This document shows positions 1 through 64,000 of a stretch of DNA of 64,000 nt, one piece after another. The stretch covers positions 127,419 through 191,418 of the forward strand of contig CAZVUO010000001.1 of the NCBI GenBank assembly GCA_964630235.1. Direction: 5' to 3'. The DNA is from an uncultured bacterium (lineage in GTDB: Bacteria > Oederibacteriota > JAAXVQ01 > JAUVAV01). The notes beneath the pieces are model-generated. The model did no database searches and had not been told where the DNA came from. It saw only the letters and a program-made list of their open reading frames with translations. Each line of letters begins with the position of its first letter. Positions within the stretch are counted from its first letter, which is position 1. The position numbers and the translations under genes were made by a program.

Positions 1-528
<528 letters not shown>

Positions 529-630
529 CTAGGACGAGGTCTTGCCGGGGAGGGATTACACCCTAACCCCTAATGCCTCCCATGGTCTTTCGTCTCAAGC
601 GGTATCCCAGGGGTCAGGAAATAACAGTTT

Positions 631-755
631 ATGGAGCCCCCCGGGCAAAGCCCGGGGTACCAACTTCACCCCTCGCTACACCCTTTTGGCGACATCCCCG
701 AAGCAACGCTTCCGCATTCACCCCCGAGCAAGCTCGGGGTGCCCTGCGGAGGGGA
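631..755 (+). repeat. ~125-nt GC-rich multi-hairpin repeat element, copy A
   Basis: About 85-88% identical to the reverse complement of 6175-6300. Contains hairpins ccccgggc-aaa-gcccgggg, gaagc-aac-gcttc and cacccccgagc-aa-gctcggggtg. It is intergenic, between the gltX start and the bactofilin 3' end. Confidence 0.75.
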
Positions 756-769
756 CGGCCCGCGGCTTC
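746..769 (-). terminator. hairpin cccgcggctt-cctt-aagccgcggg immediately downstream of the bactofilin stop
   Basis: Perfect 10-bp inverted repeat just 3' of the minus-strand bactofilin CDS. Confidence 0.4.
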
Positions 770-787
770 CTTAAGCCGCGGGAGAAT

Positions 788-1177
788 TCATTTCCGGGCG
801 CGCAGAGGATCGAACTTCAGCTCGGGTTCGAACTTTTCAATTCCCATGTCGCAGTTGCCCTTGAAAATCACGCCGTCCGCGATGGCCACGCGCGGCGAGT
901 GTATGTCCCCCTGCAACTGGCCGGTCGGCATGATCTCGATCCGCTTGGAGGCGAACACATTGCCCGACACCTTGCCGGAGATCAGCACGGTCTTGGCCGT
1001 CAGATTGCCCTTCACGACCCCTTTTTCCCCGATGATCAGGCTTTCTTCGCTGGAAACGTTGCCTTCGATCTTGCCGTCAATGCGCACCGTGCCTTTGGCG
1101 TTGATCTGGCCTTTGATCTCCGAGCCTGCGCCCAGAATAGTATCCACGCCCTTGGCATTCGGGATTTCGTCGTTCAT
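788..1177 (-). CDS. bactofilin (CcmA-like polymer-forming cytoskeletal protein)
   Basis: 129 aa made of repeated G-x-V/I beta-helical motifs (KGTVRIDGKIEGNV..GEKGVVKGNLTAKTVLISGKVSGNV) with a C-terminal K/E-rich tail. Confidence 0.8.
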   Translation of the reverse strand: MNDEIPNAKGVDTILGAGSEIKGQINAKGTVRIDGKIEGNVSSEESLIIGEKGVVKGNLTAKTVLISGKVSGNVFASKRIEIMPTGQLQGDIHSPRVAIADGVIFKGNCDMGIEKFEPELKFDPLRARK

Positions 1178-1190
1178 CTGTCGGCTCCGT

Positions 1191-2108
1191 TTAGTCTTTC
1201 AGGTACTTCAAGGGATCAACCGGAATGCCGTTGAGGCGGATCTCGAAATGCAGGTGCGGGGCTGTAGAGCGGCCGGTGTTGCCCAAAAAACCGATCACTT
1301 GCCCGCGGCGGACCCGCTGGCCGACATTGACCAACTGGCGGCTCAGGTGTCCAAAGCGCGTGGAAAATCCGTATCCGTGATCAACGATCGCGAGTTTTCC
1401 GTATCCGCCTTCCCACCCTGAATACGTGACCACGCCGTCGGCCGGCGCCTTGATGGAAGTGCCCTCTTCATTGGCGATATCAATGCCCTGGTGAAACAGC
1501 GGACCTTCCTGGAAGGGAGATTGGCGCATGCCAAAACGGGAGGTCAGCCATCCGCGAACCGGCCAGGAGGAGGGACGCGAGGCCATGACCGAACGCTGGG
1601 TGGCGATGTACTTCTTCATTTCCTGGTAGGTATCCAGGCGCTCCTGGGCGTCTTTTTTGAGAAAAGACAAACTTTGATTAAATTCCTTTTGGGTCAGACC
1701 GGCTTTTTGGTTCAAGGTTCTCATCAGGTTGAGCTGGTCGGCCATGGTCGGCCCGCCTTCGCCTGTGTATTTGATCAATTCATTTTTATTTTGCATTTTC
1801 AGCATGGCCTGGAGTTCGTTCTCCATTTTAGCCACGCGTTGGAACGCTTCATGGGTATTCGCTAGTTCCTGTGCAAAAAAAGCGTTTTTCTCGGCCAGTT
1901 GGATGTTGGCCCGTTTGGTTAATTGGTAATCCAGATGGCGGGTCAGAATGTAGGAAGAAGAACCGATCAACCCCAGCGCAACCAGACCCAAGATGAACAG
2001 GAGTGTGTGGGAGATCCGCACCGAAAATATATTGCTTTCGTCGTGCGGCACCAGCATGAAGGTGAAGTAGCGCTTTTGTTTGCTGGATGTTTTTCCCATT
2101 TCTACCAC
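1191..2108 (-). CDS. M23 family (LytM-like) peptidoglycan metalloendopeptidase with N-terminal TM and coiled coil
   Basis: C-terminal HQGIDIA...GWEGGYGKLAIVDHGYGFSTRFGHL...GNTGRSTAPHLHFE, the M23 HxxxD / HxH zinc motifs; N-terminal hydrophobic segment. Confidence 0.85.
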   Translation of the reverse strand: MVEMGKTSSKQKRYFTFMLVPHDESNIFSVRISHTLLFILGLVALGLIGSSSYILTRHLDYQLTKRANIQLAEKNAFFAQELANTHEAFQRVAKMENELQAMLKMQNKNELIKYTGEGGPTMADQLNLMRTLNQKAGLTQKEFNQSLSFLKKDAQERLDTYQEMKKYIATQRSVMASRPSSWPVRGWLTSRFGMRQSPFQEGPLFHQGIDIANEEGTSIKAPADGVVTYSGWEGGYGKLAIVDHGYGFSTRFGHLSRQLVNVGQRVRRGQVIGFLGNTGRSTAPHLHFEIRLNGIPVDPLKYLKD

Positions 2109-2249
2109 CTAATTTCAGTCTCGGCCTTGTGCCGTAAATCTTAATATATCAATTTTATAAAAATCCGTCAACTATTTTGTCAGAATTGTCGTTTTTTATT
2201 TATCTATTGCGTTCCCGGAATGAGGCAGCTGCCTGGCACCCGAAAATCA

Positions 2250-3119
2250 TTATCTTAAAAGGGCTAAAATCCTGTCCAGATCTTCCAAGGAATAATATTC
2301 AATTTCGATCCGGCCTTTTTGAGCGTTGCGGGGAATGACGCGGACTTGAGTTCCCAATTTTCTTTTTATTTCATCCTCCAACTGACGGAGATGAGGATCC
2401 TTGATTTCCAGGCGCTTGGCACCCTTTGGTTTGGGCGCTTTTACCGGTTTCAGCCCCTGGGCCAGCTGCTCGGCTTCCCGCACGGACAAATTGTCCCGGA
2501 TAATCTTGTCCGCCAGCCGCTTCCGGGCCTCTTCGTCGCTCACGGCCAGCAAAGCCCGGCCGTGGCCTTCGCTCAGGCTGCCATTGCGTACCAGTTCCAA
2601 CAGCGGGGCGGACAGCTGCAGCAAACGGAGGGTATTGGCCACGGAAGAACGTTCTTTCCCGATCTTTTTAGCCAACTCTTCCTGGGTGAGTTCGAATTGA
2701 TTCAGCAGCTGGTTGAAAGCCTGAGCCTCTTCCACGGGATTGAGATCCTCGCGCTGGATATTCTCCACCAGCGCCAGTTCCAGACTTTCGGTGTCGCTGA
2801 TATCGCGGATCACCACCGGCACCTGGGCCAGGCCTGCCAGTTTGGCGGCGCGCAGCCGCCGCTCGCCGGCCACCAGCTCGTAGCGGCCCTCGCCGCGGGG
2901 GCGGACCAAAATCGGCTGGACAACGCCGTTTTCCCGCACCGAAGCGGTTAACTCTTCCAGTTCGTGGGGATGGAAATCCTGGCGGGGCTGGTGCGGATTT
3001 GGCACGATGCGGTCAACGGAAACCTCGGTCGGTGTGGAAGATGCGACGGGCGCGCCGTTCACGTCGCCGGAAACCGGGATCAACGCTTCCAGCCCTTTTC
3101 CCAATGCCTGTCTGCTCAT
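2250..3119 (-). CDS. parB: chromosome partitioning protein ParB/Spo0J
   Basis: [15 protein letters not shown] start; the [12 protein letters not shown] box and HTH region are present. The ORF-track start at 3257 is probably too far upstream. Confidence 0.9.
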
Positions 3120-3171
3120 GGTGCCAACGCCCCTTTGCCTGATATGCCCGCGTGGAGGTGTGGAAAAATGC

Positions 3172-3981
3172 CTAGACTTCCGCCCGCTCGGCTTCCGCGG
3201 AAGCCGGGACAGACGCCGTTTCGTTGCGCGCAATGACTTCCTCCGCCAGCCGCGCATACGCCAGCGCCCCGGGGCAGTGTTTGTCGTACTGCAGAATCGG
3301 TTTGCCGAAACTCGGTGCCTCGGACAGCTTGACGTTGCGCGGAATGATCGTGTCGTACACTTTGCTCTGAAACCGCTTCTTGATTTCCTGGATCACTTGC
3401 ACGGTCAGGTTGGTGCGCAAATCGCACATGGTCAGCAGCACGCCCTCGATCCGCAATTCCGGGTTGAGTCCGTTTTTCACCAGAATGATCGTCCGCAAAA
3501 GCTGTCCCACGCCGTCCAGGGCGTAAAATTCGCCTTGGATGGGAATCAGCACCGTGGCCGCGGCGGTCAGCGTGTTGATGGTCAGCAGACCCAGCGAAGG
3601 GGGACAGTCAATCAAAATATAATCGTACTGCTGCCGGATGGAACCAAGACCCTGACGCAGACGGGTTTCCCGGGCAATGACGTTCACCAATTCAATTTCC
3701 GCGCCGGACAGCTGAATGTTGGCCGGGGCCAAATCCAGGTTGGGAATTTCGGTTTTGGCGATAACCTCGTTGAACGGCTTGCGTCCGATCAGGACGTCAT
3801 AAATGCTGGTCGGCAGCTTCTCCTTGTCAAAACCCAGGCCGACCGTGGTGTTGCCCTGGGGGTCAATGTCAATGAGGAGGGTTTTTTTTCCCTGGGCGGC
3901 CAGTCCGGCGCCCAGGTTGATGGTCGTGGTGGTCTTACCCACCCCGCCTTTCTGATTGACAACGGCGATAACCTTGCTCAT
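3172..3981 (-). CDS. parA: chromosome partitioning ATPase ParA/Soj
   Basis: MSKVIAVVNQKGGVGKTTTTINLGAGLA deviant Walker A; full-length 269 aa. Confidence 0.92.
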   Translation of the reverse strand: MSKVIAVVNQKGGVGKTTTTINLGAGLAAQGKKTLLIDIDPQGNTTVGLGFDKEKLPTSIYDVLIGRKPFNEVIAKTEIPNLDLAPANIQLSGAEIELVNVIARETRLRQGLGSIRQQYDYILIDCPPSLGLLTINTLTAAATVLIPIQGEFYALDGVGQLLRTIILVKNGLNPELRIEGVLLTMCDLRTNLTVQVIQEIKKRFQSKVYDTIIPRNVKLSEAPSFGKPILQYDKHCPGALAYARLAEEVIARNETASVPASAEAERAEV

Positions 3982-4541
3982 GAACCACCCTGCGGCAAGG
4001 TGCAGGGTATGCAGACATCATGCCCCGCAGACATGCCACCTTGTTCTTCCCCAGCAGCCAGTAGATAGATGGCGAAGGGGTATCAACCTTCCACGACTGC
4101 TGGTTGACTCTCCGGGTTCTATCCGGAAAGGGTTAGAAGTAACACAGCCCACTGGGATTGTAAAGCAAATAATCCGGCCGCCTGGCCTGCGTCTTGGCCG
4201 CCGGGAACACTTCCCCGGGTCCATGGTCCCACAGGCAGTGCCTCCGCAACCCCATCCCGAAATTCCTCTCCCCGGCCTTCAGCTTCCACCGGGACCTGCT
4301 GCCGGGAATTCCCGTGGAGGAATGGAAAACCAGCGAGTGGAATAATGGTGGTGTGTGGATGTGGGTGTGGGTCCGGCGCCAGGCTCGCGCGGCCGAAGCC
4401 GCTTTTCCGGTGGTGGTACGGTCTGCAATGGCAAAGTATAACACATTTTACGAGGGGGTGCCATGGGGAACATCCTCGCCCGATTTATTTATGCAAGGAA
4501 TTTTCACCAGGCCGGTCCAATCATTTCAGGAGGTGTCTGCC

Positions 4542-6095
4542 ATGTTTGCTCGCGCGTTCAGCAGTGCGCTGTGGGGGATCGCAGCCAAATTGGTGCAGGT
4601 GGAGGTGGACGTGCGGCCCGGCCTGCCGGGGTTCACCATCGTCGGTCTGCCGGATGCCGCCGTAAAGGAGAGCCGCGACCGGGTAACCGCGGCCCTGAAA
4701 AACGCCGAACTCGCGCTGCCGCCGCGCCGCATCACCGTGAATCTCGCTCCTGCGGACCTGCGCAAGGAAGGGCCGACCTACGATCTGCCCATCGCACTGG
4801 CCCTGCTGGCGGCCTCGGAACAGCTGGAGCCGTCCGCCCTGGACGAGCACCTTATTTTCGGCGAGTTGTCCCTCGATGGCCGCGTCTGCCCGGTCCGCGG
4901 CGCCCTGTCGTTCGCGGCCGCGGCCAAACCGCACGGGTTCTCCCGCGTGCTCCTGCCGGCGGACAACGCGGCCGAGGCTGGCGTGCTGGCGGACAGCTCC
5001 CTCTATCCCGCGCGCACGCTGCTTGAGGCGATGGAGCACCTCAGCGGCCGCCGGCGCCTGGAAGCGTTTTCGCTGGATTGGGCCTCCGCCTTCCGGCAGG
5101 CGAGCACTTACAGCGTGGATTTCAGCGAGGTGCGCAGCCAGTTCCACGCCAAACGCGCGCTCGAGGTGGCGGCCGCGGGCGGGCACAATGTCCTGCTCAT
5201 AGGGCCGCCAGGCAGCGGCAAAACCATGCTGACCCAGCGCCTCCCGACCATTCTGCCCGACCTAACCCTCAGCGAAGCCCTGGAAACCACCCAACTCTAC
5301 AGCCTGCACGGACTGCTGCCGCCCCACAGCACGCTTATCCAGCAGCGCCCGTTCCGGTCCCCGCACCACACGGTCAGCGACATCGCGCTGATCGGCGGCG
5401 GGACGTTCCCCCGGCCGGGTGAGGTCTCGCTCGCGCACAACGGCGTGCTGTTCCTGGACGAACTGCCGGAATTTTCCAAGCACGCCCTCGAAGTCCTTCG
5501 GCAACCCCTGGAGGAGCGTCAGGTGACCATTTCGCGCACAGCCGCGGCCGTGACCTACCCGGCCCGGTTCATGCTGATCGCGGCCATGAATCCCTGCCCC
5601 TGCGGGTACTACACGGATCCCCACAAGGAATGTTCCTGCACCTTTCCCCAGATCCATAAATATCTCAGCAAGATCTCCGGCCCGTTGCTGGACCGCTTTG
5701 ACCTCCATTTGGAAGTGCCGGCCGTGAAATACCAGGAACTCGCAGGTGGACCGGATCCGGAATCTTCGGCCCAGATCCGCGCGCGCGTGATGGCCGGCCG
5801 CGCCCGCCAGCAGGAGCGCTACGCCGCGCACCCGGGCGTGCTGGTCAACGCCCACCTCACGCCGCGTCTGATCCGCCAGTACTGCCGCCTGGATCCTGAC
5901 AGCCAGCAGTTGCTCAGAACCGCCCTGGACCGTCTCGGTCTTTCCGCCCGCGGGTATCACCGCATCCTCAAAGTCTCCCGGACCATCGCCGACCTGGCCG
6001 ACAGCGCTGCCATCCAGGCGGAACACGTGGCTGAAGCCATCCAGTACCGCGCCCTGGACCGGCGGTTTTTCGGCCGCGCGCCGGCTTTGCGCTAA
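4542..6095 (+). CDS. YifB/ComM-family Mg-chelatase-like AAA+ ATPase
   Basis: MFARAFSSALWGIAAKLVQVEVDV... Lon-like N-domain, Walker A GPPGSGKTM, a C-terminal zinc-ribbon-like CPCGYY..C motif. AGGAGG lies 8 nt upstream of the ATG at 4542. Confidence 0.88.
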   Translation: MFARAFSSALWGIAAKLVQVEVDVRPGLPGFTIVGLPDAAVKESRDRVTAALKNAELALPPRRITVNLAPADLRKEGPTYDLPIALALLAASEQLEPSALDEHLIFGELSLDGRVCPVRGALSFAAAAKPHGFSRVLLPADNAAEAGVLADSSLYPARTLLEAMEHLSGRRRLEAFSLDWASAFRQASTYSVDFSEVRSQFHAKRALEVAAAGGHNVLLIGPPGSGKTMLTQRLPTILPDLTLSEALETTQLYSLHGLLPPHSTLIQQRPFRSPHHTVSDIALIGGGTFPRPGEVSLAHNGVLFLDELPEFSKHALEVLRQPLEERQVTISRTAAAVTYPARFMLIAAMNPCPCGYYTDPHKECSCTFPQIHKYLSKISGPLLDRFDLHLEVPAVKYQELAGGPDPESSAQIRARVMAGRARQQERYAAHPGVLVNAHLTPRLIRQYCRLDPDSQQLLRTALDRLGLSARGYHRILKVSRTIADLADSAAIQAEHVAEAIQYRALDRRFFGRAPALR

Positions 6096-6174
6096 CCCGC
6101 GTCCTTTTTTCCGCCGGCCAAAGATGATTGACACCCTGGTTGGCGTGCCCTATGATGAAGCGCCGTAATGGTCG

Positions 6175-6300
6175 TTCCCCTCCGCAGGGCACCCCGAGCT
6201 TGCGCGGGGGTGAATGCGGAATCGCTGCCCCGGGGATGTCGCCAAGAGGTACTAGCGAGGGTTGAAGTTGGTACCCCGGGCTTTGCCCGGGGGGCTCCAT
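6175..6300 (-). repeat. ~125-nt GC-rich multi-hairpin repeat element, copy B (inverted relative to copy A)
   Basis: Reverse complement aligns to 631-755 with a few substitutions. It is intergenic, between the yifB stop and the start of the O-antigen-ligase-like gene. Confidence 0.75.
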
Positions 6301-6347
6301 GCGGGTCTGACCCGCTATTTCCCAAGCCAACAAGGTGACACGCTCAG

Positions 6348-8612
6348 ATGGCCACACCCGCCGCTGTCACAGGGACCGAAGGACGCGTGATCCGCGCCTG
6401 CGATCGGATCATGGAATTTTTGTTCTATGCGGTCTTTTTCCTGGTCCCGATTTTCTTCATCATTTTAACGCGCGACCAGTTCGAACTTCCCAAGCTGGCC
6501 TTGTTCCGGATCCTCACGTGCTTCATGCTGGGCACCTGGGCCGTCCGGCTGCTGGCCAGCCGCCAATGGCGGTTCAAGGCCACTCCCCTGGCGGTTCCGC
6601 TCCTGGCGTGGATCGTGCTCCAGTTGCTGACCACTGTCATCTCCGTCTCGCCTTCTGTTTCCTACCGGGGAGAATACGAGAACTTCCGGGGATTGCTGAC
6701 GGTCCTGAATTACCCGGTGCTCTTCTATCTGCTGGTGCATTTTTTGCGCACCCGCCAGCAGATCAACCGCCTGTTCTTCGTCATTCTGCTGGCCGGCCTG
6801 GTCGTCACGTTCTACGGGATCAGCCAGTTCTTCGGCATTGACTTTGTCGCCTGGAACCCCACGTCCATCGCGCCGGGCCGGTATTTTTCCTCGCTGGGCA
6901 ACCCGAATTTCCTGGCAGCCTACCTGGCCATGGTCGTGCCCTGGACCATCGTGTTTTTTATCGAGACCCAGTCGGTCTTCCGCCGCGTCCTGCTTTTCAT
7001 CAGCTTTTTAGTCATGTTCTTCGCGCTGCTGGGCACCTGGAGCCGGGGCGGATTCCTCGGCCTGGTCGCGGCGCTGGCCGTGCTCGCCGCCTTCGGCTTG
7101 GCGCGCGCCGCTGACTGGCTGCGCCGGCATCCGGAAGGACCTGCCCAAGCCCTCCGCCAGGCGCCTGGGTTCCGGGTCTGGATCGCCCTCCTGGGGCTGG
7201 CCGTGGCCGCGCTGGTCACCTTGTCCCTGACATTTGGCCGACAGCACATGCTCCGCATGGCGGATACGATCCTGCATTTCCCGGACGCGGTCAAGGTCTC
7301 GCGGCTGCACATCTGGGGACCGGCCGTGGGCATGATCCGCGATTACCCCATCCTGGGCACGGGCCTGGACACCTTCAAAACCGTGTTCCCGCGGTATGCC
7401 ACCCCCGCTTTCGCGGCCATTGACGGCGCGAACGTATCCTCCCGCACGGCCCACAACGAAATTCTGCAGGTGCTGGCCACGCAGGGCGTGGTCGGGCTGC
7501 TCGTGGTCATATGGCTGACCGTGGCCATGGGCCGGGCGTGGTGGCGCGCCTACCGCCGTCCCGGCGCCAGCGAGCGGGACCGCCTGCTGCTGATCGGCAT
7601 CCTGGCCAGCTGGACGGCCTACTCGGTCCAGAACCTGTTCTCCTTCGGCGTCGTGTCCATTGACACATTCTATTGGCTGCTCGTGGCGGTCGTCGTTTTG
7701 CTCGGAATGTCCCCCGAGGAGCAGTCCCAGTCAGCCCTGCCCCAGTCAGCGGCCGCCAAACCCGGCGCGTTCTGGCGGGCGCTGCAGCCGTTCCAGCTGC
7801 TCGTGGGATTCTTGATCGCGGTCATCGCGCTGTTCGGCGTGTGGTTGAATTATCGCGCCGCGCTGGCGGATTACGCCTACAACCTGGGCACCGTGTACCG
7901 CCTGCAGGGCAATCTGGATTACTGTTTGCGGGCCTTCAGCACAGCCAGCCGGCTGGTCCCGACCGAGGTCAAATATGTGGTGTACGAGGGATTGGCTTAC
8001 GAGGAACTGGTGCGCACGGTGCCGCCGGAACGCCAGCAGCCGCTGATCCGGAAAGCCTTGGACGCCTACCGGCGCGGTGTCGCGTTGAATCCCACCAACG
8101 CCTATTACCTGGGCAACCTCGGCCGCGCCTATTCCATGGCCGCGGCGGCGGAACCCCAGAACCGGGACTATTACGAGCAGGCGGTGCATTACTTCCGGGA
8201 GGCGGTCCGCTTTGCCCCGGTGACCGTATTGTTTTACCAGAACCTGGCCATGACCCACCTGGCCCACGGGGAGAGCGACAAATTCCTGGAAGCCGCCAAA
8301 CAGCTCGCGGCCTTTGACCGCAAGGAAGCCGCCAGCCTGGTTTTCAGCGGCGCGAACCTGCTTTACAACCAGGAACAATTGGTCATGGCCAGGGAATGGT
8401 ATCTGACCGCCCTGGAGTATAAACCTGATTATCCGGAGGCGCAGTTCAATCTGGGTGTCAGTTACGCGCGCCTGGGCAACATCCCCGCGGCGCTGGCCGC
8501 CTGGCGCCGGGTCCTGGAGCTGCGCCCGGATTTCACTCCGGCCCAGGAAATGCTCAAGCGTTATGTTGCTCCGGGCGCGACGGCATCCAGCCAGTCCATT
8601 TTGAATCAGTAA
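6348..8612 (+). CDS. O-antigen ligase (Wzy_C)-like polytopic membrane protein fused to a C-terminal TPR domain
   Basis: About 12 TM helices, the RTAHNEILQVLATQGVVGLL motif typical of O-antigen ligases, and TPR-like repeats in the C-terminal third. An alternative start at 6411 (MEFLFYAV) is possible. Confidence 0.7.
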   Translation: MATPAAVTGTEGRVIRACDRIMEFLFYAVFFLVPIFFIILTRDQFELPKLALFRILTCFMLGTWAVRLLASRQWRFKATPLAVPLLAWIVLQLLTTVISVSPSVSYRGEYENFRGLLTVLNYPVLFYLLVHFLRTRQQINRLFFVILLAGLVVTFYGISQFFGIDFVAWNPTSIAPGRYFSSLGNPNFLAAYLAMVVPWTIVFFIETQSVFRRVLLFISFLVMFFALLGTWSRGGFLGLVAALAVLAAFGLARAADWLRRHPEGPAQALRQAPGFRVWIALLGLAVAALVTLSLTFGRQHMLRMADTILHFPDAVKVSRLHIWGPAVGMIRDYPILGTGLDTFKTVFPRYATPAFAAIDGANVSSRTAHNEILQVLATQGVVGLLVVIWLTVAMGRAWWRAYRRPGASERDRLLLIGILASWTAYSVQNLFSFGVVSIDTFYWLLVAVVVLLGMSPEEQSQSALPQSAAAKPGAFWRALQPFQLLVGFLIAVIALFGVWLNYRAALADYAYNLGTVYRLQGNLDYCLRAFSTASRLVPTEVKYVVYEGLAYEELVRTVPPERQQPLIRKALDAYRRGVALNPTNAYYLGNLGRAYSMAAAAEPQNRDYYEQAVHYFREAVRFAPVTVLFYQNLAMTHLAHGESDKFLEAAKQLAAFDRKEAASLVFSGANLLYNQEQLVMAREWYLTALEYKPDYPEAQFNLGVSYARLGNIPAALAAWRRVLELRPDFTPAQEMLKRYVAPGATASSQSILNQ

Positions 8613-11600
8613 GCCCCGCCCGGCCGGCTGTTGGTTTTTTTGCTCCCCGCCCCCGCGATTTCAATGCGGTCCGGGCCCACCAGCTTTCCCAATCCCTCGA
8701 GCAGGGGCTCGTCCACCGTCACACCGAACTGCTCGGGCAGCTGTTCCCGCACTTCGCCATGGTGGACCGTGGCCAGCTGAAGCCACACCGGCGTGGCCCC
8801 GCTGTGCTTGAGCAGCAGTGCCTTCAGTTCTCCCAACTGGTCCGTCCCCAGGGTCGGGGGCAGGTGCAGGATCAACTTTCTGGACAACTGGGGATACGCC
8901 TGCGTAAAGGGCACGATGTCCGCGGCCACCAGCCGGCTTTCTTCCCCGCTGCGGTCCACCCGCCCCAGCACGAAGAGCAGCGCCCCTTTCACCAAAAACG
9001 TCCGGTGCCGGCCCAGCAGGTCCGGCCACACAATCACCTCGACCAGGCCCGCGGGATCTTCCAGCCAGAAGCGGAGCATGGTTTCCTTGCGCTTGGTCAG
9101 GCTGTGCCGGAGGCCCGTGACCTCCCCGCCGATCACCACGGACGCGCCTTCCGGCAGCCCGCCCAGCGTCTGGGTGTTGGCGGTATTGAAGGTTTCCAAA
9201 ACCCGGGTGAACTCGGCCAGCGGATGCCCGGAGAGATAGAACCCCAGCGCTTCTTTCTCGTCGGCCAGACGCTGGCGCGGCGATTCGGCCGGTTGCGCTT
9301 CGGCGGCCGCCGGTTCGGCGGGCAACTCGTCGAACATGGCCATCTGCCCTTGTTCCTTCTCGCTCTGCCATTTCTGCGCCGCACCCAGCACCTGCGGCAG
9401 CTGGCGCAGCAGCTGGGCGCGGCTGGCGTTCAATCCGTCCAGCGCGCCGGCCTTGATCAGGCTTTCCAGCACGCGGGCGTGCACGGTCCGGAGCTCCACC
9501 CGGTTGCATAAATCGGAGAATGAACGGAAGGGCCCGTCCGCCGCGCGTGCCTCCCGGACGGCCCGGGCCGCGCCGATCCCCACGTTTCGAATGGCGGCCA
9601 GGCCGAAGCGGAGCCCTTCCCCTTCGGCGGCGAACAATTCCTGGCTGGCATTGACGTCGGGCGGAAGCACGGACAGGCCGAGCCGCCGGCATTCCGAAAG
9701 GTACAGGGCGATCTTATCCGTGTCACCGGCTTCGCTGGACATCAGCGCGGCCATATAGGGCAGGGCGAAATTGGCCTTGAGATAGGCGGTTTGATAGGCC
9801 AGCAGGGCGTAGGCCAGACTGTGGGACTTGTTGAAGCCGTATTCTCCAAAGCGGACCAGCTGGTTGAAGATCGTCTCCGCGGTCTCGACCAGGATGCCCC
9901 GCGACCGGGCGCCCGCCGTGAACCGCTCCCGCTGCTGTTCGATGGTGTCCGGGTCCTTCTTGCTCATCGCCCGCCGCAGCAGGTCCGCCTGCCCGTAGGT
10001 GAAGCCGCCGAGCGTGACGGCGATCTGCATCACCTGTTCCTGATACACAATGGTGCCGAAGGTCTCGCCCAGGATCTCGGCCAGGGCTGGATGGGCGAAA
10101 TGGATCGGGACCCGGCCTTGCTTGCGCTGGATGAAATCGTCGATCATGGCCATGGGCCCGGGCCGGTAGAGCGCGATCAGCGCGCAGATCTCCTGCAGCG
10201 ACCGGGGCTGGAGGCGTTTCAGCAGATCGCGCATGCCGGATGATTCCAGCTGGAAAATGCCCAAGGTCTGCCCCTCGCCCAGGAGATCGAAGGTCCGCGC
10301 GTCGTCGAGCGGCAGGCCGGCCAGCCCCGGCGGCGTGCGCCCCGAAGCGCGGATGGCCGCGAGCGTGTCGTCAATCACGGTCAGCGTGCGCAGTCCCAGA
10401 AAATCCATCTTTAAAAGACCCAAGCGTTCGAGGGATTCCATGGGATATTGCGTGGTCAGGGTGGCGGCGCTGGGTACGGATCCGCCTTCGCCGCCCCGGC
10501 CGGTTTTCGTCTGGCACAGCGGCACGAGGTCCATCAACGGTTCGCGGGAAATGACCACCCCGGCCGCGTGGGTCGAGGCGTGGCGCACCTGCCCTTCCAG
10601 CGCCCGGGCGATATCCAGCCACTGCTGCATGCGGGCGTCCCCCGCGAACTGGGCCTTGAGCTCGGGTTCGGTCTCCAGGGCCCGCTCCAGCGTCATGCCG
10701 GGGGTTTGGGGGATCTGCTTGGCCACGCGGTCCGTTTCGTCGTAGCCGATCGCGAGCACGCGCCCCACGTCGCGCACCGCGGCCCGGGCGGCCAGAGTGC
10801 CGAAGGTGATGATCTGCGCCACGTTTTCCTGGCCGTATTTCTGCGTCACATAGGAGATGATCGCCTCCCGGCCGCTGTCGGAGAAATCCACGTCAATGTC
10901 AGGCAGGCTCACGCGCTCCGGGTTCAGGAAGCGCTCGAAGATCAGACCGTAGGTCAGGGGATTAATGGCGGTGATGCCCAGCAAATAGGCCGCCAGGCTT
11001 CCGGACACCGAACCGCGGCCCGGCCCCACCGGGATCCTCCGCTCTTGCGCGTGGCGGATAAAATCCCACACGATCAGGAAATACGAGGCGTATCCCATGC
11101 TCCGGATCACGTCCAGCTCATGCCGCAGCCGCCCGCCGACCTCCGGGCCGGCGCCCGGCAGACGCCGTCGCAGACCCTCCTCGCACAGCCAGGCCAGGTA
11201 GGCGTCCGCTTCGTCGCAAGCGTCGCGGGCCATGATCGCCTTCAACTGCGGGGCCGCGGACGCGGGGACCGGAAAACGCGGGAGCTGGATCCGTCCGGTG
11301 GGCAGTTCGACGTTGCAACGGCCGGCGATCTCCTGGGCGAGCTGGCCGGCTTCGGGAAGCTCGTGGAACAACGATTCCATCTCCGCGCCGGATTTCAGGA
11401 AAAACTCCGGCGCGGGCAGCCGCATGCGCTTGTCATTGTCCAGCGTGGTGCCGGTTTGCAGGCAGAGCAGGACGTCATGCGCCAGCGCGTCCTCCCGGTG
11501 CACGTAATGCACGTCATTGGTGGCCACCAGCGGCAGCGCGAGCTCGCGGGACAGGTCCGCCAGACCGCGGTTCACCGGGCCCTGTTCGGGCAGTCCGTGA

Positions 11601-12142
11601 TCCATGACCTCCAGATAGAAATTGCCGGCGCCGAAGATCTGCTGGTACTCGTCGGCCGCCTGGCGGGCCAACGGGTACTCCCCCTTCTGGAGGCACAGGG
11701 GGATCTCCCCTTGCAGGCATCCGGACAGTCCGATCAGCCCCCGGGCGTGCTGGGCGAGCACTTCTTTGTCAATGCGCGGGCGGTAATAAAATCCCTGGAG
11801 GAACCCGATACTGGCCAGGGCCACCAGGTTGCGGTAGCCTTCCAAGTCACGCGCCAGCAGCGTGAGATGGTAGGCCGCGTCCTGAAGCCCGTGGGTGCCG
11901 CGCTTGTCAAAGCGCGAACCGCCGGCCAGATAGGCCTCCATGCCCAGGATCGGCTTAATGCCGTGCTTGAGGCAGGCGTGGTAGAACTCGATAGCCCCGT
12001 AGAGGACGCCGTGATCGGTCATGGCCAGGGCCGGCATTTTGAGTTCACGGGCGCGATGGATAAGGGTGTCCAGACGGCAGGCGCCGTCCAAGAGGGAATA
12101 TTCGGTGTGCACGTGCAGGTGGACGAAATTTTTAAAGGGCAT
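8606..12142 (-). CDS. dnaE: DNA polymerase III alpha subunit
   Basis: MPFKNFVHLHVHTEYSLLDGACRLD... PHP domain followed by a 1178-aa polymerase body. Its 3' end overlaps the convergent ligase-like gene by 7 bp. Confidence 0.95.
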   Translation of the reverse strand: MPFKNFVHLHVHTEYSLLDGACRLDTLIHRARELKMPALAMTDHGVLYGAIEFYHACLKHGIKPILGMEAYLAGGSRFDKRGTHGLQDAAYHLTLLARDLEGYRNLVALASIGFLQGFYYRPRIDKEVLAQHARGLIGLSGCLQGEIPLCLQKGEYPLARQAADEYQQIFGAGNFYLEVMDHGLPEQGPVNRGLADLSRELALPLVATNDVHYVHREDALAHDVLLCLQTGTTLDNDKRMRLPAPEFFLKSGAEMESLFHELPEAGQLAQEIAGRCNVELPTGRIQLPRFPVPASAAPQLKAIMARDACDEADAYLAWLCEEGLRRRLPGAGPEVGGRLRHELDVIRSMGYASYFLIVWDFIRHAQERRIPVGPGRGSVSGSLAAYLLGITAINPLTYGLIFERFLNPERVSLPDIDVDFSDSGREAIISYVTQKYGQENVAQIITFGTLAARAAVRDVGRVLAIGYDETDRVAKQIPQTPGMTLERALETEPELKAQFAGDARMQQWLDIARALEGQVRHASTHAAGVVISREPLMDLVPLCQTKTGRGGEGGSVPSAATLTTQYPMESLERLGLLKMDFLGLRTLTVIDDTLAAIRASGRTPPGLAGLPLDDARTFDLLGEGQTLGIFQLESSGMRDLLKRLQPRSLQEICALIALYRPGPMAMIDDFIQRKQGRVPIHFAHPALAEILGETFGTIVYQEQVMQIAVTLGGFTYGQADLLRRAMSKKDPDTIEQQRERFTAGARSRGILVETAETIFNQLVRFGEYGFNKSHSLAYALLAYQTAYLKANFALPYMAALMSSEAGDTDKIALYLSECRRLGLSVLPPDVNASQELFAAEGEGLRFGLAAIRNVGIGAARAVREARAADGPFRSFSDLCNRVELRTVHARVLESLIKAGALDGLNASRAQLLRQLPQVLGAAQKWQSEKEQGQMAMFDELPAEPAAAEAQPAESPRQRLADEKEALGFYLSGHPLAEFTRVLETFNTANTQTLGGLPEGASVVIGGEVTGLRHSLTKRKETMLRFWLEDPAGLVEVIVWPDLLGRHRTFLVKGALLFVLGRVDRSGEESRLVAADIVPFTQAYPQLSRKLILHLPPTLGTDQLGELKALLLKHSGATPVWLQLATVHHGEVREQLPEQFGVTVDEPLLEGLGKLVGPDRIEIAGAGSKKTNSRPGGAY

Positions 12143-12151
12143 AATGCCTGC

Positions 12152-12625
12152 TCACGGCGCTGATCCGATGACCTGCAGGATGACGCGGCGGTCGCGGGGC
12201 CGCGTATCGTGATCGATCAGCACCACCTGCTGCCAGGTGCCCAGCGTCAGCGCGCCGTTGACAACCGGGACGGTCAGCGAGGGCCCGATGAGCGCGGCGC
12301 GCAGATGGGACGCGCCGTTGCCATCGCCCCAGGTGCGGTCGTGCTGCCAGGCCCGGCCGGCGGGGATAAGCGCGTCCAAGACGGCCGGGAGGTCTTGCAG
12401 CAGGCCGGGTTCATATTCGAGCGTGGTGACCGAGGCCGTGGCGCCGGGCACGAAGACCGTCGCCTGCCCCTCGCGCACGCCGCTTTCGGTCAGCAGGCTG
12501 CGTAGGTGGTCTGTCACATCCAGCACGTGGTCCTGACCGCGGGTGGATAGGGCCAGTTCACGGGTTAAGACCTTCCAGGTGGTATTCGTTGCCTTGGGCA
12601 TCTTTGCACCCATTTTTAAGGTCAT
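12152..12625 (-). CDS. YjbQ/UPF0047 family protein (secondary thiamine-phosphate synthase-like)
   Basis: ...VFVPGATASVTTLEYEPGL...HLRAALIGPSLTVPVVNGALTLGTWQQVVLIDHDTRPRDRRVIL matches YjbQ. The start is uncertain; in-frame ATGs at 12625, 12613 and 12601. Confidence 0.7.
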   Translation of the reverse strand: MTLKMGAKMPKATNTTWKVLTRELALSTRGQDHVLDVTDHLRSLLTESGVREGQATVFVPGATASVTTLEYEPGLLQDLPAVLDALIPAGRAWQHDRTWGDGNGASHLRAALIGPSLTVPVVNGALTLGTWQQVVLIDHDTRPRDRRVILQVIGSAP

Positions 12626-12626
12626 G

Positions 12627-12786
12627 AGCAGTAGAACAGTCGAACAGTAGACCGCCCCGACCGGAATGACCCATATGGACGCCTTCGGCGCCTCGGGACT
12701 CCCACCGGTCGCCCCGACCGGTTGGATATGGGACTCCCACCGGTCGCAGGTTCGCCTATTCTACTGTTCAACTGTTCTACTGCTCA
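12627..12786. repeat. composite element: 25-bp near-perfect inverted repeat (12627-12651 / 12762-12786) enclosing two direct-repeat pairs
   Basis: gagcagtagaacagtcgaacagtag versus ctactgttcaactgttctactgctc, one mismatch. Inside, cgccccgaccgg occurs twice and gactcccaccggtcgc occurs twice. Confidence 0.7.
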
Positions 12787-12792
12787 CCTGCT

Positions 12793-12841
12793 CCAGCGAC
12801 ATTGAATGGGAACAGAATTATTCCCATTCAATGGTCGCTGG
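12793..12841 (-). terminator. 20-bp stem hairpin overlapping the guaA stop codon
   Basis: ccagcgacattgaatgggaa / ttcccattcaatggtcgctgg with loop cagaatta. The TAA stop sits in the loop and the last 7 codons form one arm of the stem. Confidence 0.55.
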
Positions 12842-14365
12842 CGGTTTGGAGGAAATATCCAGCACCACGCGGTTGACGCCCCGCACTTCGTTGATGATAC
12901 GGTTGGAGACCCGCCCCAGCAGGTCTTGCGGCAGGTAAGCCCAATCCGCGGTCATGGCATCCTTGCTGGTGACCGCGCGCAGGGCCACGACGTTCTCGTA
13001 GGTGCGCTCATCGCCCATGACGCCGACGGTTTTTACCGGCAAGAGGACCGCAAACGCCTGCCACAGCCCGCGGTAGTGCCCGGCTTTTTTTACTTCCTGC
13101 AGGAAGATCGCGTCAGCCTTGCGGACCAGTTCCAGGCGCTCCGGGGTAATTTCCCCCAAAATGCGGACCGCCAACCCCGGACCTGGGAACGGATGGCGCC
13201 AGAGCATGTCCTCGGGCAGGCCCAGTTCCAGGCCCACGTGGCGCACCTCGTCCTTGAATAACTCGCGCAGCGGCTCCACCAGGCTGAAGCGCATTTTTTC
13301 GGGCAGCCCGCCCACGTTGTGGTGGGATTTAATGGTAGCCGAGGGGCCTTTTACCGAGACGCTCTCGATCACGTCCGGATAGATGGTCCCCTGCGCCAGG
13401 AAATCAAAGCTCCCGAGTTTTTCGGATTCGCGTTCAAAGACGGCGATGAACGCGGCGCCGATCCGCTTGCGTTTCTCCTCCGGGTCTTCGACGCCGGCCA
13501 GGGCGTCCAAAAATTCCTTGGTGGCGTCCACCACTTCGAGATTCATATCGTAATTTTTCCGGAACAACTGAATGATCGCCTCGGCCTCGCCTGCCCGCAG
13601 CAGGCCGTTGTCAATCAGCATGCAGGTCAGTTGGCGGCCGATCGCCCGGTGGAGGAGTACCGCGGCCACCGCGGAATCCACCCCGCCGGAGAGCCCAAGC
13701 AGAACTTTCTTGGTTCCCACCTGCCGGCGTATCCGCCCCACGCTTTCCTCGATAAAGGAAGCCGAGGTCCATGACCCTCGGCAGCCGCAGATGCCGTAGA
13801 GAAAATTTTTCAGGATCACCATGCCGTCCGCCGTATGCTCCACCTCGGGGTGGAACTGCAGGCCGTAGATCCTGCGCTGTTCGTCCGCAATCGCGGCCAT
13901 GGGCGCGTTCCGGGTTTGGGCCGCGACGCGGAATCCGGCCGGCAGCTGCGCCAGCCGGTCGCCATGGCTCATCCAGACCCGGGTTTTTCGGCTGAGGGCG
14001 CTGAACAGTGGATGGTCGCCCGTCAGCTCCAGTTCGGCGAAACCGAATTCCCGGTGGTCCGAAGGCTCCACCTTGCCGCCCAGCAGGTGGCCGATCAACT
14101 GCATGCCGTAGCAGATGCCCAGCACCGGGACACCCAGGCTGAACAGCCCGGCGGGGATGAGCGGGGCCTGTTCGGCGTACACCGACGCCGGGCCGCCGGA
14201 AAGGACGATGCCCTTGGGCGCCAGGTCCCGAACGCGGTCCCCGGAAAGGTGATAGGGGTGTATTTCGCAATAGACGTTCAGCTCGCGGATGCGGCGGGCG
14301 ATGAGCTGGGTATACTGAGACCCAAAGTCCAGAATCAGGATGAAGTCTTGGTGCGATGGCTGCAT
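12818..14365 (-). CDS. guaA: GMP synthase (glutamine-hydrolysing)
   Basis: [38 protein letters not shown]... GATase domain plus ATP-pyrophosphatase domain, 515 aa. Confidence 0.95.
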
Positions 14366-14435
14366 ATCTTCCCTCGGCGAAAAGGAGGAGAAAAATCACT
14401 GGCGGTTTCCGCGCCTGTGAACCAACTGTCCGGTT

Positions 14436-16061
<1,626 letters not shown>

Positions 16062-16235
16062 TTAGCAAAAGGTCCCATAAAAGTCAAGCCGCAGAACCCT
16101 GAAAAAACAAAGCCGGACAGGCGCTTCCGCACCTGCCCGGCTTTGGGATTGAACTCAATGAACAATTGAGCAATAGAAAACAGACCGCCATTGAGCTTTT
16201 CGTTGCTCTAATTGCTCAATTTGCTCAATTGCTCC

Positions 16236-16264
16236 GGAGCCTGAGCGGCTTAACGCTCAGGCTC

Positions 16265-16265
<1 letters not shown>
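16236..16265 (-). terminator. hairpin ggagcctgagcg-gcttaa-cgctcaggctcc abutting the groEL stop
   Basis: Perfect 12-bp stem directly 3' of the groEL TAG, followed on the transcript by the TTGCTCAAT repeat array. Confidence 0.5.
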
Positions 16266-17935
<1,670 letters not shown>

Positions 17936-17942
17936 TTAAGCC

Positions 17943-18233
17943 TTAGCCTTCCAAAATGCCGTAGATGTCGTCTTCGTTCATGATCATGAGTTCTTCCGCG
18001 TCCAGCTTGACCTCGTTGCCGGAATATTTCCCGAACAGCACGCGGTCGCCGGCCTTAACGTTCATCTGAACCCGCTGACCCTTGTCATCCAGTTTGCCCG
18101 GACCCACGGCGATCACCGTGCCGACCATGGGCTTCTCCTTGGCGGTATCAGGGATAATGATGCCGCCGCGCTTTTCCTCCTTCTCCTCCTCCGGCTTCAC
18201 CAACACCCGATCTCCCAGTGGTTTGAATTTCAT
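17943..18233 (-). CDS. groS: co-chaperonin GroES
   Basis: [44 protein letters not shown]..., 96 aa. The ORF-track ORF is extended upstream; the true start is the internal Met. Confidence 0.95.
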
Positions 18234-18262
18234 GGACACCTCCTGCCTCCTTATGAAAATAA

Positions 18263-18289
18263 TTAGCACTCTCGTATAGAGACTGCTAA
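18263..18289 (-). promoter_or_regulatory. CIRCE-like operator (HrcA site) upstream of groES
   Basis: TTAGCACTC-N9-GACTGCTAA versus consensus TTAGCACTC-N9-GAGTGCTAA, one mismatch. It lies 30 bp upstream of the groES start in an AT-rich promoter region. Confidence 0.75.
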
Positions 18290-18367
18290 ATCGAAGCACT
18301 AATATAGTCAGAATAAAAAAAAATGCAAGTGTTTTTTTCTGGTTTTTTCGTTTGGTTTTAAAGGCTT

Positions 18368-19126
18368 TTAAACCCGGGGGATGTGGGCCGCGAGGAACCG
18401 GCGCATATGGCCGGCCACCAGGGGATATTCCTGGTCCAGGGTCAGGACATGGTAAGAGTCCGTCAACCAGACCTTCTCTTTTACCGCCGAGCCGGCATGG
18501 TGATAGCAATAGTCCAGACAATCAGGCGGAATCGCATGGTCGTTCCGGGACTGGATGGCCAGCAGCGGGGCCGTAATCCGGGGAAGGGCCCGCCTGGCCG
18601 CGGCCATGACCCCCAGCAGATCTTCCAGGTTTTTGGTGGCGTACCGGGAATAGCATAAATCCTCTGCCTGCCTGGCTTTCACGTCGCTTTCGCCTGCCTG
18701 GCGCCAGGGCGAGAAAAGCTTCAAGAGCGGCAACAGGGCCAGCCGCCAATCCCGGAGATACAGCGCGGGCGCTAACGCCACGACGGCGCTGACCGGACGC
18801 TGGGCCGCCACGTGCAGGGCCAGCGCGCCTCCCATGGAAAGGCCGGCCACGGCCGGCCGGGCATGGGTGCGGGCCAGGGCGTCCCAGGCCTCCACGGCCG
18901 CTGTAAGCCAGTCCCGGGCCGTATGCCGGGCCAGCTCTTCAGGCGTGGTTCCGCATCCCGGCGTGAGGGGCAACGAGAGCGTAAACCCGGCCCGGTTCAG
19001 GTCCTGGGCCACCGGAAGCAGCGTGATCGGCGTGCAGGTGAAGCCGTGCAGAAAAACCAAAGCCTGGGCGCCGCCGTCCAACCGCAGCGGCTTTCCGCCC
19101 AGTGATTCGGTAACTCCCGGTGTCAT
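18368..19126 (-). CDS. alpha/beta hydrolase (carboxylesterase-like)
   Basis: [11 protein letters not shown]...[10 protein letters not shown] nucleophile elbow GxSxG; 252 aa. Confidence 0.75.
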
Positions 19127-20022
19127 GGCTTTTTTTTCTGGAGGGAACGGATCATTTCCATCAGCGTGTTCATGCCGCCCTGGCTGAACGCGGCACGGTC
19201 GTAAAAGGCCAGCTGTTGGCCGCGGCCGTCCAGAATTTCCAGCCCGTCAAAGGTGCTGAATTCGTAGCGACGGACCACGACCTGGGCCACGCTCAAAATC
19301 ACCTGCAGCAAATCATCGCGCAAGGCGGGCGTGGCCATGTCGCCAAAGGCCGGGGCATCGGGCTGAAAATCAAGGATCAGGCGGAAACGCCCCAAGACCG
19401 TAGGCGTAAGGCGGACCGAGGGGGCGGGCGCGGCGAAATCCCCCCGGACGCCCTGGATGCGGAACAACCGTTCCCCAACCAGGCTGGATTGCAGCTGGGT
19501 GCGAACCCGTTCCGCGGTCTGCCGCGCAAGGAAATCCGGCAGCCGCCACGCCTGGGGCTGGTAGGCCTGATCCGGTGAGGTCATGGCCTTGGCTTCGATC
19601 AGCAGGCGTTGAAAATAATCGTTGCGGGAAATGTCATCCATGATCAGGCGCCGGATGTCCTTGATATACCGCACGAAAGACACTTCCACGCCGAGAATGG
19701 GATCGCGCAGGGTGATCACGAAAAACTCATAAGGAAATTGGGCGGAAAGGGTCACGCGGGAGGTGGTGAGCATGACGTTCTCGATTTTGTTCAGCGCCTG
19801 GTCGGAAAAGCTCAGGTCCTTGAGCAGGGTGTTGGGCGCCACAACCAGCGCGCCCAGGGTCGTGCTCACGGCCTTGACCTGAACCTTGACGTGGTACTCG
19901 TCCTGGCAGATCTTGGCGATGGTCTCCTCGACGCTGCCGACGGGATAGGAAGGACGGCACCCGGCCCACCAGGGAGCCAGCGCCAGCAGCAGGGCGATGA
20001 GAAAGCGGAAGGAAGCGTTCAC
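19123..20022 (-). CDS. hypothetical secreted/lipoprotein
   Basis: N-terminal signal with ...APWWAGC. No recognisable domain; codon usage and GC are consistent with a real gene. Confidence 0.5.
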   Translation of the reverse strand: MNASFRFLIALLLALAPWWAGCRPSYPVGSVEETIAKICQDEYHVKVQVKAVSTTLGALVVAPNTLLKDLSFSDQALNKIENVMLTTSRVTLSAQFPYEFFVITLRDPILGVEVSFVRYIKDIRRLIMDDISRNDYFQRLLIEAKAMTSPDQAYQPQAWRLPDFLARQTAERVRTQLQSSLVGERLFRIQGVRGDFAAPAPSVRLTPTVLGRFRLILDFQPDAPAFGDMATPALRDDLLQVILSVAQVVVRRYEFSTFDGLEILDGRGQQLAFYDRAAFSQGGMNTLMEMIRSLQKKKP

Positions 20023-20027
20023 GGGAC

Positions 20028-21752
20028 CTAAGGTTTCGGCTTGGCGGGATGCTTGCGCTCGGTTTTCCGGCCGCTGTCCGGCTTCGTTTCCCGTTCCGCG
20101 GCGGGGAGCAGAGCCGGCACGCTCGGCGCGGCCAGCTCCGCCGTTGGCGCCGGGTGCGCCAGGCCGTATTCCGCGAAAATGCTGTCAATTTCGTCGTAGT
20201 CGAGTTCTTCCTTCTCCAGCAGTTCTTTCACGAAGCGGTCCACGATCTTCCAGTTTTTCTTCAGAACGCGGGCCGTGTCTTCACTGCATTCCTTGATGAT
20301 TTTCTCGGTCTCCGCGTTGAGCCGTTCTTTCAGCGACTCGGAAATCGAATCAGCCGGCATGCTGGCAAAATCTCCTAAAAATCCATTTCCACCCATGCCC
20401 ACGCGCCAGACCATGAATTGCGCCATGTTCATGGCCTGCTGAAAATCGGAGGACACGCCGGTCGAGGTCACGCCGAAGCGGAGTTTTTCCGCCGTATATC
20501 CGGCCAGGGACACCTTGATGTTCGCCAGCAGCGTGTGGCGGTCCATGGTGTAGAACTCCTCGCGCGGCGTATGGTGCACCACGCCCAAGGCCCCTCCCCG
20601 GGAGATAATGGACGCCTTGAAGACATCGTCCGTGGGATGCAGAAGATAGAGGATGAGCAGGTGTCCGGACTCGTGGTACGCCACCATTTCCCGTTCGTGC
20701 GGAGTCATGGTTTTGCGGTGCTCGATGCCGAGTTCGATGCGCTCGATGGCCTTGCTCATGTCGCCGTAATCCACTTGTTCAGCGCCCCGGCGCATGGCAA
20801 TCAGCGCGGCCTCCTTGATCACATTCTCGATCTCGGCCGGGCTTTTGCCCACGGCTTTGCGCGCCAGACGGCCCACGTCCAGCTCCGGATCGTGCTGAAC
20901 CTTGGCCAGATAATAGCGGAAGATCTCCTCGCGCTCCTGGAGATTGGGTTTGTCAATGAAGAGCTTGCGGTCAAACCGGCCGGGTCGCATGAGGGCCTGG
21001 TCCAAAACCCCCTCGGCCGCGTTGGTCGCGCCGATGACCACCACGTTCTCTCCCCGGGAGCCCAGCCCGTCCATCTCGACCAAAAGCTGGTTCTGCGTGC
21101 TGTTGGTTTCCTCCCCGCCGCCCATGTAACTGAAGGTCCGGCCGCGGCCCACGACCTCGATTTCATCAATGAAGACGATGCAGCAGCCCTCGGCGTAGGC
21201 CAGCTGGCGGGCCTGCTTGAAAAGCTTGCGCACGCGCGAGGCCCCCACGCCCACGAACACTTCGACGAACTCGGAACCGGCCACGGACAGGAAAGGCACC
21301 TTGGCTTCCGTGGCCACGGCTTTGGCCAGAAGGGTTTTTCCGCAGCCCGGCGGCCCGACCATGAGCACGCCGCGCAGGATCTTGCCGCCGATCTGCTTGA
21401 GCCGCGAGCGGTCCTTGATCAACTGCACGACTTCCCAGGCCTCGCGCTTGGCCTGTTCCAGCCCGATGATGTCCGAAAACTTGGTATTCACGTAGGTGGA
21501 TTTGATTTTCTGCTTTTTCATCTGGGAAAATCCGCCGCGGAAAACCGTCATGTACAGGTACACGAAAACCACGGCGTTGAGGGCGGTCATGAGAAGCTGC
21601 AAGGGCAGGGTGGCCAGGGTCAGGTTGAGGTAAAAGGATTCCAGCGACGCCAGGCCGACGATGGTGAAAAAGATCAGTAGCACGACGGCGGCGATGATCA
21701 GAATTCGCACCCAGTAATTCATCAACCAGACTTTAATGCGTCGGTACAGCAT
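20028..21752 (-). CDS. ftsH: FtsH-like ATP-dependent zinc metalloprotease (AAA+ plus M41), short periplasmic loop
   Basis: Two N-terminal TM helices, Walker [14 protein letters not shown], second region of homology, HESGH zinc motif. Start proposed at MLYRRIKVW (21752). Confidence 0.85.
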
Positions 21753-21871
21753 CGGATCGTTCTCCCTTGCGCCTGTTCCAGACTGAAATTCCGTTGTTAG
21801 ACCCCGCTCCGCGCCGTGCGGTCCATGCAACCCCTGCGACAGGGCGGCCTGGGGGCTGGGGAAGGGTGAAG

Positions 21872-22150
21872 CTAGGTCTCGACCTTGTGGGTGATCACCA
21901 CGATTTTGATCGCGCTTTTCCGCTCGCCGTCCAGTTCCAGATGCATGAACTCCGAGCGGAACGTCAGTTCGATTTTATCGTCGGCCAGGTAGGACCGCGA
22001 AATGGTGATCGCCTTGATGGCCTGGTTCACGCTCTGGGGACCCATGGCCACGACCTCGATATCCTTGCCTTCCCGGATGTTGTTTGCGATGGCCCCTGCG
22101 ACGGTGGCGGGATTGCTCTTCCCTGCGACTTTCAACGTGAGGAGTGGCAT
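21872..22150 (-). CDS. SpoVS-family protein
   Basis: MPLLTLKVAGKSNPATVAGAIANNIREGKDIEVVAMGPQSVNQAIKAITISRSYL... resembles Bacillus stage V sporulation protein S (~90 aa). Confidence 0.7.
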   Translation of the reverse strand: MPLLTLKVAGKSNPATVAGAIANNIREGKDIEVVAMGPQSVNQAIKAITISRSYLADDKIELTFRSEFMHLELDGERKSAIKIVVITHKVET

Positions 22151-22241
22151 GGTGGCATGTCTCCTTTGCGGCGTTTCCCTGTTCGGGTCCACCCGGCATG
22201 GGCTTCGTAATATTAAAGTATAGCATAGAGGGAAAAGCTTT

Positions 22242-23084
22242 TCAATTTTGCTTCTTCAGGGCATGGGCCAGGGCGTAGATCTCGGCGCGCGGAACCCCCA
22301 GCCTGCGGGCCACCCGGGAGACCGCCTGGTTCAAGGTCAACCCGCCGGCTTGAAGCCGGGTAAGCTGCTCCTCAATGCCGACCGCCTCGGCCGGAGCTGT
22401 TCCAGGGGCGCCGGCCACAACCAGGGTATATTCACCCAGGGTCTTCCGCTGCGCCAGCGCCAGCAGTTCAGACAACGGCCGGCGCTCGAATTCCTCGAAT
22501 TTTTTGGTCATTTCCCGGCACAGGGCCGCCTGCCGGTCGCCGAAAACCTCCAGCAGGCGCTCCAGGGTCTCGGCCAGGCGGTGCGGGGAGAGGAAGAAAA
22601 CCAGGGTTTCGGGCCGGTCCTTCAGGCCGGCGAACCACTGTTTTTGGGCGCCTGCCTTGGCCGGCGGATATCCGTGAAAAGCGAACGCATCCAGGGGCAG
22701 GCCCGAACCCAGCAGGGCTGTCAACAGCGCCGAGGGGCCGGGCACCACCTCGACCGGCAGCCCGGCGCGCAGCGCCGCGCTGAGCAGCAGGTAGCCGGGA
22801 TCGGAAACACCGGGCGTGCCGGCGTCGGTCACCAGGGCCAGGGTCCGGCCTTCGGCCAGCTGCCGCAGCAGGGCAGGCGTGCGCTGGTGTTCGTTATCCT
22901 TATGGTAGCTTTCCAAGGGCCGCTGGAGGTGATAGTGGTCGAGCAGGATGCGGGTGCGCCGGGTGTCCTCGGCCAGTATGAGATCCGCGGTCTTGAGCCG
23001 GGAGAGAGCCCGTAGCGTGATGTCTTCCAGGTTCCCGATGGGGGTGGCGATCAGGCTCAGCGTCCCCGGCGCGGCGGGGCTCAT
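22242..23084 (-). CDS. rsmI: 16S rRNA (cytidine1402-2'-O)-methyltransferase
   Basis: LSLIATPIGNLEDITLRALSRLKTADLILAEDTRRTRILLDHY... tetrapyrrole-methylase fold. Confidence 0.88.
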   Translation of the reverse strand: MSPAAPGTLSLIATPIGNLEDITLRALSRLKTADLILAEDTRRTRILLDHYHLQRPLESYHKDNEHQRTPALLRQLAEGRTLALVTDAGTPGVSDPGYLLLSAALRAGLPVEVVPGPSALLTALLGSGLPLDAFAFHGYPPAKAGAQKQWFAGLKDRPETLVFFLSPHRLAETLERLLEVFGDRQAALCREMTKKFEEFERRPLSELLALAQRKTLGEYTLVVAGAPGTAPAEAVGIEEQLTRLQAGGLTLNQAVSRVARRLGVPRAEIYALAHALKKQN

Positions 23085-23554
23085 GGCGAGGGATTCTGCC
23101 GCTGCAACTGCCGTCGGGTCGCGCCCAGCAGGGCTTCCATTTTATCCAGCTCGCCGGGTTGCAGGGCGGCGCCGGCCGCCATTTCCTTGACGACCTGCAC
23201 GAAGAACAGCAAATGACCGCCGCTCTGCCGGTCGAGCTGTTTTTGGCCCTGCGCCAGCTCCTCGACGCCGGATAAAATCCGCCGCAGCCGTTCGGTCTCC
23301 GCCAGGGTGAACTTGCCCTGATTGGCGTCCAGGGTGCGTTGGGCCTCCTGCACATTGGCCCGCAGGCTGATGGCGATAAACCGGGTCTGGTTGGCGCGGA
23401 TGTATATCACGATCACCGCACCCAGCACGCCCACGATCGCCACCACGGCGATCAGCCAGCCCCAGTGCGTGCCCTGGGCGCGCGCGGGAGCGGACGGGAC
23501 CTGGCCCCGCGAGGCTTCCCGCTGCAACTGGCGCATGCGCTGTCTCCGTCCCAT
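23081..23554 (-). CDS. hypothetical single-pass membrane protein with Arg-rich N-terminus
   Basis: MGRRQRMRQLQREASRG...WGWLIAVVAIVGVLGAVIVIYI TM...coiled-coil-like C-terminus. Overlaps the rsmI start by 4 bp. Confidence 0.45.
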   Translation of the reverse strand: MGRRQRMRQLQREASRGQVPSAPARAQGTHWGWLIAVVAIVGVLGAVIVIYIRANQTRFIAISLRANVQEAQRTLDANQGKFTLAETERLRRILSGVEELAQGQKQLDRQSGGHLLFFVQVVKEMAAGAALQPGELDKMEALLGATRRQLQRQNPSP

Positions 23555-23706
23555 GGCTGTTCCCTCACCCGCTCTCTCCCCGCTTTCGCGGGACGAATGA
23601 TCTCGCCTTCGCAGGCTGATGATGATGGTCGCGCGCGCGGCGTTGAATACCCCTTCAAGGGGCAACAGGGTGCCGGAGGAGTATAGTGGGATTTTTCAGC
23701 AGCCTG

Positions 23707-24897
23707 TCAGAATGATCCGCCGCGCGGCACGTACGCGCGCTGCACGTCCGCGACCGGCGCCGTCCGTCTCAACCCGGCGGACTCACGGATGCGGTGGTAA
23801 ACCCAGCGGAGCTTATCCGCGTGCACGCCCAGTCTCTGGAGGTGGGCGAGCGACAGGCGCGCGTCAATCACCTGGTAGAGATAATAATCGATCTCCTTCC
23901 AGGCTTTGATCGGCGGCCGGCCACCTCCCGGGTGTGCGGCGTAATCCAGCACCACCCGGGGCACGTTCAGGGCCCGCGCCAACTCCAGCACCTGGCTTTG
24001 ATAGAGATCTCCCAGCAGGTTGAAATCGCAGGACAGTTCGGCGTGCCGGCCCAGCTGACCCACCCAGCATTTGGTTTTGTTCACGCTGCCCGCGACCAGG
24101 CCGCCCAACCGCCCGGCCTGATGGTAGAAATACGCCGCGCGCAGGCGGGCGGCGCGCGCCTGGCGTTCCGGGGGCGGAAGCTGCACCCAGCCGGGAACAC
24201 CCGCCTGCAAAACCGGCCTTAAATCGTATATGTCCAGGGGACATTTCAAGAACCGCGCCACCAATCCCGCCCGGCCCCGGTCCTGGTTGGACCGCTCCCC
24301 TTCCGTGCAAAAAATCATGTGGACCCGTTCCCGGCCCAGGCTCTCCACCAGCAGGTTCGCGGCCACGGCCGAATCCAGGCCTCCGGACAATCCCAGGATA
24401 ACGTTCCGGACCCCGGCGCGTTCCACCTGCTCCTGGATGAATTGCAACAGGGTTTGCCGCGCCTGGCCGCTGTCCAGCCCCGGAAATTTCAGGGTTTTGA
24501 TTTCGCCGGCCGGCTTGGCGGCTTCGAACCACGAAGGAACGTCGAGCTGCTGTGGCTTCGGAGGCTCCGGCAGCTGCGCGGGTTTCTCTGGTTCCGAAGG
24601 TTCCGGAGCGAATGACGCGGATTCAGGCTCGGCGGAGATCGTTTCCGCGGGCATCTCGGCACTCTTATCCAAAGCGGTTTCCGCGACAGGCGCCTCGGCC
24701 AGCGGAGGCGTTTGCTCCGCGGCCGTCTGTTCCGCTAAACCAGCCGGCTGCCCGGAGGCTTCCGGCGCCAGGGGGGGAGGGATGTTCCCTCCCCGGCGGC
24801 GGCGTCCCCGGCCGCCGCGTCGGCGCCGGCGCCGCGGACGTTGCGGTTTATCCGGCAGTGCGGGTGTTTCCGTTCCCGTGACAGGTGTCTCGTCCAT
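23707..24897 (-). CDS. nadE: NH3-dependent NAD+ synthetase with ~130-aa low-complexity N-terminal extension
   Basis: C-terminal 260 aa: ...VILGLSGGLDSAVAANL... (PP-loop SGGxDS). N-terminal MDETPVTG...PRRRRRRGGRGRRRRGG... then P/E/A-rich. GAGGAG lies 4 nt upstream of the ATG at 24897. Confidence 0.8.
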   Translation of the reverse strand: MDETPVTGTETPALPDKPQRPRRRRRRGGRGRRRRGGNIPPPLAPEASGQPAGLAEQTAAEQTPPLAEAPVAETALDKSAEMPAETISAEPESASFAPEPSEPEKPAQLPEPPKPQQLDVPSWFEAAKPAGEIKTLKFPGLDSGQARQTLLQFIQEQVERAGVRNVILGLSGGLDSAVAANLLVESLGRERVHMIFCTEGERSNQDRGRAGLVARFLKCPLDIYDLRPVLQAGVPGWVQLPPPERQARAARLRAAYFYHQAGRLGGLVAGSVNKTKCWVGQLGRHAELSCDFNLLGDLYQSQVLELARALNVPRVVLDYAAHPGGGRPPIKAWKEIDYYLYQVIDARLSLAHLQRLGVHADKLRWVYHRIRESAGLRRTAPVADVQRAYVPRGGSF

Positions 24898-25066
24898 ACG
24901 CTCCTCGGGAATTTGAGCGGCGTATCGCTCAAATTCCGGAGCAATTGAGCAAATAGATCAATTGAGCAGGTGCATGCTCAATTGCGACCAGAGGAAGCCC
25001 CTATGGGCCATTCCGGTCGGGGCGGTCAATTGCTCAATGTGCTCGTTTTGCTCAGATTTAACTCCA

Positions 25067-25954
25067 TTAGTATCCCAGCGCGGCGAGGGTGTCCAGGTTT
25101 TTTCTGGCGGTTTCGGCGGCGGCGTCTGTTTTCGGGATTTTTTCCCACTCCAGCCGAGCCTTCAAATACCGTCCCTGCTGAAAAAACACGGTTCCCCACC
25201 CTAAATGGGCCGCGGCCAAAGCCGGGTCAATCGCCGCGGCCTGTTCGAAAGCCGACAGGGCGTCCTCAATGCGGTTCAGCTTCAAGTAAACGTTCCCCAG
25301 GTTGTTGTACGCCGTGGCGCTCTGGGGATTGAGCCGCAGCGTTTGCTGAAATTCGTTCAGGGCTTCGGTGTATTTCCCCTGCCGGTAATAAACCTGCCCC
25401 AGCGCCTGGCGGGCTTCGGTGTCCTGCGGCCGGTTCTGCGTCAACTGCTGATACTGGGCGGCCGCTTTGTCGTCTTCGCCCCGTTCGGAATACAGTTTCG
25501 CCAGTTGGGTGGCGGCTCCGGGGTGCTGCGGATTGAGCTTTAGCGCCTTCTGCCAGGCTTCATAGGCATCGGTAACTTTGCCCTCGGCCTGGTAAGTCTG
25601 GCCGCTGCGGAAGTACGCGTCCGCCAGGCGCGCGGCGACTTCCGGCTCCTGGCCTGCCGTCTGGAAGGCCTTGTCCAGGGCCTGCGCGGTCTCGGCCGTC
25701 ATGCCCTTGCGTTCCAGCGCGCCGGCCAGGCCCAGATAGATTGCGGCCCGCTGAGGCTGTTCCTCGGCCGCCTGGTAATAGGCCGCGATGGCTTCATCCC
25801 AGCGGGCCTCCGCTTCCAAAGCCTGCGCATGCCGGTAGTGGCTGCCCACCGTGGCGCATCCCGCCCACAGAGCGGGCGCGGCCAGGAGGGCCAAGACCCA
25901 GCATCCGCGGCTGAAAAATCCGGAGCAGGAGGAAAACACAGGCAAGCAGGCCAT
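25067..25954 (-). CDS. TPR-repeat lipoprotein
   Basis: Signal plus Cys (MACLPVFSSCSG), then ~8 TPR repeats (AIAAYYQAAEE..., ALGQVYYRQGKYTEA...). Confidence 0.7.
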   Translation of the reverse strand: MACLPVFSSCSGFFSRGCWVLALLAAPALWAGCATVGSHYRHAQALEAEARWDEAIAAYYQAAEEQPQRAAIYLGLAGALERKGMTAETAQALDKAFQTAGQEPEVAARLADAYFRSGQTYQAEGKVTDAYEAWQKALKLNPQHPGAATQLAKLYSERGEDDKAAAQYQQLTQNRPQDTEARQALGQVYYRQGKYTEALNEFQQTLRLNPQSATAYNNLGNVYLKLNRIEDALSAFEQAAAIDPALAAAHLGWGTVFFQQGRYLKARLEWEKIPKTDAAAETARKNLDTLAALGY

Positions 25955-25989
25955 CGTGGCTTTTACCGTAGCAAATCCCCACACCCTTG

Positions 25990-26952
25990 TCAAGCCAGCG
26001 CCAGGAGCGACGCGAACCAGGCGCGCAGGGCGTCCTCGCTTTCGCACTGATTGAGGCGGCGCCTGGATTCGGCGTGATGCGGCAGCCCCCGCAAATACCA
26101 GGAACCGTGTTTGCGCATCTCCAGCCGGGCGGTCCGCTCACCCTTGAGCGCCTTGAGCCCCTGGTAGTGTTCTTCCATGAGCCGGACGCGTTCGGGCAGA
26201 CCGGGTTCAGGCAGGGTCTCGCCCGTGGCGAGATAGTGCTGGACGTGCTGGAAAACCCAGGGCCGGCCGAGCGCGCCCCGTCCGATCATGACCGCCGCGC
26301 ATCCGGTTTCGTCCAGCAGGCGCCGCGCGTCCGCGCCGGTGGCCACGTCGCCGTTGCCGATGACCGGCAGGCGCACGCTTTTCACCACGCGGGCGATGAT
26401 CTCCCACTGCGCCCGTCCCGCGAACTGCTGGCTGCGGGTGCGGGCGTGCACGGTCAGCGCGGCCGCGCCGGCCGCCTCGGCTCGCCGCGCGATGTCCTCG
26501 GCGTTCACGCCTTGCTCGTCCCATCCCGCGCGGATTTTCACGGTAACCGGGCGGGGGCAGCGCCGGCTGCAAGCGGCCACGATCGCTTCCAGGCGGTCAG
26601 GCTCGCGCAGCAAGGCGGCCCCGCCGCCGTGGCGGACCACTTTGGGCACCGGGCAGCCGAAGTTTAAATCCACCACATCCGCGCCCGCCTCGGCCAGGCG
26701 CAGGCTCGCCTCGGCCATGACCTCCGGGTCCGCGCCGAACAACTGGAACGACACCGGCTTCTCCCGGGGATCGGTCGCCAGCATTTTCACGGTTTGCGGC
26801 TGGCGCCGCACGAGGCCGTGGCAGCTCATCATTTCCGTGCAGACCAGCGCCGCCCCGAAGCGCCGGCACAGCAGCCGAAACGGCAGGTTGCCGATGCCGG
26901 CCAGCGGCGCCAGCACGGCCTGTCCCGCAAGTTCAACGTCGCCGATGCGCAC
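25990..26952 (-). CDS. dusB: tRNA-dihydrouridine synthase
   Basis: LAPLAGIGNLPFRLLCRRFGAALVCTEMMS... TIM-barrel Dus family. Confidence 0.88.
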   Translation of the reverse strand: MRIGDVELAGQAVLAPLAGIGNLPFRLLCRRFGAALVCTEMMSCHGLVRRQPQTVKMLATDPREKPVSFQLFGADPEVMAEASLRLAEAGADVVDLNFGCPVPKVVRHGGGAALLREPDRLEAIVAACSRRCPRPVTVKIRAGWDEQGVNAEDIARRAEAAGAAALTVHARTRSQQFAGRAQWEIIARVVKSVRLPVIGNGDVATGADARRLLDETGCAAVMIGRGALGRPWVFQHVQHYLATGETLPEPGLPERVRLMEEHYQGLKALKGERTARLEMRKHGSWYLRGLPHHAESRRRLNQCESEDALRAWFASLLALA

Positions 26953-26955
26953 GGC

Positions 26956-27978
26956 TTAAACCCCTGCAGAATCCAGTTCCAGATACGGCACGGCCGGAAG
27001 GTCCCAGGGGGAGCGCTCGCCGGCCGCCAGGCGGCGCGCGCCCGCGGCCGCGATCATGGCCGCATTGTCCGTGCACCATTCCCGCGGAGGGCAGAAAAAC
27101 GCGATGCCCCGTTCCGCGGCCGCGGCGCTGAACGCCTCCCGCAGCGGACGGTTGGCCGCCACCCCGCCGGTCAGGACCAGCGCGCGCACGCCGCTGGTTT
27201 CGACCGCGGCCAGGGTTTTCTGCAGCAGATCCGCGATGACCGTGGCCTGAAAGGCTCCGGCCACGGCCGCGGCCGGCACGTCCGGCTGGCGCGACCGCAG
27301 TACGCGGACCGCGGTTTTCAAGCCGGAATAGGAAAAATCCGCCGAGCCATCTTTCATTTTGGGCAGGGTGAACCGGGGCAGCGCGGGAGAAGTGCTTCCG
27401 GCCGCGGCTTTTTCGATCGCGGGCCCGCCGGGATAGGCCAGGCCGATCAGCTTGGCGACTTTGTCGAACGCCTCGCCGACCGCGTCATCCCGCGTGCGCG
27501 CCAGCAGCCGGTAGGCGGGCGTTTCGTGGCGACTGACCAAGAAGAGGCTGGTGTGCCCGCCGGAAGCGACCAGGCCCACGTACGGATCGGGTAGAAGTGG
27601 CTGGTTGAGTTCCGCCGCCACCAAGTGCCCTTCCAGATGGTTCACGCCGATGAACGGCAGCCGCCTGGCAAAGGCCGCTGCCTTGGCCCAGGCCAATCCC
27701 ACCAGCAGGGCGCCCATCAGCCCCGGCCCGTAGGTCGCGGCCACACCGTTCACATCCTCCCAGCCGGCGCCCGCGCGCCGCAGGGCCGCGTCCACCACGG
27801 CGGGCAGGCTGAGCAGGTGCTGGCGCGAGGCGAGCTCCGGCACCACGCCGCCGAAGGGGGCGTGCAGGTCCAGCTGCGAGGCCACGACCGAGGACCGAAC
27901 CTGGCGCCCAGCCTGGTCGTCGGTCACCAGGGCGGCCGCGGTTTCATCACAGGAGGTCTCAATGCCTAGCACGAGCAT
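26956..27978 (-). CDS. tsaD: tRNA N6-adenosine threonylcarbamoyltransferase
   Basis: MLVLGIETSCDETAAALV... HxxH metal site; Kae1/Gcp family. Confidence 0.92.
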   Translation of the reverse strand: MLVLGIETSCDETAAALVTDDQAGRQVRSSVVASQLDLHAPFGGVVPELASRQHLLSLPAVVDAALRRAGAGWEDVNGVAATYGPGLMGALLVGLAWAKAAAFARRLPFIGVNHLEGHLVAAELNQPLLPDPYVGLVASGGHTSLFLVSRHETPAYRLLARTRDDAVGEAFDKVAKLIGLAYPGGPAIEKAAAGSTSPALPRFTLPKMKDGSADFSYSGLKTAVRVLRSRQPDVPAAAVAGAFQATVIADLLQKTLAAVETSGVRALVLTGGVAANRPLREAFSAAAAERGIAFFCPPREWCTDNAAMIAAAGARRLAAGERSPWDLPAVPYLELDSAGV

Positions 27979-28181
27979 AAGCGTTTCCTCTTAAGAGGGG
28001 TTTGGATCACGGAAATGGAAAGTTCAGAGGCAGGCAGGTTCGCAAACCAAACCACACATCTGCATAGTCTCTCCCCCTCCCTCGAGGGGAGGGGGCCAAG
28101 GGGAGGGGCTCCATGGATCGGAATGTCCGCATGCTCACCGCTGATCGGCTACTCGGCCGGCGATCGGCCAGCGAGACCTTC

Positions 28182-29729
28182 TCAGCGCGACATCTGCAGG
28201 ATCTTGATGGCGTCCTTGGCCCGCTGTACCTGCGGGTCAATCTCGAGCTTCAACCGGCGGGCGGCTTTGACCCCCTCCAGCTTCTCGGCGATTTCCTGGC
28301 GGATCTCGCCCAGAATGAATCGCAGGTCCTCATTCCACTGGATCAGGTTGATCTCGACGTTCTGGTCCTTCAGCCATTGCTGGAACGCCTCGGCCAGCAA
28401 TTCATCCTTGGTCTTGGGTTTGAGCTTGCTCCAGGATTTTTCCGACACTTTGACGGTCTCGTTGTTGACCTGCGCTTCCTCGCCCTTGGGATGGCGTTTC
28501 AGGTAGAACAGCGCGAACTCCTTGAAATAATTGCCGCCGCGCATCTTCAGCATGAACTCGTTGGGTTCGAAGGAGTCCACGGCCAGATCCGGCGTGATGC
28601 CGTTGCCATGAATCAGCTGCCCCTTGGGCGTGAGATACCGCGCCGTGGTGATGCGCAGGGCCGAGCCGTCGCCCAGGGGGATGATGGTCTGGACCGAGCC
28701 CTTGCCGAAGGTTTTCTGCCCCACGATCACGCCCAGGTTCCAGTCCTGGACCGCGCCCGCCACGATCTCGGAGGCCGAGGCTGAACCGGCGTTGACCAAT
28801 AGCGCGAGCGGCACGGTTTTCATGGGCCTCAGCGCCGAGGAGAAAAAGCGGATGTTTTGCGCCTTGTGGCGCCCCTCGGTGTAAACGATCAGCTTGCCCT
28901 GGGGCACGAAGTACTCGGCGATCTCCGCGGCCATATTCAGGAGCCCGCCGGGATTGTTGCGCAAGTCCACCACCAGGCCCTTGATGTTCTGGGACTCCAA
29001 GGCCCGCAGGGCCTGGTTAAAGTCCTCGCCCGTGCGTTCCATGAATTCGGTGACGCGGATGTAGCCGATGCCGTCCGAGAGCAGTTCGTGCCGCACGGAC
29101 TGGATCTTGATGATGTCGCGGATCAGCGGCACGTCGAACCAGTCCTGGGCGCCCCGGCGCCGGATGGTGATCACGCACTTGGTGCCCTTGAGTCCGCGCA
29201 TCTTATGCACCGCGTCCAGGATGGTGATCCCTTCCGTGCTCTCGCCGTCGATCTTCATGATCTCGTCGCCCGGCTGGATGCCGGCGCGCTCGGCCGGCGT
29301 GCCGTCGATCGGCGAAATGATGGTCAGCTGGTTGTTGCGAATGGAAATTTCGATCCCCAGGCCGCCGAAACTGCCCCGGGTGTCCTCGCGCATGTCCTTG
29401 TAGCTCTGGGGGTCCATGAACTGGCTGTAGGGATCCAGTTCGCCCACCATGCCCTTGATGGCGCCGTAGACGAGGTCCTTCTGGTCAATCTTCTCCACGT
29501 CCACGTAGTTGTTCTTGATGAGCGCCATGGATTGGATCAGGGGCCGCAGGCTCTCGTAGCTGTCCTCGGTCAGGCTGACGTCGTCGCCCGAAGAGCGCGA
29601 GGCGCCCGAGAGCCAGCCCCCGAAAAAGCCCATCAGGGTGATGAACAGCACCAGGGTTGTGGTCCAGATGGCTTTCTTTAAGTTGAACATCCGATGATAC
29701 CCTCCTCGGCGGCTCAGCGTTCCAGCCAT
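28182..29729 (-). CDS. ctpA: carboxyl-terminal processing (S41, tail-specific) protease with PDZ domain
   Basis: N-terminal TM, PDZ (GIEISIRNNQLTIISPIDGTPAERAGIQPGD), S41 catalytic region (...GSASASEIVAGAV...TFGKGSVQ). Confidence 0.88.
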   Translation of the reverse strand: MAGTLSRRGGYHRMFNLKKAIWTTTLVLFITLMGFFGGWLSGASRSSGDDVSLTEDSYESLRPLIQSMALIKNNYVDVEKIDQKDLVYGAIKGMVGELDPYSQFMDPQSYKDMREDTRGSFGGLGIEISIRNNQLTIISPIDGTPAERAGIQPGDEIMKIDGESTEGITILDAVHKMRGLKGTKCVITIRRRGAQDWFDVPLIRDIIKIQSVRHELLSDGIGYIRVTEFMERTGEDFNQALRALESQNIKGLVVDLRNNPGGLLNMAAEIAEYFVPQGKLIVYTEGRHKAQNIRFFSSALRPMKTVPLALLVNAGSASASEIVAGAVQDWNLGVIVGQKTFGKGSVQTIIPLGDGSALRITTARYLTPKGQLIHGNGITPDLAVDSFEPNEFMLKMRGGNYFKEFALFYLKRHPKGEEAQVNNETVKVSEKSWSKLKPKTKDELLAEAFQQWLKDQNVEINLIQWNEDLRFILGEIRQEIAEKLEGVKAARRLKLEIDPQVQRAKDAIKILQMSR

Positions 29730-30916
29730 CCCAGTGGATCCAGCGCTTCGCCCTGCCGGCGGACTTCAAAGTACAGCGCCGGCCCTTTCCAGGTGCCGGA
29801 ATCGCCCAATTCGCCGATCAGCTGGCCGGATTGCACCGCTTGGCCTTCGGAAACCAGTATTTTCTGCAGGTGGGCATAGACGCTGTTGTAGCCGGCGCCG
29901 TGATCCAAAATCACCATGCGACCGTAGCCTTCAAACCACTCGGCGAACAACACTTCGCCCTGGGCCACGGACGTGACATTTTGACCCATCGTTCCGGCGA
30001 TGTCAATTCCTTTGTGTAATATATAGGTATTAAAGCGGGGATGCTTGGTCCGGCCGAAGCGCGTCACGACCCGGCCGCGGGTCGGCCAGGGCAGGGCGCC
30101 GCGCTGCTGGGCGAAGTGGCGTCCGGCCTGGGCCAGCCGGCGGGACAGCCGCCGCGTGCGCTGTTCAAGCTCGGTAATGAGCCGGGTCAGGCGCTGGGAA
30201 GCCTGGTTGAGCTCGCGCAGGGCCTGCTCCTGCTCGGACCGCTCCTGGCGGACGCGGCGCAGGATTTTCTCCCGGCTCGTCTGGTGGGCTTTGATTTTAT
30301 TCACCGAGTGCCGGGCGGACGTCTCCAGCTCCGCGGCCTGAACCTCGCGCCAGCCGAGCTCGGCGTGCTGAGCCTGCATCTGGGCCCGGCGCGCGAGCAG
30401 CTGCCGGATCAGGTCGCCGTTCTGGGCGGCCAGCACATGGAAACACTTCACCCGGGTCAGCCCCTGGCTGAGCGACGGGGCCGTCACCAGCGTCCGCCAA
30501 AAACCCGCTTGCCGTTCACGGTACAGGAGGCGCAGGCGCACGGCCAGGAGCTCCCTGAGCCGGGCCCCTTCCGCTTCGTTTTGCTTGAGGCGAAATTGCA
30601 GGTTGGCGATGGCGGTCCGGACCAACCGGAGGTTTTCCCGCTGTTCGGCGTGCTGGGCTTCCGCTTCCTCGATCTTCTGGCCGACCTGCTGGATCTCCCG
30701 CAAAATCGAACGTTCCTGCTTCCGCTGTTGCTGTACGTTCTGTTCGGTCCGGCGGATCTGTTCGCGCATTTCCTTCAGACCCTGCCGCTCCTGCCGCAGA
30801 TCCTGCCGCACCCGGTTGAGCTGTTCCTGCAGGTCCTGCGGGGTCGCGGCCGCGGCGGCCGAGGGACTCAACGCGGCCAGGCAGAGCAAAACCCCCCTGA
30901 GCCGGCTGCCTTTCAT
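29714..30916 (-). CDS. EnvC-like coiled-coil M23 peptidase (murein hydrolase activator)
   Basis: Signal peptide, ~250-aa coiled coil, C-terminal M23 domain (HKGIDIAG...GYGRMVILDHG...). Sits directly downstream of ftsX, as envC does. Confidence 0.8.
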   Translation of the reverse strand: MKGSRLRGVLLCLAALSPSAAAAATPQDLQEQLNRVRQDLRQERQGLKEMREQIRRTEQNVQQQRKQERSILREIQQVGQKIEEAEAQHAEQRENLRLVRTAIANLQFRLKQNEAEGARLRELLAVRLRLLYRERQAGFWRTLVTAPSLSQGLTRVKCFHVLAAQNGDLIRQLLARRAQMQAQHAELGWREVQAAELETSARHSVNKIKAHQTSREKILRRVRQERSEQEQALRELNQASQRLTRLITELEQRTRRLSRRLAQAGRHFAQQRGALPWPTRGRVVTRFGRTKHPRFNTYILHKGIDIAGTMGQNVTSVAQGEVLFAEWFEGYGRMVILDHGAGYNSVYAHLQKILVSEGQAVQSGQLIGELGDSGTWKGPALYFEVRRQGEALDPLGWLER

Positions 30917-31792
30917 TCGGTCAGCTCCCGGCTAATGGACACGAGGCTCCCTACCAGGCCCAGCAGAGCCCCGGTGCCCATGAGCGCGGCCCAGCCCGCG
31001 AGCGTTTGGGAGGCAATATCCGCCGGCAGCAGCGCCTCCAGGTCAAGGCCCAGTTCGCGCCGGGCAAAGAACGCCAGCAGGGCCCACAGCCCCCAGAGCA
31101 GGCCGCCGGCCACCGCCCCGCCCAAAATGCCCTGAATGCCTCCCCAGATCAGGAGCGGTCCGCGGACGAAGGCATCGGTGGCGCCGATCAGGCGCATGAG
31201 GCTGATTTCCTCGCGGCGGGTGAACACCATCAAACTGATAATATTCCCGATGACGATGACCGAGGCCAGCACCAGCGCGAGGGTCAAAACCAGCACGGCC
31301 AGGCGCACGAACTGCAGGGCGCGGAGAAAGCGCTCCGCGTCGCCGCCGCCGTAGCTGACCTCGGCGACATCCGGAAACTGCTTGAGCCAGGCGGCAAAGC
31401 GGGAGACGTTTTCCGGGGTTTTGTCCCACAGGTCAATGCGGATCGAGGCCGGCAGGGGGTTCTCGCCCAAAACGGCCAGCAGGTCCTTGAGCGTGGGATC
31501 ATCGCTGAAGCTCTCGAGGGCTTCGTCGCGGGTCTGGTGGACCACGCCCGCCACCTGGGGGTAATCCTTGATCTTGGTGATGAAAGCCTCCACCTGTTTG
31601 GCGTCGGCGCCGTCGCGGAGAAAGAGAACCACCTCGATCTTATCCTGGAAAAACCGGGTCAGCTGGAAAATGCCCAGGTTGAGGACCAGCACCAGTCCCA
31701 GGGCCATGAGGGACATGCTCATGGCGCCCAGAGAGATAAGGTTCAGGCGCTTGGAGCGCCAGAGGCTGCGCACGGCCTCCTGGAGGATGAAG

Positions 31793-31803
<11 letters not shown>
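30913..31803 (-). CDS. ftsX: cell division ABC transporter permease FtsX
   Basis: 4-TM FtsX topology with a large periplasmic loop; translationally coupled to ftsE. Confidence 0.85.
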
Positions 31804-32470
<667 letters not shown>

Positions 32471-32668
32471 GGCTTTGATTATAAATCCCTTACCCCTCCG
32501 GGTCAATGTTACCAAACACCCGGTAACCGGCTAAACCACGTTTAACCTACGAACCGCCGAAAGGAGAAAGTGGAAAGGAGACCGCATTTGAGCTTCCGAT
32601 CTACTTTCCCCTCTCTACTGTTCAAATGCTCTGTAACCGCTCGGCTCAACCTGTCTGCGGCTGAGCGG

Positions 32669-33699
32669 TTACGGCCGCACGCCCCACCCGCGTAACTGTT
32701 CCCGCACCCGGGCCGCTCCCCACAAAGTGGCGCTCACCAGGGACTCCAGGTGCCCGTGGAGGGTACGTTCGTACTGCTTGCGTCGCGAAACGATATTCTT
32801 AAGGCTCGCCGCTGCCTGGCTGGGATCAAAGACCGGCTGCTCCAGTTCTTGCAGCAGGCGGTTCAGCTTGGGGTCTCGTCCAAAACCGGTGACCAGGGCA
32901 CCCGCTTGGATGCCGAGAATAAGGCCATGATAACGCTGGCTGAGCACAAGTTCCGCGCCCGCGAACATTCGTGCCGCGGGTTCCGGGGCCGAGGCAAAGC
33001 CACACTCGCGGAACAAGGCTAGGCGGCGCAGGCGCCCGAGCAGTTCCCTGTCTCCGCGGTTCCCGAGGGCCACGAAGCGGAGGTTGCGGCCAGCCGCCCG
33101 GGCAAGTGCGAAGATCTCCTCCAGCCAGGAGGGGACTTTATACTTCAGCCAATCCGCACGCAGGCATATGACCCAGGTTTTTCCCGAACGGTCTTTCTGC
33201 CAGGGCCGCAGCCATGCCAGATCACCGCCGGGTTGTACGCGCGCCGGCTCCAATCCCTGTTCCAGGCACCAAGCCGAACTTTCCGGATCGCGCGGGATCA
33301 CGAGGTCCACGCGGCGCAAGACCTGTTTCGCCAGCCAGCGGTTCCCTGCCCAGCGCAACGGGATGAAGCCCTGCCCCCACACGATCGTCCGCTTGCCCAG
33401 CCGCCGGGCCCAGTCCAGCAGGCCCAGGTAGTAAACCGGCGAGAAAGGGCCGGACACATCCTGCACCAGCCCGCCGCCGCCGGAAATAAAAACCCGGCAA
33501 CCCCGCAATTCACGCCAGAGAACGCCCGGCCGCCACCGGGCCGCGGCGCGGACGCGGTGCCGCTGTTGGGTGGCCGCCGGGTCCGCAGAGAGCACGGTGA
33601 TCTGTCCGCGCCACAGGGCCAGGGCGCGCAGCAGGCCTTCCAGGATCAACTCGTCGCCCTCGTTGCCAAAACCGTAATACCCGGAAACCAGGATGGTCA
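32669..33699 (-). CDS. csaB: polysaccharide pyruvyl transferase CsaB-like
   Basis: VTILVSGYYGFGNEGDELILEGLLRAL... matches the CsaB N-terminal signature. GTG start at 33699 with AGGGGAG upstream; the ORF-track extension to 33922 adds a non-homologous leader. Confidence 0.75.
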
Positions 33700-35691
33700 C
33701 CCAGCTCCCCTTTCGCCTCTCGCCTTTCGTCCGGTTAGGTTGAGACGCCAGACGCGCCCGCCCACCACAGCCGCGAGGAGCAGCCCAAAAAACAACGCGC
33801 CCAGCCACAGGCCGTGGAATGTGCGCAGCGCGGTCAGGGCCAGCGGCGTATGCACGTGACAAAAGCTGTTGATCAGGGAGACCTGGCCCACCATCCCCAA
33901 GGCCAGGAACAAGCGCGGCCACAGCCGCTCCCGTCCTGCCTGCCAGTACCGGCCGAACAAACCCAGCAGCAGGAGCGGATGCCCCCAGAGGAACTCCTTG
34001 AACCGCGGACGCACGCCCAGCCAGGTTTCCAGCTGGTCACGGACCGCCAGTTCCAGGTCCGGGACCGGCATCCAGGCCGCATGCCCGGTCCGCAGCCACA
34101 ACAGGGCGGCCAGGCCGGCCGCCAGTCCCACGCCGGCCAGCGTGGCCAGACGCCGCCGCCGTTCCCAGCGCGCGCGCCACCAGTGCGGGTCGGTCACATC
34201 CGGAAACAGATACAGCCCGCCCAGGGCCAGCGGGAGGCCATACGCGGCTTTCACGCCCCAGAATTGGTCGGTGCCCAGCAGAAAGTCGCGCTGGTACAGA
34301 AGCACGGCAATCGCGCATCCGGCCAGAAGGTTCCAGAACGTGATCAGGCCGAATTCCTGCGCCGCCTGCTGCACGGCGGACCGCCAGTCCGGCGCGCCGG
34401 GGGAAGGTTCCAAATTCAGCATGCCCAGCGTGAGCAGCGGCACCAGAACGGCCATCAGCCAGGCCGCGATCTTGGTGCTCCACGCCGGCGACCCCTCCCA
34501 GTGCAGGATCAATAGCGCCATGACGCAGAAACCGGCCAGCCAGCGAAAATACAGCGGCCGCAGACGGATGGTCAGCACCCGCTCGATGACGCCCGTGTCG
34601 CGGCCCGTGACCCCGGCCGCCCACAGCGCGGCTTTCCAGGCAAAGAGAAAGATCACCGCACCCAGGCCGAGGTACAGTGCGGCCGCGGCCAAATGGCCGA
34701 TCCGGGCGACCGCCGGCACGGCGGCCGGGCCAAGGGTTATGCCCCGGCGGTTGAGGTCCTGGCTAACGGCCCGGACCAGCGCGAGGCTCTGGTCAAACGG
34801 CCACGAAGCCGGCGGGCTGATGTAGAGCAACCCCACCTGCCGCTCCCGGACCGCGCGCACCAGGCGCAGGCGCAGCTGCCGGAAAGAACGGCGGGACGCC
34901 TCGCGGCTGGTCAGCGCGTGGGCGCGGACCATGGCCCTGCCGTCCTGACGCCTCACGGCCGGCCGCGCGGCCGTCGGCAGGGCAAATTCCGGGATCGCGG
35001 CCAGGGGGCGGCGCAGCCACGGGGTATTGAAATAGGAACGGAAGAACGCCCCGGCATTGATCCCGCCCTTCCAGAGGGGGATGACCACGTCGGGCCGCAG
35101 GGAAGACAGCACCGCGGTAAATTGGTCAAGATCGTGGGTCGCGCCCCAGTCTCCGGCCGGCAGGGCCAAGGCTCGCCGGAAGTTCTCCGGCATGGGACCG
35201 GCCGGGACTTCGAGGATGAACCGGTCCGGTACGATCCGCGGCAGGGGCGCGGGCAGGGTGACATCGCAGATAAATTGCTGTTCGCGGATGCGGACCTGCA
35301 GGTTGGAGAGCCCGAACTGTCCGGTCAGATAAACCACCGCGTTGCTGGTGAGGAGCGTGTCCGACAGCCTGATCTCGATGCGGTCGGGCGCCGGGTGCCA
35401 GGCTTCGGCCAGGTTGAAACGGAGCATGTCCTGCAGGGTATAAGGTTCCCGCACCAGCGTGGTGACGCCGGCGTCCCGCAGCGCCTGGATGGCGCCGGGA
35501 TCCCGGGCCGCAGCGGCCAACAGGCGCTGTTCGGAAAAAGCGAGCTCCACGCTGCGCGGGCGCGTTTCCCGGTCCAGGCGCTGGAAAGTCAGCCCCGCGG
35601 TCCACCCCAGGCTCAAGACCAGGAGCAGGGCCGCGAACCAGCGTTCGAGTGAATTCATGGGGGCGTGAGCCGCTGGTTGCGTTGCCGCCAC
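33697..35691 (-). CDS. large polytopic membrane protein (N-terminal extracytoplasmic domain plus ~10 C-terminal TM helices), csaB-associated
   Basis: 664 aa: signal/TM, ~330-aa soluble domain, then a hydrophobic C-terminal half. The architecture resembles DUF5693-type proteins often encoded beside csaB; this is recollection, not verified. Confidence 0.55.
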   Translation of the reverse strand: MAATQPAAHAPMNSLERWFAALLLVLSLGWTAGLTFQRLDRETRPRSVELAFSEQRLLAAAARDPGAIQALRDAGVTTLVREPYTLQDMLRFNLAEAWHPAPDRIEIRLSDTLLTSNAVVYLTGQFGLSNLQVRIREQQFICDVTLPAPLPRIVPDRFILEVPAGPMPENFRRALALPAGDWGATHDLDQFTAVLSSLRPDVVIPLWKGGINAGAFFRSYFNTPWLRRPLAAIPEFALPTAARPAVRRQDGRAMVRAHALTSREASRRSFRQLRLRLVRAVRERQVGLLYISPPASWPFDQSLALVRAVSQDLNRRGITLGPAAVPAVARIGHLAAAALYLGLGAVIFLFAWKAALWAAGVTGRDTGVIERVLTIRLRPLYFRWLAGFCVMALLILHWEGSPAWSTKIAAWLMAVLVPLLTLGMLNLEPSPGAPDWRSAVQQAAQEFGLITFWNLLAGCAIAVLLYQRDFLLGTDQFWGVKAAYGLPLALGGLYLFPDVTDPHWWRARWERRRRLATLAGVGLAAGLAALLWLRTGHAAWMPVPDLELAVRDQLETWLGVRPRFKEFLWGHPLLLLGLFGRYWQAGRERLWPRLFLALGMVGQVSLINSFCHVHTPLALTALRTFHGLWLGALFFGLLLAAVVGGRVWRLNLTGRKARGERGAG

Positions 35692-36662
35692 TTGGCGCGC
35701 TTGTGCGCGTCAAAATCCTCGGAAAAGACATGGCGTCCGTCCGGCCCGACCACGAAAAACATATAGTTGGTCTGTGCCGGATAGGCCGCGGCGCGGATCG
35801 CGGCCAGTCCGGGATTGCCGATGGGTCCTGGCGGCAGGCCGGCATGCCGGTAGGTATTATAAGGAGAAACGGTCTGGAGGTCCTCCAGGCTCAAACTGCC
35901 GGACAGGCGTCCCTGGCTGTAGAGCACGGTAGCGCAGGATTCGAGGCGCTTGCGGGCCCGCAGGCGGTTGTAAAAGATGGATGCCACGATTTCGCGCTCG
36001 TCGGGTTGCGCGACCTCCCGCTCGATGATGGACGCCAGGGTGATGAGCTGCAGCGGGTTCAAGCCCTGCGCCTCGCCCGCCGCGAACAGGTCCCGGCCGA
36101 CCTGGGCATGGAAGCGGTCCACCATGCGGCGCGCCACGTCCCGCGGGCTCAAGCCTTTGGTCAGGCGGTAGGTATCCGGAAATAGGAACCCTTCCAGGCT
36201 GGGCGCGGGCACGCCCCACTCCCGCGCCAGGTCCGGGTCGCGGACCACGGCCATAAACGCCTCGCGCCCCAACAGGCCGGCATCCTCCAAACGCGCCGCG
36301 ATCTGGGCCGCGGTGAACCCCTCGGGCACGGACAGAGGCCGCTGCACCACGTCGCCGGCCGCCAGACGGCGCACGACTTCGGGCAGTGGCTGGCGCGGCG
36401 GAAAGGCGTACTCACCGGCCTTGAGCTTGCGGGCCGAACCGGAGAGCAGCACATAGGTTCTAAACGCCCAGCCCTGGCGGATCACACCGGCTTCGCGCAG
36501 CTGGCGGGCCATGGCCCGGATTCCGGTGCCGGGCGCAATCTCCACCACGCGCGGCGCCTGACCGCCAATGCCGCTCAGCGTCAGCCAGGCCAGCAGCCAC
36601 AACCCGGCCGCTCCGGCCAGTCCGACCAACCACCACCAGGGGCGGCGCAAAAAAAGGAACAT
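35655..36662 (-). CDS. mltG: endolytic murein transglycosylase MltG/YceG
   Basis: N-terminal TM then a YceG-like domain (...KAGEYAFPPRQPLPEVVRRLAAGDVV... FVVGPDGRHVFSEDFDAHKRA). Confidence 0.85.
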   Translation of the reverse strand: MFLFLRRPWWWLVGLAGAAGLWLLAWLTLSGIGGQAPRVVEIAPGTGIRAMARQLREAGVIRQGWAFRTYVLLSGSARKLKAGEYAFPPRQPLPEVVRRLAAGDVVQRPLSVPEGFTAAQIAARLEDAGLLGREAFMAVVRDPDLAREWGVPAPSLEGFLFPDTYRLTKGLSPRDVARRMVDRFHAQVGRDLFAAGEAQGLNPLQLITLASIIEREVAQPDEREIVASIFYNRLRARKRLESCATVLYSQGRLSGSLSLEDLQTVSPYNTYRHAGLPPGPIGNPGLAAIRAAAYPAQTNYMFFVVGPDGRHVFSEDFDAHKRAKWRQRNQRLTPP

Positions 36663-36781
36663 CAGGATTCTTTCCTTTGAGAAGAATTTAAAAAATCATC
36701 CCCTCCCGCCATGAACGGGGGAGAGGCGAAGAGGTCAGAAAGTGTTTATAGCATAGTCGCAGGCCAGGTTCAATCCGGACC

Positions 36782-38227
36782 CTACCGCATGATCGCCAGC
36801 TTGCCGCGGCTGGACCGGCCTTCGGGATCGGTGATGATGTACAGGTAGACCCCGGAGGCCACGGCCTGGCCGCGGTCGTTGGTCAGCGCCCACTGGGCCT
36901 GTCCGGTGTCGCCGGGGTTTTGGGTCAGTCCGCCGTCCGCCGTCCATCCGGGCGGCAGAGCGGTGACGCGCCGGCCGTCAACCGTGTAAATGCGGATCGT
37001 GGCGTTGCGGCTCAAGTTCAGGAAGACCATCCGCGACCGCACCCAGGGCAGCTCGCCGTTCCAGGGGTTGGGATAGACGATGACCTGGTCCAGGTCCGGT
37101 GCGCTGCGCAGGGGCGTGGACGTGATGGTCACGGTCGGCGTGATGGTCGCCGTGGGACTGATGGTCGCGGTTGGCGAGATCGTGCTGGTCAAGGTCATGG
37201 TCCGCGTGGGCGTGACGGTCCGCGTGGGCGTGACGGTGGAGGTTCTCGTACTGGTGGGTGAAGCCGTGCGCGTCCGGGTAATGGTCGGCGTCGGCGTGCA
37301 GGTGCGCGTCAGCGTGATGGTGAAGGTTTGGGTCGGGGTATGCACGGGTGAATGCGTGCTGGTCGGGGAGATCGTGGACGTTCGCGTGATCGTCGGCGTG
37401 GCCGTGGCGGTCGGCGATTGGGTAAACGTCCCGGTCCGCGTGGCCGTGGGTGTGTGCGTCCTGCTCGCGGTATACGTGGGCGTGGGCGTGGCCGTGAGGC
37501 TGGGCGTGGCGGTCAGGGTGATCGTAAACGTCAGCGTGCGGGTGGCGGATTCCGTGGCCGTGGAGGTGGCGGAGGCGGTCGGCGTGCCTGTGGCCGAGGG
37601 CGTGGCCGTGCGGCTGGGCGTGGGCGTGTCCGTGAAGGTCGGCGTGCCGGCCGGAGTGGGCGTGAACGTGGAGGTAGGCGTGAAGGTCGGCGTGCCGACT
37701 TCCGTGGCATAAATGCAAAACCTGCTGCTGGGCAATACCCCGGTCGGCGTTCCAAAGGGGTCGGGAAAGGTTCCGTAGGTAAACGGGCTTCTGTCCCGGG
37801 TTTTCCAATAGTCAGGATCGCCGTCATAGATCGCGATGTAAACGGAATTGTTGGAAACCTGGTTGGCCAGCCAATAGGTCTCGCCGGCGGTTACGGCCGT
37901 AGTGGGGATCACGAAAGTGTTCCACCCGTTCACCAGGGATTGAGAAGCGCTTTGGGCCAGAAGGGTCCCTGGCGTATTGGGGCCGCCGTTCCCATAAATG
38001 GCTGCGCGTCCGTTGCCGCCCCCGGCATCCGTGATATACAGCAGGATCCGGTTGACAGTGCCCGTGGCCGGAGCATCAAACTGCGTAGCGGACAGATACC
38101 CTTGATTGTTATAGAGCGCGAGACTTCCGGTCCCCTGCTCGCCGAAGGTCACGGCGTCGGCCGGGACACCCAGCAGCAGCCCTAAGCCGGCGGCAGCCAA
38201 AATGTTTCGCCACTCCCAACGTCTCAT
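36782..38227 (-). CDS. secreted protein: conserved ~180-aa N-terminal domain (DUF4082-like?) + Thr/Pro-rich linker + C-terminal sorting-type beta-sandwich domain (paralog 1)
   Basis: Signal peptide. VTFGEQGTG...[24 protein letters not shown]...[23 protein letters not shown]... ~250-aa (T-P-T/S/R) low-complexity linker. C-terminus ...[10 protein letters not shown]...[11 protein letters not shown]...GVYLYIITD...GKLAIMR. Confidence 0.7.
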
Positions 38228-38249
38228 GCCCGCCCTCTTTCCGTGTATT

Positions 38250-39416
38250 TCATGGCGCGATGGCCATCTTTCCTCTGAGCCAACGGCGGCCCTGCTGATC
38301 CTCGAGCTGTATCCTTAGATAATACACCCCTGCGGCCAGTTCCCGGGTGGAAAACGCGGTGACCGCCCTGCCGTCCAGGCTGAAAGTCTCGTCCGTCACC
38401 AGCAGCACGCGCTCGCCGGCGGGGTTATACACCTCCACCCAGGCCCGCGTGGCGCCCGAACAGGCATAAGACAGCTGCACGCGCTCGCGCGCCGGCTGGG
38501 GGAAGACCCGCATGTCCTCCCCGGCCAGATCCGGCGCTGCGGTCAATGTGGCCGAGCGCGAGGACGCAGCCGCCGGTGTCAGGGTAGGGGTCACGGTTCC
38601 CGTGGGCGTGATGGTTCCGGTGGGCGTGATGGTCCCCGTGGGAGAGAGGGTCGGCGTTCGGCTGACCGTGGGTGTCATGGTCGGACTGTACACCGGCGAA
38701 CGCGTGCTGCTGACTGTGATGGTCCTGGTCCGGCTCGCGGTCGGGGTCGCGGTGCGCGTGGAGGTGCCGGTCGCGGTGCGCGTGATCGTAGGGGTCTGGG
38801 TCGGACTGTACACCGGCGACGGGGTGCCGGTCGCGGTGCGCGTGCGCGTGGCTGTAAACGTCGCCGTGCCGCCGGGCGTGGGCGTGGCGGTTCCCGTGAT
38901 CTCCGTGGCGTAGATGCAGAAGCGCCAGGGCTGCGCGCCCGTGGGAGAGCCAAAGGGAGCGGGGAAACTCCCGTACGCATACGGCCATCGCTCGCGGCTC
39001 TTGAAAAAGTTAGGATCGTCGTTATAGAGTCCCACGGTCGTAATGGTGTTGGAAAGCTGGTTGGCCAGCCAGTAGGTCGCCCCACTGGTCACGGCCGTTT
39101 CCGGGATCACGAAGGCGTTCCAGCCGGTGACCAGCGGTTGGGAGGCGCTTTCCGCCAGCAGCGCGCCCGGCAGATTCAGGCCGCCGTCGCCGTACAAAGC
39201 CACCCGGCCGCTGGCCCCTCCGGTCACCGTGACATAGAAGAAGATGCGGTTGACCGCGCCGGCCGCCGGGCAGCTGAACTGCGTGGCGGTCAGGAAATTC
39301 TGGTTGTCGTAGATTTCGTAGTTCCCCGTCCCCTGCTCGCCAAAGGTGACAGCCTCGGCGGTCGCGGCGGTTAGGGCCAGAGCCAGCAGCGCGAGGCCAG
39401 GGCCGCGAAAGGTCAT
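38250..39416 (-). CDS. secreted protein, paralog 2 of the preceding gene (same N-domain, shorter TP linker, same C-terminal sorting-type domain)
   Basis: [22 protein letters not shown] signal; N-domain ~55% identical to paralog 1; C-terminus ...[16 protein letters not shown]...[11 protein letters not shown]...GVYYLRIQ...GKMAIAP. GAGGGAG RBS 5 nt upstream of the ATG at 39416. Confidence 0.7.
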
Positions 39417-39429
39417 GGCTCCCTCTCGA

Positions 39430-41310
39430 TTAACGCACCACGACAAACTTTTTCTTGATCGTCCGCTTGCCCCCCGCGTCCTCCACCTGGAGGGTGGCGT
39501 AGTAGAACCCCGGCGCCAGGGCGCGGGTGTCCAGGTCCGTAACCGCGTTCCCGCGCACGGCCTGGGGCTGGTCCTCGACGCGGGCCACGATCTCGCCCGT
39601 GGCGTTGAAGATCACGATCTTGACCTGGCCAGGCCCTTCGAAATGGTAGATAAAGCGCGCCACCTCCCTGGCCGGCTGGGGAAAGACCACGCTTTCGTCG
39701 GACCGCAAGATATAGGGAGTCGTCGTGGATGTGATGGTAATGGTCGGAGTGATAGTCCTTGTAGGGGTAATCGTAGAAGTTGGCGTGAACGTGGAAGTAC
39801 GAGTAATCGTGGGCGTTGATGTTCTCGTTGGTGTTCTGGTACGTGTGGGAGTTATAGTAGGGGTCGGAGTGATCGTCGGTGTGGCAGTGTGGGTGGGGGT
39901 AATGGTCGGGGTCGGGAAGATGCTTAGAGCACGGAGCACATTAATTCGACCGCTGCCGATGGCTGATGAACTTCCAGAATCAACGCTATCGCAGTTACTT
40001 AGTATCCTCGTTCTGATTTGGGCTGATGTCATCGCGGGCCAGGCAAGCTTGATCATAGCGGCCAGTGCTGAAACCTGCGGGCAAGAAAAGGAAGTCCCAT
40101 CCACAGAACTCCAACCACCTGTGTTTGCAGTAGATGTGACACCGTTGTCTTCCGGAAACGAAGGATGATATTGTTGTAATGCCCCTCCAGGAGCGACACA
40201 GTCCAATCGCGAAGCATCGTAAGGGCTGCAGTAATTTGAATAATAGGTAATAAAATCCTCTGAGTCGGTTGCTCCGACACTCATAACACTCGCATAACAC
40301 GCAGGATACCGAGGCGCAGTTGCCAAATTAATATTCTCATTTCCTGCAGAGGCGACCATTAATTTGCCGGCGCTATTAGCGTAATTAATTGCCGTCAAAA
40401 TCGTGGCTGAATCAGTGCCGGTGGTGAAACTCATGCTCAAGATATCCGCCCCATTATCTACAGCCCAGGTAATCCCATCCGCGATATCAATAAATGTTCC
40501 AGCGGCGTCTTGGTCCAGTACTTTTACGGGCATGATCTTCACCCGGTTATCATAAGCTGTTCCCGCAATCCCGCTGCTATTGTTAATAATGGCTGCGATC
40601 GTGCCCGCAGCGTGTGTGCCATGTCCATAAATTGGGCGGCCGCCGAAAAAGATATTGTCATCGTTGGTATTTGTGTTGTTAAGGATTACGTTGTATCCCG
40701 GAACCAACCGACCGGAAAATTCAGCATGGTCGGCGTCAACACCCGTATCTAAAACCGCCACCACCACCTGCTGGGTGTTGAAAAAATAATTAGCCGCTTT
40801 AGCCGCGTCCCCACGCGTGCGGTTGATCCACCATTGCGTAAACCCATTTACATAATAAGTGTCGTTGAATGAACCTCCGATAGGTGTATAGGTAGTTGAA
40901 ATAGCCGCTGCGTAAACACGGCCATTAGGCTCGATGGCTTCGATTATTGCGTTCCCTCGCATGGCAGCCAACGCAGAAGCCACTGATTGCCCTGCGGGGA
41001 GTTCCAATAGATTCCAGTCTTTCAACCTCGTTTGACGCTTTACCCGAGTTTTAAAATGACGGTGAAATGCCGCCTCCGCAGTTGCGATATTTATGGCACT
41101 GGCTTGTACCTGGGTATTAAATCGCATACGGTCTTCCGCAGTTAGAACACTCTTATACTTGACTAATATTTCACCCTCAAAGTAGTCATTTGTCTTTTGG
41201 CAGGGATGCGGAAGAATTGGCATACCTGTTTTATCCGGACGATTGGCGGAAAACACCACTGAGGGGTAAAGGGCAATTATTAATATCAACAATCGGGAAA
41301 TACAGTTCAT
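39430..41310 (-). CDS. secreted S8 subtilisin-like serine protease + TP linker + C-terminal sorting-type domain (AT-rich gene)
   Basis: Signal MNCISRLLILIIALYPSVVFS; catalytic triad contexts VAVLDTGVDADHAEF / HGTHAAGTIAA / GTSFSCPQVSALAAM; TP-rich linker; C-terminus ...[17 protein letters not shown]...GFYYATLQVEDAGGKRTIKKKFVVVR. GGAGAGGTG RBS before the ATG at 41310. Confidence 0.85.
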   Translation of the reverse strand: MNCISRLLILIIALYPSVVFSANRPDKTGMPILPHPCQKTNDYFEGEILVKYKSVLTAEDRMRFNTQVQASAINIATAEAAFHRHFKTRVKRQTRLKDWNLLELPAGQSVASALAAMRGNAIIEAIEPNGRVYAAAISTTYTPIGGSFNDTYYVNGFTQWWINRTRGDAAKAANYFFNTQQVVVAVLDTGVDADHAEFSGRLVPGYNVILNNTNTNDDNIFFGGRPIYGHGTHAAGTIAAIINNSSGIAGTAYDNRVKIMPVKVLDQDAAGTFIDIADGITWAVDNGADILSMSFTTGTDSATILTAINYANSAGKLMVASAGNENINLATAPRYPACYASVMSVGATDSEDFITYYSNYCSPYDASRLDCVAPGGALQQYHPSFPEDNGVTSTANTGGWSSVDGTSFSCPQVSALAAMIKLAWPAMTSAQIRTRILSNCDSVDSGSSSAIGSGRINVLRALSIFPTPTITPTHTATPTITPTPTITPTRTRTPTRTSTPTITRTSTFTPTSTITPTRTITPTITITSTTTPYILRSDESVVFPQPAREVARFIYHFEGPGQVKIVIFNATGEIVARVEDQPQAVRGNAVTDLDTRALAPGFYYATLQVEDAGGKRTIKKKFVVVR

Positions 41311-41518
41311 TGTCGCACCTCTCCCTTTATAATAAGCATGTCCAAGTATAACAAGGCTTCCTATGAGAGGCAAGAGGTGCCGCCTCATTCTTTTAATTAA
41401 AATACCGACAAAACAAAGCTTTTTGTTTGCGTTTTGGGCACAATTCAAATACCCTTTTAAATATATAGAACATATTAGTAATTGATCGGGTTAATGAATG
41501 ACTCTCCAGGAGGAATCA

Positions 41519-44500
41519 TGGACAAATATTATAAAAACGGTTTGTTGTGGGTTACCCTTCTTTCCCTTGCAAGCGTCCCTTACCTATCAAGTCAAATATT
41601 CCATCACGAACAGGGCGAAGGCTTAATAAAAAATCAATCCGAGTGTTTTAACCATAGCAATGACAGATTGATTTATTTATCAAAAACTTTAGTACACCCC
41701 AAAGTCCTGCGGGCGGGCGCAACTAAATCCTGGATTGATAAAGCTCTTGAAACAATTGAAAATTATGAATATTTAGTGACCCACATTTCAGCGCGTCCCC
41801 AAGCAACCAATAGGCAACAAAATTTTCGTTCTTTTTTTGAACCTCAGGGAGTCACACTGCATCCTCGTGGTTTATCACAACGAAACCAGCATCGAGAACA
41901 TTCGAAGTCGTCATTAATAAATCGAAACAATAAAAATGTTCCACTTCCATCATGGAAGTGGAAATGGGAGACTAAAGAATTTGGCAGACGAGGTCTTTTA
42001 CACCCAATTTCCCCAGCCAAACCCATAATTAATGGCAATCGTGTAGAATATAATCGAGGTCCAATAACAGAGTGGTATGAAAACCGCCCGGAAGGTTTGG
42101 AACAAGGATTTATTATATTTCAAAGGCCAACTATTTCTGCAACCACTCTATCTTCAACTAATTTACCTAATAATGAATGGGTTATTATTGCTTCACATGA
42201 AATACAGGATTTGAAATTACGGCTCTCCTTCGATAATAAAAGCATATACTTTCTTGATAATAACCAAAATATTGTACTGGAATATGGGCAACTATTAGTT
42301 AAAGATAGAAATCAACATATATTACCCTCTAAATTGGGGGTTGAAAATAACAGGATTATTCTATCTTTTTCCGATAAAAATGCTACCTATCCCATAGTTA
42401 TTGATCCTTTACTAACCGCCCCCTCTTGGGCCAGAGAAAGTAATCAGGCCTTCGCTTTCTTTGGTTGTAGTGTAGCAAGTGCAGGAGATGTCAATGGTGA
42501 TGGATTTAGTGATGTACTTATTGGCGCATATGGTTTCGATAATGGCGAATCTGGCGAAGGACGCGCTTTTGTTTATCACGGAAGCGCATCCGGCCTTTCT
42601 TCAGTACCAAATTGGTCCGCAGAAGTTAATCAAGCTGACGCCCATTTCGGATGGTCGGTTTCTTCGGCCGGAGATGTTAATGGCGATGGATTTAGTGATG
42701 TAATTATCGGAGCCTACAAATATGATAACGGTGAAACCGACGAAGGCCGAGTTTATGTTTACCATGGTAGTCCATCAGGCCTCACTGTTTCACCCAATTG
42801 GACCGCCGAAGGTAATGAATCGAATGCTGTTTTCGGGTATTCCTTGGCTACCGCCGGTGATGTCAATAATGACGGTTATAGCGATATATTAATTGGTTTT
42901 AGAAATCACGTGTGCGTTTTTCACGGCAGTTCGACCGGCCTATCCAACACCCCCGCTTGGCTATACACAAACAATCAACCTGATTCCAACTTTGGCTATT
43001 CTGTAGCAGGAGCCGGAGATACCAATGGTGATGGGTTTAGCGATATTATCGTTGGGGATCATGGATTTGACAATGGTGAAACAAATGAAGGTAGTGCATA
43101 TGTCTTTCTCGGGAGCCCCACGGGTGTTACTACTACAGCCTTCTGGACTGCCGAAAGTAATCAAGCAGAGGCCTGGTTTGGCTTTTCCGTAGCCTGTGCG
43201 GGCGATGTTAATGGCGATGGATACAGTGACGTAATCATTGGGGCCCCCTATTGCGATAATCCCGAAACAAGTGAAGGCTTGGCATATGTATTTCATGGTA
43301 GTACATCGGGTCTTGCCCCTGTAGCATCATGGGTAGCCGAAAACAATCTTGCATTTAACTTTTTAGGATATTCCGTGTCCGGTGCTGGTGACATTAATGG
43401 AGATGGTTTCGGCGATGTTCTTGTTGGTATCCGCGGATATGACAATGGTCAGTCAGATGAGGGGCAGGCGTGCGTTTATCACGGAAGCGCAAGCGGACTT
43501 GCTACCGCACCATCATGGTCTGCCGAAGGCAACCTCGAATACAGCAGTTTCGCTAACGCTTTATCTAGTGCCGGCGATGTTAATGGCGATGGTTATAGCG
43601 ATGTAATTATTGGTGCATCGACTTATGATAATGGCGAAGCAGACGAGGGCCGGGCGTTCGTATTCAACGGAAGTGCTGTTGGTTTGACCCCAACCGCTTA
43701 TTGGTCCAACGAGAATAACCAGCCAGGTTCGCGACTGTCTACTTCCGCCGCTTATGCAGGAGACCTGAACGGTGATGGTTATAGTGATTTAATTGTAGGA
43801 GCCCCTTATTATGACGGAGTTTATAACGAAGCTGGCCGAGTGTATATTTTTCTTGGTAAATATGAAGGATTAAGTTTGACTGCCAACCAAACTATAGATG
43901 GTGGGATAGCCAGCGCTCTTTTTGGTTCTTGCGTATCGACGGCAGGCGATGTAAATGGCGATGGATTTTGCGATGCAATTGTTGGGGCCCCACATTTTAG
44001 TAATGGCGAAAGCAACGAGGGAATTGCTTATGTGTTTTATGGAAACGCCACCGGTCTTAATGCGAGTGCTTCATGGTCTTTTGAAAGTAATCAGATCGGC
44101 GCTCAATATGGATCTGCCGTATCTTCTGCTGGTGACGTAAACGGGGATGGATATGCAGATGTTTTAATATCATCGCCTTTTTATAACAACCTCGGAAGAG
44201 TATATTTATTCTTAGGTGGCGCCTCTGGCCTAGATAGTAATCCAGCTTGGTATGCCGAAGGAGATCAGATTAATGCGCAATTTGGCTCTGCAATCTCAAG
44301 TTGTGGAGACGTTAATGGTGATGGTTTTGCCGATATCGTTATCGGTGCCCCATTCTATGATAACGGCCAAACTGACGAGGGACGTGCGTTCGTATATTTG
44401 GGTCATTCAGGCGGATTAAGCAACCTTCCTGTATGGACCACCGAGAGCGGTCAAGCAGATGCGCAATATGGCCGTTCTGTTTCTTCGGCCGGAGATGTAA

Positions 44501-45708
44501 ACGGGGATGGTTATAGTGATGTGGTCATAAGCGCACCGTTTTACGATAATACCCAGAGCAACGAAGGTCGCGTATATGTCTATCACGGAAATGCCAACGG
44601 CTTGATCGCAACTCCTTCGTTTGCAGTTGACAGTGGTCAGAATAATGCTCAATTTGGCTGCTCAGTGGCTAGCGCAGGAGATATAAACAACGATGGATAT
44701 TGCGACATCATTATCGGCGCTTATCAATTGAACAATGGCCGTGCATACATATTCTTCGGTAGTACTAGCGGTCTGAACATCACCGCGAATTACTTCATAG
44801 ATGGCGACCAATCCGGTTCACAGTTCGGATATTACGTGGCTGGCACTGGAGACGCCAATGGCGATGGATACAGCGATGTGATTATTGGTGCGCCTTATTA
44901 TGATAATGGCCAAACCGACGAAGGAAAAACATTTCTCTATTACGGAAACGAAGGTGTCGCGACACGTCAGTTGCCACGCCAGATACGGCCAAGTAATAAC
45001 ACAGCAATCGGGCCTTCCGGATTAGCGGCCGCCTCAATTGCAAACACCGAATTCCTTGTCCGTTTGTTTTCAAAGGGAAGCCAAGGTCGATCTCGTTCAA
45101 AATTACAGGTTCAAATTTCCTCGCCAAGCCAACCAATTTCAACCGGAATCATTTATTCACAATCTTCATATACAGATACGGGGGTGGCGGGACTAGATCT
45201 AAATTTCATTGTTGGTGGTCTAAATCCTCAAAAGGCATATAATTGGAGAGCCCGTTTACTATACGATCCAAGTCAGAATAATAACGGTCAGCTTCATAGC
45301 CCATGGTATAGATTGTCATGGGGAAGTTTGAATGGTAACGCAGATTTCCGCACCGGGCCAGCGGCCCCTGCAACACCAACTCCAACACCCATTCCAACTA
45401 TATTGCCACCAGAAGATTTTCAGGGTCAGTTAATCGACAGTAAACACTTCTTTGTTTATCCAAATCCTGCCCGTGGGACGAATGTAAAATTCAAGTTTTT
45501 CCTGAAACAGGCAGCAACTGTAAAAATAAAAATATTTACCCCTCAAGGAAAATTTGTATGGGAAAAAGTAAATGAATATCCGCTTGGTTGGAGTGAAATA
45601 ACTTGGAACGCATCAGGAATGGCTAACGGTGTATATTTTTATATTGGAGAAGCTAAAAATAGCTTATACCAAGATAAAATCACAAAAAAGCTTGGTCTTG
45701 TTAAATAG
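41519..45708 (+). CDS. giant (1408 aa) secreted FG-GAP/integrin-alpha-type beta-propeller repeat protein with C-terminal sorting-type domain (AT-rich gene)
   Basis: About 18 repeats of ...F.G.SV..AGDVNGDGFSDVIIGA...DNGE.DEGRAFVY.GS..GLS... C-terminus FFVYPNPARGTNVKFKFFL...KIKIFTPQGKFV...GVYFYIGEAKNSLYQDKITKKLGLVK. AGGAGG RBS before the ATG at 41519. Confidence 0.85.
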
Positions 45709-45815
45709 CCGTTTTTTTTTACCGATTTATCGTTAGCTGTTTTGTTATCTGCGAATTGTTCTTAACTGTTCTCGTTATTTTTCGAGTCGCATCTGTTAGG
45801 CGAATTGCTTTCCTA

Positions 45816-45845
45816 TTTACAAAAATGCTCTTCCAAGCCTATAAT
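45816..45845 (+). promoter_or_regulatory. sigma70-like promoter (TTTACA-N18-TATAAT) upstream of the DUF4870 gene
   Basis: tttacaaaaatgctcttccaagcctataat, 45 bp upstream of the ATG at 45892. Confidence 0.45.
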
Positions 45846-45891
45846 ATCGGCAATTTCAGCTGTATGGCTTCACCCCAGGAGGAAACACCCC

Positions 45892-46251
45892 ATGTCCGTG
45901 CATGCCCATCACGAGGGCCACAGCGACCTTGGCACGACCAAGTCCGGCCTGGACCCCACGGTCGCGGCCGCCCTGGCCTATCTGCTGGGATTTGTCAGCG
46001 GCATTCTCTTCTATATCATCGAGAAGCACAATCCGTTTGTCCGTTTCCACGGCCTGCAGTCCACCATCTTCTTCGGCGGCTTGTTCGTGATTGTGGCCGT
46101 GCTGCACCAGATCCCCATTCTGGGCTTTATCCTCAATTTCATCATCCTGTTGACTGCTTTCGTCATCTGGCTGTTCCTGATGGTCAAAGCCTCCCAGGGC
46201 ATCGCCTTCAAACTGCCCTTTATCGGCGACCTCGCGGAACGCAATCTGTGA
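45892..46251 (+). CDS. DUF4870-family small membrane protein
   Basis: MSVHAHHEGHSDLG... then ...YIIEKHNPFVRFHGLQS... with 3 TM helices. AGGAGG RBS. Confidence 0.65.
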   Translation: MSVHAHHEGHSDLGTTKSGLDPTVAAALAYLLGFVSGILFYIIEKHNPFVRFHGLQSTIFFGGLFVIVAVLHQIPILGFILNFIILLTAFVIWLFLMVKASQGIAFKLPFIGDLAERNL

Positions 46252-46393
46252 ACTTCCCTGCAGCGACTTATGGGCCGTCCTTTAGGACTTGCTGCAGGGA
46301 ATCCGGAGATCATACCCCGGAACCGTGCCGCTTTCATTCACGCAACCAGCTGTGGCATTCGGTGAAGGGGTATAGGCCTGGAGCTGTCCCCGC

Positions 46394-47143
46394 ATGCTGA
46401 ACGGCTTGCGCATTGCCGTGGTCCTGCCCGCCTACAACGCGGCCAAAACCCTGGACCAGACCTTCGCTGAAATCCCCCGCGACACCGTGGACGAGATCAT
46501 CCTGGTGGACGATCACAGCCGGGACAACACCGCAGACAAGGCCCGGCAGCTCGGCATCGAAACGCACCGGCACGAGGCCAACCTGGGATACGGCGGCAAC
46601 CAGAAAACCTGCTACCGGCTGGCCCTGCAGAAGCAGGCCGACATCGTGGTCATGCTCCACCCCGATTACCAGTATACGCCCAAGCTCCTGCGCGCCATGT
46701 GCGCCATGATCGCGGACGGCGCCTACGACGTGGTCCTGGGCTCGCGTATTTTAACCGGCGGTGCCCTGCACGGCGGCATGCCGCTGTACAAGTATCTCAG
46801 CAACCGCGTGCTCACCCTGGTGGAAAACTGGCTGCTTGGCGCCAAACTCTCTGAATACCACACCGGCTACCGGGCCTACCGCCGCGAAGTGCTGGAGAAG
46901 ACCCCCTTCGACAAATTTTCCAATGACTTCATTTTCGACAACCAGTTCCTGATCGCGGTCATCCAGCAGGGCTGGCGGCTGGGCGAGCTCTCCTGCCCGA
47001 CCCGCTATTTTCCCGAAGCCTCCTCGATCAACTTCGGCCGCAGTTTGCGTTACGGCATCCTCTGCCTGTGGTACGCCTTAACCGCCAGCTGGTCCCTGCT
47101 GCCCCGCCGCCTCCGCAAGCTGTTCGGCCCACGCGCGTCCTGA
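46394..47143 (+). CDS. family 2 glycosyltransferase (dolichyl-phosphate mannosyltransferase-like)
   Basis: IAVVLPAYNAAKTLDQTF...DEIILVDDHSRDNTADKARQLG... with DxD context; 249 aa. Confidence 0.8.
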   Translation: MLNGLRIAVVLPAYNAAKTLDQTFAEIPRDTVDEIILVDDHSRDNTADKARQLGIETHRHEANLGYGGNQKTCYRLALQKQADIVVMLHPDYQYTPKLLRAMCAMIADGAYDVVLGSRILTGGALHGGMPLYKYLSNRVLTLVENWLLGAKLSEYHTGYRAYRREVLEKTPFDKFSNDFIFDNQFLIAVIQQGWRLGELSCPTRYFPEASSINFGRSLRYGILCLWYALTASWSLLPRRLRKLFGPRAS

Positions 47144-47241
47144 CCATCCCCACCGCCGTTTTTTCGTTTCCTACTCCCCGTTCTTGACCGTGGGTGGTAT
47201 AATGATAGGGAAGTGATCCTGACAAGGAGCGGTGGCCTCAA

Positions 47242-47439
47242 ATGGCGGAAGAATGCGAACTGCTGCCCAAGTGTGGTTTTTTCAAGAAATATATGGAAAC
47301 CAAGGAACTGGCCTGCCAGGGTTTCGTCGCCCAGTACTGCCGCGGCCCCAAGATGAACGAATGCAAGCGCAAGGAGTACCGTCAGAAGCACAACGCGCCG
47401 CCGCCTGACAACATGCTGCCCAGCGGCGCGATGTATTGA
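47242..47439 (+). CDS. small (65 aa) Cys-rich hypothetical protein
   Basis: MAEECELLPKCGFFKKYMETKELACQGFVAQYCRGPKMNECKRKEYRQKHNAPPPDNMLPSGAMY, five Cys. AAGGAG upstream; a strong terminator follows. Confidence 0.45.
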   Translation: MAEECELLPKCGFFKKYMETKELACQGFVAQYCRGPKMNECKRKEYRQKHNAPPPDNMLPSGAMY

Positions 47440-47459
47440 TCGCTTCGGAAGCGGATAAA

Positions 47460-47512
47460 ATAGAACGGGCGGTCGGGCCACAGCAGGCCTGACCGCCCGT
47501 TCTATTTTTAAT
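47460..47512 (+). terminator. rho-independent terminator (15-bp stem then T-run)
   Basis: atagaacgggcggtc...gaccgcccgttctat followed by tttttaattt. Confidence 0.7.
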
Positions 47513-47552
47513 TTCCTGTTCTCCTGCTCAACTGCTCAAATGCTCTGAAAAA

Positions 47553-47586
47553 ATCCTCCGGCGCCTAAGCGCCGGACGATTTTTTC
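47553..47586. terminator. bidirectional terminator hairpin tccggcgc-ctaa-gcgccgga flanked by A-run and T-run; the ruvX stop codon lies in the loop
   Basis: aaaaaatcc upstream and cgattttttcc downstream. The ruvX TAG is the complement of 47565-47567, inside the loop. Confidence 0.6.
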
Positions 47587-47996
47587 CTGTCCAGCCAGGT
47601 CTGCAGGATGAGCGCCGCGGCCAGTTTGTCCACCACGGCGCGCTTTTTAGCGCCGGACATCTCGGTCTCCGAAAGCACGCGCTGGGCCGCGGCGGTCGTC
47701 AGCCGTTCGTCCGCGTATTCCAGGGCGATTCCCGTTTCCTGCGACAGGCGTTCGCCAAAAACCCGGGCTTCCTCGGCGGCCGGACCCTCTTCCCCGCTCA
47801 GGCGCCGGGGCAATCCCACCACGATCCGTATAACGCCGTGCCGCCGCGCCAGTTCCGCGATCTCGGTGAAAATGGTTTTTTCCCGGTTGGGGAGCACGAC
47901 CAGCGGCTGGGCGGTCAATCCCAGGGGGTCGGACAGGGCGAGGCCGATGCGGCGCGACCCGTAGTCCACGCCCAGGACGCGGCCGGAAGCAGCCAT
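47565..47996 (-). CDS. ruvX: Holliday junction resolvase-like protein RuvX/YqgF
   Basis: MAASGRVLGVDYGSRRIGLALSDPLGLTAQPL... RNase H-like YqgF family, 143 aa. Confidence 0.88.
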   Translation of the reverse strand: MAASGRVLGVDYGSRRIGLALSDPLGLTAQPLVVLPNREKTIFTEIAELARRHGVIRIVVGLPRRLSGEEGPAAEEARVFGERLSQETGIALEYADERLTTAAAQRVLSETEMSGAKKRAVVDKLAAALILQTWLDRKKSSGA

Positions 47997-49669
47997 CACA
48001 TCCTGCCCGAGCGCAGGATGGCTAAGATCAAGAGCAGACCGAACACGCCGGCCAGCACGAACCCCGCGAGTCCCAGCACCGAGAACCCGCCCCACTGGGG
48101 GCCGATCTGGGATGCAAGGATCCAGGCCGAACCCATGATCAGGGCCGCGACGACCAGGGCCACGGAGAGCCGGTTGCCCGTGCGATCCAGGTCGTACCGC
48201 AGGTCCTCCAACCCTCTGTGCTCGAACTCCATCTTAAAACGGCCGCGCTGGAGCTTGTCCAGCAGATCCTGCAGACGGGCTGGCAGACTGCTCATGAAGC
48301 GGCGCAGGTCCTGCATCTGTCTCACGGCCCGCTCGGCCAGCTGGCGGGGCTCGTAACGGCGCCGCATAATGGCCGTGGCCATGGGTTGGGCGGCCTCAAC
48401 CAGGTTGAGCTTGGGGTTGAGCCTGCGCGCCATGCCTTCGGCGCCCAGGAACGTCTTGACCAGGACCACGAAGTCAGCGGGCAGCTGGATGCGGTGCTTG
48501 AGCGAGAGTTCCACCACCTCCTGCAGGGAACTGCCCACGGAGATCCGGGCGACCGGCAGATCGTAATATTGTTCCATGAACAGCGCGGCATCGCGGGCCA
48601 GACTCCGTCGGTCCAAGCCTTCCTCCGCGGTGCCCAGACGCAGATAGGCGTCCACCAGGGCCTCGGTGTCCTGGTTGGCCAGGGCGAGGAGCATATCCGT
48701 GAACGCGGCCACGGTCTCGCTGTCCAGGCGCCCGACCTGTCCGGCGTCAATGAACGCCAGCTTGCCGGCCGGGGTCAGCAGGAAATTCCCCGCGTGCGGG
48801 TCCGCGTGGAAAAAACGGTCCTCCAGGGCCATGTAGATATAGGCGTCAATCAGGTTCTGGGCGAGCTGCTTCCGCCTGTCCGCCGAAAGTCCGGGCAGCG
48901 CCTGGCCGAGCTTGCGGCCGGGAATGAACTCGAGGGTCAAACAGCGCGGCGTGGACAGGTTCCAGTAGACCTTGGCGAACTGATATCCCGGCCGGTCCTT
49001 GAAGTTCCGCGCCAGGCGCTCCAGGTTGCGGCCCTCGCGCAGGAAATCCAGCTCGGCCTGGATCAACTGCTCGAATTCGTCCACGAATTCCACGGGGCGC
49101 CGGGGCAGGGTTTCGGGCTGGATCTTTTCCCAGGCCCGGGCGAGGAAGCGGATGATTTGCAGGTCGGATTCCACGCGGCGCCGCAGGTCCGGCCGCTGAA
49201 GCTTGACCACGACCTGGCGCCCGTCCCGGGTCACGGCCCGGTGCACCTGGGCGATCGAAGCCGCGGCCAGAGGTTTGGCTTGAAAGGATTTGAACAGGCG
49301 GGCCACTGGAGCGCCCAGTTCCCCGCGGATCAGCGCCTGGGGCGTGGGCTGGGTGAACGGCGCCACCCGGTCCTGCAATTTGGACAGCTCCTGCACGTAG
49401 GCCGGCGGCAGCAGGTCCGGCCGCATGGACAGCACTTGCCCCAGCTTGATGAAGGTCGGCCCCAGTTCCTCCAGGGTCTGGCGCAGGCGGGCGGGAACGC
49501 CGGCCTTGGGCTTGGGCGGACGCGTGACCCTGGCCTTGGCCGGCAAATACGCTCCCAGCTGCAGCTGCGAAACCAGGAAACCGAACCCGTGCTTCGTGAG
49601 AATGGCGGCGATCTCGCGCAGGCGGTTGAGATCCTGGATCGCGTTGCCCAGGCCGGGAAGGGGAGGCAC
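47996..49669 (-). CDS. ABC1/UbiB-family atypical protein kinase
   Basis: ...FKSFQAKPLAAASIAQVHRA... FIDAGQVGRL... kinase-like motifs and a C-terminal TM helix; 557 aa. Confidence 0.8.
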   Translation of the reverse strand: MPPLPGLGNAIQDLNRLREIAAILTKHGFGFLVSQLQLGAYLPAKARVTRPPKPKAGVPARLRQTLEELGPTFIKLGQVLSMRPDLLPPAYVQELSKLQDRVAPFTQPTPQALIRGELGAPVARLFKSFQAKPLAAASIAQVHRAVTRDGRQVVVKLQRPDLRRRVESDLQIIRFLARAWEKIQPETLPRRPVEFVDEFEQLIQAELDFLREGRNLERLARNFKDRPGYQFAKVYWNLSTPRCLTLEFIPGRKLGQALPGLSADRRKQLAQNLIDAYIYMALEDRFFHADPHAGNFLLTPAGKLAFIDAGQVGRLDSETVAAFTDMLLALANQDTEALVDAYLRLGTAEEGLDRRSLARDAALFMEQYYDLPVARISVGSSLQEVVELSLKHRIQLPADFVVLVKTFLGAEGMARRLNPKLNLVEAAQPMATAIMRRRYEPRQLAERAVRQMQDLRRFMSSLPARLQDLLDKLQRGRFKMEFEHRGLEDLRYDLDRTGNRLSVALVVAALIMGSAWILASQIGPQWGGFSVLGLAGFVLAGVFGLLLILAILRSGRM

Positions 49670-49686
49670 GGAAGCGTCCTGCCTGG

Positions 49687-50020
49687 TCAGCGTTTCTTCT
49701 TTTTAGACTTGGACTGCGCTGCGGTCTTGGCCGCCAGTTGGCGTTCCAGCTGCTGAATCCGCTGCTCCATTTTTTTGAGCTGGGCTTGCGTGGCCAGGTT
49801 CATCTTTTGATAGGCGGCCGAAACCTGGACGCCCACGGTTTTTTGCACATCCTTGCGCGCGGCGTCCGCTTTGCGCATGACATCGGCCAGGACTTTTTTG
49901 CCTTCCTGCTCGCGGATCTGTCCCTGCTCCACCAATTCCTTGACCACGCGCTGGGCCCGCTCTTTGGTCAGGCTCAGGGCGCCTACCCCGGCGAGAAACG
50001 CTTTTTTGATGATATCCTGC
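49687..50020 (-). CDS. phasin-like coiled-coil protein
   Basis: MQDIIKKAFLAGVGALSLTKERAQRVVKELVEQGQIREQEGKK...KKKKR, 111 aa. GGAGG RBS before the ATG at 50020. Confidence 0.5.
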
Positions 50021-50224
50021 ATGGATGCCTCCTGAAAGGGTGGAATAACCTGCCGGCTCGCTGAGCCGTTATGCGCGCTTCCCGCTTTGCGGGAAGCAGA
50101 GCTTTTGATCAGGCGAACAGTTGAACGGCAGATGACCGCGTGGAGACCAATTCCCACCTGCACAAATGCGGCCGCGGTCCCCCAGAGGGGTTATTCCGGC
50201 CGGGGCGGTCTGCTGTTCACTTGC

Positions 50225-52867
50225 TCAGCTGTTCATTTTTGGATTGAACTTCCTAAATACTTCATTAATATACCGTTCTTCCAAAACGTTGGCCAATTTC
50301 GAGGGATCTTTCAATCCGCCTTGGCCGAAATCAGGACGCCCCCCCGCCGACCCTCCAAAAGGAGAGACCAGAGCCTTAAGGAATTCACCATTGTTGAATC
50401 CGCCATTGACCACAGAGGCGGTGGCCGTGGCGGCAATAAAGGTCTTATCGTTGAAGATACTGCCTAACACGATGAAGCCGTCATCCATTTTCCCCTTCAA
50501 CGCGTCAGCCGCCGTGCGCAACGCATTGGCGTCGAGGCCGGGCAACTCCGCGGCGACGTAATAATAATCTCCGATTTTCTTCCTTTGTTTCAATAATTCA
50601 TCAACATTCTTGCCGGCCTGCTTGGCCTGCAGCTTTTCCCGCTCCTTCTCCAGTTCGCGCACGCGGGCCGCGAGCTTCTCCACCCGGGCAGGCAGTTCGG
50701 CGACCTGCACGCGGAGGGTGTCCGCCGCATCGCGCAGCAGGCGCTGTTCCCGTTTGGTTTCGCGGTAGGCCGCCTCGCCGGTCACGGCCTCGATGCGGCG
50801 CACGCCGGCCGCCACGCTGGCTTCGGCCAGGATGCGCAGCTGCCCGATCTCTCCGGTGGCGCGGACGTGCGTGCCGCCGCAAAGTTCGCAGGAAATCTGG
50901 TCCACGCTCACCATCCGCACCCAGTCGCCATACTTCTCTCCGAACAAAGCCATGGCGCCCCGCGCCTTGGCTTCCTCGATGGACAGCTCCTCCACCGACA
51001 CCGGCGCGTTCTCCCGGATATGCGCGTTGATGATATCCTCGATCCGGTCCAGCTCGCGGGGGCTAACCGCCTGGAAATGCGAAAAATCGAAGCGGAATCC
51101 ATCCGGCCGCACTTCCGATCCCGCCTGCTCCACGTGTTTCCCCAACACCTGCCGCAGGGCGGCGTGGAGCAGGTGCGTGGCCGTGTGGTTCCGGGCCGTG
51201 GCCGCGCGTTCGGGGTTCCGCACGCTCGCGGTCAAGGCGCGCCGTGTCTCCAGCACGCCGTGCATGACGCGCCCCGCGTGCAAATACGCCCCCGCCGGGC
51301 TTTTTTGGACATCGGTGATCTCGACGGTCAGGTTCCCGGCGGTCAGTTCGCCCTGGTCCGCCACTTGCCCGCCGGACGCGGCGTAAAAAGGCGTGGTGTC
51401 CAGGATCACCGTCACTTCGCTGCCGGCCGGCGCGGACTCGCAGCGCGCCTCGCCGCAGAGAATGGCCAAGACCGTCGCGTCCGCCTTAAGCTGCTGATAG
51501 CCCACGAAGCGGGTCGGTCCGGTTTGGGCTTCGAGCTGCTGGATGACGGGCGAAAACGCGCGTTCGCCGCTGCCCACCCAGGCGGAACGCGCCCGGTCAC
51601 GCTGCTCCTCCATGGCCTGCTGGAACCCCGCCTCGTCCAGGCCGAGCTTGTGTTCCTGGGCGATCTCGCGGGTCAGGTCCAGAGGGAATCCGTAGGTGTC
51701 GTAAAGCTGGAAGATCCGCTTGCCGGGAATAACGGTCTTCTTCTGGGCCTTCACCTCGGCGATGATGTCGTTGAGAATGGCCAGACCGGAATCGAGTGTA
51801 TGCTGGAACCGCTCCTCTTCGCTGCGCACCACGGCCTCGGCGTGCGCGGCGCGCTCCACCAGCTCCGGATAGGCGCCGCCCATCAACTGGGCCACGCCGG
51901 GCACCAGCCGGTGGAGAAACCGCTCGTTGAGACCCAAGAGCTTGCCGTGGCGCACGGCCCGGCGCACGATGCGCCGCAGCACGTAACCGCGGCCTTCGTT
52001 CCCAGGCAGCACGCCGTCCGAGATCAAAAAGGCCGCGCAGCGCACGTGATCGGCGATCACCCGCAGGGAACTGTCCGTCTTGGGGTCCTTGCCGTAGCGG
52101 GACATGGTCTCCCGGGCGATGGCCTGGATGAGCGGCTGGAACAGGTCCGTGTCGAAATTGGAGGGTACGCCCTGGTGCACGGCGGCCAGCCGTTCCAGCC
52201 CCATGCCGGTGTCAATATTCTTCTGGGGCAGGGGGGTGAGGGTCCCGTCCGCCTGCCGGTCGTACTGCGTGAATACCAGGTTCCAAACCTCCAGGTAGCG
52301 GTCTTCGTCCTGGTCCGGCCCGGCTTCCGGCTTGCCGGGCTTGGGGCCGATATCGTAGAGGATCTCGCTGCACGGGCCGCAGGGGCCGGTCTCTCCCATG
52401 GTCCAGAAGTTGGTCTTCTCGCCCATGCGCACGATGCGTTTTTCCGGCACGCCCACCTGGTTTTTCCAGATACCGAAGGCCTCGTCATCCTCGCGGTGCA
52501 CGGTGATCCACAGTTTTTCCTTCTCCAGGCCGATGGCGTTCACCAGGAAATCCCAGGACCATTGGATGGCTTCGGATTTGAAGTAATCGCCGAAGGAGAA
52601 GTTTCCCAGCATTTCGAAGAAGGTATGGTGGCGCGGGGTAAAGCCCACGTTTTCGATGTCATTGGTCCGCACGCATTTCTGGGAGGTCGCGGCGCGGGTA
52701 TAGGGCTTGGGCACAGTGCCGAGAAAGTAGGGTTTGAACTGCACCATCCCGGCCACGGTGAACAGGACGGTCGGGTCAGCCGGAACCAGGCTCGCGCTGG
52801 GCCGGATGGTGTGCCCCTGGGCCTTGAAGTAGTCCAGATACTTTTGACGGATCTCATTGCTGGTCAT
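50225..52867 (-). CDS. alaS: alanyl-tRNA synthetase
   Basis: MTSNEIRQKYLDYFKAQGHTIRPSASLVPADPTVLFTVAGMVQFKPYFLG...; 880 aa with editing and C-Ala domains. Confidence 0.96.
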   Translation of the reverse strand: MTSNEIRQKYLDYFKAQGHTIRPSASLVPADPTVLFTVAGMVQFKPYFLGTVPKPYTRAATSQKCVRTNDIENVGFTPRHHTFFEMLGNFSFGDYFKSEAIQWSWDFLVNAIGLEKEKLWITVHREDDEAFGIWKNQVGVPEKRIVRMGEKTNFWTMGETGPCGPCSEILYDIGPKPGKPEAGPDQDEDRYLEVWNLVFTQYDRQADGTLTPLPQKNIDTGMGLERLAAVHQGVPSNFDTDLFQPLIQAIARETMSRYGKDPKTDSSLRVIADHVRCAAFLISDGVLPGNEGRGYVLRRIVRRAVRHGKLLGLNERFLHRLVPGVAQLMGGAYPELVERAAHAEAVVRSEEERFQHTLDSGLAILNDIIAEVKAQKKTVIPGKRIFQLYDTYGFPLDLTREIAQEHKLGLDEAGFQQAMEEQRDRARSAWVGSGERAFSPVIQQLEAQTGPTRFVGYQQLKADATVLAILCGEARCESAPAGSEVTVILDTTPFYAASGGQVADQGELTAGNLTVEITDVQKSPAGAYLHAGRVMHGVLETRRALTASVRNPERAATARNHTATHLLHAALRQVLGKHVEQAGSEVRPDGFRFDFSHFQAVSPRELDRIEDIINAHIRENAPVSVEELSIEEAKARGAMALFGEKYGDWVRMVSVDQISCELCGGTHVRATGEIGQLRILAEASVAAGVRRIEAVTGEAAYRETKREQRLLRDAADTLRVQVAELPARVEKLAARVRELEKEREKLQAKQAGKNVDELLKQRKKIGDYYYVAAELPGLDANALRTAADALKGKMDDGFIVLGSIFNDKTFIAATATASVVNGGFNNGEFLKALVSPFGGSAGGRPDFGQGGLKDPSKLANVLEERYINEVFRKFNPKMNS

Positions 52868-53538
52868 GCGTTCTCCCTTTCGTCCCTTTCCTCGGGCAGG
52901 ACTTGGTCCACCGCCCGGTAAATATCTTCCAGGCCGAACCCGCGCCGGGCCAGGAATCCCATCAGGCGCCTGCGGCCGGTCTCGGCCGGCAGACGGCGAT
53001 AGGTAGCGGCTTTGCGCCGGGCCAGCGCCAGGCAGGCTTGGGCCTCATCCCTGACCCTTCCAGGGACTTCGTCGCCTTCGCCGGCCGTTTTCAGGATGGA
53101 TTCCACGGTATCCCGGTCCACCCCGCGTTTGATGAGTTCACTGCGCACGCGGCGTTTGCCCACGCCGCCGCCGCGCAAACGGTCCTGCGCCAGGGATTTC
53201 GCCAGAGCCGCGTCGTTCAGCAGCCCGGTCTGTTCCAGCCGGTCCAGCACCCGTCCCGCGATTTCCGGGGAAACGTCCAGCCGCCGCAGGCGGTCGTCGA
53301 GCTCGCGGCGCGTGCGGCTGCGTGCCTCCAGCCACCGCAGACACTTCTCCCGTGCCCGAATTTCTTCTTCGCGTTCCAGGATTTTCGACAAGTCTCCCGG
53401 CTCCACCGGGTCGCCCGCCTTGAGACGGAGCTGAGCCGCCACTTCCCGGTCAACCCCAGCGAAAAATTCCCCATCCACGAATACCGCCAGCCGCTGGCGG
53501 CGCTTCTGCTGGGGTTTAAGGGCGGTAATGACCGGCAT
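52864..53538 (-). CDS. recX: RecA regulator RecX
   Basis: Three-helix-bundle repeats typical of RecX; 224 aa; positioned directly downstream of alaS (overlapping ATGA). Confidence 0.75.
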   Translation of the reverse strand: MPVITALKPQQKRRQRLAVFVDGEFFAGVDREVAAQLRLKAGDPVEPGDLSKILEREEEIRAREKCLRWLEARSRTRRELDDRLRRLDVSPEIAGRVLDRLEQTGLLNDAALAKSLAQDRLRGGGVGKRRVRSELIKRGVDRDTVESILKTAGEGDEVPGRVRDEAQACLALARRKAATYRRLPAETGRRRLMGFLARRGFGLEDIYRAVDQVLPEERDERENA

Positions 53539-53623
53539 GTCAAAGCCCCCTTATTTTAATGATTTTCCCCTTGAAGATAAAGGCAAATTGCGTCCGGCCC
53601 GCGCGTGAAACCTGGTTAAAGTC

Positions 53624-53659
53624 AGCGGCCCGGGTGCGGTGGGATCCGCACCCGGGCCG
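53624..53659. terminator. perfect 15-bp stem hairpin gcggcccgggtgcgg-tgggatc-ccgcacccgggccgc just 3' of rnpB
   Basis: Perfect inverted repeat between the recX start and the rnpB 3' end; no strong T-run follows. Confidence 0.45.
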
Positions 53660-53670
53660 CCGTACATTCA

Positions 53671-54041
53671 GGGGAGTAGTCCATAAGCCGAGTTCTGTCC
53701 CCCTTGCGGGGTGACGGTCATTTCTCTGGGACCAGCCTTGCGGCTGGCCTCTAGCGACCAACCCGAGGGCGCCGCGGGTCACGGTTTCCGGCGGCAGAAC
53801 CGCCGAAGCCCTCCTATTTGGTCTTGCTCCAAGTGGGGTTTGCCCTGCCACGCCGGTCACCCGGCGCGCGGTGAGCTCTTACCTCGCCTTTTCACCCTTA
53901 CCGCCCGCCTCGCGGCGGGAGGCGGTATGTTTTCTGTGGCACTTTCCTTCGCGTCGCCGCGACTGGGTGTTACCCAGCACTCTACCCTGGGAGCTCGGAC
54001 TTTCCTCCCCGGGCGCGAAGCCCGGAGCGACCGTCTGGACT
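53671..54041 (-). ncRNA. rnpB: RNase P RNA, bacterial type A
   Basis: Minus-strand sequence reads ...CGCCGGGAGUAGUCC(P1)...GGAGGAAAGUCCGAGCUCCCAGGGUAGAGUGCUGGGUAACACCCAGU...GCCACAGAAAACAUACCGCC...GGUAAGGGUGAAAAGGCGAGGUAAGAGCUCACC...ACAGAACUCGGCUUAUGGACUACUCCCC(P1). All universally conserved RNase P blocks are present and P1 closes. Confidence 0.9.
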
Positions 54042-54108
54042 ACTCCCGGCGATCGATTCGTCTTGGGAAGCGATCGCCATCACCTGCTCACCTTTCCCCT
54101 GCTCCAGC

Positions 54109-54702
54109 CTACTGGTTGAAATCCACCTTCGGCGGCTCCTGCGCGCCTTCCACCGCCTCGAACAGCGCGGCCTTCTCGAACTTGAAGATGCCGGCGATGA
54201 TGTTCTTCGGGAACACGCGGATGCTCTGGTTGAACTGCTTGACCAGTTCGTTGTAGCGCATCCGCTCCACCGCGATGCGGTTCTCCGTGCCCGCCAGCTC
54301 GTCCTGCAGTTGCCGGAAATTCTGGTCCGACTTGAGCTGCGGATAATTTTCCACGATCGCGAGCAGGCGCCCCAGGAACCCGCTCATCTCGTTGGCCGCC
54401 GTGATCTTGTCGCCCACGTTCTGGGCGCCGGCCAATTTGGACCGCGCGTTGGCCACGTTCTCGAAAATGCCTTTTTCCTGCTTGGCGTATCCCTTGACCG
54501 TGGACACCAGATTGGGTATCAGATCGTTGCGCCGCTGCAGCTGGTTTTCCACCTGGGACCAAGCGGCTTTCACCGACTCATCCAGGCGCACCAAACTGTT
54601 GTATCCGCCGATCACGTACAGCGTCACGCCGATCACCACCAGCACCACCACGACCACGATGATGCCCACCAAGGACAGCACTGCCAACCCCGTCTTCTCC
54701 AT
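54109..54702 (-). CDS. lemA: LemA-family membrane protein
   Basis: N-terminal TM then ...GGYNSLVRLDESVKAAWSQVENQLQRRNDLIPNLV...RMRYNELVKQFN... canonical LemA. Confidence 0.85.
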   Translation of the reverse strand: MEKTGLAVLSLVGIIVVVVVLVVIGVTLYVIGGYNSLVRLDESVKAAWSQVENQLQRRNDLIPNLVSTVKGYAKQEKGIFENVANARSKLAGAQNVGDKITAANEMSGFLGRLLAIVENYPQLKSDQNFRQLQDELAGTENRIAVERMRYNELVKQFNQSIRVFPKNIIAGIFKFEKAALFEAVEGAQEPPKVDFNQ

Positions 54703-54755
54703 CTCTCTTTCACCCTCCTCTATAGTCAGAATGCTTTCTCAACCGTTCTCTTTAC

Positions 54756-54875
54756 CAGCCTGCCTGAGGCCTTTCCTGAAGGCTTTTGCGAAAAAGACTC
54801 GTTTTGCTACTTTTTCGCAACAGAGGCCGCCCTCCCAAAGGCGGCCGTCCTGAAGGAAAGGCTTCAGGCAGGCTC
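54756..54875. promoter_or_regulatory. nested palindromic spacer between the TPM gene and lemA
   Basis: Outer ~27-bp imperfect IR (cagcctgcctgaggcctttcctgaagg / cctgaaggaaaggcttcaggcaggctc) enclosing a perfect 11-bp IR (ttgcgaaaaag/ctttttcgcaa) and a 7-bp stem (ggccgcc...ggcggcc). Confidence 0.5.
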
Positions 54876-54884
54876 ACTTCTGTC

Positions 54885-55706
54885 TTACCATCTTCCTCCC
54901 ACCCCTCCCCCTCCGCTAAACCCTCCGCCGAACCCTCCAAAACCGCCGCCTCTGAACCCTCCGCCGAAACCACCGCCGGACCCGTAAAAACCGCCGCCCA
55001 CGCCGGGCGGTCCCCACCCGGTCCCGGTTCCGCCCCGCCTGCGGATGTGATAATTCGCCCAGATGACAAACAACACGATCAGAACCGTGATCACCAACAG
55101 GGCGATCAGGGTGTCCCGCCGGTCATGGCGCGGCGTGCGGGCCGCGGCGCCCGTGAGTTGGACCCCGGCGTCTCTGGCAATGTCCTGGGCGATGACCCGG
55201 CCGATATTGGCGAGCCCCGCGCCGGTCTGGTTCTGCCGCAAGCGCGGAACGAGGTATTCGTCCCGGTAGCGGCCCAGCTTGCCGTCCGGCAGGATCCCTT
55301 CCAGGCCGTAACCCGTCAGGATCCGGATGCTCCGTTCTTTAAGCGCCAGCAGGATCAACAAGCCGTTGTTCTTGTCTTTCTGGCCGATCTTCCAGCGGTC
55401 GAAGACGGCCATGCCAAAGGAGAGGTCGTCGTAGGGGGCGATGCTGGGCATGATCACGAACACCAGCTGGGCCGTGGTCGCCTGCTCCAACGTTCTTGAA
55501 ATCTCCGTGAGCGTCGCCGTGTCGCCGGCGGAGAGCACGCCGGCATAATCGTTCACGTAGCCGCGCGGCTGGGGAACCGGAATATCCTCGGACGCGGCCC
55601 AGGCCGCGGCGGTCCCGGCAGCCAGCAGGCCGGCCAACAGCAGGAACTTCCAAGCGGCCGGCCTGGGATCGGCGAGGTTCCGCGGCCGCAGAGCCCCCGG
55701 TTTCAC
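54885..55706 (-). CDS. TPM-domain (YgcG-like) protein with C-terminal TM and Gly-rich tail
   Basis: Signal, TPM domain (...YVNDYAGVLSAGDTATLTEISRTLEQATTAQLVFVIM...), TM, then GGGFYGSGGGFGGGFRGGGFGGFGGGF tail. Start probably the GTG near 55706. Confidence 0.75.
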   Translation of the reverse strand: MKPGALRPRNLADPRPAAWKFLLLAGLLAAGTAAAWAASEDIPVPQPRGYVNDYAGVLSAGDTATLTEISRTLEQATTAQLVFVIMPSIAPYDDLSFGMAVFDRWKIGQKDKNNGLLILLALKERSIRILTGYGLEGILPDGKLGRYRDEYLVPRLRQNQTGAGLANIGRVIAQDIARDAGVQLTGAAARTPRHDRRDTLIALLVITVLIVLFVIWANYHIRRRGGTGTGWGPPGVGGGFYGSGGGFGGGFRGGGFGGFGGGFSGGGGVGGRW

Positions 55707-56092
55707 GCGGACCCCTCTCCCTTGTCCTTGAGCTGGCGCTCCACGTGCCGCAGCAGGCGTTCGGCCGTGCACGGTTTGACCAGGTAGTCGTCCGCGCCGC
55801 CGTCGGCGGCCATCCGCAAGGCATCCTGGTGGGAGAGCGCGCTTAAAAAGATCACCGGAATATGTTTGGTGCCCGGGTTCTCCTTGATGATCTGGCAGAC
55901 CTCGTAGCCGTTGACCCGCGGCAGCATGATGTCCAGGATAATGAGGTCCGGCCGTTCCCGCGACACGGCCTGCAGCGCCTCCCAGCCGCGCTGAAAAGTC
56001 TTCACGATATAGCCGCGGCTCTCCAGCACGTCCTTGAACAGTTCGACAATGCCGGGGTCGTCGTCCACGAGGATGATCCGTTTCCCGGCCAT
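55703..56092 (-). CDS. stand-alone response-regulator receiver domain (CheY-like)
   Basis: MAGKRIILVDDDPGIVELFKDVLESRGYIVKTF...DLIILDIMLP...DDYLVKP; Asp pocket and phospho-acceptor context present; 129 aa, no output domain. Confidence 0.85.
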   Translation of the reverse strand: MAGKRIILVDDDPGIVELFKDVLESRGYIVKTFQRGWEALQAVSRERPDLIILDIMLPRVNGYEVCQIIKENPGTKHIPVIFLSALSHQDALRMAADGGADDYLVKPCTAERLLRHVERQLKDKGEGSA

Positions 56093-56094
56093 GC

Positions 56095-57069
56095 CTAATC
56101 CCCTTTCAAGCCCAGCACGCTGCCTGGGCCGACATGATACCCGCAGGTGAAGGACTGGGCGGTCATCTGCTTGCGGTTCTCGCACTGCACGTGCAAGACC
56201 TGCAGGGTCGTGCCCCTGCCCGCGGCCACCAGCCAGCCTTCCTTGTGTTCCACTTCCAAAATGCTGCCAGGCGGCGTGCCGGGCGAAACCCGGCGGCTGC
56301 TCAGCCGGGTGGCGATGATCTTAAGCGTTTCACCGGCAACCTCGGTGTATGCGCCCGGCCAGGGCTGCAGGCCCCGGACCCGGTTGTGCAGTTCCCCGGC
56401 GGTTTGCGTCCAGTCCAACCGCCCGTCCTCGCGCGCGAGCCGGGGCGCCAGGGTCGCCAGGCTTTCGTCCTGCGGGATCCCGGCCCGCCCGCCTTCGCGG
56501 GCGAGAAGCTCCAGCGCCTGGGCCATGGCCGGCCCGCCCAGCCCCGCCAGCCGCGCGCTCAATTCCGCGGCCGTCTCGTCCGGGCCGATCCCGGTTTTCG
56601 CCTGGACCAGGATGTCGCCGCTGTCCACCCGTTCGGCCATGCGCTGAACCGTTACGCCGGTCTCGGTCTCGCCGCGGACGATCGCCCACTGGATGGGCGC
56701 GGCGCCGCGGTACTTGGGCAGGAGCGAGGCGTGCAAGTTCACCGCGCCCAGGGGCGGCAGCCCGAGGAGAGGCGCCTTGAGAATCTGTCCGTAGGCCGCC
56801 ACCACCAGCACGTCCGCGCCCAGTCCGGCCAGCTGCTCCACGACCGCCGGCTCGTTCACCTGCGCGGGCTGGAGGACCGGGGCGCCGAGCTCCAGCGCCG
56901 CCAGTTTGACGGGGCTCAGCACGGGCTGATACCCCCGCCCCTGCGGCTTGTCCGGCCCGGTCACGACCGCAACCACGGGAAATCCCGCCTGGCTGAGGTG
57001 GCGCAGCGTGGGAACTCCGAAATCAGGGGTGCCCATGAAAATCAGGCGCGGCCGCGGGGTGGTCGTCAT
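56095..57069 (-). CDS. fmt: methionyl-tRNA formyltransferase
   Basis: RLIFMGTPDFGVPTLRHL...VVTGPDKPQGRG... 324 aa. Confidence 0.93.
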   Translation of the reverse strand: MTTTPRPRLIFMGTPDFGVPTLRHLSQAGFPVVAVVTGPDKPQGRGYQPVLSPVKLAALELGAPVLQPAQVNEPAVVEQLAGLGADVLVVAAYGQILKAPLLGLPPLGAVNLHASLLPKYRGAAPIQWAIVRGETETGVTVQRMAERVDSGDILVQAKTGIGPDETAAELSARLAGLGGPAMAQALELLAREGGRAGIPQDESLATLAPRLAREDGRLDWTQTAGELHNRVRGLQPWPGAYTEVAGETLKIIATRLSSRRVSPGTPPGSILEVEHKEGWLVAAGRGTTLQVLHVQCENRKQMTAQSFTCGYHVGPGSVLGLKGD

Positions 57070-57075
57070 GCAGGT

Positions 57076-57621
57076 TTACAGCTTCGCGGCTTTGCGGCCG
57101 GCCAGCGCGGCTTTGGTGGCGCGGGCGATCTCCCGGAGCTGCCGGTTCAGTCCCACCCGGTGGACCAAGTTCATGCGTTCAATGAACACAATGCCGTCCA
57201 AATGATCCAGTTCGTGCTGAAACGCGCGGCCCAGCATGCCTGCCCCGCGGATTTGCACCGGGTTTCCGTTCAAGTCCATGCCCTGGATTTCCACTTCCGC
57301 CGGACGCTCGATCGGGCCGTAAATCTGCGGGAAAGACAAGCAGCCCTCATCCACGGTCTCTTTTTCCTTGCTGCGGAACGTGATCCGGGGATTCAGGATG
57401 GTATAATTTTTCGGCGGCCCGACTTTGGCCGGCACTTCCACCACGAACACCCGCTCCGCCACGCCCACCTGATTGGCCGCCAATCCCAGCCCGCCTTCGG
57501 CGCGCATGGTGTCGAGCATATCTTTCGCCAGCTGGCGGATCCGGTCATCCACCGTCCCGACCTCTTTGGCGCGGGTTTTCAGTACCGGGTGGCCCCACAT
57601 GCAAATCGGTAAAATAGCCAT
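57076..57621 (-). CDS. def: peptide deformylase
   Basis: MAILPICMWGHPVLKTRAKEV...GLAANQVG...EGCLSFP...HELDHLDG, all three PDF motifs. GAAGGAG RBS before the ATG at 57621. Confidence 0.93.
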   Translation of the reverse strand: MAILPICMWGHPVLKTRAKEVGTVDDRIRQLAKDMLDTMRAEGGLGLAANQVGVAERVFVVEVPAKVGPPKNYTILNPRITFRSKEKETVDEGCLSFPQIYGPIERPAEVEIQGMDLNGNPVQIRGAGMLGRAFQHELDHLDGIVFIERMNLVHRVGLNRQLREIARATKAALAGRKAAKL

Positions 57622-57707
57622 GTTCGGTTCTCCTTCAGCAGGGGACGTATTATATAACAATTCCGCGAGGGGTTGCAAGCTGGCATCCCGCGTTTCGGGG
57701 ATGCCGT

Positions 57708-59879
57708 TCACAGCATGTTCAGCGGGTCTACGTCTATGCTCAGGCGGGCCTGGGCCAGGGACTTGAATCCGGTCAGGGATTCCAGCGCCCGGGCCCGTCC
57801 TTGGGGGGTGCGGCATTTCAGCAGGATTTGAAAGCGGTTTTCGCCCGCGATCCGCTCGTGCACTGCCGGCGCCGGCCCCAGGAGGGAGTCTCCCGCGACC
57901 AGCGCGGGTTCCAGGCGCCGCGCCGCGGCTTGGGCGGTTTTCCAGGCCGGTTCAGGACGGCGGTGCCGGCAAACGACCAAGGCCAGGCGCGAGAACGGAG
58001 GGTAATCCAGGTCCCGGCGGTGTTCCTCTTCGCGCTCGTAAAACATCCGGTAGTCCTGGGCCCGGGCCAAATCCAGTACCGCGTGTTCAGGGTGAAAGGT
58101 TTGGGCCAGCACCAGGCCGGGCTGGCCGCCGCGTCCGGCCCGGCCCGCCACTTGCACCAGCAGTTGAAACGTGCGTTCTTCAGCCCGGAAATCCGGCAGC
58201 TGCAGGGCTGTATCCGCGGCAATGACGCCCACCAGGGTCACATTGGGAAACTCGATCCCCTTGGCCACCATCTGGGTGCCGATCAGCACGTCGGCTCCGC
58301 CTTCCCCGAACCGGCGGAGCGTGTCTTCCAGACTTCCCCGCCGCCGCACCGCATCCTGGTCCAGGCGGAGGAGGCGGGCTTTGGGAAAATAACGCTGAAT
58401 GTCGTCCTCCACCCGCTGCGTGCCCGATCCGGCGAGCTTCACGCACGCACTGCCGCAGCGCGGGCATGCGGGCCTGGCTGGATAGGTACGGCCGCAGCTG
58501 TGGCAATGGAGCCGGTCATCCCAGCGGTGGTAGACCAGGGAGACCGAACACGCCGCGCAGGTCAGGATATGGCCGCAGGCAGGACAGCGGACAATGGTCG
58601 CGAATCCCCGGCGGTTGAGAAACAGAATGCTCTGCTCGCCTTTGGCCAGCCGCTCTTCCAGGGCCGAGAGCAGGGCTTGCGAAAAGAGCGGCACCCTGGC
58701 CACGGGATTGGTCTCCCGGGTCATGTCCACCAGCCTGACCTCGGGCAGGGCTTTCCCGTCCACCCGGCCCGGCAGCGTCAGCAGGCAATAGCGGCCGCGC
58801 CGGGCATTGGCGTAAGACTCCACGGAAGGCGTGGCTGATCCCAAGAGCAGCACGGCTTTCGCAGCCTGACAGCGGACCGCGGCCACGTCGCGGGCGTGGT
58901 AGCGGGGCGCGTCCTCCTGCTTGTAGGCGGGCTCGTGCTCCTCGTCCACCACCACCAGGCCCAGACGCGCCACCGGCGCGAATACCGCGGACCGCGGTCC
59001 CAGCACCACCCGCGCCCGGCCCTGGCGGATGCGCCGCCACTCCCGGCTCCGGACCTTGGGCGGCAGGGCGGAATGCAGAACCGCCACCTGGCCGCCAAAA
59101 CGCGCCAAAATCCGGTCGCGTGTCTGCGGGGTCTGCGCGATCTCGGGCACGAGCACGATCGCGCTTGCGCCCCGCTCCAGGACGCGCGCAATGGCGCGCA
59201 GGTAGACTTCGGTCTTGCCGCTGCCGGTCACGCCGTGCAGGAGAAAAGCCGCATAGCCGCCGGCGGCCAGAGCCGGCTCCAGCTCTTCGAAGGCGCGTTT
59301 TTGGTCCGGCGTCAGGGCCAGGGCTGGCGCGGCCTTGTGGCTCGCGGCAGGTTCGGGTTCCACCGGCGCTTCCCGCCGTTCGCTCATGACCAGGCCGCGG
59401 CGGCGCAGGTCCGCAAGGGCGCGGCCGGCTGCCGGCGGCAGCCGGTCCAGCAGCGCCCGGCGGGGCAGCGGGCCCGCCTCCAGCCGCTGCCACAAGGCCA
59501 GCGCCTGCCCGCGAATGGGCGGCTTGGCGCCCGGAGACAGCGCCCGCGCGAACCACTCCTCGGCCGGAGCCGGGAGATAGGCCGGGACCATGGCCGCCAG
59601 GGCTTCGCCCCACGCGCACCGGTAGTAGGCGGCGATCCACCGCCCCAAGGACAGCAGCTCCCCGGTCAGCACCGGTTCCGGCTCCAGCACGCGCAGAATC
59701 GTTTTGATCTCCCGGACCGAACCTGGCGCCTGTTCCAGAACCGCGGTCACAATGCCCACGCCAATCCGGCGGCCCAGCGGAACCAGCACGCGGGCGCCGG
59801 GCACAACCAGCGTCTCGGCCGGAAAACGGTAGGTCAGGGGTTCAAGTCCTGGAATGGGCAGTGCGACATTGGCGAACAT
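57708..59879 (-). CDS. priA: primosomal protein N' (replication restart helicase)
   Basis: Walker A GVTGSGKTEVY, DEEH box, Cys-rich zinc-binding insertion (CPACGH...CHSCG...CPRCGS); 723 aa. Confidence 0.93.
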   Translation of the reverse strand: MFANVALPIPGLEPLTYRFPAETLVVPGARVLVPLGRRIGVGIVTAVLEQAPGSVREIKTILRVLEPEPVLTGELLSLGRWIAAYYRCAWGEALAAMVPAYLPAPAEEWFARALSPGAKPPIRGQALALWQRLEAGPLPRRALLDRLPPAAGRALADLRRRGLVMSERREAPVEPEPAASHKAAPALALTPDQKRAFEELEPALAAGGYAAFLLHGVTGSGKTEVYLRAIARVLERGASAIVLVPEIAQTPQTRDRILARFGGQVAVLHSALPPKVRSREWRRIRQGRARVVLGPRSAVFAPVARLGLVVVDEEHEPAYKQEDAPRYHARDVAAVRCQAAKAVLLLGSATPSVESYANARRGRYCLLTLPGRVDGKALPEVRLVDMTRETNPVARVPLFSQALLSALEERLAKGEQSILFLNRRGFATIVRCPACGHILTCAACSVSLVYHRWDDRLHCHSCGRTYPARPACPRCGSACVKLAGSGTQRVEDDIQRYFPKARLLRLDQDAVRRRGSLEDTLRRFGEGGADVLIGTQMVAKGIEFPNVTLVGVIAADTALQLPDFRAEERTFQLLVQVAGRAGRGGQPGLVLAQTFHPEHAVLDLARAQDYRMFYEREEEHRRDLDYPPFSRLALVVCRHRRPEPAWKTAQAAARRLEPALVAGDSLLGPAPAVHERIAGENRFQILLKCRTPQGRARALESLTGFKSLAQARLSIDVDPLNML

Positions 59880-59961
59880 AGGATGGTTTCCGCATTATGC
59901 GCCAGGCCGCAGGTCCTGGCAAGCCCCAAAACAGAGCGGACAGACCGCGGCCTTTGGCGGT

Positions 59962-59999
59962 AAAAAAAACAGCCAAGGCATCCGCGGATGCCTTGGCTG
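59962..59999 (-). terminator. rho-independent terminator of the outer-membrane protein gene (13-bp stem followed by T8 on the minus strand)
   Basis: cagccaaggcatc-cgcg-gatgccttggctg with aaaaaaaa on the plus strand, i.e. UUUUUUUU on the transcript. Confidence 0.75.
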
Positions 60000-60031
60000 T
60001 TCGTCTTTCGCAGAAAGATCGCGTCTGAAGC

Positions 60032-61355
60032 TTAGAACTTATAGCCGATGGACAGCGAGGCGTTCAGCCCCGTGTTCACCACGCCGCCGACCGTGAACGG
60101 CCCGTTGAACAGCAGGGTCTTGGAGATGACGGTTTCAATGACCGCCGCGTCGAAATTCAGCGACGCGCCGATCGCGGTCGCGATATAGGACCGCGCAATG
60201 TCATTGGTGGTATAGGTGGCGCCGGCCACGAGGTTGCTGGTGGAAGTGCCCTCGTGCGTAAAGCTCACGGAGCCGCGCAGGGCGAACCACTTCGCCAGGT
60301 TCCTCTCCGCCAGCAGCTTCAGCGACGGGAAATAGGTCAGAGAGGGGTTGGTCTTGGTGTTGTTGGCAGTGACCTGGGTTTCCACTTCTTCCGCGTATCC
60401 CCGGCTCATGAAGCCCAGCAGCAGGCCTGCCATGCTGTCCTGATCATGCAGCAAGGCGCCGACGCCGATGTACAGGTCGTTCCGTCCCAGCGTGTAGGAG
60501 AAATTATCCGCGCTGATCGAAGCATCCGGGTCAACCGTGGTCTTGCCGCCGTAATTGGCGTAGCCGACCAGCGCCACCGCGTCCACGCTCTTGTTCAAGG
60601 CCATGGCCAGGCGCGCATTGATGTCGAGGTTGAAAGCCGACATATCCGCCTTCTGGATGAGAGCGGGCGAATTGTAGCTGAATGCAAACGTGGGGAAATT
60701 CAAACCCAGATCCAAAGCCGCAGACATATTGCTCCCGAGCCCCATTTTCGCGCCCAGGCGGATTTCCATGTCCGTGATGGATTTGGACATGTCCGCGGAA
60801 GCCGGCACGCCAGGGGTCTCCTTGCCCTTGATCCCGTTGCCGATGGAATTGAAGGCCAATCCGGCTGAAAGGTCTTTGCCCAAGGACAACCCATAAAGGA
60901 ATCCCCAGGACCGCACGTCGGTCAGGTCCGTCAAGGTGGGATTGCCGTCAATGGGGCTGTTCAACTGGGACAGATCCGGCGCCAGCTGAGCGTTCAAGGC
61001 GTTGATGTTGCCGGTCTGGGTCAGGGTGCTGCGTTTCAGCATGCCGAAATTGCGCCCCACCTGGATGCCCAGCGCGCCGGGCAGGCCCAGTTTGTCCATG
61101 TCCACAAAAACGAAACCCGTGAAGAGGTCATTGGCCCCGGCCGTGCCTTCCAGGCCGAGCAGGCTGGTGTAGTCCAGCATGTAAGCCGGGTTGACGAAAG
61201 AATCCGCCGAATCCAATACCAGGCCCGCTGACTGGTTCTCGCCGACCACCATGTCCGCGCCGAGAACCTCCTTGCGCGCATCCATGGCCCAAACCGCCGA
61301 GGAACTGAAAACCGCCGCCACCATCAACAACCCGATCAGCTTCTTGTGTGCCATG
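60032..61355 (-). CDS. outer-membrane beta-barrel protein (porin-like), C-terminal Phe
   Basis: Signal MAHKKLIGLLMVAAVFSSSAVWA; alternating amphipathic beta-strands; ends ...LSIGYKF. GGAGG RBS before the ATG at 61355. Confidence 0.7.
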
Positions 61356-61701
61356 CAATTGCCTCCTTGTGGGGTGTGATAATAATATTTAGGTTGAATT
61401 ATAGCAAATTTTAGAATTTTGCAAGTGTTTTCTTTCGCTTTGGTGAATTCGGTTAGTTCCACAACAAGCTCAAGTAGGTACTAATCAAAGATGCCGTTTG
61501 GGAAGGGAAAATGTTCGTAAAACTTATTTTTTCAAGAAAAACCTGTATGTCAGCAGGCGATATAGCTCAAGGAATCAGGGTCAGCAAACCAGGCTGCAAC
61601 GCCAATCCACAGTGCCGGTTTCTTGTTTTAATTAGGCATCTGAACCAGACGCGGACGGTTTCTTGGTCTCGATTTAAGCAACAAGGCGACTAACTTGACG
61701 C

Positions 61702-62787
61702 TTATTGTCCTTCAGGTCCAATTTTAATCTTATCAATCTGCATGCCCATATCCGCGACGCCCCCGCTTTCCAGGACCATAATAATACTGAAGATGCGCGA
61801 CCCTGTCCAAGGATTGGTGGCGTTAATGTCAATATCCTTATGAACGCCCTTCCCAAGGTTGCGGGCGATTTCTTTGCGATCTCCGCTCGGATTGCCTCCG
61901 ACGTATTCTTGAAGATAGAAAATATTCCCAGGAGTATAGGGAACCGTATCAATATCCCTGACCACAACGCTTAAAAAATGGTGTGCGTCGAAGTTCAAAG
62001 TCAAATTGTTGTTTGATTCAACCTCACAGTATACAGGATTCGTTGCCACTGTTTCGATGCGTGCTGATCCCGTGCCGCTGGTAGTCATCCTGGAATTCAC
62101 GGTTTGCCACCAGCCGCCCGGCGGCTCTAGGACCGTAGTCTCCTCAAAATCCTCGCTATAGGCCGTGGTATCTCCATTATAAAGGGTGATTTCATCAAAG
62201 CGTGTGCCCAGATTGCTGGTGGTGCTTTCAATGGTGATTTGAATGGCAAAAGTTTTTGTTCCACTCCAGGGATTCGTGGTATTAATGTCTATGCCGTCAT
62301 GAATGCCTTCCCCAAGGTTCCTGGCGATTTCCTTTGGAGAACCCACGGGAGTGCCGCCCGAATATTCCTGCAAGACGATAATATTCCCAACAGAATCCGT
62401 TTGCGTGATAATGACCCGAAGATAGTGGTTATCCGAAAAATCCAGCGTCAAATCGTTGTTCGACGCCACCATGCCATAAGGTTTTAGGCCGGCATTGGTC
62501 ACAACCACTTTCGCCGATCCCAGACCATCCGCGCGTATGTTCGCGTTATCTACGTCCCACCAGCCTCCTGGCGGATTGGTAGGATTGGCATCATCTTCGA
62601 AATATTCGTTGTAGGAGGGCGCGATCGTCCCGCTATCCAAAAAGGTCACGGTAATATTAAAAGAAAGGTCCGTGGCGGCGAAGAGCTGGCTCATGGCCAG
62701 GGTGGCCAGGGCGGCTAAAATGAACACCCCACCCATGAAATTGACGGATTTTATGCGTTTTGGCGATTCCGGAAACAAAGACAACAC
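61702..62787 (-). CDS. secreted protein built from two tandem ~150-aa homologous modules (unknown family)
   Basis: Signal peptide. Module 1 ...PPGGWWDVDNANI...LTLDFSDNHYLRVIITQTDSVGNIIVLQEYSGGTPVGSPKEIARNLGEGIHDGIDINTTNPWSGTKTFAI... Module 2 ...PPGGWWQTVNSRM...LTLNFDAHHFLSVVVRDIDTV..NIFYLQEYVGGNPSGDRKEIARNLGKGVHKDIDINATNPWTGSRIFSI... Start GTG 62787 or ATG 62736. Confidence 0.6.
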   Translation of the reverse strand: MLSLFPESPKRIKSVNFMGGVFILAALATLAMSQLFAATDLSFNITVTFLDSGTIAPSYNEYFEDDANPTNPPGGWWDVDNANIRADGLGSAKVVVTNAGLKPYGMVASNNDLTLDFSDNHYLRVIITQTDSVGNIIVLQEYSGGTPVGSPKEIARNLGEGIHDGIDINTTNPWSGTKTFAIQITIESTTSNLGTRFDEITLYNGDTTAYSEDFEETTVLEPPGGWWQTVNSRMTTSGTGSARIETVATNPVYCEVESNNNLTLNFDAHHFLSVVVRDIDTVPYTPGNIFYLQEYVGGNPSGDRKEIARNLGKGVHKDIDINATNPWTGSRIFSIIMVLESGGVADMGMQIDKIKIGPEGQ

Positions 62788-62888
62788 CTCGCTTCAGTGC
62801 CTGAAAGTAATTATTATATAATACTTAGACTCGCCAAACGACCGGGAATTTCAAGAAAAAATGATTTTTTCAGGGGAGGCGTCGTGTT

Positions 62889-63992
62889 TTAGCGCCAGCT
62901 GGGGACCAGGTTGTCGTAGTAACTGCGGGTCAGGTTGCGCACGTGCTGGCCGTCCGCGTCCATCACGAAGATGTTCCAGGCGTTTTCCCATTTCGCCACA
63001 TAGGCGATCAGCGAGCCGTCCGGCGAAAAAATCGGATCGTCCTTGTCGAGGTCGTCCTCGGTAATGCGGTAGTACTTCTGCCAGTTAAGGTCGTAGATAT
63101 ACAGCTGCCGCGTCATGCGGTCCAGGGTATTGGAGGAAAATACCAGCTTGTTGCCCGCCGGCGAGAACACGGGGTCGCCCCGGTAGGTCAGTTCGTCGGT
63201 TTCGATCAGGGGGATGATCTTCCGGTCCCGCAGCTTCATGATGAATATCTCACTGCGGTTGTTCCGGCTCGATTCCAGTGAAATATACTGCCCGTCGGGC
63301 GAGAATCCGTATCCGTGCGTGTGCCCGAAGGTGTTGGTCAGCTGGTGCATCTGGCTGCCGTCCGCGCTGATCATGCCCGCTTCCGCCGTGCCGTCGCGGT
63401 GGAGGGTATACAGCAAGAACCGGTTGTCCGGACTCCAGAAAGGATTGGTCTTGTCGCCCGGGCCGTCGGTAACCTGCCGGACCGCGCGGGCGGCCAGGTC
63501 CATCACATAGATCTGATAGGTGGTGCTGCGGTTGGAGGAAAATGCGAGCCGCTGGCCGTCGTAGGAAAGATGGGGGTCCCGGTCAAAGGCCTCCGACTCC
63601 AACAGGCGTTCGCAATTGCTGCCGTCGGCATCCATGATGTAGAGCTGGTAATGACGCCCGTCCGCACGGTTGGAGGTGAAGGCGATCTTGCGCAAAATGC
63701 CGCCGCCGGCCGGCGTGGGCGTGGGCATGGGTGTGGGTTGCATAACCGGAAACACCGGCCTTTCGGCCAGATAGAGCGTTTTCGGCTGGGCCAGAATCCG
63801 CGGCAAGGGCGCCACCGCGGCTGAAAGCACTGGCTCCGCGGCTGACAGGACTTCCAGGGAGGTGGTCAAAGTCGCGGTGGGACGATAGCCGAAGATAAAG
63901 ATCAAAATCAAAACCAGCAGCGCCAGCAAGGTGACGCTTTTTAAGAAGGTTCCTTCATCATCAATGAAAGATGAGACGAACCAGCTTTTCAA
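62889..63992 (-). CDS. TolB-like WD40/PD40 beta-propeller periplasmic protein
   Basis: N-terminal signal anchor then repeated ...YQLYIMDADGSN..RL...DRDPHLSYDGQRLAFSSNR... PD40 repeats. Confidence 0.75.
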   Translation of the reverse strand: MKSWFVSSFIDDEGTFLKSVTLLALLVLILIFIFGYRPTATLTTSLEVLSAAEPVLSAAVAPLPRILAQPKTLYLAERPVFPVMQPTPMPTPTPAGGGILRKIAFTSNRADGRHYQLYIMDADGSNCERLLESEAFDRDPHLSYDGQRLAFSSNRSTTYQIYVMDLAARAVRQVTDGPGDKTNPFWSPDNRFLLYTLHRDGTAEAGMISADGSQMHQLTNTFGHTHGYGFSPDGQYISLESSRNNRSEIFIMKLRDRKIIPLIETDELTYRGDPVFSPAGNKLVFSSNTLDRMTRQLYIYDLNWQKYYRITEDDLDKDDPIFSPDGSLIAYVAKWENAWNIFVMDADGQHVRNLTRSYYDNLVPSWR

Positions 63993-64000
63993 ATGGTTCC

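Follow-up and report, generated by a model that had tools for sequence, protein, structure and literature searches.

Inverted repeats around a parAB-yifB segment in candidate division FCPU426: putative independent insertions of a gene-less element with IS200/IS605-like anatomy

Two GC-rich, hairpin-forming repeats in inverted orientation bracket a partition operon and its neighbouring genes in DNA from candidate division FCPU426, which raises the question of whether they form a recombination switch, a structured RNA or a pair of dispersed mobile repeats. In the window (the whole stretch of DNA analysed, 64,000 nt), an inverted-repeat search recovers arms of 125 nt at 631-755 and 6176-6300 that are complementary at 115/125 positions (92%) and separated by a 5420-nt spacer. 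The pair described by the sequence-only reading is thus real, and the likeness of its arms stands, at a measured 92% that is higher than the 85-88% given there. A 32-mer shared by both copies occurs exactly twice in the window vs 0.00 times expected from shuffles, and the longest perfect common runs are 38 and 28 nt. None of the 10 differences between the copies is compensatory, as had been judged before. Copy 1 (el1; top strand minus; 151 bits) is flanked by the minus-strand genes gltX, with its start at 471, and bactofilin, with its stop at 788; copy 2 (el2; top strand plus; 146 bits; 92% identity with copy 1) is flanked by the plus-strand genes yifB, which stops at 6095, and Wzy_C/TPR, which starts at 6348. 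These coordinates bear out the earlier description of both copies as strictly intergenic. Pfam searches identify the same enclosed genes as were listed previously, with bactofilin (788-1177), an M23 peptidase (1191-2099), parB (2250-3119) and parA (3172-3981) on the minus strand and yifB (4542-6095) on the plus strand. The bracketed segment (788-6095) consists of ordinary core genes in ancestral order.

The putative active strand of the element, referred to here as the top strand, reads CCCCTCC...GGCTCCAT, with the layout 5'-CCCCTCCGCAGGG-[left hairpin]-core-[right hairpin]-GGCTCCAT-3'. In copy 1 this strand (CCCCTCCGCAGGG...GGGGGGCTCCAT) is the minus strand; the plus strand (ATGGAG...GGAGGGGA) is the orientation in which the repeat had been presented earlier. 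The inserted DNA of copy 1 is 124 nt long and corresponds to 631-754 or 632-755, one base being ambiguous. The GC-rich hairpins noted from the sequence are present, including the ccccgggc-aaa-gcccgggg stem-loop, which is the right-end hairpin at 639-657 of copy 1 (CCCCGGGC-AAA-GCCCGGGG; 6274-6292 in copy 2) and, on the top strand, has its foot 8 nt away from the terminal ...GGCTCCAT. The left-end hairpin at 719-741 (CACCCC(C)GAGC-AA-GCTCGGGGTG; 6190-6212 in copy 2) has its foot 13 nt from the left terminus on the same strand, and the central helix (673-692 in copy 1) is weaker. Copy 1 additionally contains a nested 3' domain (695-755) and a core motif (687-700, TGGCGACATCCCCG). The left and right hairpins are alike and in direct orientation (CCCCCGAGCAA-GCTCGGGGTGCC vs CCCCCGGGCAAAGCCCGGGGTACC; about 21/24 positions match), and the tetranucleotides directly 5' of their feet are GGCA on the left and GGTA on the right. 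The termini of the element, ATGGAGCC and TCCCCTCC, are unrelated, and there are no terminal inverted repeats.

The repeat belongs to a family that extends beyond the two window loci, a point that the earlier reading had marked for checking. Seven copies (el1-el7) are found at unrelated loci, all in FCPU426 DNA: the two in the window, L009 2172-2320, L013 1462-1599, L015 188-311 and 620-733, and L021 7972-8101. A search with nhmmer over 305 kb (window and related loci) found no further copies, and a 22-mer from the right-end hairpin matches at one place only among 185,579 species genomes scanned. The 13-nt core GGCGACATCCCCG is kept in 6/7 copies, including the divergent el7, and carries one substitution in the decayed el4 (GGCGGCATCCCCG). 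In el7 another stem (CCCGGC...GCCGGG) takes the place of the right-end hairpin, which the decayed copies el4 and el6 have lost by deletion, while the apex of the left hairpin carries a 24-26-nt extension in both copies of the related genome MAG080, suggestive of lineage-specific subfamilies. Copy 1 folds better than shuffles (z = -3.5 as DNA; z = -3.6 as RNA with flanks), the result for copy 2 is less clear (z = -1.5), and el4 and el6, which have lost the hairpin, fold no better than shuffles. Stem substitutions give 16 wobbles (G.U/G.T) and 5 mismatches when read on the strand opposite the top strand, and 1 wobble and 20 mismatches on the top strand. This wobble excess conflicts with the top-strand assignment. 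Most of the wobble changes sit in the central helix, not in the terminal hairpins.

Several familiar identities were considered for the element itself. A protein-coding gene was rejected, as the frame that opens with ATG contains a stop in el3 and most changes between el1 and el2 are non-synonymous. The Rfam scan proposed previously matched no family with either copy, and the only hit over the whole window is RNase P (53669-54046). Permissive scans of el1, el7 and el3 gave chance-level matches only (best E-value 0.1), far below gathering scores; consequently Rfam families, including IS605-orfB, HEARO, riboswitches and small ribozymes, were ruled out with no score near a gathering threshold. 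ARAGORN detects no tRNA or tmRNA in 1-9000. Without an Rfam match and with seven copies, the repeat is not a single-copy housekeeping RNA, in agreement with the sequence-only reading.

Comparison of filled and empty sites indicates that the element is mobile. Three such pairs are available (el1 vs L001, el5 vs L021, and el7 vs L027 and L030), and in all three the empty site is scarless and without a target-site duplication. The copy 1 site is empty in the sister-strain contigs L001-L007, from strains that are 98.6% identical, and reads GGGGCCGT/AAACTG when empty vs GGGCCGT[CCCCTCC...CTCCAT]AAACTG when filled. The el5 site is empty in L021. The el7 site reads ...GACAT/GGAAC in L027 and L030 vs ...GCCAT[CCCC...CTCCAT]GGAAA when filled. 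The spacers orthologous to the copy 2 site lack the element in MAG080 (L013; spacer of 129 nt) and in strains L001-L007. MAG080 has neither window site filled, and its own copies sit elsewhere at non-syntenic positions. The two window copies therefore appear to be separate, independent insertions. The earlier proposal of a dispersed repeat is upheld by the seven copies at unrelated loci and by clean presence/absence at three sites, while the MITE/REP label attached to it is not retained. A classical MITE is ruled out, because the element has unrelated termini in place of terminal inverted repeats and its empty sites lack a target-site duplication.

The insertion sites share a short motif. The 4-mers immediately 5' of the top strand are CCGT (the el1 flank), CGTT, CAAT, CCAC, CCAT, CCAT and CCAT, and the terminal 4-mer of the element is itself CCAT. 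The exact CCAT flank is present in three of the seven copies (P for at least 3/7 exact = 2e-6), and 6/7 flanks are within one mismatch of CCAT (P for at least 6/7 = 1e-7), with the motif loose at some sites (CGTT, CAAT). The right GGTA is the position-wise complement of the terminal CCAT and the left GGCA is the complement of CCGT, a guide-to-target complementarity that was noticed after the fact and is to be read beside an IS608 rule that mixes canonical and non-canonical pairs and is not a simple one at the IS608 right end.

The orientation of the copies may follow that of the host genes. At 4/4 informative sites the top strand is also the sense strand for the genes on either side (two-sided p = 0.125): in copy 1 it is the sense strand of bactofilin and gltX, and in copy 2 that of yifB and the Wzy_C/TPR gene. 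The inverted arrangement of the pair follows from this, since each copy runs in the same direction as the genes that flank it, and these genes diverge here. The copies are oppositely oriented, 5.4 kb apart, and no DnaA-box cluster lies between them, so no single lagging-strand template can account for both.

Both window copies landed beside host elements that are older than they are or are kept without them. Just past the bactofilin stop codon, and outside the element, lies a hairpin at 759-782 (CCCGCGGCTT-CCTT-AAGCCGCGGG). This hairpin predates the insertion, as it is present in the empty-site strains L001-L007, and copy 1 landed 3-4 nt from its foot. The Wzy_C/TPR gene is preceded by a sigma-70-like promoter on the plus strand at 6128-6156 (TTGACA-17 nt-TATGAT; 11/12 matches), which is kept in MAG080 (TTGACA...TATGAT) and L001 (TTGACA...TAAGAT), and the spacers of MAG080 and L001-L007 keep the same promoter together with the leader sequence adjoining the ribosome-binding site. 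Copy 2 sits in the 5' leader of this gene, starting about 20 nt downstream of the promoter, so its top strand should be transcribed within the mRNA leader. It abuts a host leader hairpin on the plus strand at 6301-6315 (GCGGGTCTGACCCGC then TATTTCCC), the counterpart of which in the element-free MAG080 leader is CGGGCTGGGCCCG then AATTCCC. As likely side effects, copy 2 would lengthen the mRNA leader of the Wzy_C/TPR gene by a 125-nt structured block, and copy 1 would introduce structure between the bactofilin operon and gltX. Another copy of the family is inserted within overlapping stop and start codons, and the CCAT at its end restores the start codon.

The interpretation we favour, to which we assign a probability of roughly 55%, is that the repeats are independent insertions of a gene-less element of about 124 nt, restricted to an FCPU426 lineage, with the anatomy of a miniature IS200/IS605-type element (PATE). 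PATEs are gene-less IS200/IS605 derivatives associated with palindromes (defining features from PMC5934647, PMC3597680 and PMC10055086), and what specifically marks the IS200/IS605 family, whose members transpose as single strands ("peel-and-paste"), is a pair of similar hairpins on one strand (PMC5934647, PMC3597680, PMC10055086). By analogy, a Y1 (HUH) TnpA-type transposase encoded elsewhere would bind both hairpins on single-stranded DNA and make one cut behind the CCAT-like motif in the flank and another behind the terminal CCAT. A single-stranded circle would be released, the donor would be resealed, and the circle would be pasted 3' of another CCAT-like site. The tetranucleotides GGCA and GGTA may serve as DNA guides in these steps, as guide AAAG does for target TTAC in IS608. 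We can only infer this mechanism, as no transposase was found in the DNA examined: Pfam identifies no Y1/HUH transposase, RAYT or TnpB among the approximately 45 window ORFs, tblastn with IS200 and RAYT sequences gives no hit in the window and related loci, and the search for a full-length parent with these ends came up empty. To our knowledge, no insertion sequences have been described in FCPU426.

Among the alternatives, a REP/BIME-like doublet of two units and a linker, handled by a domesticated RAYT (TnpA-REP), survives best, though we consider it unlikely. REPs are built as GTAG plus a palindrome (PMC8266576 for part of the REP/RAYT background), and the top strand of the element offers a comparable pair of units in which GG(T/C)A precedes a GC-rich palindrome (GGTA-CCCCGGGCTTTGCCCGGGG and GGCA-CCCCGAGCTTGCTCGGGG), in copies that are intergenic and in the transcribed orientation. 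However, no solitary units were detected by a fuzzy scan allowing 4 errors over the window and five loci (about 150 kb), and the two units are direct, not inverted as in REPINs/BIMEs. For these two reasons the element is not a typical REP. Furthermore, what moves is the entire 124-nt block, its termini and its target motif being fixed, and its copy density looks modest in comparison with hundreds of near-identical copies.

Similarly doubtful is the proposal that the element does more than persist as passive DNA. Lying in the sense direction of host genes, its top strand would be transcribed from host promoters, and the nearly invariant core together with the right end could form a guide-RNA scaffold resembling an omega RNA, with adjacent host sequence as guide, for a TnpB- or IscB-type nuclease encoded elsewhere; alternatively, its movement within this uncultured phylum could depend on a class of enzyme that has so far not been connected with elements of this sort.

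It is improbable that the element is mobilised by a different duplication-free system, whether an IS91-type HUH enzyme, an IS110-type DEDD enzyme, or a recombinase of the tyrosine or serine type that uses a (C)CAT core of 3-4 nt common to the element junction and the target. The presence of one (C)CAT at empty sites and one per boundary at filled sites is the pattern of a short crossover core, and the absence of both terminal inverted repeats and duplications agrees with it. IS91 is an HUH-type element that makes no duplication; a fixed tetranucleotide adjoins its insertions, and hairpins lie close to its ends. However, the left flank varies (CCGT, CGTT, CAAT) while the right terminus is invariant, which fits a tolerated target better than a shared core; twin similar hairpins on one strand are an IS200/IS605 hallmark; and Pfam finds no such recombinase gene among the approximately 45 window ORFs. 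We know of no miniature 124-nt IS91 derivatives with twin hairpins.

A small structured RNA family, free-standing or acting in cis as a leader or trailer and spread by recombination, is disfavoured to a comparable degree. The nearly invariant 13-nt core and termini beside variable helices, the stem swapped in el7, the apex expanded in MAG080, the strand-asymmetric G.U wobble excess and the presumed transcription of copy 2 within a leader are all features that an RNA might display, and PATEs are often reported to carry guide (omega) RNAs (PMC10055086). Against this reading, no Rfam family is matched on either strand, no conserved promoter or terminator flanks the copies, and the neighbouring genes are functionally unrelated (gltX, the Wzy-like gene, lepB, GH57 and a methyltransferase). 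The hairpin is lost in 2/7 copies, species do not share syntenic positions, the element inserts precisely beside CCAT, and the strand favoured by the wobbles is antisense to the only transcription predicted. 

Very improbable is a recombination switch that flips the 5.4-kb parAB-yifB segment: inversion by homologous recombination is physically possible given an inverted pair with perfect runs of 38 and 28 nt, and a flip should turn the Wzy promoter (6128-6156) toward gltX, but the copies are 8% diverged and short for RecA-dependent exchange, are both explained as separate insertions and have no invertase gene nearby (Pfam), and at all eight related loci, which have no copy or different copies, the segment is oriented as in the window. 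The inversion suggested by the sequence-only reading is accordingly unsupported, as gene order and orientation in the window match those of seven sister-strain contigs and of the sister species, with the same order in L001-L008 and L013, and the more exciting reading of a partition operon on an invertible segment is removed.

The miniature-element interpretation would provide candidate division FCPU426 with its first well-delimited mobile element. Three filled/empty pairs, a target motif and a structural model are enough to seek the transposase in complete genomes, and the element is usable as a strain marker. It is also an example of an element that lands in sensitive places, such as an mRNA leader or overlapping stop/start codons, without destroying them.

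The element shares features with several known systems. Like MITEs (Correia/NEMIS, ERIC, RUP, BOX), it is about 100-150 nt, non-coding, intergenic and structured when transcribed, and could alter the expression of neighbouring genes; unlike it, MITEs carry terminal inverted repeats and duplicate their targets (TA or others), and BOX is modular. IS91 resembles the element under an HUH-type reading in its lack of duplication, fixed tetranucleotide and end hairpins, whereas the ends of IS91 differ from each other and its target lies at one specific end. REP/BIME/REPIN sequences are GC-rich intergenic palindromes that follow a conserved tetranucleotide, are co-transcribed with host genes and are related to the same HUH superfamily; in contrast to the element, they comprise hundreds of 20-40-nt units, often in inverted pairs. 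PATEs (IS608, ISDra2 and ISGst-type, with TnpA in trans) share similar imperfect palindromes inside both ends on one strand, the absence of terminal inverted repeats and target duplications, scarless empty sites, insertion just 3' of a short motif, which is retained in the left flank, and a size within 100-300 nt. The tetranucleotides 5' of the hairpin feet, whose match to the cleavage sites was noticed post hoc, may be a further parallel. The element differs from PATEs in that no TnpA, TnpB or full-length parent was identified in the DNA examined, in a target (CCAT, CCGT) looser than TTAC or TTGAT, in an orientation that tracks host transcription to either side of a pair of divergent genes, and in its nearly invariant central core. 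As a new example of an already known kind, the element most resembles the miniature relatives of IS200/IS605.

The window holds two copies of a gene-less element of about 124 nt, el1 and el2. A repeat search of the window returned 631–755 and 6176–6300 as an inverted pair of 125 nt with 5420 nt between the arms, confirming the pair described in the sequence-only reading, although the arms are 92% complementary rather than 85–88% identical as estimated there. A 32-mer common to both copies occurs exactly twice in the window and is absent from shuffled sequence. The same reading held both copies to be intergenic and to contain GC-rich hairpins, and this proved correct: gene calls place el1 between gltX (start 471, minus strand) and the bactofilin gene (stop 788, minus strand) and el2 between yifB (stop 6095, plus strand) and a Wzy_C/TPR gene (start 6348, plus strand), and the hairpins are detected in the folded copies. 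Divergence between the two copies is 8%, against only 1.4% between the window and strains in which the el1 site is empty; neither copy is therefore a recent duplicate of the other. Short-read assemblies at the par locus are broken by the element repeats: the Logan contigs L008, L017, L018, and L019, from a window-type strain, are about 5.55 kb long with both ends within the two copies, and more than 10 sequencing runs yield this same contig bounded inside el1 and el2.

Comparison of filled and empty sites indicates that the element is mobile. In the seven sister-strain contigs (L001–L007), which are 98.6% identical to the window over the par segment, el1 is precisely missing; in the gene-sense direction, GGGGCCGT is followed directly by AAACTG at the empty site, whereas the filled site reads GGGCCGT, the element (CCCCTCC...CTCCAT), and AAACTG. 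The site of a fifth copy, el5, is filled in L015 and empty in L021, where ...GTTGGC adjoins ATGGATGCC, and that of el7 is filled in L021 and L031 and empty in L027 and L030, where ...CCTGACAT adjoins GGAAC. None of these three filled/empty pairs (el1, el5, el7) contains a target-site duplication. The sister species MAG080 (GCA_040756875.1), with about 80% DNA identity to the window and the same gene order, has element-free spacers of 89 and 129 nt at both window sites and carries its copies at other loci. Separately, identity between the window and L001 falls from 98.6% (755–11028) to 92.9% (1–644, the gltX region) precisely at the el1 site, which suggests a homologous-recombination boundary adjoining el1. 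The yifB–Wzy spacer of the sister strains (L001 4768–5065) holds an insert of another type, about 300 nt long, with three G-rich direct repeats of about 34 nt (CCAGGAGTCTGGGCGAGAGGGGTCAGGGAGGGGG) spaced about 132 nt apart; since this insert is missing from the window, the spacer is a hot spot for different repeats.

Seven copies were found at separate loci, which bears out the earlier view of a dispersed repeat. Two are in MAG080: el3 (contig 2, L009 2172–2320) lies between a glycosyltransferase-like gene and lepB, and el4 (contig 3, L013 1462–1599) is decayed, with one hairpin gone. Both contain a hairpin-apex extension of 24–26 nt that is absent from the other copies, and subfamilies therefore propagate within lineages. 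The element was translated in all six frames and compared with 5.8 billion proteins; the one match led to a 1-kb ENA contig (L015) carrying el5 (188–311) and el6 (620–733, hairpin gone). One more protein, recovered with HMMER from 1.84 billion representatives, pointed to L021, where an empty site and the divergent copy el7 (7972–8101) are both present; L021 comes from Logan contigs of a sample series shared with the window-type strain. The hairpin sequences of el7 differ, but its ends (ATGGAGCCCC... and ...CCCTGCGGAGGGGA) are retained, as is its 13-nt core, GGCGACATCCCCG. The right-end 22-mer, which is present in only four of the seven known copies, matched a single location in a 185,579-species genome collection. 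The left-end 20-mer has three matches in JGI metagenomes, all by chance and with no homology past the 20-mer; neither end motif is present in viral contigs, blastn found no match in plasmids and phages, and covariance-model and nhmmer searches of 305 kb of collected DNA found no copies beyond the seven. The close relatives of the window carry the label candidate division FCPU426, and the seven copies found are restricted to DNA of this lineage. Flanking DNA fetched for other reasons contains about two copies in 55 kb, which hints at dozens of copies per genome rather than two.

Along what we call the top strand (CCCCTCCGCAGGG...GGGGCTCCAT), the element lacks terminal inverted repeats. Two similar hairpin units lie in direct orientation: the foot of the left unit, GGCA-CCCCGAGC-TT-GCTCGGGG, lies 13 nt from the left terminus, and that of the right unit, GGTA-CCCCGGGC-TTT-GCCCGGGG, 8 nt from the right terminus. 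The four nucleotides immediately 5' of the copies are CCGT, CGTT, CAAT, CCAC, CCAT, CCAT, and CCAT, the same motif as the final four bases of the element itself. Based on window 4-mer frequencies, the probability of at least three exact matches in seven is 2e-6, and that of at least six in seven within one mismatch is 1e-7. GGTA and GGCA are the position-wise complements of CCAT and CCGT, paralleling AAAG versus TTAC in IS608; this complementarity, spotted post hoc, may weakly favor the IS200/IS605 reading.

A promoter (TTGACA-17 nt-TATGAT, 6128–6156) upstream of the Wzy_C/TPR gene is conserved in a sister strain and the sister species, and el2 starts about 20 nt downstream of it, from which we infer that el2 is part of the predicted Wzy_C/TPR mRNA leader. 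The el1 copy lies 3–4 nt from the foot of a pre-existing host hairpin (759–782) that follows the bactofilin stop codon. el7 (L021 7972–8101; empty counterpart L027 1927–1929) is inserted in the overlapping stop/start TGAcATG of an alpha-amylase gene and a GH57 gene. Element sequence is added to the amylase ORF, which grows from 609 to 622 residues, and the terminal CCAT of el7 rebuilds the GH57 ATG start. Elsewhere at the par locus, MAG080 has a gene for a 139-residue response regulator between parA and yifB (L013 9367–9786), and the window spacer there (3982–4541, 560 nt) has a sole ORF with no Pfam match. A low-GC block at about 39400–46400 (45% GC versus about 64% elsewhere in the window) encodes an S8 subtilase (39430–41448, minus strand) and, on the plus strand, an FG-GAP repeat protein of 1408 residues (41482–45708), each with a type IX secretion C-terminal sorting domain, and may have been horizontally acquired.

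At each of the four informative sites (el1, el2, el3, el7), the top strand runs in the sense direction of the flanking genes (two-sided p = 0.125 for this small sample). el1 and el2 point in opposite directions 5.4 kb apart, and neither a DnaA-box cluster nor a GC-skew switch is found between them; a replication origin as the cause of their opposite orientation was rejected on these grounds. The orientation bias across these four sites seems to follow transcription and not one direction of replication, and two independent gene-sense insertions flanking a divergent gene pair account fully for the inverted arrangement. The sequence-only reading had proposed that the pair could invert the parAB segment. 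This idea finds no support, as the window, the seven sister-strain contigs, and MAG080 all share the order and orientation gltX-bactofilin-M23-parB-parA-yifB-Wzy-dnaE. The window-type contigs are uninformative on rearrangements because they break inside the elements; recombination between el1 and el2 is possible in principle, and an inversion switch for the parAB–yifB segment is unlikely.

No transposase gene was found: IS200 TnpA and RAYT sequences gave no tblastn match in part of the collected DNA, and Pfam searches of about 45 window ORFs identified only housekeeping or cell-envelope genes. Three less likely rivals remain for the kind of element. The hairpins would also suit a REP/RAYT-type element, served by a REP-associated tyrosine transposase. 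Another recombinase system that leaves no duplication would be consistent with the three clean junctions. The third rival is a mobile structured RNA. Stem substitutions across the copies keep pairing as G.U/G.T wobbles on the strand opposite the top strand (16 wobbles and 5 mismatches, versus 1 and 20 on the top strand), mostly in the central helix (673–692 and equivalents) and almost all as C-to-U on the forward strand of the sequence-only reading; this asymmetry is not accounted for by the transposition model. The Rfam check proposed earlier gave no match for the element: at the gathering threshold the whole window yields only RNase P, away from the element (bacterial class A, full length, 53669–54046, minus strand, 305 bits), permissive scans of three copies gave chance-level matches only, and ARAGORN found nothing. 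A free-standing small RNA is disfavored, there being no conserved internal or flanking promoter or terminator, and a small protein was rejected, since its ATG-initiated frame is interrupted in a relative and differs between el1 and el2 mostly at non-synonymous positions.

We favor, at a probability of roughly 0.55, a lineage-restricted, hairpin-ended, miniature mobile element of the PATE-like IS200/IS605 (HUH, single-strand) kind, with a candidate enzyme encoded elsewhere. PATEs are gene-less derivatives of IS200/IS605 that are mobilised in trans (PMC10055086). In IS608, the imperfect palindromes recognised by TnpA lie on the top strand, just inside the ends; insertion occurs exactly 3' of a tetranucleotide that remains in the left flank, the donor site is precisely resealed, and the cleavage site is paired with a guide tetranucleotide located 5' of each hairpin foot, in a network that is not purely canonical (PMC5934647, PMC3597680). 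At the level of sequence, the element shares with IS200/IS605 the similar hairpins just inside both ends on one strand, the lack of terminal inverted repeats, the insertion 3' of a motif kept in the left flank, and the duplication-free empty sites.

Follow-up and report, generated by a model that had tools for sequence, protein, structure and literature searches.

The protein families discussed here, the pairing of bactofilins with M23 peptidases and the parAB-bactofilin operon are already known, and each has been described separately. Adjacent genes for an M23 peptidase and a bactofilin have been reported from 226 species (Pöhl et al. 2024, PMC10945521), and the same study, in which ParB is mentioned 0 times, defined LmdC as the M23 partner that binds the bactofilin BacA via its cytoplasmic tail, as known from Hyphomonas neptunium and Rhodospirillum rubrum. 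The Csd1-Csd2-CcmA system of Helicobacter pylori likewise has an M23 peptidase gene beside the bactofilin gene, in that organism with an active/inactive M23 heterodimer (Csd1/Csd2).

A connection between bactofilins and chromosome partitioning has been described in other bacteria. The Myxococcus xanthus operon parA-parB-bacM-MXAN_7474 is co-transcribed (PMC3899335; PMC5703909), and BacM is reportedly dispensable for chromosome segregation in this species, the only one in which a parA-parB-bactofilin operon has been studied (PMC3899335). In the same organism the bactofilins BacNOP scaffold ParABS through the ParB-like adaptor PadC, which is encoded away from parAB (PMC5703909), and in Bdellovibrio bacteriovorus the bactofilin gene bd3904 follows parA-parB (PMC10547168). 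The bactofilin gene is thus located immediately 3' of chromosomal parAB in M. xanthus and Bdellovibrio, as in the neighborhood analyzed here, but no M23 gene has been described between parB and the bactofilin gene in these two organisms, whereas our locus and the sampled lineages carry an LmdC-type M23 gene at this position. In the open-access and preprint papers searched we found none placing the bactofilin-M23 pair mostly downstream of chromosomal parAB. The locus therefore consists of known parts in a conserved neighborhood that has been little described.

Gene organization of the parAB-M23-bactofilin locus

The window, which is the whole stretch of 64 kb that was analyzed, comes from an uncultured bacterium of the FCPU426 lineage and contains four consecutive minus-strand genes. 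These encode the Soj-type partition ATPase ParA (269 aa, 3172..3981), the Spo0J-type CTPase/DNA clamp ParB (289 aa, 2250..3119), a predicted bitopic M23 endopeptidase (301 aa, 1191..2096), which was assigned to the LmdC type by its architecture and gene context, and a bactofilin (129 aa, 788..1177). The first-pass annotation had already proposed these genes, and all open reading frames were found where it had placed them, with the families and the published precedents correctly named. Its gaps of 53, 140 and 13 bp are essentially right and can be refined to 52 nt from parA to parB, 153 nt from parB to the M23 gene and 13 nt from there to the bactofilin gene. The longest parB reading frame reaches position 3257, but the true start is the ATG at 3119, which leaves the gap of 52 nt behind parA. 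For the M23 gene the ATG at 2096 was preferred over an alternative GTG at 2108, because five related genomes share this ATG without exception and a GGTG occupies the position expected of a ribosome-binding site; starting from the GTG, the gap to parB would be 141 nt. A GGAG is found inside the 13-nt gap ahead of the bactofilin start.

ParA and ParB are a canonical chromosomal partition pair. ParA matches AAA_31 (2e-68) and CbiA (3e-27) in Pfam, and its translation carries the deviant Walker A motif KGGVGKTT expected of a chromosomal ParA (Soj). ParB matches ParB_N (1e-34), HTH_ParB (7e-38) and ParB_C (6e-13) and scores 199 bits against TIGR00180 (cutoff 58), and its translation contains an N-terminal LGKGLEALI together with the GERRLRA box. 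The CTPase, HTH and dimerization domains and the ParA-activating peptide of a chromosomal ParB (Spo0J) are therefore all present.

Architecture of the M23 protein and the bactofilin

The M23 protein matches Peptidase_M23 with 1e-36 (Pfam), and in an alignment of 20 homologues H202/D206, H250 and H281/H283 are invariant, so that the zinc-binding and catalytic set is complete. An AF2 model (pLDDT 79) predicts a beta-hairpin (10-15/24-29), a continuous helix (30-99) starting with the hydrophobic stretch LLFILGLVALGLIGSSSYIL, further helices (118-173) and the M23 domain (183-293); residue P17 is nearly invariant in the 20-sequence alignment. The predicted topology would thus be LmdC-like: a beta-hairpin in the cytoplasm is followed by a single membrane helix, then by a helical, coiled-coil-like region and finally by an intact M23 domain. 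It is this layout, besides the adjacent bactofilin gene, that the protein appears to share with the LmdC-BacA systems. The closest solved structures are NMB0315, Csd1 (5j1l, 3e-26) and the LytM domain of EnvC. Every NCBIfam match remains far below its cutoff, including the Pgp3 shape-peptidase model (96 bits, cutoff 300). In contrast to the Csd1/Csd2 heterodimer of H. pylori, a single M23 gene adjoins the bactofilin gene; a second M23 open reading frame of the window is 28 kb away.

The bactofilin matches PF04519 (DUF583) with 3e-30 over profile positions 1-97 of 98, which covers the beta-helical domain, and resembles the bactofilin of Thermus thermophilus (6ria, 7e-12) and BacA of Caulobacter crescentus (2n3d, 2e-10). 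Two differences to LmdC-BacA concern the arrangement and the N-terminus: the M23 gene precedes the bactofilin gene directly downstream of parAB, and the bactofilin begins with MNDEIPNAKG and has no membrane-targeting peptide of the MFSK type, for which the canonical consensus resembles MFSKKKK (PMC12448750). At locus L001 the N-terminus is MAEEKSRG, whereas most other parAB-linked bactofilins open with MFG.. or Mx(x)FS. We assume that membrane attachment of the window's bactofilin probably depends on the M23 partner.

Putative promoter and possible transcript end

A putative strong sigma-70-type promoter with an extended -10 element (TTGACG-17-TGnTATATT) is located on the minus strand in the spacer between parB and the M23 gene (2143..2171) and is the best promoter-like site in the region 400-4400. 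A comparison of five FCPU426 genomes revealed that the -35 element, the TG and the -10 element are invariant, whereas the rest of this spacer, which is long throughout the lineage, cannot be aligned; the promoter block is its sole conserved block, and in each FCPU426 relative the same promoter scores highest or is tied for the highest score. This conservation suggests that the M23 and bactofilin genes are at least partly a transcription unit of their own in FCPU426, a feature added to the arrangements of M. xanthus and Bdellovibrio. No conserved terminator behind parB emerged from the same five-genome comparison; the palindrome AGGCAGCTGCCT of the window's spacer lacks conservation in the relatives. 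Read-through from parB into the M23-bactofilin pair may therefore occur, as no terminator lies in between, and both the use of the promoter and the read-through in FCPU426 are predictions from sequence. The proposal of a single operon, for which a promoter or terminator between parB and the M23 gene had been named as counter-evidence, is consequently only partly retained: the simple form is weakened in the window genome by the conserved internal promoter, but the absence of a terminator leaves the path from parB open.

Downstream of the pair, a GC-rich stem-loop with a 10-bp stem (CCCGCGGCTT-AAGG-AAGCCGCGGG, minus strand, 759..782) can be read from the sequence. It lies 6 nt past the bactofilin stop codon and possibly marks the end of the transcript; as no U-tract follows, it was passed over in the terminator scan. 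A 125-nt inverted repeat around the block was also considered as the boundary of a mobile element and was rejected, as it has two copies only, none of them in the relatives, and gives no clear structure signal.

Conservation of the gene order and position of parS

Among the matches listed, 160 M23 loci were sampled by similarity to the window's M23 protein; the relatives collected in bulk share at most 42% identity with it, and the FCPU426 loci were collected individually. The synteny check that the first-pass annotation had asked for gave a strongly positive answer: 5/5 FCPU426 genomes examined have the order parA-parB-M23-bactofilin, which occurs also in Gemmatimonadales, Zixibacteria, Bacillota and many metagenomic lineages. 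At least 42 sampled M23 gene entries have kept the pairing with a bactofilin. Among the matches listed, 27 of the 35 assessable bactofilin-paired M23 genes are located downstream of parA-parB, compared to 1 of 103 unpaired ones, and as sampling was by similarity to the window's M23 protein, the resulting 77% holds for this M23 subfamily and not for all pairs. After clustering the full-length M23 proteins among these matches at 50% identity the counts were 13/7/0/23 (Fisher p = 2e-6). These data rule out chance adjacency or a quirk of one genome and add to the published picture that in the sampled subfamily, in at least four named phyla, most of the pairs follow chromosomal parAB directly.

The spacing of the genes points to a single operon in some lineages. 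The distance between parB and the M23 gene, an approximate value taken between HMM match boundaries, is 12-45 nt for 16 of 26 entries with the parAB linkage among the matches listed, and in a member of the Gemmatimonadales (L172) the four genes overlap by 4 nt, 4 nt and 1 nt, with gidA ahead, which indicates a tight operon. Several lineages carry insertions between parB and the M23 gene, namely DUF4446, LarB/LarC, a SpoU methylase or a histidine kinase. Eight bactofilin-paired M23 loci among the matches listed sit elsewhere in the genome, and pairs with no parAB nearby (L005; L008, Wukongibacter; L076, Paenibacillus) imply that the pair is a module able to stand alone.

For parS, sites with at most two mismatches to the consensus TGTTNCACGTGAAACA were counted. 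The 64-kb window and four FCPU426 relatives contain 0 such sites; the window has only matches with three mismatches, which are at chance level, in line with the earlier statement that it holds no parS. Shared palindromes of 14-16 nt across the five FCPU426 genomes were not found either, and parS of this lineage may have diverged in sequence or lie in another part of the genome. In other lineages, parS is present in 15 parAB-M23(-bactofilin) loci, within 1-3 kb of the M23-bactofilin pair, and among the sampled loci canonical parS is restricted to those linked to parAB.

Possible reasons for the linkage

The analysis shows the identities of the genes, the architecture of the proteins, the catalytic residues, the synteny statistics and the conservation of the promoter, and from these we infer enzyme activity, binding of the bactofilin to the hairpin, the pattern of transcription and the biological cause of the linkage. 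The best explanation, to which we assign a probability of roughly 0.6, is that two known modules lie side by side, the canonical chromosomal ParA/ParB and a cell-wall module of the LmdC/BacA type, and that they are most likely co-expressed rather than joined in a physical complex. By analogy to LmdC-BacA of H. neptunium and R. rubrum, the bactofilin would polymerize at the cytoplasmic face of the membrane and bind the M23 protein, which would cross the membrane once, at its short beta-hairpin near the N-terminus. The periplasmic M23 domain, presumably a DD-endopeptidase, would thereby be positioned to loosen peptidoglycan cross-links locally, with an effect on shape or on remodeling of the pole or the division site. 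The arrangement near parS seems to be old and widely kept, it looks like a true operon in many lineages, and its meaning would most likely be co-expression with the segregation machinery. In FCPU426 the pair may have gained or kept its own promoter, which would make its expression separable from parAB with read-through still possible. The four-gene order hints at a coordination of segregation and cell-wall shaping, such as the coupled segregation and pole or shape module suggested by the first-pass annotation, without proving it, and raises the question whether bactofilin-guided wall remodeling takes its timing from the segregation machinery or is attached to it.

The persistent linkage, which extends even to overlapping frames, could also reflect a functional tie more direct than co-expression. 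In that case a bactofilin polymer held at the membrane by the M23 protein would serve as a landmark, dock directly to ParA or to ParB-parS and form one machine with wall hydrolysis, encoded by an ancient multi-phylum operon parA-parB-lmdC-bacA. We regard such a physical coupling as unlikely, even though the link is very strong and spans a wide phylogenetic depth (13 clusters with less than 50% M23 identity among the matches listed), the overlaps in L172 and the proximity of parS in the 15 loci would fit, and there is precedent both for an interaction of bactofilins with ParABS (PMC5703909) and for bactofilin genes directly after parB in M. xanthus and Bdellovibrio. The window shares with BacNOP-PadC the association of a bactofilin with the partition system, but it contains no PadC-like adaptor, the canonical parB being its sole ParB-family match; BacM from the parAB operon of M. 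xanthus is reportedly dispensable for segregation, and in FCPU426 the pair seems to be transcriptionally uncoupled by its own promoter. Furthermore, the tails of the bactofilins vary between phyla without conservation, so that no common docking motif is visible, and as the gidA-gidB-parA-parB cluster is itself conserved, synteny at this locus need not imply interaction. If direct docking were true, origin positioning would be tied to peptidoglycan being hydrolyzed locally, either at the pole or at the site of the coming division, in a PadC-independent and far more widespread version of the bactofilin-ParABS link of Myxococcus.

Still less probable, in our view, is that the neighborhood is simply frozen, i.e., that the pair landed early beside parAB and was kept since the parS-proximal region is seldom rearranged, with co-expression being incidental. 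The insertion of unrelated genes between parB and the M23 gene without dispersal of the cluster would be in line with this idea, as would the eight paired loci elsewhere in the genome (among the matches listed) and the gidAB-parAB genes, which are likewise conserved yet functionally mixed. However, stop/start overlaps and parB-M23 distances of ~12-45 nt are kept across lineages of 35-71% GC, which points to selection for transcribing and translating the genes together, and the arrangement persists down to M23 identities of ~30%.

Finally, it is very improbable that the M23 protein is no enzyme but an amidase activator in cell separation like EnvC or NlpD, with a coiled coil and a degenerate LytM domain: full-length EnvC structures do give alignments of 307-341 columns in the fold search, no structural match ranks above the EnvC LytM domain, and EnvC, ActS and NlpD appear among the sub-threshold NCBIfam matches, but these matches all stay far under their cutoffs, a cytoplasmic hairpin and a membrane helix are predicted instead of a signal peptide, and we reject such an identity on the zinc-binding and catalytic residues lost in EnvC/NlpD, HxxxD (202-206), H250 and HxH (281-283), which are all present and invariant here.

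Conserved linkage of parAB with an M23 peptidase and a bactofilin

The four ORFs between 788 and 3981 are all located on the minus strand and match the families named in the first-pass annotation: parA (3172-3981; AAA_31, 2e-68; Walker A motif KGGVGKTT), parB (2250-3119; ParB_N, HTH_ParB and ParB_C; TIGR00180 with 199 bits versus a cutoff of 58; LGKGLEALI and GERRLRA motifs), an M23 peptidase gene (1191-2096; Peptidase_M23, 1e-36) and a bactofilin gene (788-1177; PF04519, 3e-30). Translation of parB in fact starts at the ATG at 3119, 52 nt downstream of parA. As the M23 gene starts at the ATG at 2096, which is invariant in relatives and has a likely ribosome-binding site (GGTG) just 5' of it, the parB-M23 spacer comprises 153 nt. 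Only 13 nt separate the M23 stop from the bactofilin start, which is preceded by GGAG. After its stop codon, the bactofilin gene is followed by a GC-rich 10-bp stem-loop (759-782) and by gltX, which begins at 470; a ComM/Mg-chelatase-like gene, a Wzy_C-TPR gene and dnaE are located upstream of parA in divergent orientation.

The closest named homologues belong to the uncultured phylum FCPU426 (a candidate division), and the order is identical in all five FCPU426 genomes examined (the window and the relatives L001, L169, L170 and L171; M23 identity 63-71%): ComM on the opposite strand, a response regulator in some, parA, parB, M23, bactofilin and gltX. This single-domain regulator is encoded on the same strand just 5' of parA in L001 (4615-4980), L169 (2334-2702) and L171 (2571-2948). 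It is missing from this position in the window and L170, and a homologue with 36-39% identity is encoded away from parA at 55721-56092 (minus strand) of the window. Synteny extends to Zixibacteria (gidA-gidB-parA-parB-M23-bactofilin), two Bacillota MAGs (gidB-parA-parB-[LarBC]-DUF4446-M23-bactofilin) and Gemmatimonadales, so that conservation of the gene order was borne out. The DUF4446 gene of the Bacillota MAGs (L042, 2824-3366; L057, 5296-5823) is followed in L042 by one more unannotated ORF, and DUF4446 is not mentioned in the literature searched. L042 also carries two M23-bactofilin pairs in tandem downstream of parAB (4069-6842).

For a broader comparison, 160 M23 loci among the matches listed in two collection scans were annotated from their six-frame ORFs with HMMs and phmmer; they were chosen by similarity to the window M23 protein and their proportions describe this M23 subfamily only. 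Where M23 was followed by a bactofilin gene and the upstream region was assessable, 27 of the matches listed had parA-parB upstream on the same strand and 8 had no parAB; where no bactofilin gene followed, the numbers were 1 and 102. After clustering the full-length LmdC-like proteins among these matches at 50% identity, parAB was present in 13 and absent from 7 clusters with bactofilin, versus 0 and 23 without (Fisher's exact test, p = 2e-6). The GC content of the carriers ranges from 35 to 71%. Among the matches listed, the M23 protein closest to that of the window outside the parAB-linked FCPU426 set (L003, 6151-7918; 56% identity) has neither bactofilin nor parAB nearby and is preceded by a 277-aa protein without Pfam match.

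Canonical parS sites (up to 2 mismatches) were detected in 15 parAB-linked loci and were absent from 1.2 Mb of loci without this linkage; therefore, these linked loci are genuine chromosomal ParABS loci. Neither the 64-kb window nor the four FCPU426 relatives gave such a site. The window contains two near-identical perfect 16-bp palindromes, GGCTTCCGCGGAAGCC at 3190-3205 within the 3' end of parA and GGCATCCGCGGATGCC at 59977-59992, which are dissimilar to canonical parS and conserved by none of the relatives; by our estimate, chance alone would give about 2 palindromes of 16 bp per 64 kb at the GC content of the window.

A predicted internal promoter in FCPU426

The spacer between the called parB and M23 genes is long in FCPU426 (119-205 nt). 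Its sole conserved block in the five genomes consists of AAAATA(A/G)TTGAC(A/G/C), 17 nt ending in TTG, and TATATTA, and is a predicted sigma-70 -35 box with extended -10 element. It was the top or joint-top promoter-like site in all five regions scanned, with 10-11 of 12 consensus positions and the TG present. M23 and bactofilin most likely have this dedicated predicted promoter, plus possible read-through from parAB. The first-pass annotation had proposed a single operon, against which a promoter between parB and M23 would speak. The predicted promoter counts against the simple form of this proposal in FCPU426, this lineage only. No conserved terminator was found after parB in FCPU426.

A probable wall-remodelling pair of the LmdC/BacA type

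As the metal-binding and catalytic residues (H202/D206, H250, H281/H283) are kept in 20 full-length homologues, the M23 protein should be an active peptidase, in contrast to EnvC or NlpD. In its AlphaFold2 model (pLDDT 79), a beta-hairpin at the N-terminus (strands 10-15, 24-29) precedes a single long helix (30-99) starting with a hydrophobic membrane-spanning stretch; more helices at 118-173 and the M23 domain at 183-293 follow. This is the layout published for LmdC. Among solved structures, the M23 protein best matches NMB0315, H. pylori Csd1 and the EnvC LytM domain. In H. neptunium and R. rubrum, the bactofilin BacA recruits the DD-endopeptidase LmdC by way of the cytoplasmic hairpin of the peptidase, and bactofilin-M23 adjacency is known from 226 species (PMC10945521). 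A second M23-domain ORF (400 aa; 29714-30916, minus strand) is present in the window, which has no further bactofilin match, neither next to this ORF nor elsewhere.

In its core, the bactofilin matches those of T. thermophilus and C. crescentus. Its N-terminus (MNDEIPNAKG) lacks a membrane-targeting peptide of the MFSKKKK type (PMC12448750), and most bactofilins of other parAB-linked loci start with MFG.. or Mx(x)FS; we infer that the window bactofilin gets to the membrane via its M23 partner. FCPU426 bactofilins (window, 788-1177; L001, 7925-8305) have a common tail at the C-terminus, in which basic residues come after EKFEPE(L/T)K(F/Y)DP; this tail was not seen in those of other phyla.

Possible coupling through expression or contact

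In M. xanthus, parA-parB-bacM-MXAN_7474 are co-transcribed (PMC3899335, PMC5703909), and the cell-shape bactofilin BacM is reported to be dispensable for segregation (PMC3899335). In Bdellovibrio, the bactofilin gene bd3904 is located immediately 3' of parB (PMC10547168). The Myxococcus BacNOP scaffold, encoded elsewhere in the genome, positions ParABS via the adaptor PadC (PMC5703909); the window has no PadC-like gene.

In the best-supported reading, a canonical partition pair (parA-parB) would be the first element and an LmdC/BacA-type wall-remodelling pair the second, and an old arrangement near parS would hold both together and co-transcribe them in many lineages. We argue for coupling of the two pairs through expression and not contact, because of the M. 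xanthus precedent, the lack of a tail motif common to these bactofilins and the predicted internal promoter in FCPU426. That the bactofilin docks the segregation machinery directly is unlikely. That the neighbourhood is devoid of functional meaning would fit the unrelated genes inserted between parB and M23 in several lineages, due to which the link is not rigid, but is less likely as overlapping reading frames are retained across very different genomes. Overlaps of 4, 4 and 1 nt between the four genes of the Gemmatimonadales locus (L172) are the signature of a predicted tight operon, and the parB-to-M23 distance is 12-45 nt in 16 of the 26 linked entries listed (approximate, between HMM match boundaries). 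Bactofilin-M23 pairs without parAB nearby exist in Wukongibacter (L008) and Paenibacillus (L076). The observation made at first pass is confirmed, and its interpretation as a putative coupled module is partly supported: synteny is conserved, and the predicted internal promoter counts against a simple single operon in FCPU426.

All parts of the locus are known. Full-text searches of open-access papers and preprints returned no description of a conserved parAB-M23-bactofilin cluster, and ParB does not occur in the text of the LmdC paper (PMC10945521); the breadth of the four-gene linkage is apparently under-described and offers a testable lead.

Other features of the window

A 125-nt inverted repeat (631-755 and 6176-6300; 92% complementary) flanks the 5.4 kb that extend from the bactofilin gene to ComM. 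The window holds just two copies and the four FCPU426 relatives none. GC-rich hairpins are present in the repeat, but of the four strands tested only one folded clearly better than its shuffled versions (z = -3.1). The low-GC stretch at 39430-48000 (0.45-0.53 versus about 0.64 elsewhere) may be acquired DNA; it encodes an FG-GAP-repeat protein of 1408 aa (41482-45708, plus strand) that carries a C-terminal sorting domain for type IX secretion, adjoined by an S8 subtilase gene (39430-41448, minus strand). Furthermore, the minus strand encodes an RNase P RNA of bacterial class A at 53669-54046 (305 bits).

Follow-up and report, generated by a model that had tools for sequence, protein, structure and literature searches.

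The stretch of DNA analysed here (the window, 64 kb, with a GC content of 61.5% and not the 65% given in a first-pass annotation) originates from a member of the candidate division FCPU426 and contains six intergenic regions, next to guaA, groEL, a TPR gene, csaB, ruvX and alaS, in which a short motif is repeated in tandem. Dispersed tandem TG(C/T)TC arrays had been described in that annotation and we could confirm them at 12626-12651 (-), 12757-12793 (+), 16197-16234 (+), 24939-24968 (-), 25031-25053 (+), 47517-47545 (+) and 50214-50234 (+), with two to five units per array and a period of mostly 8 nt and otherwise 9 nt, both spacings being mixed inside one array. As also described, the arrays lie directly 3' of a stop codon and beside a hairpin at all six loci. 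All sites are found between co-directional or convergent genes, and the flanking genes (guaA, groEL, alaS, ruvX, csaB and, in a related genome, rnpB) share no function.

In the 64-kb window we counted 19 TGYTC pairs with 3-4 nt spacers (8-9 nt period), 18 of them in the intergenic DNA, which makes up 5.8% of the window according to a hand-curated gene map backed by Pfam and synteny that replaced the unreliable automatic gene calling (ORF length or GC3). Dinucleotide shuffles of the intergenic DNA alone gave 0.05 such pairs on average and never more than 1, and for TGYTC-N3-TGYTC we found 12 occurrences where shuffles of the whole window predict 0.23, with the reservation that these controls overstate the independence of the copies, which are related to each other as paralogues and orthologues. 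The motif frequency is thus not equal in coding and intergenic regions, and the earlier proposal of a dispersed non-coding cis-element at gene 3' ends adjoining hairpins is supported. One annotated site, 45735-45774, had to be rejected as a member, as its two TGTTC, which lie within an AT-rich island, are spaced by 10 nt and it has no centre, no opposite arm and no covariance-model match.

The octamer arrays are the arms of a modular intergenic element of 90-180 nt that occupies six of the 13 intergenic regions reaching a length of ≥120 nt on the hand-curated map. Read along one strand it begins with a hairpin (H1), which has a different sequence at every locus and usually overlaps the upstream stop codon, followed by RGA, three to four GARCA-N3 units (L4 to L1), an A-rich spacer, the centre (GCTC)NNNTGC-GG-TC with an invariant GG-TC, and a right arm of two to four N3-TGYTC units (R1 to R3). 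Rather than being autonomous and iteron-like, as had been considered, the arrays form two strands of helices within this larger ordered element, and opposite arms additional to those listed before are present at 16151-16172 (-) and 50098-50131. Within the unit TG-TC (GA-CA) is nearly invariant while the middle base can be either purine (or, on the other strand, either pyrimidine) and the 3-nt spacers are variable; independent evidence for this comes from the orthologous arms only, the other unit set having been chosen by motif similarity. The purine/pyrimidine position shows no covariation between the arms, which is easier to reconcile with recognition of the sequence than with selection for the helix alone, and the pentamer is retained across genomes of 45 to 62% GC. 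Two arm subtypes, GAGCAGGTGAGCAGTAGAACAG and GGAGCAATTGAGCAAAT, are common to several genomes and their distribution does not track GuaA identity. A covariance model recovers all six copies of the window (Table 1), including two outside its training set (50095-50239 and 47450-47549), and finds an additional copy at the groEL 3' end of the related genome L058.

Table 1: Copies of the element in the window and their parts (window positions; scores in bits).
Feature	Position	Strand	Remarks
Element 1 (guaA/yjbQ), H1	12800..12833	-	5' arm = last guaA codons (TIEWE), stop codon in loop
Element 1, left arm L4-L1 (GARCA-N3 units)	12757..12794	-	inverted repeat
Element 1, pre-centre segment C (ACCTGC)	12746..12751	-	complementary to first left unit (S1)
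Element 1, two tandem X inserts (GCGACC-N3-GGGAGTCCC...CCGGTCGGGGCG)	12652..12745	-	within centre TGCG^GTC
Element 1, right arm R1-R3 (TC + N3-TGYTC x3)	12626..12651	-	
Element 2 (groEL/guaB), H1	16236..16265	-	begins at groEL stop codon
Element 2, arms and centre	16151..16235	-	left 16197-16235, centre GCTCAATGGCGGTC 16183-16196, right 16151-16182; 62 bits
Element 3 (TPR gene/NAD-synthase-like gene), H1	24908..24937	+	antisense to flanking genes
Element 3, body	24938..25056	+	left arm 24938-24972, pre-centre GCTCAATTGC 24976-24985; 35 bits
Element 3, X insert; GGTC + right arm	about 24986-25023; 25024-25056	+	
Element 4 (csaB/ABC ATPase), decayed	32551..32673	-	H1 32634-32673 over csaB stop, two left units 32612-32634, centre GCTCAAATGCGGTC 32580-32593, right arm diverged; 64 bits
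Element 5 (ruvX, convergent with small ORF), truncated	47517..47586	-	H1 = ruvX terminator 47547-47586, four left units 47517-47546, no proper centre or right arm; 24 bits
Element 6 (alaS/phasin)	50077..50235	+	antisense to genes; H1 50077-50097, left arm 50098-50131, spacer, pre-centre GCACAAATGC 50160-50169, X 50170-50207, right arm 50209-50235; 47 bits, not in model training

The copies differ in their state of preservation. In Element 1 the left arm and 12625-12651 form an inverted repeat of 27 nt with 96% complementarity, without X the element folds into a perfect 28-bp stem, and about 24 nt separate the end of the right arm from the likely start of yjbQ. The site at 32615-32633 (Element 4), annotated as an array, has just two units left, although its centre motif and hairpin show that it is a decayed member of the family. 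Next to the truncated Element 5 a hairpin at 47460-47505 contains GGGCGGTC/GACCGCCC. Element 6 replaced the own stop codon of alaS, which now lies inside an array unit (50225-50227). The insert X is an optional hairpin found solely at TGCG^GTC, within the GG of the centre and with GCG on both sides, and is missing from the orthologous guaA elements of L049, L051, L053 and L059. At five independent sites without X the element is in sense orientation with H1 on the stop codon in 5/5 cases (one-sided 0.5^5 = 0.03), while antisense copies with X are found at the TPR gene, at alaS and in L027 (n=3); a promoter scan of the antisense copies predicted none.

At guaA the 15 bp of H1 are 97% paired across five orthologous copies and all three variable third-codon (synonymous) positions are compensated. 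This hairpin is found only in the five genomes having the element and is absent in L060 and L061. A compensated change from C:G to T:A was also seen in the groEL H1 of the L058 orthologue. In five of the six window copies H1 is followed by RGAGCA and not by Ts.

Two further helices could be defined between the remaining parts. In S1 the first left unit is paired with the pre-centre segment (in 12/12 copies it is this unit that matches the pre-centre 6-mer), and in S2 the inner left units are paired with the right arm, resulting in a long imperfect helix of complementary arms. Because of this pairing of the first left unit S1 and S2 are interleaved, meaning that they form a pseudoknot or else exclude each other as alternative folds. 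A simple palindrome was rejected, since the pre-centre segment pairs with the outermost and not with the innermost left unit. S1 is 92% paired and four of six pairs are changed on both sides (GGT/ACC, GGC/GCC, AAT/ATT, ATT/AAT, TTT/AAA, GTT/AAC; in L055 GCA/TGC became ACA/TGT), several segments in the S1 and H1 counts having been cut by hand at fixed anchors. For S2, which is 73% paired compared to about 40% for slid controls and shows double changes in 13/26 pairs, the helix was specified by hand, as RNAalifold on a MAFFT alignment missed the arm-arm helix owing to the unit register. The elements show folding z-scores of -3.9 to -10.4; when folded by itself the 5' part adopts S1 in 10/11 copies, and the full length adopts S2. 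Searching for strand asymmetry on the strand beginning with H1 we counted 29 G·U-type and 27 A·C-type mismatches, which gives no signal in favour of an RNA role of either strand, and the nearly equal sense and antisense folding energies assign no RNA strand either.

The annotation had called the element genome-specific; it is indeed a cis-element but specific for a lineage, being present in several FCPU426 genomes. The guaA site is conserved in the window, L049, L051, L053 and L059 (48-62% GC), the groEL site in the window and L058 and the alaS site in the window and L057, and shared sites are kept across genomes with 75-89% GuaA identity. Copies thus persist long at orthologous sites with compensated changes, and others have been lost or have decayed: L055 and L056 lack the alaS and ruvX sites, and the groEL site of L049 is a remnant that looks like an internal deletion (GGAACGGTTC) and not like a clean empty site. 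The 64-kb window has six copies, and loci of 21 kb from more distant relatives contain 0-2. A scan of genome contigs for core plus array returned 42 loci, of which 41 are chance matches in high-GC genomes and one, in the FCPU426 MAG L027, is real. The JGI metagenome scan gave one chance match (74% GC), two viral scans nothing or a chance match, an Rfam 15 scan at gathering threshold only RNase P and not the element, and E-value scans of two elements against Rfam only noise. In Logan assemblies of the population, searched for strain polymorphism, all elements were identical.

Taken together, we tentatively favour a lineage-specific, REP/BIME-like structured intergenic element that probably acts as a 3'-end or intercistronic stem-loop module in the transcript, a function that we infer. 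In general kind it can be placed with stem-loop sequence families such as REP, BIME and ERIC. As in REP, BIME and REPIN sequences of E. coli and Pseudomonas (PMC3116915, PMC3733652), the copies are short, numerous, extragenic, dyad-symmetric and hairpin-forming, they follow stop codons between co-directional or convergent genes, they are modular with optional inserts and long-lived at orthologous sites, and roles in mRNA stabilisation and termination have been proposed for REP. With 18/19 pairs intergenic, six copies and inverted arms the family has the hallmarks of a high-copy extragenic palindromic repeat. In contrast, the GTAG or CGTC tetranucleotide conserved at one end of REP palindromes (PMC3733652) is not a general feature, GTAG being found within arms of the 'CAGT' subtype only and not in the 'CAAT' subtype (16151-16235, 24938-25056, L051, L059). 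Moreover, the arms consist of tandem 8-9 nt units instead of one 20-40 bp palindrome, the first hairpin is locus-specific, two interleaved complementarities replace the nested hairpin, and no RAYT is known for the lineage. The stem-loops at 3' ends in operons with selective RNA processing and stabilisation, which control transcript stability within operons (PMC4423207, PMC8219983), resemble H1 in being stable hairpins directly after the stop codon of a cistron that are conserved by compensatory change, guaA within guaB-guaA-yjbQ-dnaE being an example, but they are single and unrelated hairpins without a repeated family, phased motifs or a second helix system.

According to the favoured reading the element would belong to the transcript of the upstream gene, either as its 3' UTR or as an intercistronic segment. 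S1 may form first during transcription and be displaced once the right arm appears, and H1 and S2 might then provide stable structures on the 3' side by which the ends of transcripts are set or protected and adjacent cistrons uncoupled, possibly through the selective RNA processing and stabilisation that has been suggested for REP, and where a T-run follows also through termination. The phased pentamer probably reflects arm growth by 8-nt slippage together with recognition by a putative factor.

A possible but rather unlikely alternative is a non-autonomous mobile element of the REPIN/MITE type, whose octamer arms would be (sub)terminal inverted repeats bound by a transposase encoded elsewhere, with the X-bearing copies as active form, the short copies as deletion derivatives or old relics and any RNA effect as a side effect. 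The dispersed multi-copy family with its uneven density, its patchy presence (alaS, ruvX and the L049 groEL remnant), the arm subtypes independent of GuaA identity, one copy with 96-100% identical arms, the nesting of X at one precise point, the substituted alaS stop codon and Watson-Crick pairing without wobble bias would all agree with mobility, and REPINs also persist vertically for a long time (PMC8049555, PMC3116915). However, although the arms are inverted, no target-site duplication or other flanking direct repeat is visible by eye at the window copies and the L049 groEL site, neither a transposase or RAYT gene nor an autonomous IS with matching ends was identified in the 64 kb or the ~21-kb loci of the relatives, and the order a-b-a'-b' is unlike that of terminal inverted repeats. 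H1 is locus-specific and at guaA built from host coding sequence, so it cannot have been carried in, and the retention of the same sites across the relatives as well as the lack of polymorphism in the population also argue against this alternative.

It appears unlikely that the arrays are binding sites for a sequence-specific protein, either on double-stranded DNA (nucleoid-associated or ribbon-helix-helix, one pentamer per 8 bp) or on RNA (multimeric TRAP/HutP type, choosing S1 or S2). TRAP recognises (G/U)AG x11, HutP UAG x3+3 and MetJ arrays of 8-bp met-boxes, the latter to our knowledge the one known 8-bp operator array. All three share with the element a short motif with 2-4 nt spacers, TRAP and HutP also alternative helices nearby and MetJ the 8 bp period. 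The near-invariant TG-TC beside a variable middle base and spacers, the pentamer kept from 45 to 62% GC and two alternative helices beside a phased repeat, as in a protein-mediated attenuator, would suit such a protein. On the other hand, known examples are located in the operators or 5' leaders of a single regulon and not at dispersed 3' ends, and the functionally unrelated flanking genes make a specific regulon unlikely; mixed 8 or 9 nt spacing within one array is unfavourable for cooperative binding to duplex DNA and, like the non-palindromic unit, differs from the strict spacing and palindromic unit of MetJ; DNA binding leaves spacer covariation and H1 unexplained; and no candidate or cognate protein was found. 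Cyanobacterial STRR heptamers are likewise dispersed arrays of short direct repeats. TAACTGA heptamer sets of Beggiatoaceae, Cyanobacteria and Bacteroidetes (PMC4679880), which have no assigned function and for which the involvement of an RNA-binding protein is suspected, also comprise many intergenic sets of 2-6 tandem 7-8 nt units beside unrelated genes. Both are exact heptamers in direct arrays, mostly lone and mostly just upstream of start codons, whereas the FCPU426 unit is a conserved pentamer with free, degenerate spacers and an 8-9 nt period, arranged in complementary pairs around a centre at 3' ends.

More speculative, and quite improbable, is a hitherto undescribed class of structured cis-RNA, widespread at FCPU426 gene ends, in which a multimeric protein reads the phased GARCA/UGYUC repeats and sets the fold, giving global TRAP-like control of operon polarity. 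Such an RNA would consist of a hairpin and interleaved helices (pseudoknot or S1-to-S2 switch) around the invariant GG junction, and its fold would set read-through, processing or stability of many housekeeping operons.

The association with terminators proposed before does not hold for intrinsic terminators in most copies, since H1 usually lacks the T-run that directly follows the GC-rich stem of such terminators and T-runs follow a minority of right arms (L055 after rnpB, L059 and 50235-50240), and canonical terminators adjoin Elements 2 (separate, ~16108-16150) and 5. That we only see ordinary intrinsic terminators or neutral microsatellite-like slippage without family-level meaning is very improbable and already largely refuted: these T-runs and the unit number of 2 to 5 would fit, but the T-run is missing in most copies, canonical terminators stand alongside, and ordered parts, invariant GG-TC, S1 covariation and cross-genome conservation are not expected from neutral slippage. 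An uptake signal (DUS/USS) was rejected as well, as TGCGGTC occurs 20 times compared to 13 ± 3.7 expected, with one occurrence in an element.

For FCPU426, an uncultured candidate phylum without described non-coding elements, the covariance model, the ordered parts and the guaA, groEL and alaS sites offer a handle on the organisation of transcript ends. Interleaved covariation and a hairpin that co-evolves with the last guaA codons are unusual for REP-like repeats. If the RNA switch or protein binding were true, this would be a new mode of operon-level control, and if it were a selfish element, its octamer-built arms and fixed internal insertion point would make it a new type. The repeats also account for contig breaks and can lead to errors in gene calling, as seen from the extended yjbQ and phasin starts and from the alaS stop codon within a repeat.

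The dispersed TG(C/T)TCAA tandem arrays that the first-pass annotation had described downstream of stop codons were analyzed together with their flanks, and aligning these revealed a larger element of which every array forms one arm. The window contains 12 occurrences of TGYTC-N3-TGYTC for an expectation of 0.23 under dinucleotide-preserving shuffling, and 18 of the 19 TGYTC pairs with spacers of 3–4 nt fall within intergenic DNA, which makes up 5.8% of the window according to our own curation. The lower GC of the intergenic regions (54% vs 61.5% overall) does not explain this enrichment because shuffling the intergenic DNA alone gave a mean of only 0.05 TGYTC pairs with a maximum of 1, so that the proposed preference for positions outside coding DNA holds after correction for composition. 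The array positions were also correct at the listed sites with one exception, where an AT-rich island holds two TGTTC at a distance of 10 nt without centre motif or partner arm and where the covariance model of the family, run on the window, gives no match. Another listed array does belong to the family but represents a decayed copy (both sites in the table).

Read on one strand, the element consists of a first hairpin (H1) whose sequence is different at each locus, followed by RGA, three to four GARCA-N3 units (L4, L3, L2, L1), an A-rich spacer, the centre (GCTC)NNNTGC-GG-TC and two to four N3-TGYTC units (R1, R2, R3). When 12 copies from 8 genomes were placed in a multiple alignment, the consensus was GAGCAnTTGAGCAGnnGAACAGnTGAACAG...AAGCTCAnCTGCGGTCTnCTGTTCAnCTGCTC with an invariant G-GGTC. 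The covariance model built from this alignment recovered two window copies on which it had not been trained and detected an additional copy downstream of groEL in L058, a locus from another genome. In total the window holds six copies, located downstream of guaA, groEL, a TPR gene, csaB, ruvX and alaS (genes with Pfam support), and of the 13 intergenic regions with at least 120 nt in the curated map, 6 are filled by the elements.

Compared with shuffles the elements show folding z-scores of −3.9 to −10.4, and the predicted fold comprises H1 and a long imperfect helix (S2) formed between left and right arrays; for the guaA copy without its insert a perfect 28-bp stem is predicted. The element is no simple palindrome. 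A further helix, S1, was detected by RNAalifold between the first left unit and the segment immediately 5' of the central GG. Counted at fixed anchors, S1 is paired to 81–92% (slid controls: 19–33%), its three spacer bases covary (GGT/ACC, GGC/GCC, AAT/ATT, ATT/AAT, TTT/AAA, GTT/AAC), and GCA/TGC, constant elsewhere, is replaced by ACA/TGT in L055. Within the left arm, the pre-centre 6-mer matches the first unit best in all 12 copies. S2 is 73% paired with two-sided changes in 13 of 26 pairs. As both helices are interleaved in the order a-b-a'-b', they indicate a pseudoknot or two alternative folds, not terminal inverted repeats. Folding predictions gave S1 for the isolated 5' part, which ends before the right arm, in 10 of 11 copies, and the much more stable S2 for the full length.

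Five elements (three window copies, L027 and the alaS copy of L057) carry a hairpin insert, X, of the form GCGACC-N3-GGGAGTCCC-N8-30-CCGGTCGGGGCG, with two units in tandem in the guaA copy of the window. In the alaS copy the X stem CGRCC:GGYCG shows covariation, and the insert is always found at TGCG^GTC and nowhere else in the fetched DNA. Since four orthologous guaA elements lack X, it was gained in the lineage of the window.

Synteny is well conserved for groES-groEL-guaB-guaA-yjbQ-dnaE and recX-alaS-phasin-ABC1-ruvX. From the distribution over orthologous sites (table) it follows that the copies are old and mostly vertically inherited, being lost or remodelled at times. At guaA, H1 is formed by the final codons of the gene and an inverted copy of them; it is 97% paired, the opposite arm matches 3 of 3 variable third-codon positions, and guaA sites without the element also lack H1. 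The groEL H1 of the window differs from that of L058 by a compensated change. Two tandem copies, each followed by a T-run, lie directly 3' of the RNase P RNA gene (rnpB) in L055, and the rnpB of the window has an ordinary terminator hairpin in their place. Two arm subtypes are common to several genomes, and their distribution does not track host relatedness. In the window and in L057 the alaS stop codon TGA is located inside an octamer unit (CAGC-TGA-GCA), and therefore the last ~5 codons of AlaS are repeat-derived. L060, which has no guaA element, carries ~5 kb of extra genes between yjbQ and dnaE: AAA_14/DUF4143, TrmO, a histone-deacetylase-like gene and an IS110-type Transposase_20 fragment.

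Flanking genes are co-directional or convergent at all sites and H1 lies on the upstream stop codon in 5 of 5 independent sites without X; we infer that the transcript of the upstream gene most likely includes the element. H1 and S2 would then be stable structures closing the upstream cistron, which would protect or define its 3' end and set it off from the cistron that follows, and copies followed by a T-run would cause termination as well. Such a role resembles selective RNA processing and stabilisation (PMC4423207, PMC8219983) and has also been proposed for REP. Three results weigh against a purely RNA reading and keep a putative protein-binding role and a mobile origin alive as explanations: mismatches of the G·U and A·C types are equally frequent (29 vs 27) and both strands fold equally well; the purine/pyrimidine position of the pentamer shows no covariation between the arms, which suggests that some factor recognises the sequence; and three X-bearing sites are antisense to neighbouring genes, with no promoter predicted for them. 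A mobile origin would be REPIN- or MITE-like. Among known families the element behaves similarly to REP/BIME/REPIN (PMC3116915, PMC3733652) but fails the test for the GTAG/CGTC tag of REP/REPIN. Neither a mobile origin nor protein binding would rule out an RNA role. Readings as uptake signal, standard terminator or MetJ-type operator array were rejected.

The host belongs to the candidate division FCPU426, MAGs of which are the closest named GuaA relatives; the source itself was encountered in Logan assemblies only. Scanning 185,579 species genomes with a core-plus-array pattern gave the FCPU426 MAG L027 as the sole true match. The family is commoner in the clade of the window. Like the TAACTGA heptamer sets (PMC4679880) the element is dispersed, but it differs from them in its degenerate spacers, paired arms and 3' position, and it matches no family in Rfam. 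We file it as a new form of stem-loop repeat with putative function, from an unexplored phylum and with an unusual interleaved covariation.

Element sites and other features in the window and in loci of related genomes (L numbers)
Feature	Locus	Position	Observation
guaA 3' end	Window, L049, L051, L059, L053		Element present; GuaA identity 89% (L049), 79% (L051), 77% (L059), 75% (L053, GC 48%)
guaA 3' end	L060, L061 (outgroup)		Element absent
groEL 3' end	Window, L058, L053, L049		Present in window and L058; degenerate in L053; remnant in L049
alaS 3' end	Window, L057, L055, L056		Present in window and L057; absent in L055 and L056
ruvX 3' end	Window, L057		Present in window; decayed in L057
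Untrained copy	Window	50095-50239	47 bits
Untrained copy	Window	47450-47549	24 bits
Decayed copy	Window	32615-32633
TGTTC pair, non-member	Window	45735-45774
alaS stop codon	Window	50225-50227
alaS stop codon	L057	579-581
Tandem copies at rnpB	L055	3860-4215
rnpB	Window	53669-54046	- strand
Extra genes	L060	12178-17228
yjbQ extension	Window	12601-12625	Real start ~12601
Phasin gene extension	Window	50024-50163	Real start ~50023
125-nt repeat	Window	631-755, 6176-6300	Inverted orientation
Promoter	Window	6129-6157	TTGACA-N17-TATGAT
Paralogous genes	Window	36782-39446
Low-GC island	Window	39430-46400
Palindrome	Window	59946-60023

At their 5' ends the longest ORFs of yjbQ (157 aa) and of the phasin gene (158 aa) extend into the element; the real starts were placed according to orthologues and Shine-Dalgarno sites. 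A 125-nt repeat with two GC-rich hairpins is present in two copies that are 92% identical, the second being preceded by a consensus promoter. It has no match in Rfam and folds no better than shuffles (z = −0.3); it may represent either a small-RNA gene that was duplicated or a different repeat family. Two neighbouring paralogous genes, neither with a Pfam match, are rich in GTG-rich 6-, 12- and 18-nt repeats and have two blocks (223 and 83 nt, ~72% identity) in common. The low-GC island (GC3 0.34–0.52 vs ~0.8 elsewhere) contains genes for an S8 peptidase carrying a Por secretion tail and for an FG-GAP protein of 1408 aa composed of 186-nt repeats, as well as a DUF4870 gene, and looks horizontally acquired. 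An overlapping palindrome of 42 nt lies between two - strand genes and probably acts as a terminator in both directions.

What the first reader, a model, noticed from the sequence alone, without database searches (positions are those of the whole stretch)
54109..56092. Response-regulator receiver - TPM(YgcG) - nested palindromes - LemA module
A stand-alone CheY-like receiver overlaps by 4 bp a TPM-domain protein that has a TM helix and a Gly/Phe-rich tail. After a 182-bp spacer with three nested inverted repeats (27-bp imperfect outer IR, perfect 11-bp inner IR, 7-bp GC stem) comes LemA. LemA-TPM pairs are widespread but functionally uncharacterised. A receiver domain fused in-operon suggests the pair is a phospho-regulated envelope module. 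The elaborate spacer may gate readthrough into lemA or carry lemA's own regulated promoter.
Basis: partly seen in the sequence, partly recalled or inferred. Interest (0 to 1): 0.5.

Follow-up and report, generated by a model that had tools for sequence, protein, structure and literature searches.

The report
Orphan receiver, TPM–LemA pair, palindromic spacer
The three genes and the nested palindromes are real, but the receiver sits beside this membrane gene pair only in one uncultured bacterial phylum, the pair has lost its usual third partner gene here, and the spacer holds a conserved 118-base three-way hairpin of unknown function.

Summary
These are a 129-aa CheY-like receiver, a GTGA overlap into a BA41-type TPM protein, a 182-bp spacer with three inverted repeats, and LemA.

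- The window comes from a relative of candidate division FCPU426. There, fmt–RR–(NT)–TPM–LemA lies inside a conserved priA–def–fmt…rnpB–recX–alaS block.
- In 92 TPM loci from other phyla, LemA is present in 85. A 237-aa aminoglycoside-nucleotidyltransferase-like protein (NT) is present in 62. A receiver lies nearby in only 5, which is no enrichment.
- The widespread module is therefore TPM–NT–LemA. This lineage lost NT by a clean deletion that put the TPM start on the old NT start site.

The spacer carries a 118-nt three-way junction.
- It is 86% identical in a lineage whose TPM gene is 75% identical, while the adjacent leader is 40% identical.
- A second allele in the same population has a fully replaced but still pairing outer stem.
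- A degenerate copy of its core sits at another locus in a relative.
- It has no U-tract, no promoter match and no Rfam match.

I read it as a REP-like intercistronic element, probably acting in mRNA processing or stability. That function is inferred, not shown.

The parts
55703..56092 (-). Stand-alone CheY-like response-regulator receiver (129 aa). It starts 2 nt after the fmt stop.
   Evidence: Pfam PF00072 6e-30. The phospho-acceptor set D10/D11/D54/S84/K106 is conserved in 22 orthologues. The orthogroup has 35 proteins at 64-97% identity, then a gap to 51%.
54885..55706 (-). BA41/YgcG-type TPM protein (273 aa): signal peptide, TPM domain, one TM helix, Gly/Phe-rich tail. Its GTG start overlaps the RR stop (GTGA).
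   Evidence: Pfam PF04536 6e-33. The family profile matches PDB 5anp (BA41) over the full length, 9e-46. The Gly/Phe tail columns are invariant in 30 homologues.
54757..54874 (-). 118-nt three-way-junction palindromic element: a 26-bp imperfect outer stem enclosing hairpin 1 (GGCCGCC/GGCGGCC) and hairpin 2 (TTGCGAAAAAG/CTTTTTCGCAA).
   Evidence: Three alleles exist. 98% of cells are paired and 17 of 40 pairs changed on both sides. It is 86% identical to allele C, while the flanking leader is 40% identical.
54703..54756 (-). lemA leader with a GGAGG Shine-Dalgarno sequence. It is otherwise poorly conserved and has no promoter match.
   Evidence: Part of it (AAAGAGAACGGT..) is shared with L001.
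54109..54702 (-). LemA family protein (197 aa): N-terminal TM helix plus a helical-bundle domain.
   Evidence: Pfam PF04011 3e-62. PDB 2etd 7e-53. NCBIfam MamQ 1e-33, below its cut-off.
56095..57069 (-). fmt (methionyl-tRNA formyltransferase), immediately upstream and coupled to RR.
   Evidence: Pfam Formyl_trans_N and Formyl_trans_C. The same order occurs in all related loci.
53669..54046 (-). RNase P RNA (class A), 62 nt downstream of lemA on the same strand. It is followed by a 15-bp perfect hairpin at 53660-53625.
   Evidence: Rfam RF00010, 305 bits, E 1e-99. Hairpin.

Best explanation
The region is the tail of a long housekeeping transcription unit, priA-def-fmt-RR-TPM-lemA-rnpB, in a bacterium of the candidate phylum FCPU426.

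TPM and LemA are the two membrane components of a widespread three-gene module, TPM + NT + LemA. NT is a cytoplasmic protein with an AadA/KNTase-like nucleotidyltransferase fold. This lineage lost NT by a clean deletion that placed the TPM signal peptide on the old NT start codon, so TPM inherited the translational coupling to RR.

The orphan single-domain receiver is a phylum-specific addition wedged between fmt and the module. It is a functional phospho-acceptor and is co-expressed with the module. Its target, which could be the module, something else, or a phosphate-sink role, is not established.

The spacer carries a conserved 118-nt three-way-junction palindrome. A core of two hairpins is conserved in sequence and sits inside a long outer stem that is conserved only in pairing. 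It belongs to a small dispersed family and so resembles REP elements. It is transcribed as part of the polycistronic mRNA. It most likely acts as an intercistronic processing or stability element, either as an RNase III-type target or as a 3'-exonuclease barrier. This would uncouple the level of lemA(-rnpB) from the upstream genes. I do not read it as a terminator, promoter or riboswitch.

Shown: gene identities, coupling, co-occurrence statistics, NT loss, and the structure, conservation, alleles and paralogue of the element.
Inferred: co-transcription, the RNA-level role, and any RR-to-module signalling.
For: Gene identities.

Lineage and synteny:
- The closest named homologue is from candidate division FCPU426.
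- The order priA-def-fmt-RR-(NT)-TPM-LemA-(aroF)-recX-alaS occurs in L001, L003, L005-L007, L169, L179-L191 and the P0002 contig.

Module composition outside the phylum:
- Of 92 loci, 85 have LemA, 62 have NT and 5 have RR.
- Receiver domains are not enriched near the module.
- The module is never next to fmt, priA, recX or alaS there, and a def match occurs in only one of the 160 loci.

NT:
- AF2 model with pLDDT 95.
- Foldseek hits to AadA, ANT(4') and AAD(9) at TM about 0.6, and to HalB at about 0.5.
- Profile hits to MNT and ANT structures.
- Absent from the window by tblastn.
- The deletion junction GTGAAAC in the window corresponds to ATGAAC in L001.
- The NT-less arrangement occurs in at least 15 independent contigs.

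RR: catalytic residues are intact and the orthogroup is sharply bounded.

Three-way junction:
- Fold z = -3.5.
- Allele C in a lineage with 75% TPM nucleotide identity is 86% identical. The adjacent leader is 40% identical and third codon positions are 77-79% identical.
- Allele B occurs in strains encoding an identical LemA protein (L181, L183, L185), and the flanking genes of L003 are 88-100% identical in 100-nt windows. It has an unrelated outer stem that still pairs, plus compensatory changes in both inner hairpins.
- A covariance model built from A and C finds B at 79.5 bits.
- 98% of cells are paired and 17 of 40 pairs show double changes. 0 of 500 shuffles reach this, and slid controls reach at most 64% paired and at most 6 pairs.
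- A copy of the core (42 of 49 nt identical) lies at another locus in L005. It is unique among 35,792 control windows.

Placement in the transcript:
- There is no U-tract after the stem, while terminator-type hairpins elsewhere in this genome carry T-runs, for example at 59946-60023, 47547-47586 and 16108-16145.
- These hairpins bracket priA..rnpB.
- The scan found no promoter match in the spacer, and my own reading of the leaders shows only the SD sequence conserved.
Against: - There are no expression data, so co-transcription and processing are inferred.
- Sense and antisense strands fold equally well, with only 0-2 G-U pairs among 43-50 pairs. Nothing shows that selection acts on the RNA of the sense strand rather than on a DNA palindrome.
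- Stems are conserved in sequence while loops vary. That is the opposite of typical ligand-binding RNAs and is also what a young or mobile palindrome would show.
- Only three alleles and one paralogue are known. 14 of the 17 double changes come from a single replacement event.
- The high A-C identity could partly reflect recombination rather than purifying selection.
- The element is absent from other FCPU426 lineages, which have only a simple or unrelated hairpin. It cannot be essential to the module.
- RR conservation within a fully syntenic block does not identify its partner.
Confidence: 0.5

Rival explanations
1. RR is the dedicated phospho-switch of the TPM-LemA envelope module. The phosphorylated receiver binds the cytoplasmic Gly-rich tail of TPM or the LemA bundle, and the spacer is an attenuator or promoter that gates lemA.
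For: RR is intact, more conserved than TPM (68-82% versus 57-75% identity), and always directly upstream with overlapping or near-abutting reading frames. The coupling survived the NT deletion. A receiver gene directly follows lemA on the same strand in two unrelated loci, L012 and L036. LemA and a TPM gene are co-induced under membrane stress in Flavobacterium columnare (PMC13236525).
Against: Receivers are not enriched next to the module in other phyla: 5 of 92 loci, and 0.13 versus 0.19 per 10 kb. RR is coupled equally to fmt. In most relatives RR overlaps NT, not TPM. No histidine kinase was found in the H-box motif scan or among the 20 large ORFs scanned against Pfam. The spacer has no U-tract terminator or promoter match. 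The element is missing from most RR-bearing relatives.
Confidence: 0.3
2. The three-way junction is a selfish MITE- or REP-like palindromic insertion. Its core may lodge in the loops of pre-existing 3' hairpins. It would have no role in lemA expression, and its apparent conservation would reflect recent spread or recombination.
For: A core copy lies at a second locus in the opposite orientation in L005, with its own unrelated outer inverted repeat. Two discrete alleles exist within one population. Related lineages have a plain hairpin at the same site. The palindromes are almost pure Watson-Crick with no strand bias. Another branched palindrome lies at 12625-12786, and allele-B strains carry an extra palindrome after lemA.
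Against: Only one copy occurs in the 64-kb window. I saw no target-site duplication on reading the flanks (no tool test was run). The element has the same site and orientation in lineages with 75-79% coding identity, and is 86% identical there while the adjacent non-coding DNA is 40% identical. The core pattern was not found in metagenome or viral collections. No transposase is nearby.
Confidence: 0.25
3. The nested palindromes are DNA operators. A dimeric regulator would bind the 11-bp inverted half-sites (TTGCGAAAAAG N13 CTTTTTCGCAA) and control an internal lemA/rnpB promoter.
For: Stem sequences are conserved while loops vary between alleles A and C, as expected for sequence-specific half-sites. 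The element has strand symmetry. rnpB downstream needs expression signals.
Against: There is no promoter-like hexamer pair in or after the element. The leader is not conserved. Allele B changes both half-sites in a compensatory way and replaces the outer repeat entirely while keeping the pairing. That points to base pairing rather than sequence read-out. There is no DNA-binding regulator gene in the cluster.
Confidence: 0.1
4. The element is a riboswitch or a small non-coding RNA gene of a new family.
For: It has a three-way-junction architecture like several riboswitch aptamers. The structure is conserved across three alleles.
Against: There is no Rfam match at E <= 1. Junction strands are only 1-4 nt long. 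Loops and junctions vary while stems are conserved. There is no expression platform, meaning no terminator and no SD sequestration, because the SD lies about 35 nt beyond the stem. The phyletic range is narrow.
Confidence: 0.05

Closest known systems
LemA (PF04011; T. maritima 2ETD; MamQ-related) with BA41/YgcG-type TPM proteins (PF04536; PDB 5ANP)
   Same: Both proteins match their families strongly and over the full length. The adjacent same-strand pairing is the common arrangement across phyla.
   Different: In two thirds of loci the pair includes a third gene for an AadA/KNTase-like NT protein. That gene has been deleted here. Here the pair is also embedded in a priA-def-fmt housekeeping block and preceded by a receiver. 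Neither feature is seen in other phyla.
Stand-alone CheY-like response regulators (for example CheY, DivK, CpdR)
   Same: It is a single receiver domain of 129 aa with the complete acidic pocket, T/S and K residues. It has no output domain.
   Different: No kinase was found in the 64-kb window and there is no chemotaxis or cell-cycle context. It belongs to a phylum-restricted orthogroup with its own conserved alpha4-beta5-alpha5 surface. Its gene is wedged between fmt and a membrane module.
REP/BIME-type intergenic palindromic elements of enterobacteria, and intercistronic stabiliser hairpins such as malE-malF REP (from my own knowledge)
   Same: It is an intergenic, same-strand intercistronic position, imperfect palindrome without a U-tract. 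It is present or absent and variable between close strains. At least one related copy lies elsewhere.
   Different: It is a branched three-way junction with a conserved two-hairpin core inside a variable outer stem. Copy number appears very low. No RAYT-like transposase was seen. It is unrelated in sequence to any Rfam family.
Intrinsic (Rho-independent) terminators
   Same: It is a GC-rich stem-loop immediately after a stop codon.
   Different: It has no U-tract. Terminator-type hairpins elsewhere in this genome do carry T-runs. It is much larger and branched.
Aminoglycoside nucleotidyltransferases AadA/ANT(4')/AAD(9) and Hailong HalB (relevant to the missing NT partner)
   Same: The NT family model has the same two-domain fold, at TM about 0.6 and 0.5 respectively.
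   Different: Sequence identity is 10-16%. The DxD motif reads (D/N)xN in the family. NT is always linked to TPM and LemA rather than to resistance or defence genes. It is not present in this window.

Membership tests
Response regulator receiver (PF00072), stand-alone class | Receiver fold with acidic pocket DD, phospho-acceptor D, conserved T/S and K | tested here: met
   Pfam 104 bits against a cut-off of 30.2. D10, D11, D54 and K106 are invariant and S/T84 is kept in the orthologue alignment.
Response regulator receiver (PF00072), stand-alone class | No output domain | tested here: met
   The protein is 129 aa and the receiver domain covers residues 6-117.
Two-component system | Cognate histidine kinase encoded nearby | tested here: not met
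   An H-box motif scan of all ORFs found nothing. Twenty large ORFs across the window have no HisKA or HATPase_c domain. The immediate neighbours are fmt, def, priA, rnpB, recX and alaS.
TPM domain proteins (PF04536), BA41/YgcG architecture | TPM domain followed by a TM helix and a Gly-rich C-terminal tail, preceded by a signal peptide | tested here: met
   Pfam 114 bits. The profile matches BA41 (5anp) over residues 12-257. The tail columns are invariant.
TPM domain proteins (PF04536) | Phosphatase or ATPase activity, or metal binding | not testable with these tools
   The literature shows that TPM domains range from phosphatases to non-catalytic adaptors (PMC13456599).
LemA family (PF04011) | N-terminal TM helix plus a LemA helical domain | tested here: met
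   Pfam 209 bits covering model positions 1-149 of 149. PDB 2etd 7e-53.
MamQ (NCBIfam NF040966) | Score above the equivalog cut-off | tested here: not met
   116.6 bits against a cut-off of 250. It is related to MamQ but is not MamQ.
TPM-NT-LemA three-gene module (defined here from co-occurrence) | All three genes adjacent on one strand | tested here: not met
   NT is absent from the window (tblastn). TPM and LemA are present. NT is present in 61 of the 85 LemA-bearing loci elsewhere and in the other FCPU426 lineages.
Intrinsic terminator | GC-rich hairpin followed by a U-tract | tested here: not met
   The tail after the outer stem is GGUAAAGAGA, and the scan reports no site in the spacer.
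Sigma-70-type promoter in the spacer | -35 and -10 hexamers with 16-18 nt spacing | tested here: not met
   The scan finds none in 54703-54884. Caveat: the promoter consensus of this phylum is unknown.
Known RNA families (Rfam 15) | Covariance-model match | tested here: not met
   There is no match in the spacer at E <= 1.
REP/MITE-like dispersed palindromic elements | Intergenic imperfect palindrome | tested here: met
REP/MITE-like dispersed palindromic elements | Multiple dispersed copies in a genome | tested here: inconclusive
   One homologous core lies at a second locus in L005. The 64-kb window has no second copy. No complete genome was available.
REP/MITE-like dispersed palindromic elements | Target-site duplication or terminal inverted repeats shared between copies (MITE) | tested here: not met
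   The outer arms differ between the A/C alleles, allele B and the L005 copy. I saw no flanking direct repeat on reading the sequences.
RNase III substrate | About 20 bp or more of near-continuous double-stranded RNA | tested here: met
   The outer stem has 26 positions with 3 mismatches in allele A and 22 perfect pairs in allele B. Cleavage itself is not testable here.
Integron attC site | R''(RYYYAAC)...R'(GTTRRRY) core sites in that order, with an integrase nearby | tested here: not met
   Allele B has GTTGGGT...ACCCAAC but in the reverse order. Allele A has neither. There is no integrase in the cluster (sequence reading).

The most novel reading that the evidence does not exclude
The 118-nt three-way junction is the founding member of an undescribed class of structured intergenic elements in candidate phylum FCPU426. 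In this class a conserved two-hairpin core sits inside host-specific long stems. The element would work as an RNA processing site that sets the LemA and RNase P RNA dosage relative to the upstream genes. In parallel, the phylum-specific orphan receiver would be the dedicated regulator of a widespread but unrecognised TPM-NT-LemA membrane system, and this lineage would be a natural NT knockout of that system.
Probability: 0.15. Interest if true: 0.6.

Novelty: new variant of a known kind. Interest (0 to 1): 0.4.

Why it matters
LemA and TPM/YgcG proteins are among the most widespread bacterial membrane proteins with no assigned function. This work adds three usable facts.

- Their common third partner is a cytoplasmic AadA/KNTase-fold protein that has no dedicated Pfam or NCBIfam model.
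- One natural lineage dispenses with that partner while keeping TPM, LemA and the upstream receiver. This gives a comparative handle on what NT does.
- In one candidate phylum an orphan receiver is stably coupled to the module. That gives a concrete, testable candidate regulator.

The three-way-junction element has purifying-type conservation, discrete alleles within one population, and a paralogue. It is a tractable case for asking how palindromic intergenic elements arise and whether they tune operon stoichiometry in uncultured phyla.

None of this overturns current understanding. The receiver link is lineage-specific and the function of the spacer remains inferred.

Tried and rejected
1. 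Repeat copies in the window: a search for the outer arm and blastn-short with both alleles found nothing else.
2. A core DNA pattern scan of metagenome contigs and viral contigs gave 0 hits.
3. The protein-based metagenome scan and the genome scan returned only distant relatives (30-46% identity). They served for co-occurrence but gave no new alleles.
4. Strand swap: the 5' outer arm of allele B matches the 3' arm of allele A in 11 of 12 nt, p about 5e-4. No simple inversion produces this, so it is left unexplained.
5. Ancestry of the allele B outer stem: I tested whether it derives from the simple L001 hairpin. The similarity is not significant (p = 0.2-0.5), so I dropped the idea.
6. A survey of hairpins downstream of all stop codons was uninformative, because GC-rich coding DNA folds strongly everywhere.
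7. attC, hammerhead and purine-riboswitch readings were rejected on core motifs and the lack of Rfam hits.
8. PADLOC gave only marginal, non-specific hits.
9. Contig breaks near the spacer looked like evidence of repeats at first. The low-complexity Gly-codon tail of TPM explains them equally well, so I drew no inference.
10. Literature searches for LemA with TPM, YgcG, MamQ or PspA gave no functional study of the pair.
Full report
**Observation**

All the genes lie on the minus strand. ORF listing and sequence reading with Pfam give the following:
- A 129-aa receiver at 56092-55703 (Response_reg, 6e-30).
- A 273-aa TPM protein at 55706-54885 (TPM_phosphatase, 6e-33). Its GTG start overlaps the receiver's TGA stop as GTGA.
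- A 182-bp spacer at 54884-54703.
- LemA at 54702-54109 (3e-62).

The three inverted repeats are as described:
- An outer pair of 26 nt at 88% complementarity.
- An inner pair of 14 nt containing a perfect 11-mer.
- A 7-bp GGCCGCC/GGCGGCC stem.

Folded as RNA, the minus strand forms a three-way junction (3WJ) of -78 kcal/mol, with z = -3.5 against shuffles. The outer arm occurs nowhere else in the window.

- fmt ends 2 nt before the receiver start, and def and priA lie upstream of it.
- RNase P RNA (Rfam, 305 bits) begins 62 nt after the lemA stop, followed by recX and alaS.

**Whose genome, and how stable is the arrangement**

The TPM protein's nearest named homologue is from candidate division FCPU426. 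I fetched the surrounding contigs. Every contig that reaches far enough has the order priA-def-fmt-RR-...-TPM-LemA-(aroF)-recX-alaS.

The receiver orthogroup is sharply bounded. It contains 35 proteins at 64-97% identity, and the next hit is at 51%. All phospho-acceptor residues are kept, and the alpha4-beta5-alpha5 face is highly conserved. The receiver is therefore real, functional in form, and fixed at this position across the phylum-level lineage.

**The missing gene**

In every relative with 57-75% TPM identity, a 236-238-aa gene lies between RR and TPM. RR overlaps this gene (NT), not TPM.

NT is absent from the window by tblastn. The NT-less arrangement recurs in at least 15 independent contigs from different samples, so it is not an assembly artefact.

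At the junction, the window reads ..GCGTGAAACC.. where L001 reads ..CCATGAACC... The TPM reading frame now begins at the old NT start and inherits the coupling to RR.

**What NT is**

NT has no curated family. Its only Pfam matches are weak hits to NTP_transf_2 and Polbeta, and it has no NCBIfam match. Other evidence points to a nucleotidyltransferase fold:
- A family profile reaches MNT and ANT structures in the PDB.
- An AlphaFold model has pLDDT 95.
- That model superposes on AadA, ANT(4') and AAD(9) at TM about 0.6, and on Hailong HalB at about 0.5.
- The canonical DxD motif reads (D/N)xN across the family, so catalytic activity is uncertain.

**Co-occurrence beyond the phylum**

I collected 160 loci around TPM homologues of 30-46% identity from many phyla. 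I searched their six-frame ORFs with the window's RR, TPM and LemA and with the L001 NT. Of 92 loci with at least 2.5 kb on both sides:
- 85 have LemA.
- 62 have NT, and 61 have both.
- 5 have a receiver within 2.5 kb, in no consistent position or strand.

The dominant gene orders are TPM-NT-LemA (46 loci), LemA-TPM (15), NT-TPM-LemA (11) and TPM-LemA (8).

Receiver density within 1.5 kb of the module is 0.13 per 10 kb, against 0.19 further out. In other phyla the module is never next to fmt, priA, recX or alaS, and a def match occurs in only one of the 160 loci.

The conserved unit is therefore TPM + NT + LemA. The receiver, and the embedding in a housekeeping block, are FCPU426-specific.

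An H-box motif scan found no histidine kinase in the window, and none of the 20 large ORFs scanned against Pfam has kinase domains.

**The spacer**

Outside FCPU426, the gap before lemA has a median of 38.5 nt, with 11 of 92 at 150 nt or more. The 182-nt structured spacer is thus not a property of the module.

Within the window's own population there are two discrete alleles:
- Allele A: the window, L179, L180, L182, L184 and L186.
- Allele B: L003, L004, L169, L170, L181, L183 and L185.

In a window-versus-L003 comparison by 100-nt windows, the flanking genes are 88-100% identical and the spacer 51-66%. Allele-B contigs L181, L183 and L185 encode exactly the window's LemA protein.

Both alleles fold into the same 3WJ. 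The two inner hairpins are homologous, with one compensatory double change each. The 22-26-bp outer stem is unrelated in sequence but still pairs.

A third allele, C, lies at the same site in an NT-bearing lineage (L187-L190). Nucleotide identities between the window and L187 are:

| Region | Identity |
|---|---|
| fmt | 79% |
| TPM | 75% |
| RR | 89% |
| LemA | 91% (third codon positions 79%) |
| Leader next to the 3WJ | 40% |
| 3WJ | 86% |

The differences within the 3WJ are concentrated in the two hairpin loops.

A covariance model built from A and C finds B at 79.5 bits. On the three alleles, 98.3% of cells pair and 17 of 40 pairs changed on both sides. No shuffle out of 500 reaches this, and slid controls reach at most 64% paired and at most 6 pairs. 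Two caveats apply: the alignment is fitted to the model, and 14 of the 17 double changes are one replacement event.

Other FCPU426 lineages have a plain 13-bp hairpin (L001), an unrelated long imperfect hairpin of roughly 27 bp (L191), or little structure (L005-L007) at the same place.

The model also found a degenerate core copy in L005, between a VWA gene and priA, on the other strand and with its own unrelated outer repeat. It shares 42 of 49 nt with allele A and is unique among 35,792 control windows. The core is therefore a dispersed sequence and not only a local one.

**What the element is not**

- Not a canonical terminator. There is no U-tract, whereas terminator-type hairpins in this genome at 59946-60023, 47547-47586 and 16108-16145 carry T-runs.
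- No sigma-70-type promoter match, and the leader is not conserved apart from the SD sequence.
- No Rfam family matches.
- Not attC by core-site order.

Sense and antisense strands fold equally well, with almost no G-U pairs. The data do not show whether selection acts on RNA or on DNA.

**Model**

The T-run hairpins at 59946-60023 and the 15-bp hairpin after rnpB at 53660-53625 bracket priA..rnpB. This suggests one long transcription unit with the 3WJ in the middle of it.

I take the element to be a REP-like intercistronic structure. Its most likely role is as an RNase III-type processing site or an exonuclease barrier that adjusts lemA(-rnpB) levels relative to fmt-RR-TPM.

The receiver is co-expressed with the module and may regulate it, but its partner is unassigned.

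All of these steps are inferred from position and structure. None is shown.

**Comparison with what is known**

- LemA matches T. maritima 2ETD. It is related to MamQ but scores below that family's cut-off.
- The TPM protein has the BA41 architecture.
- TPM domains range from phosphatases and an ATPase to non-catalytic adaptors (PMC13456599).
- The only paper found linking LemA and a TPM gene reports their co-induction in a membrane-stressed Flavobacterium mutant (PMC13236525).

**Verdict**

The "phospho-regulated envelope module" is a lineage-specific possibility and not a general property. The more informative findings are three:
- The TPM-NT-LemA triad.
- The natural loss of NT in this lineage.
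- The conserved, dimorphic three-way-junction element.

Interest is moderate.

Noticed in passing
window 53669-54046 (-), hairpin at 53625-53660: An RNase P RNA (class A, 305 bits) lies 62 nt downstream of lemA on the same strand. It is preceded by an 8-bp hairpin and followed by a 15-bp perfect hairpin. It may be co-transcribed with the priA..lemA unit.
   Followed up: partly
window 12625-12786: A second branched palindrome has 27-bp outer arms (96% complementary) and a 108-nt interior containing internal direct repeats. It is intercistronic between two minus-strand genes and is unrelated in sequence to the lemA spacer element.
   Followed up: partly
window 12651-12676, 25002-25027, 50188-50218; L001 11401-11483: A recurring intergenic motif ACCGCCCCGRCCGGAAT is preceded by GAGCA-type repeats, for example just after alaS. 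It could be a phylum-specific promoter, terminator or repeat motif.
   Followed up: partly
window 16166-16235, 24945-25031, 47525-47540, 54070-54105: Short TGCTCA/GAGCA repeats cluster in intergenic regions, including the gap between lemA and rnpB.
   Followed up: no
window 39430-46400: A low-GC3 island (GC3 0.34-0.52 against about 0.8 elsewhere) encodes a 1408-aa FG-GAP repeat protein and an S8 subtilase. Both carry a type IX secretion (Por_Secre_tail) sorting domain. It looks horizontally acquired.
   Followed up: partly
L003 5895-5975 and L169 5141-5220: Allele-B strains carry an extra palindrome of about 60 nt between lemA and rnpB that the window lacks. This is a second intergenic palindrome polymorphism in the same cluster.
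   Followed up: partly
Allele A 3' outer arm (window 54757-54782) versus allele B 5' outer arm (L003 5120-5141): A 12-nt segment AAAGGCCKCAGG is shared, but on opposite arms of the stem (11 of 12 nt, p about 5e-4). No simple inversion explains this.
   Followed up: partly
L001 5313-6026 and 87 other loci: The NT family (about 237 aa) has no dedicated Pfam or NCBIfam model. Its confident AlphaFold model has an AadA/KNTase/HalB-like fold, and its DxD motif is replaced by (D/N)xN. It is a consistent partner of TPM and LemA across many phyla.
   Followed up: yes
window 47457-47508 and 47547-47586: Two strong hairpins lie in tandem, each flanked by A- and T-runs, which I read as bidirectional intrinsic terminators. 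They show that the organism has terminator-type hairpins with T-runs.
   Followed up: no
P0155 (protein): A receiver whose N-terminal half is almost identical to the window's RR (one difference in the first 66 residues) and whose remainder diverges sharply. It is probably a chimeric assembly.
   Followed up: no
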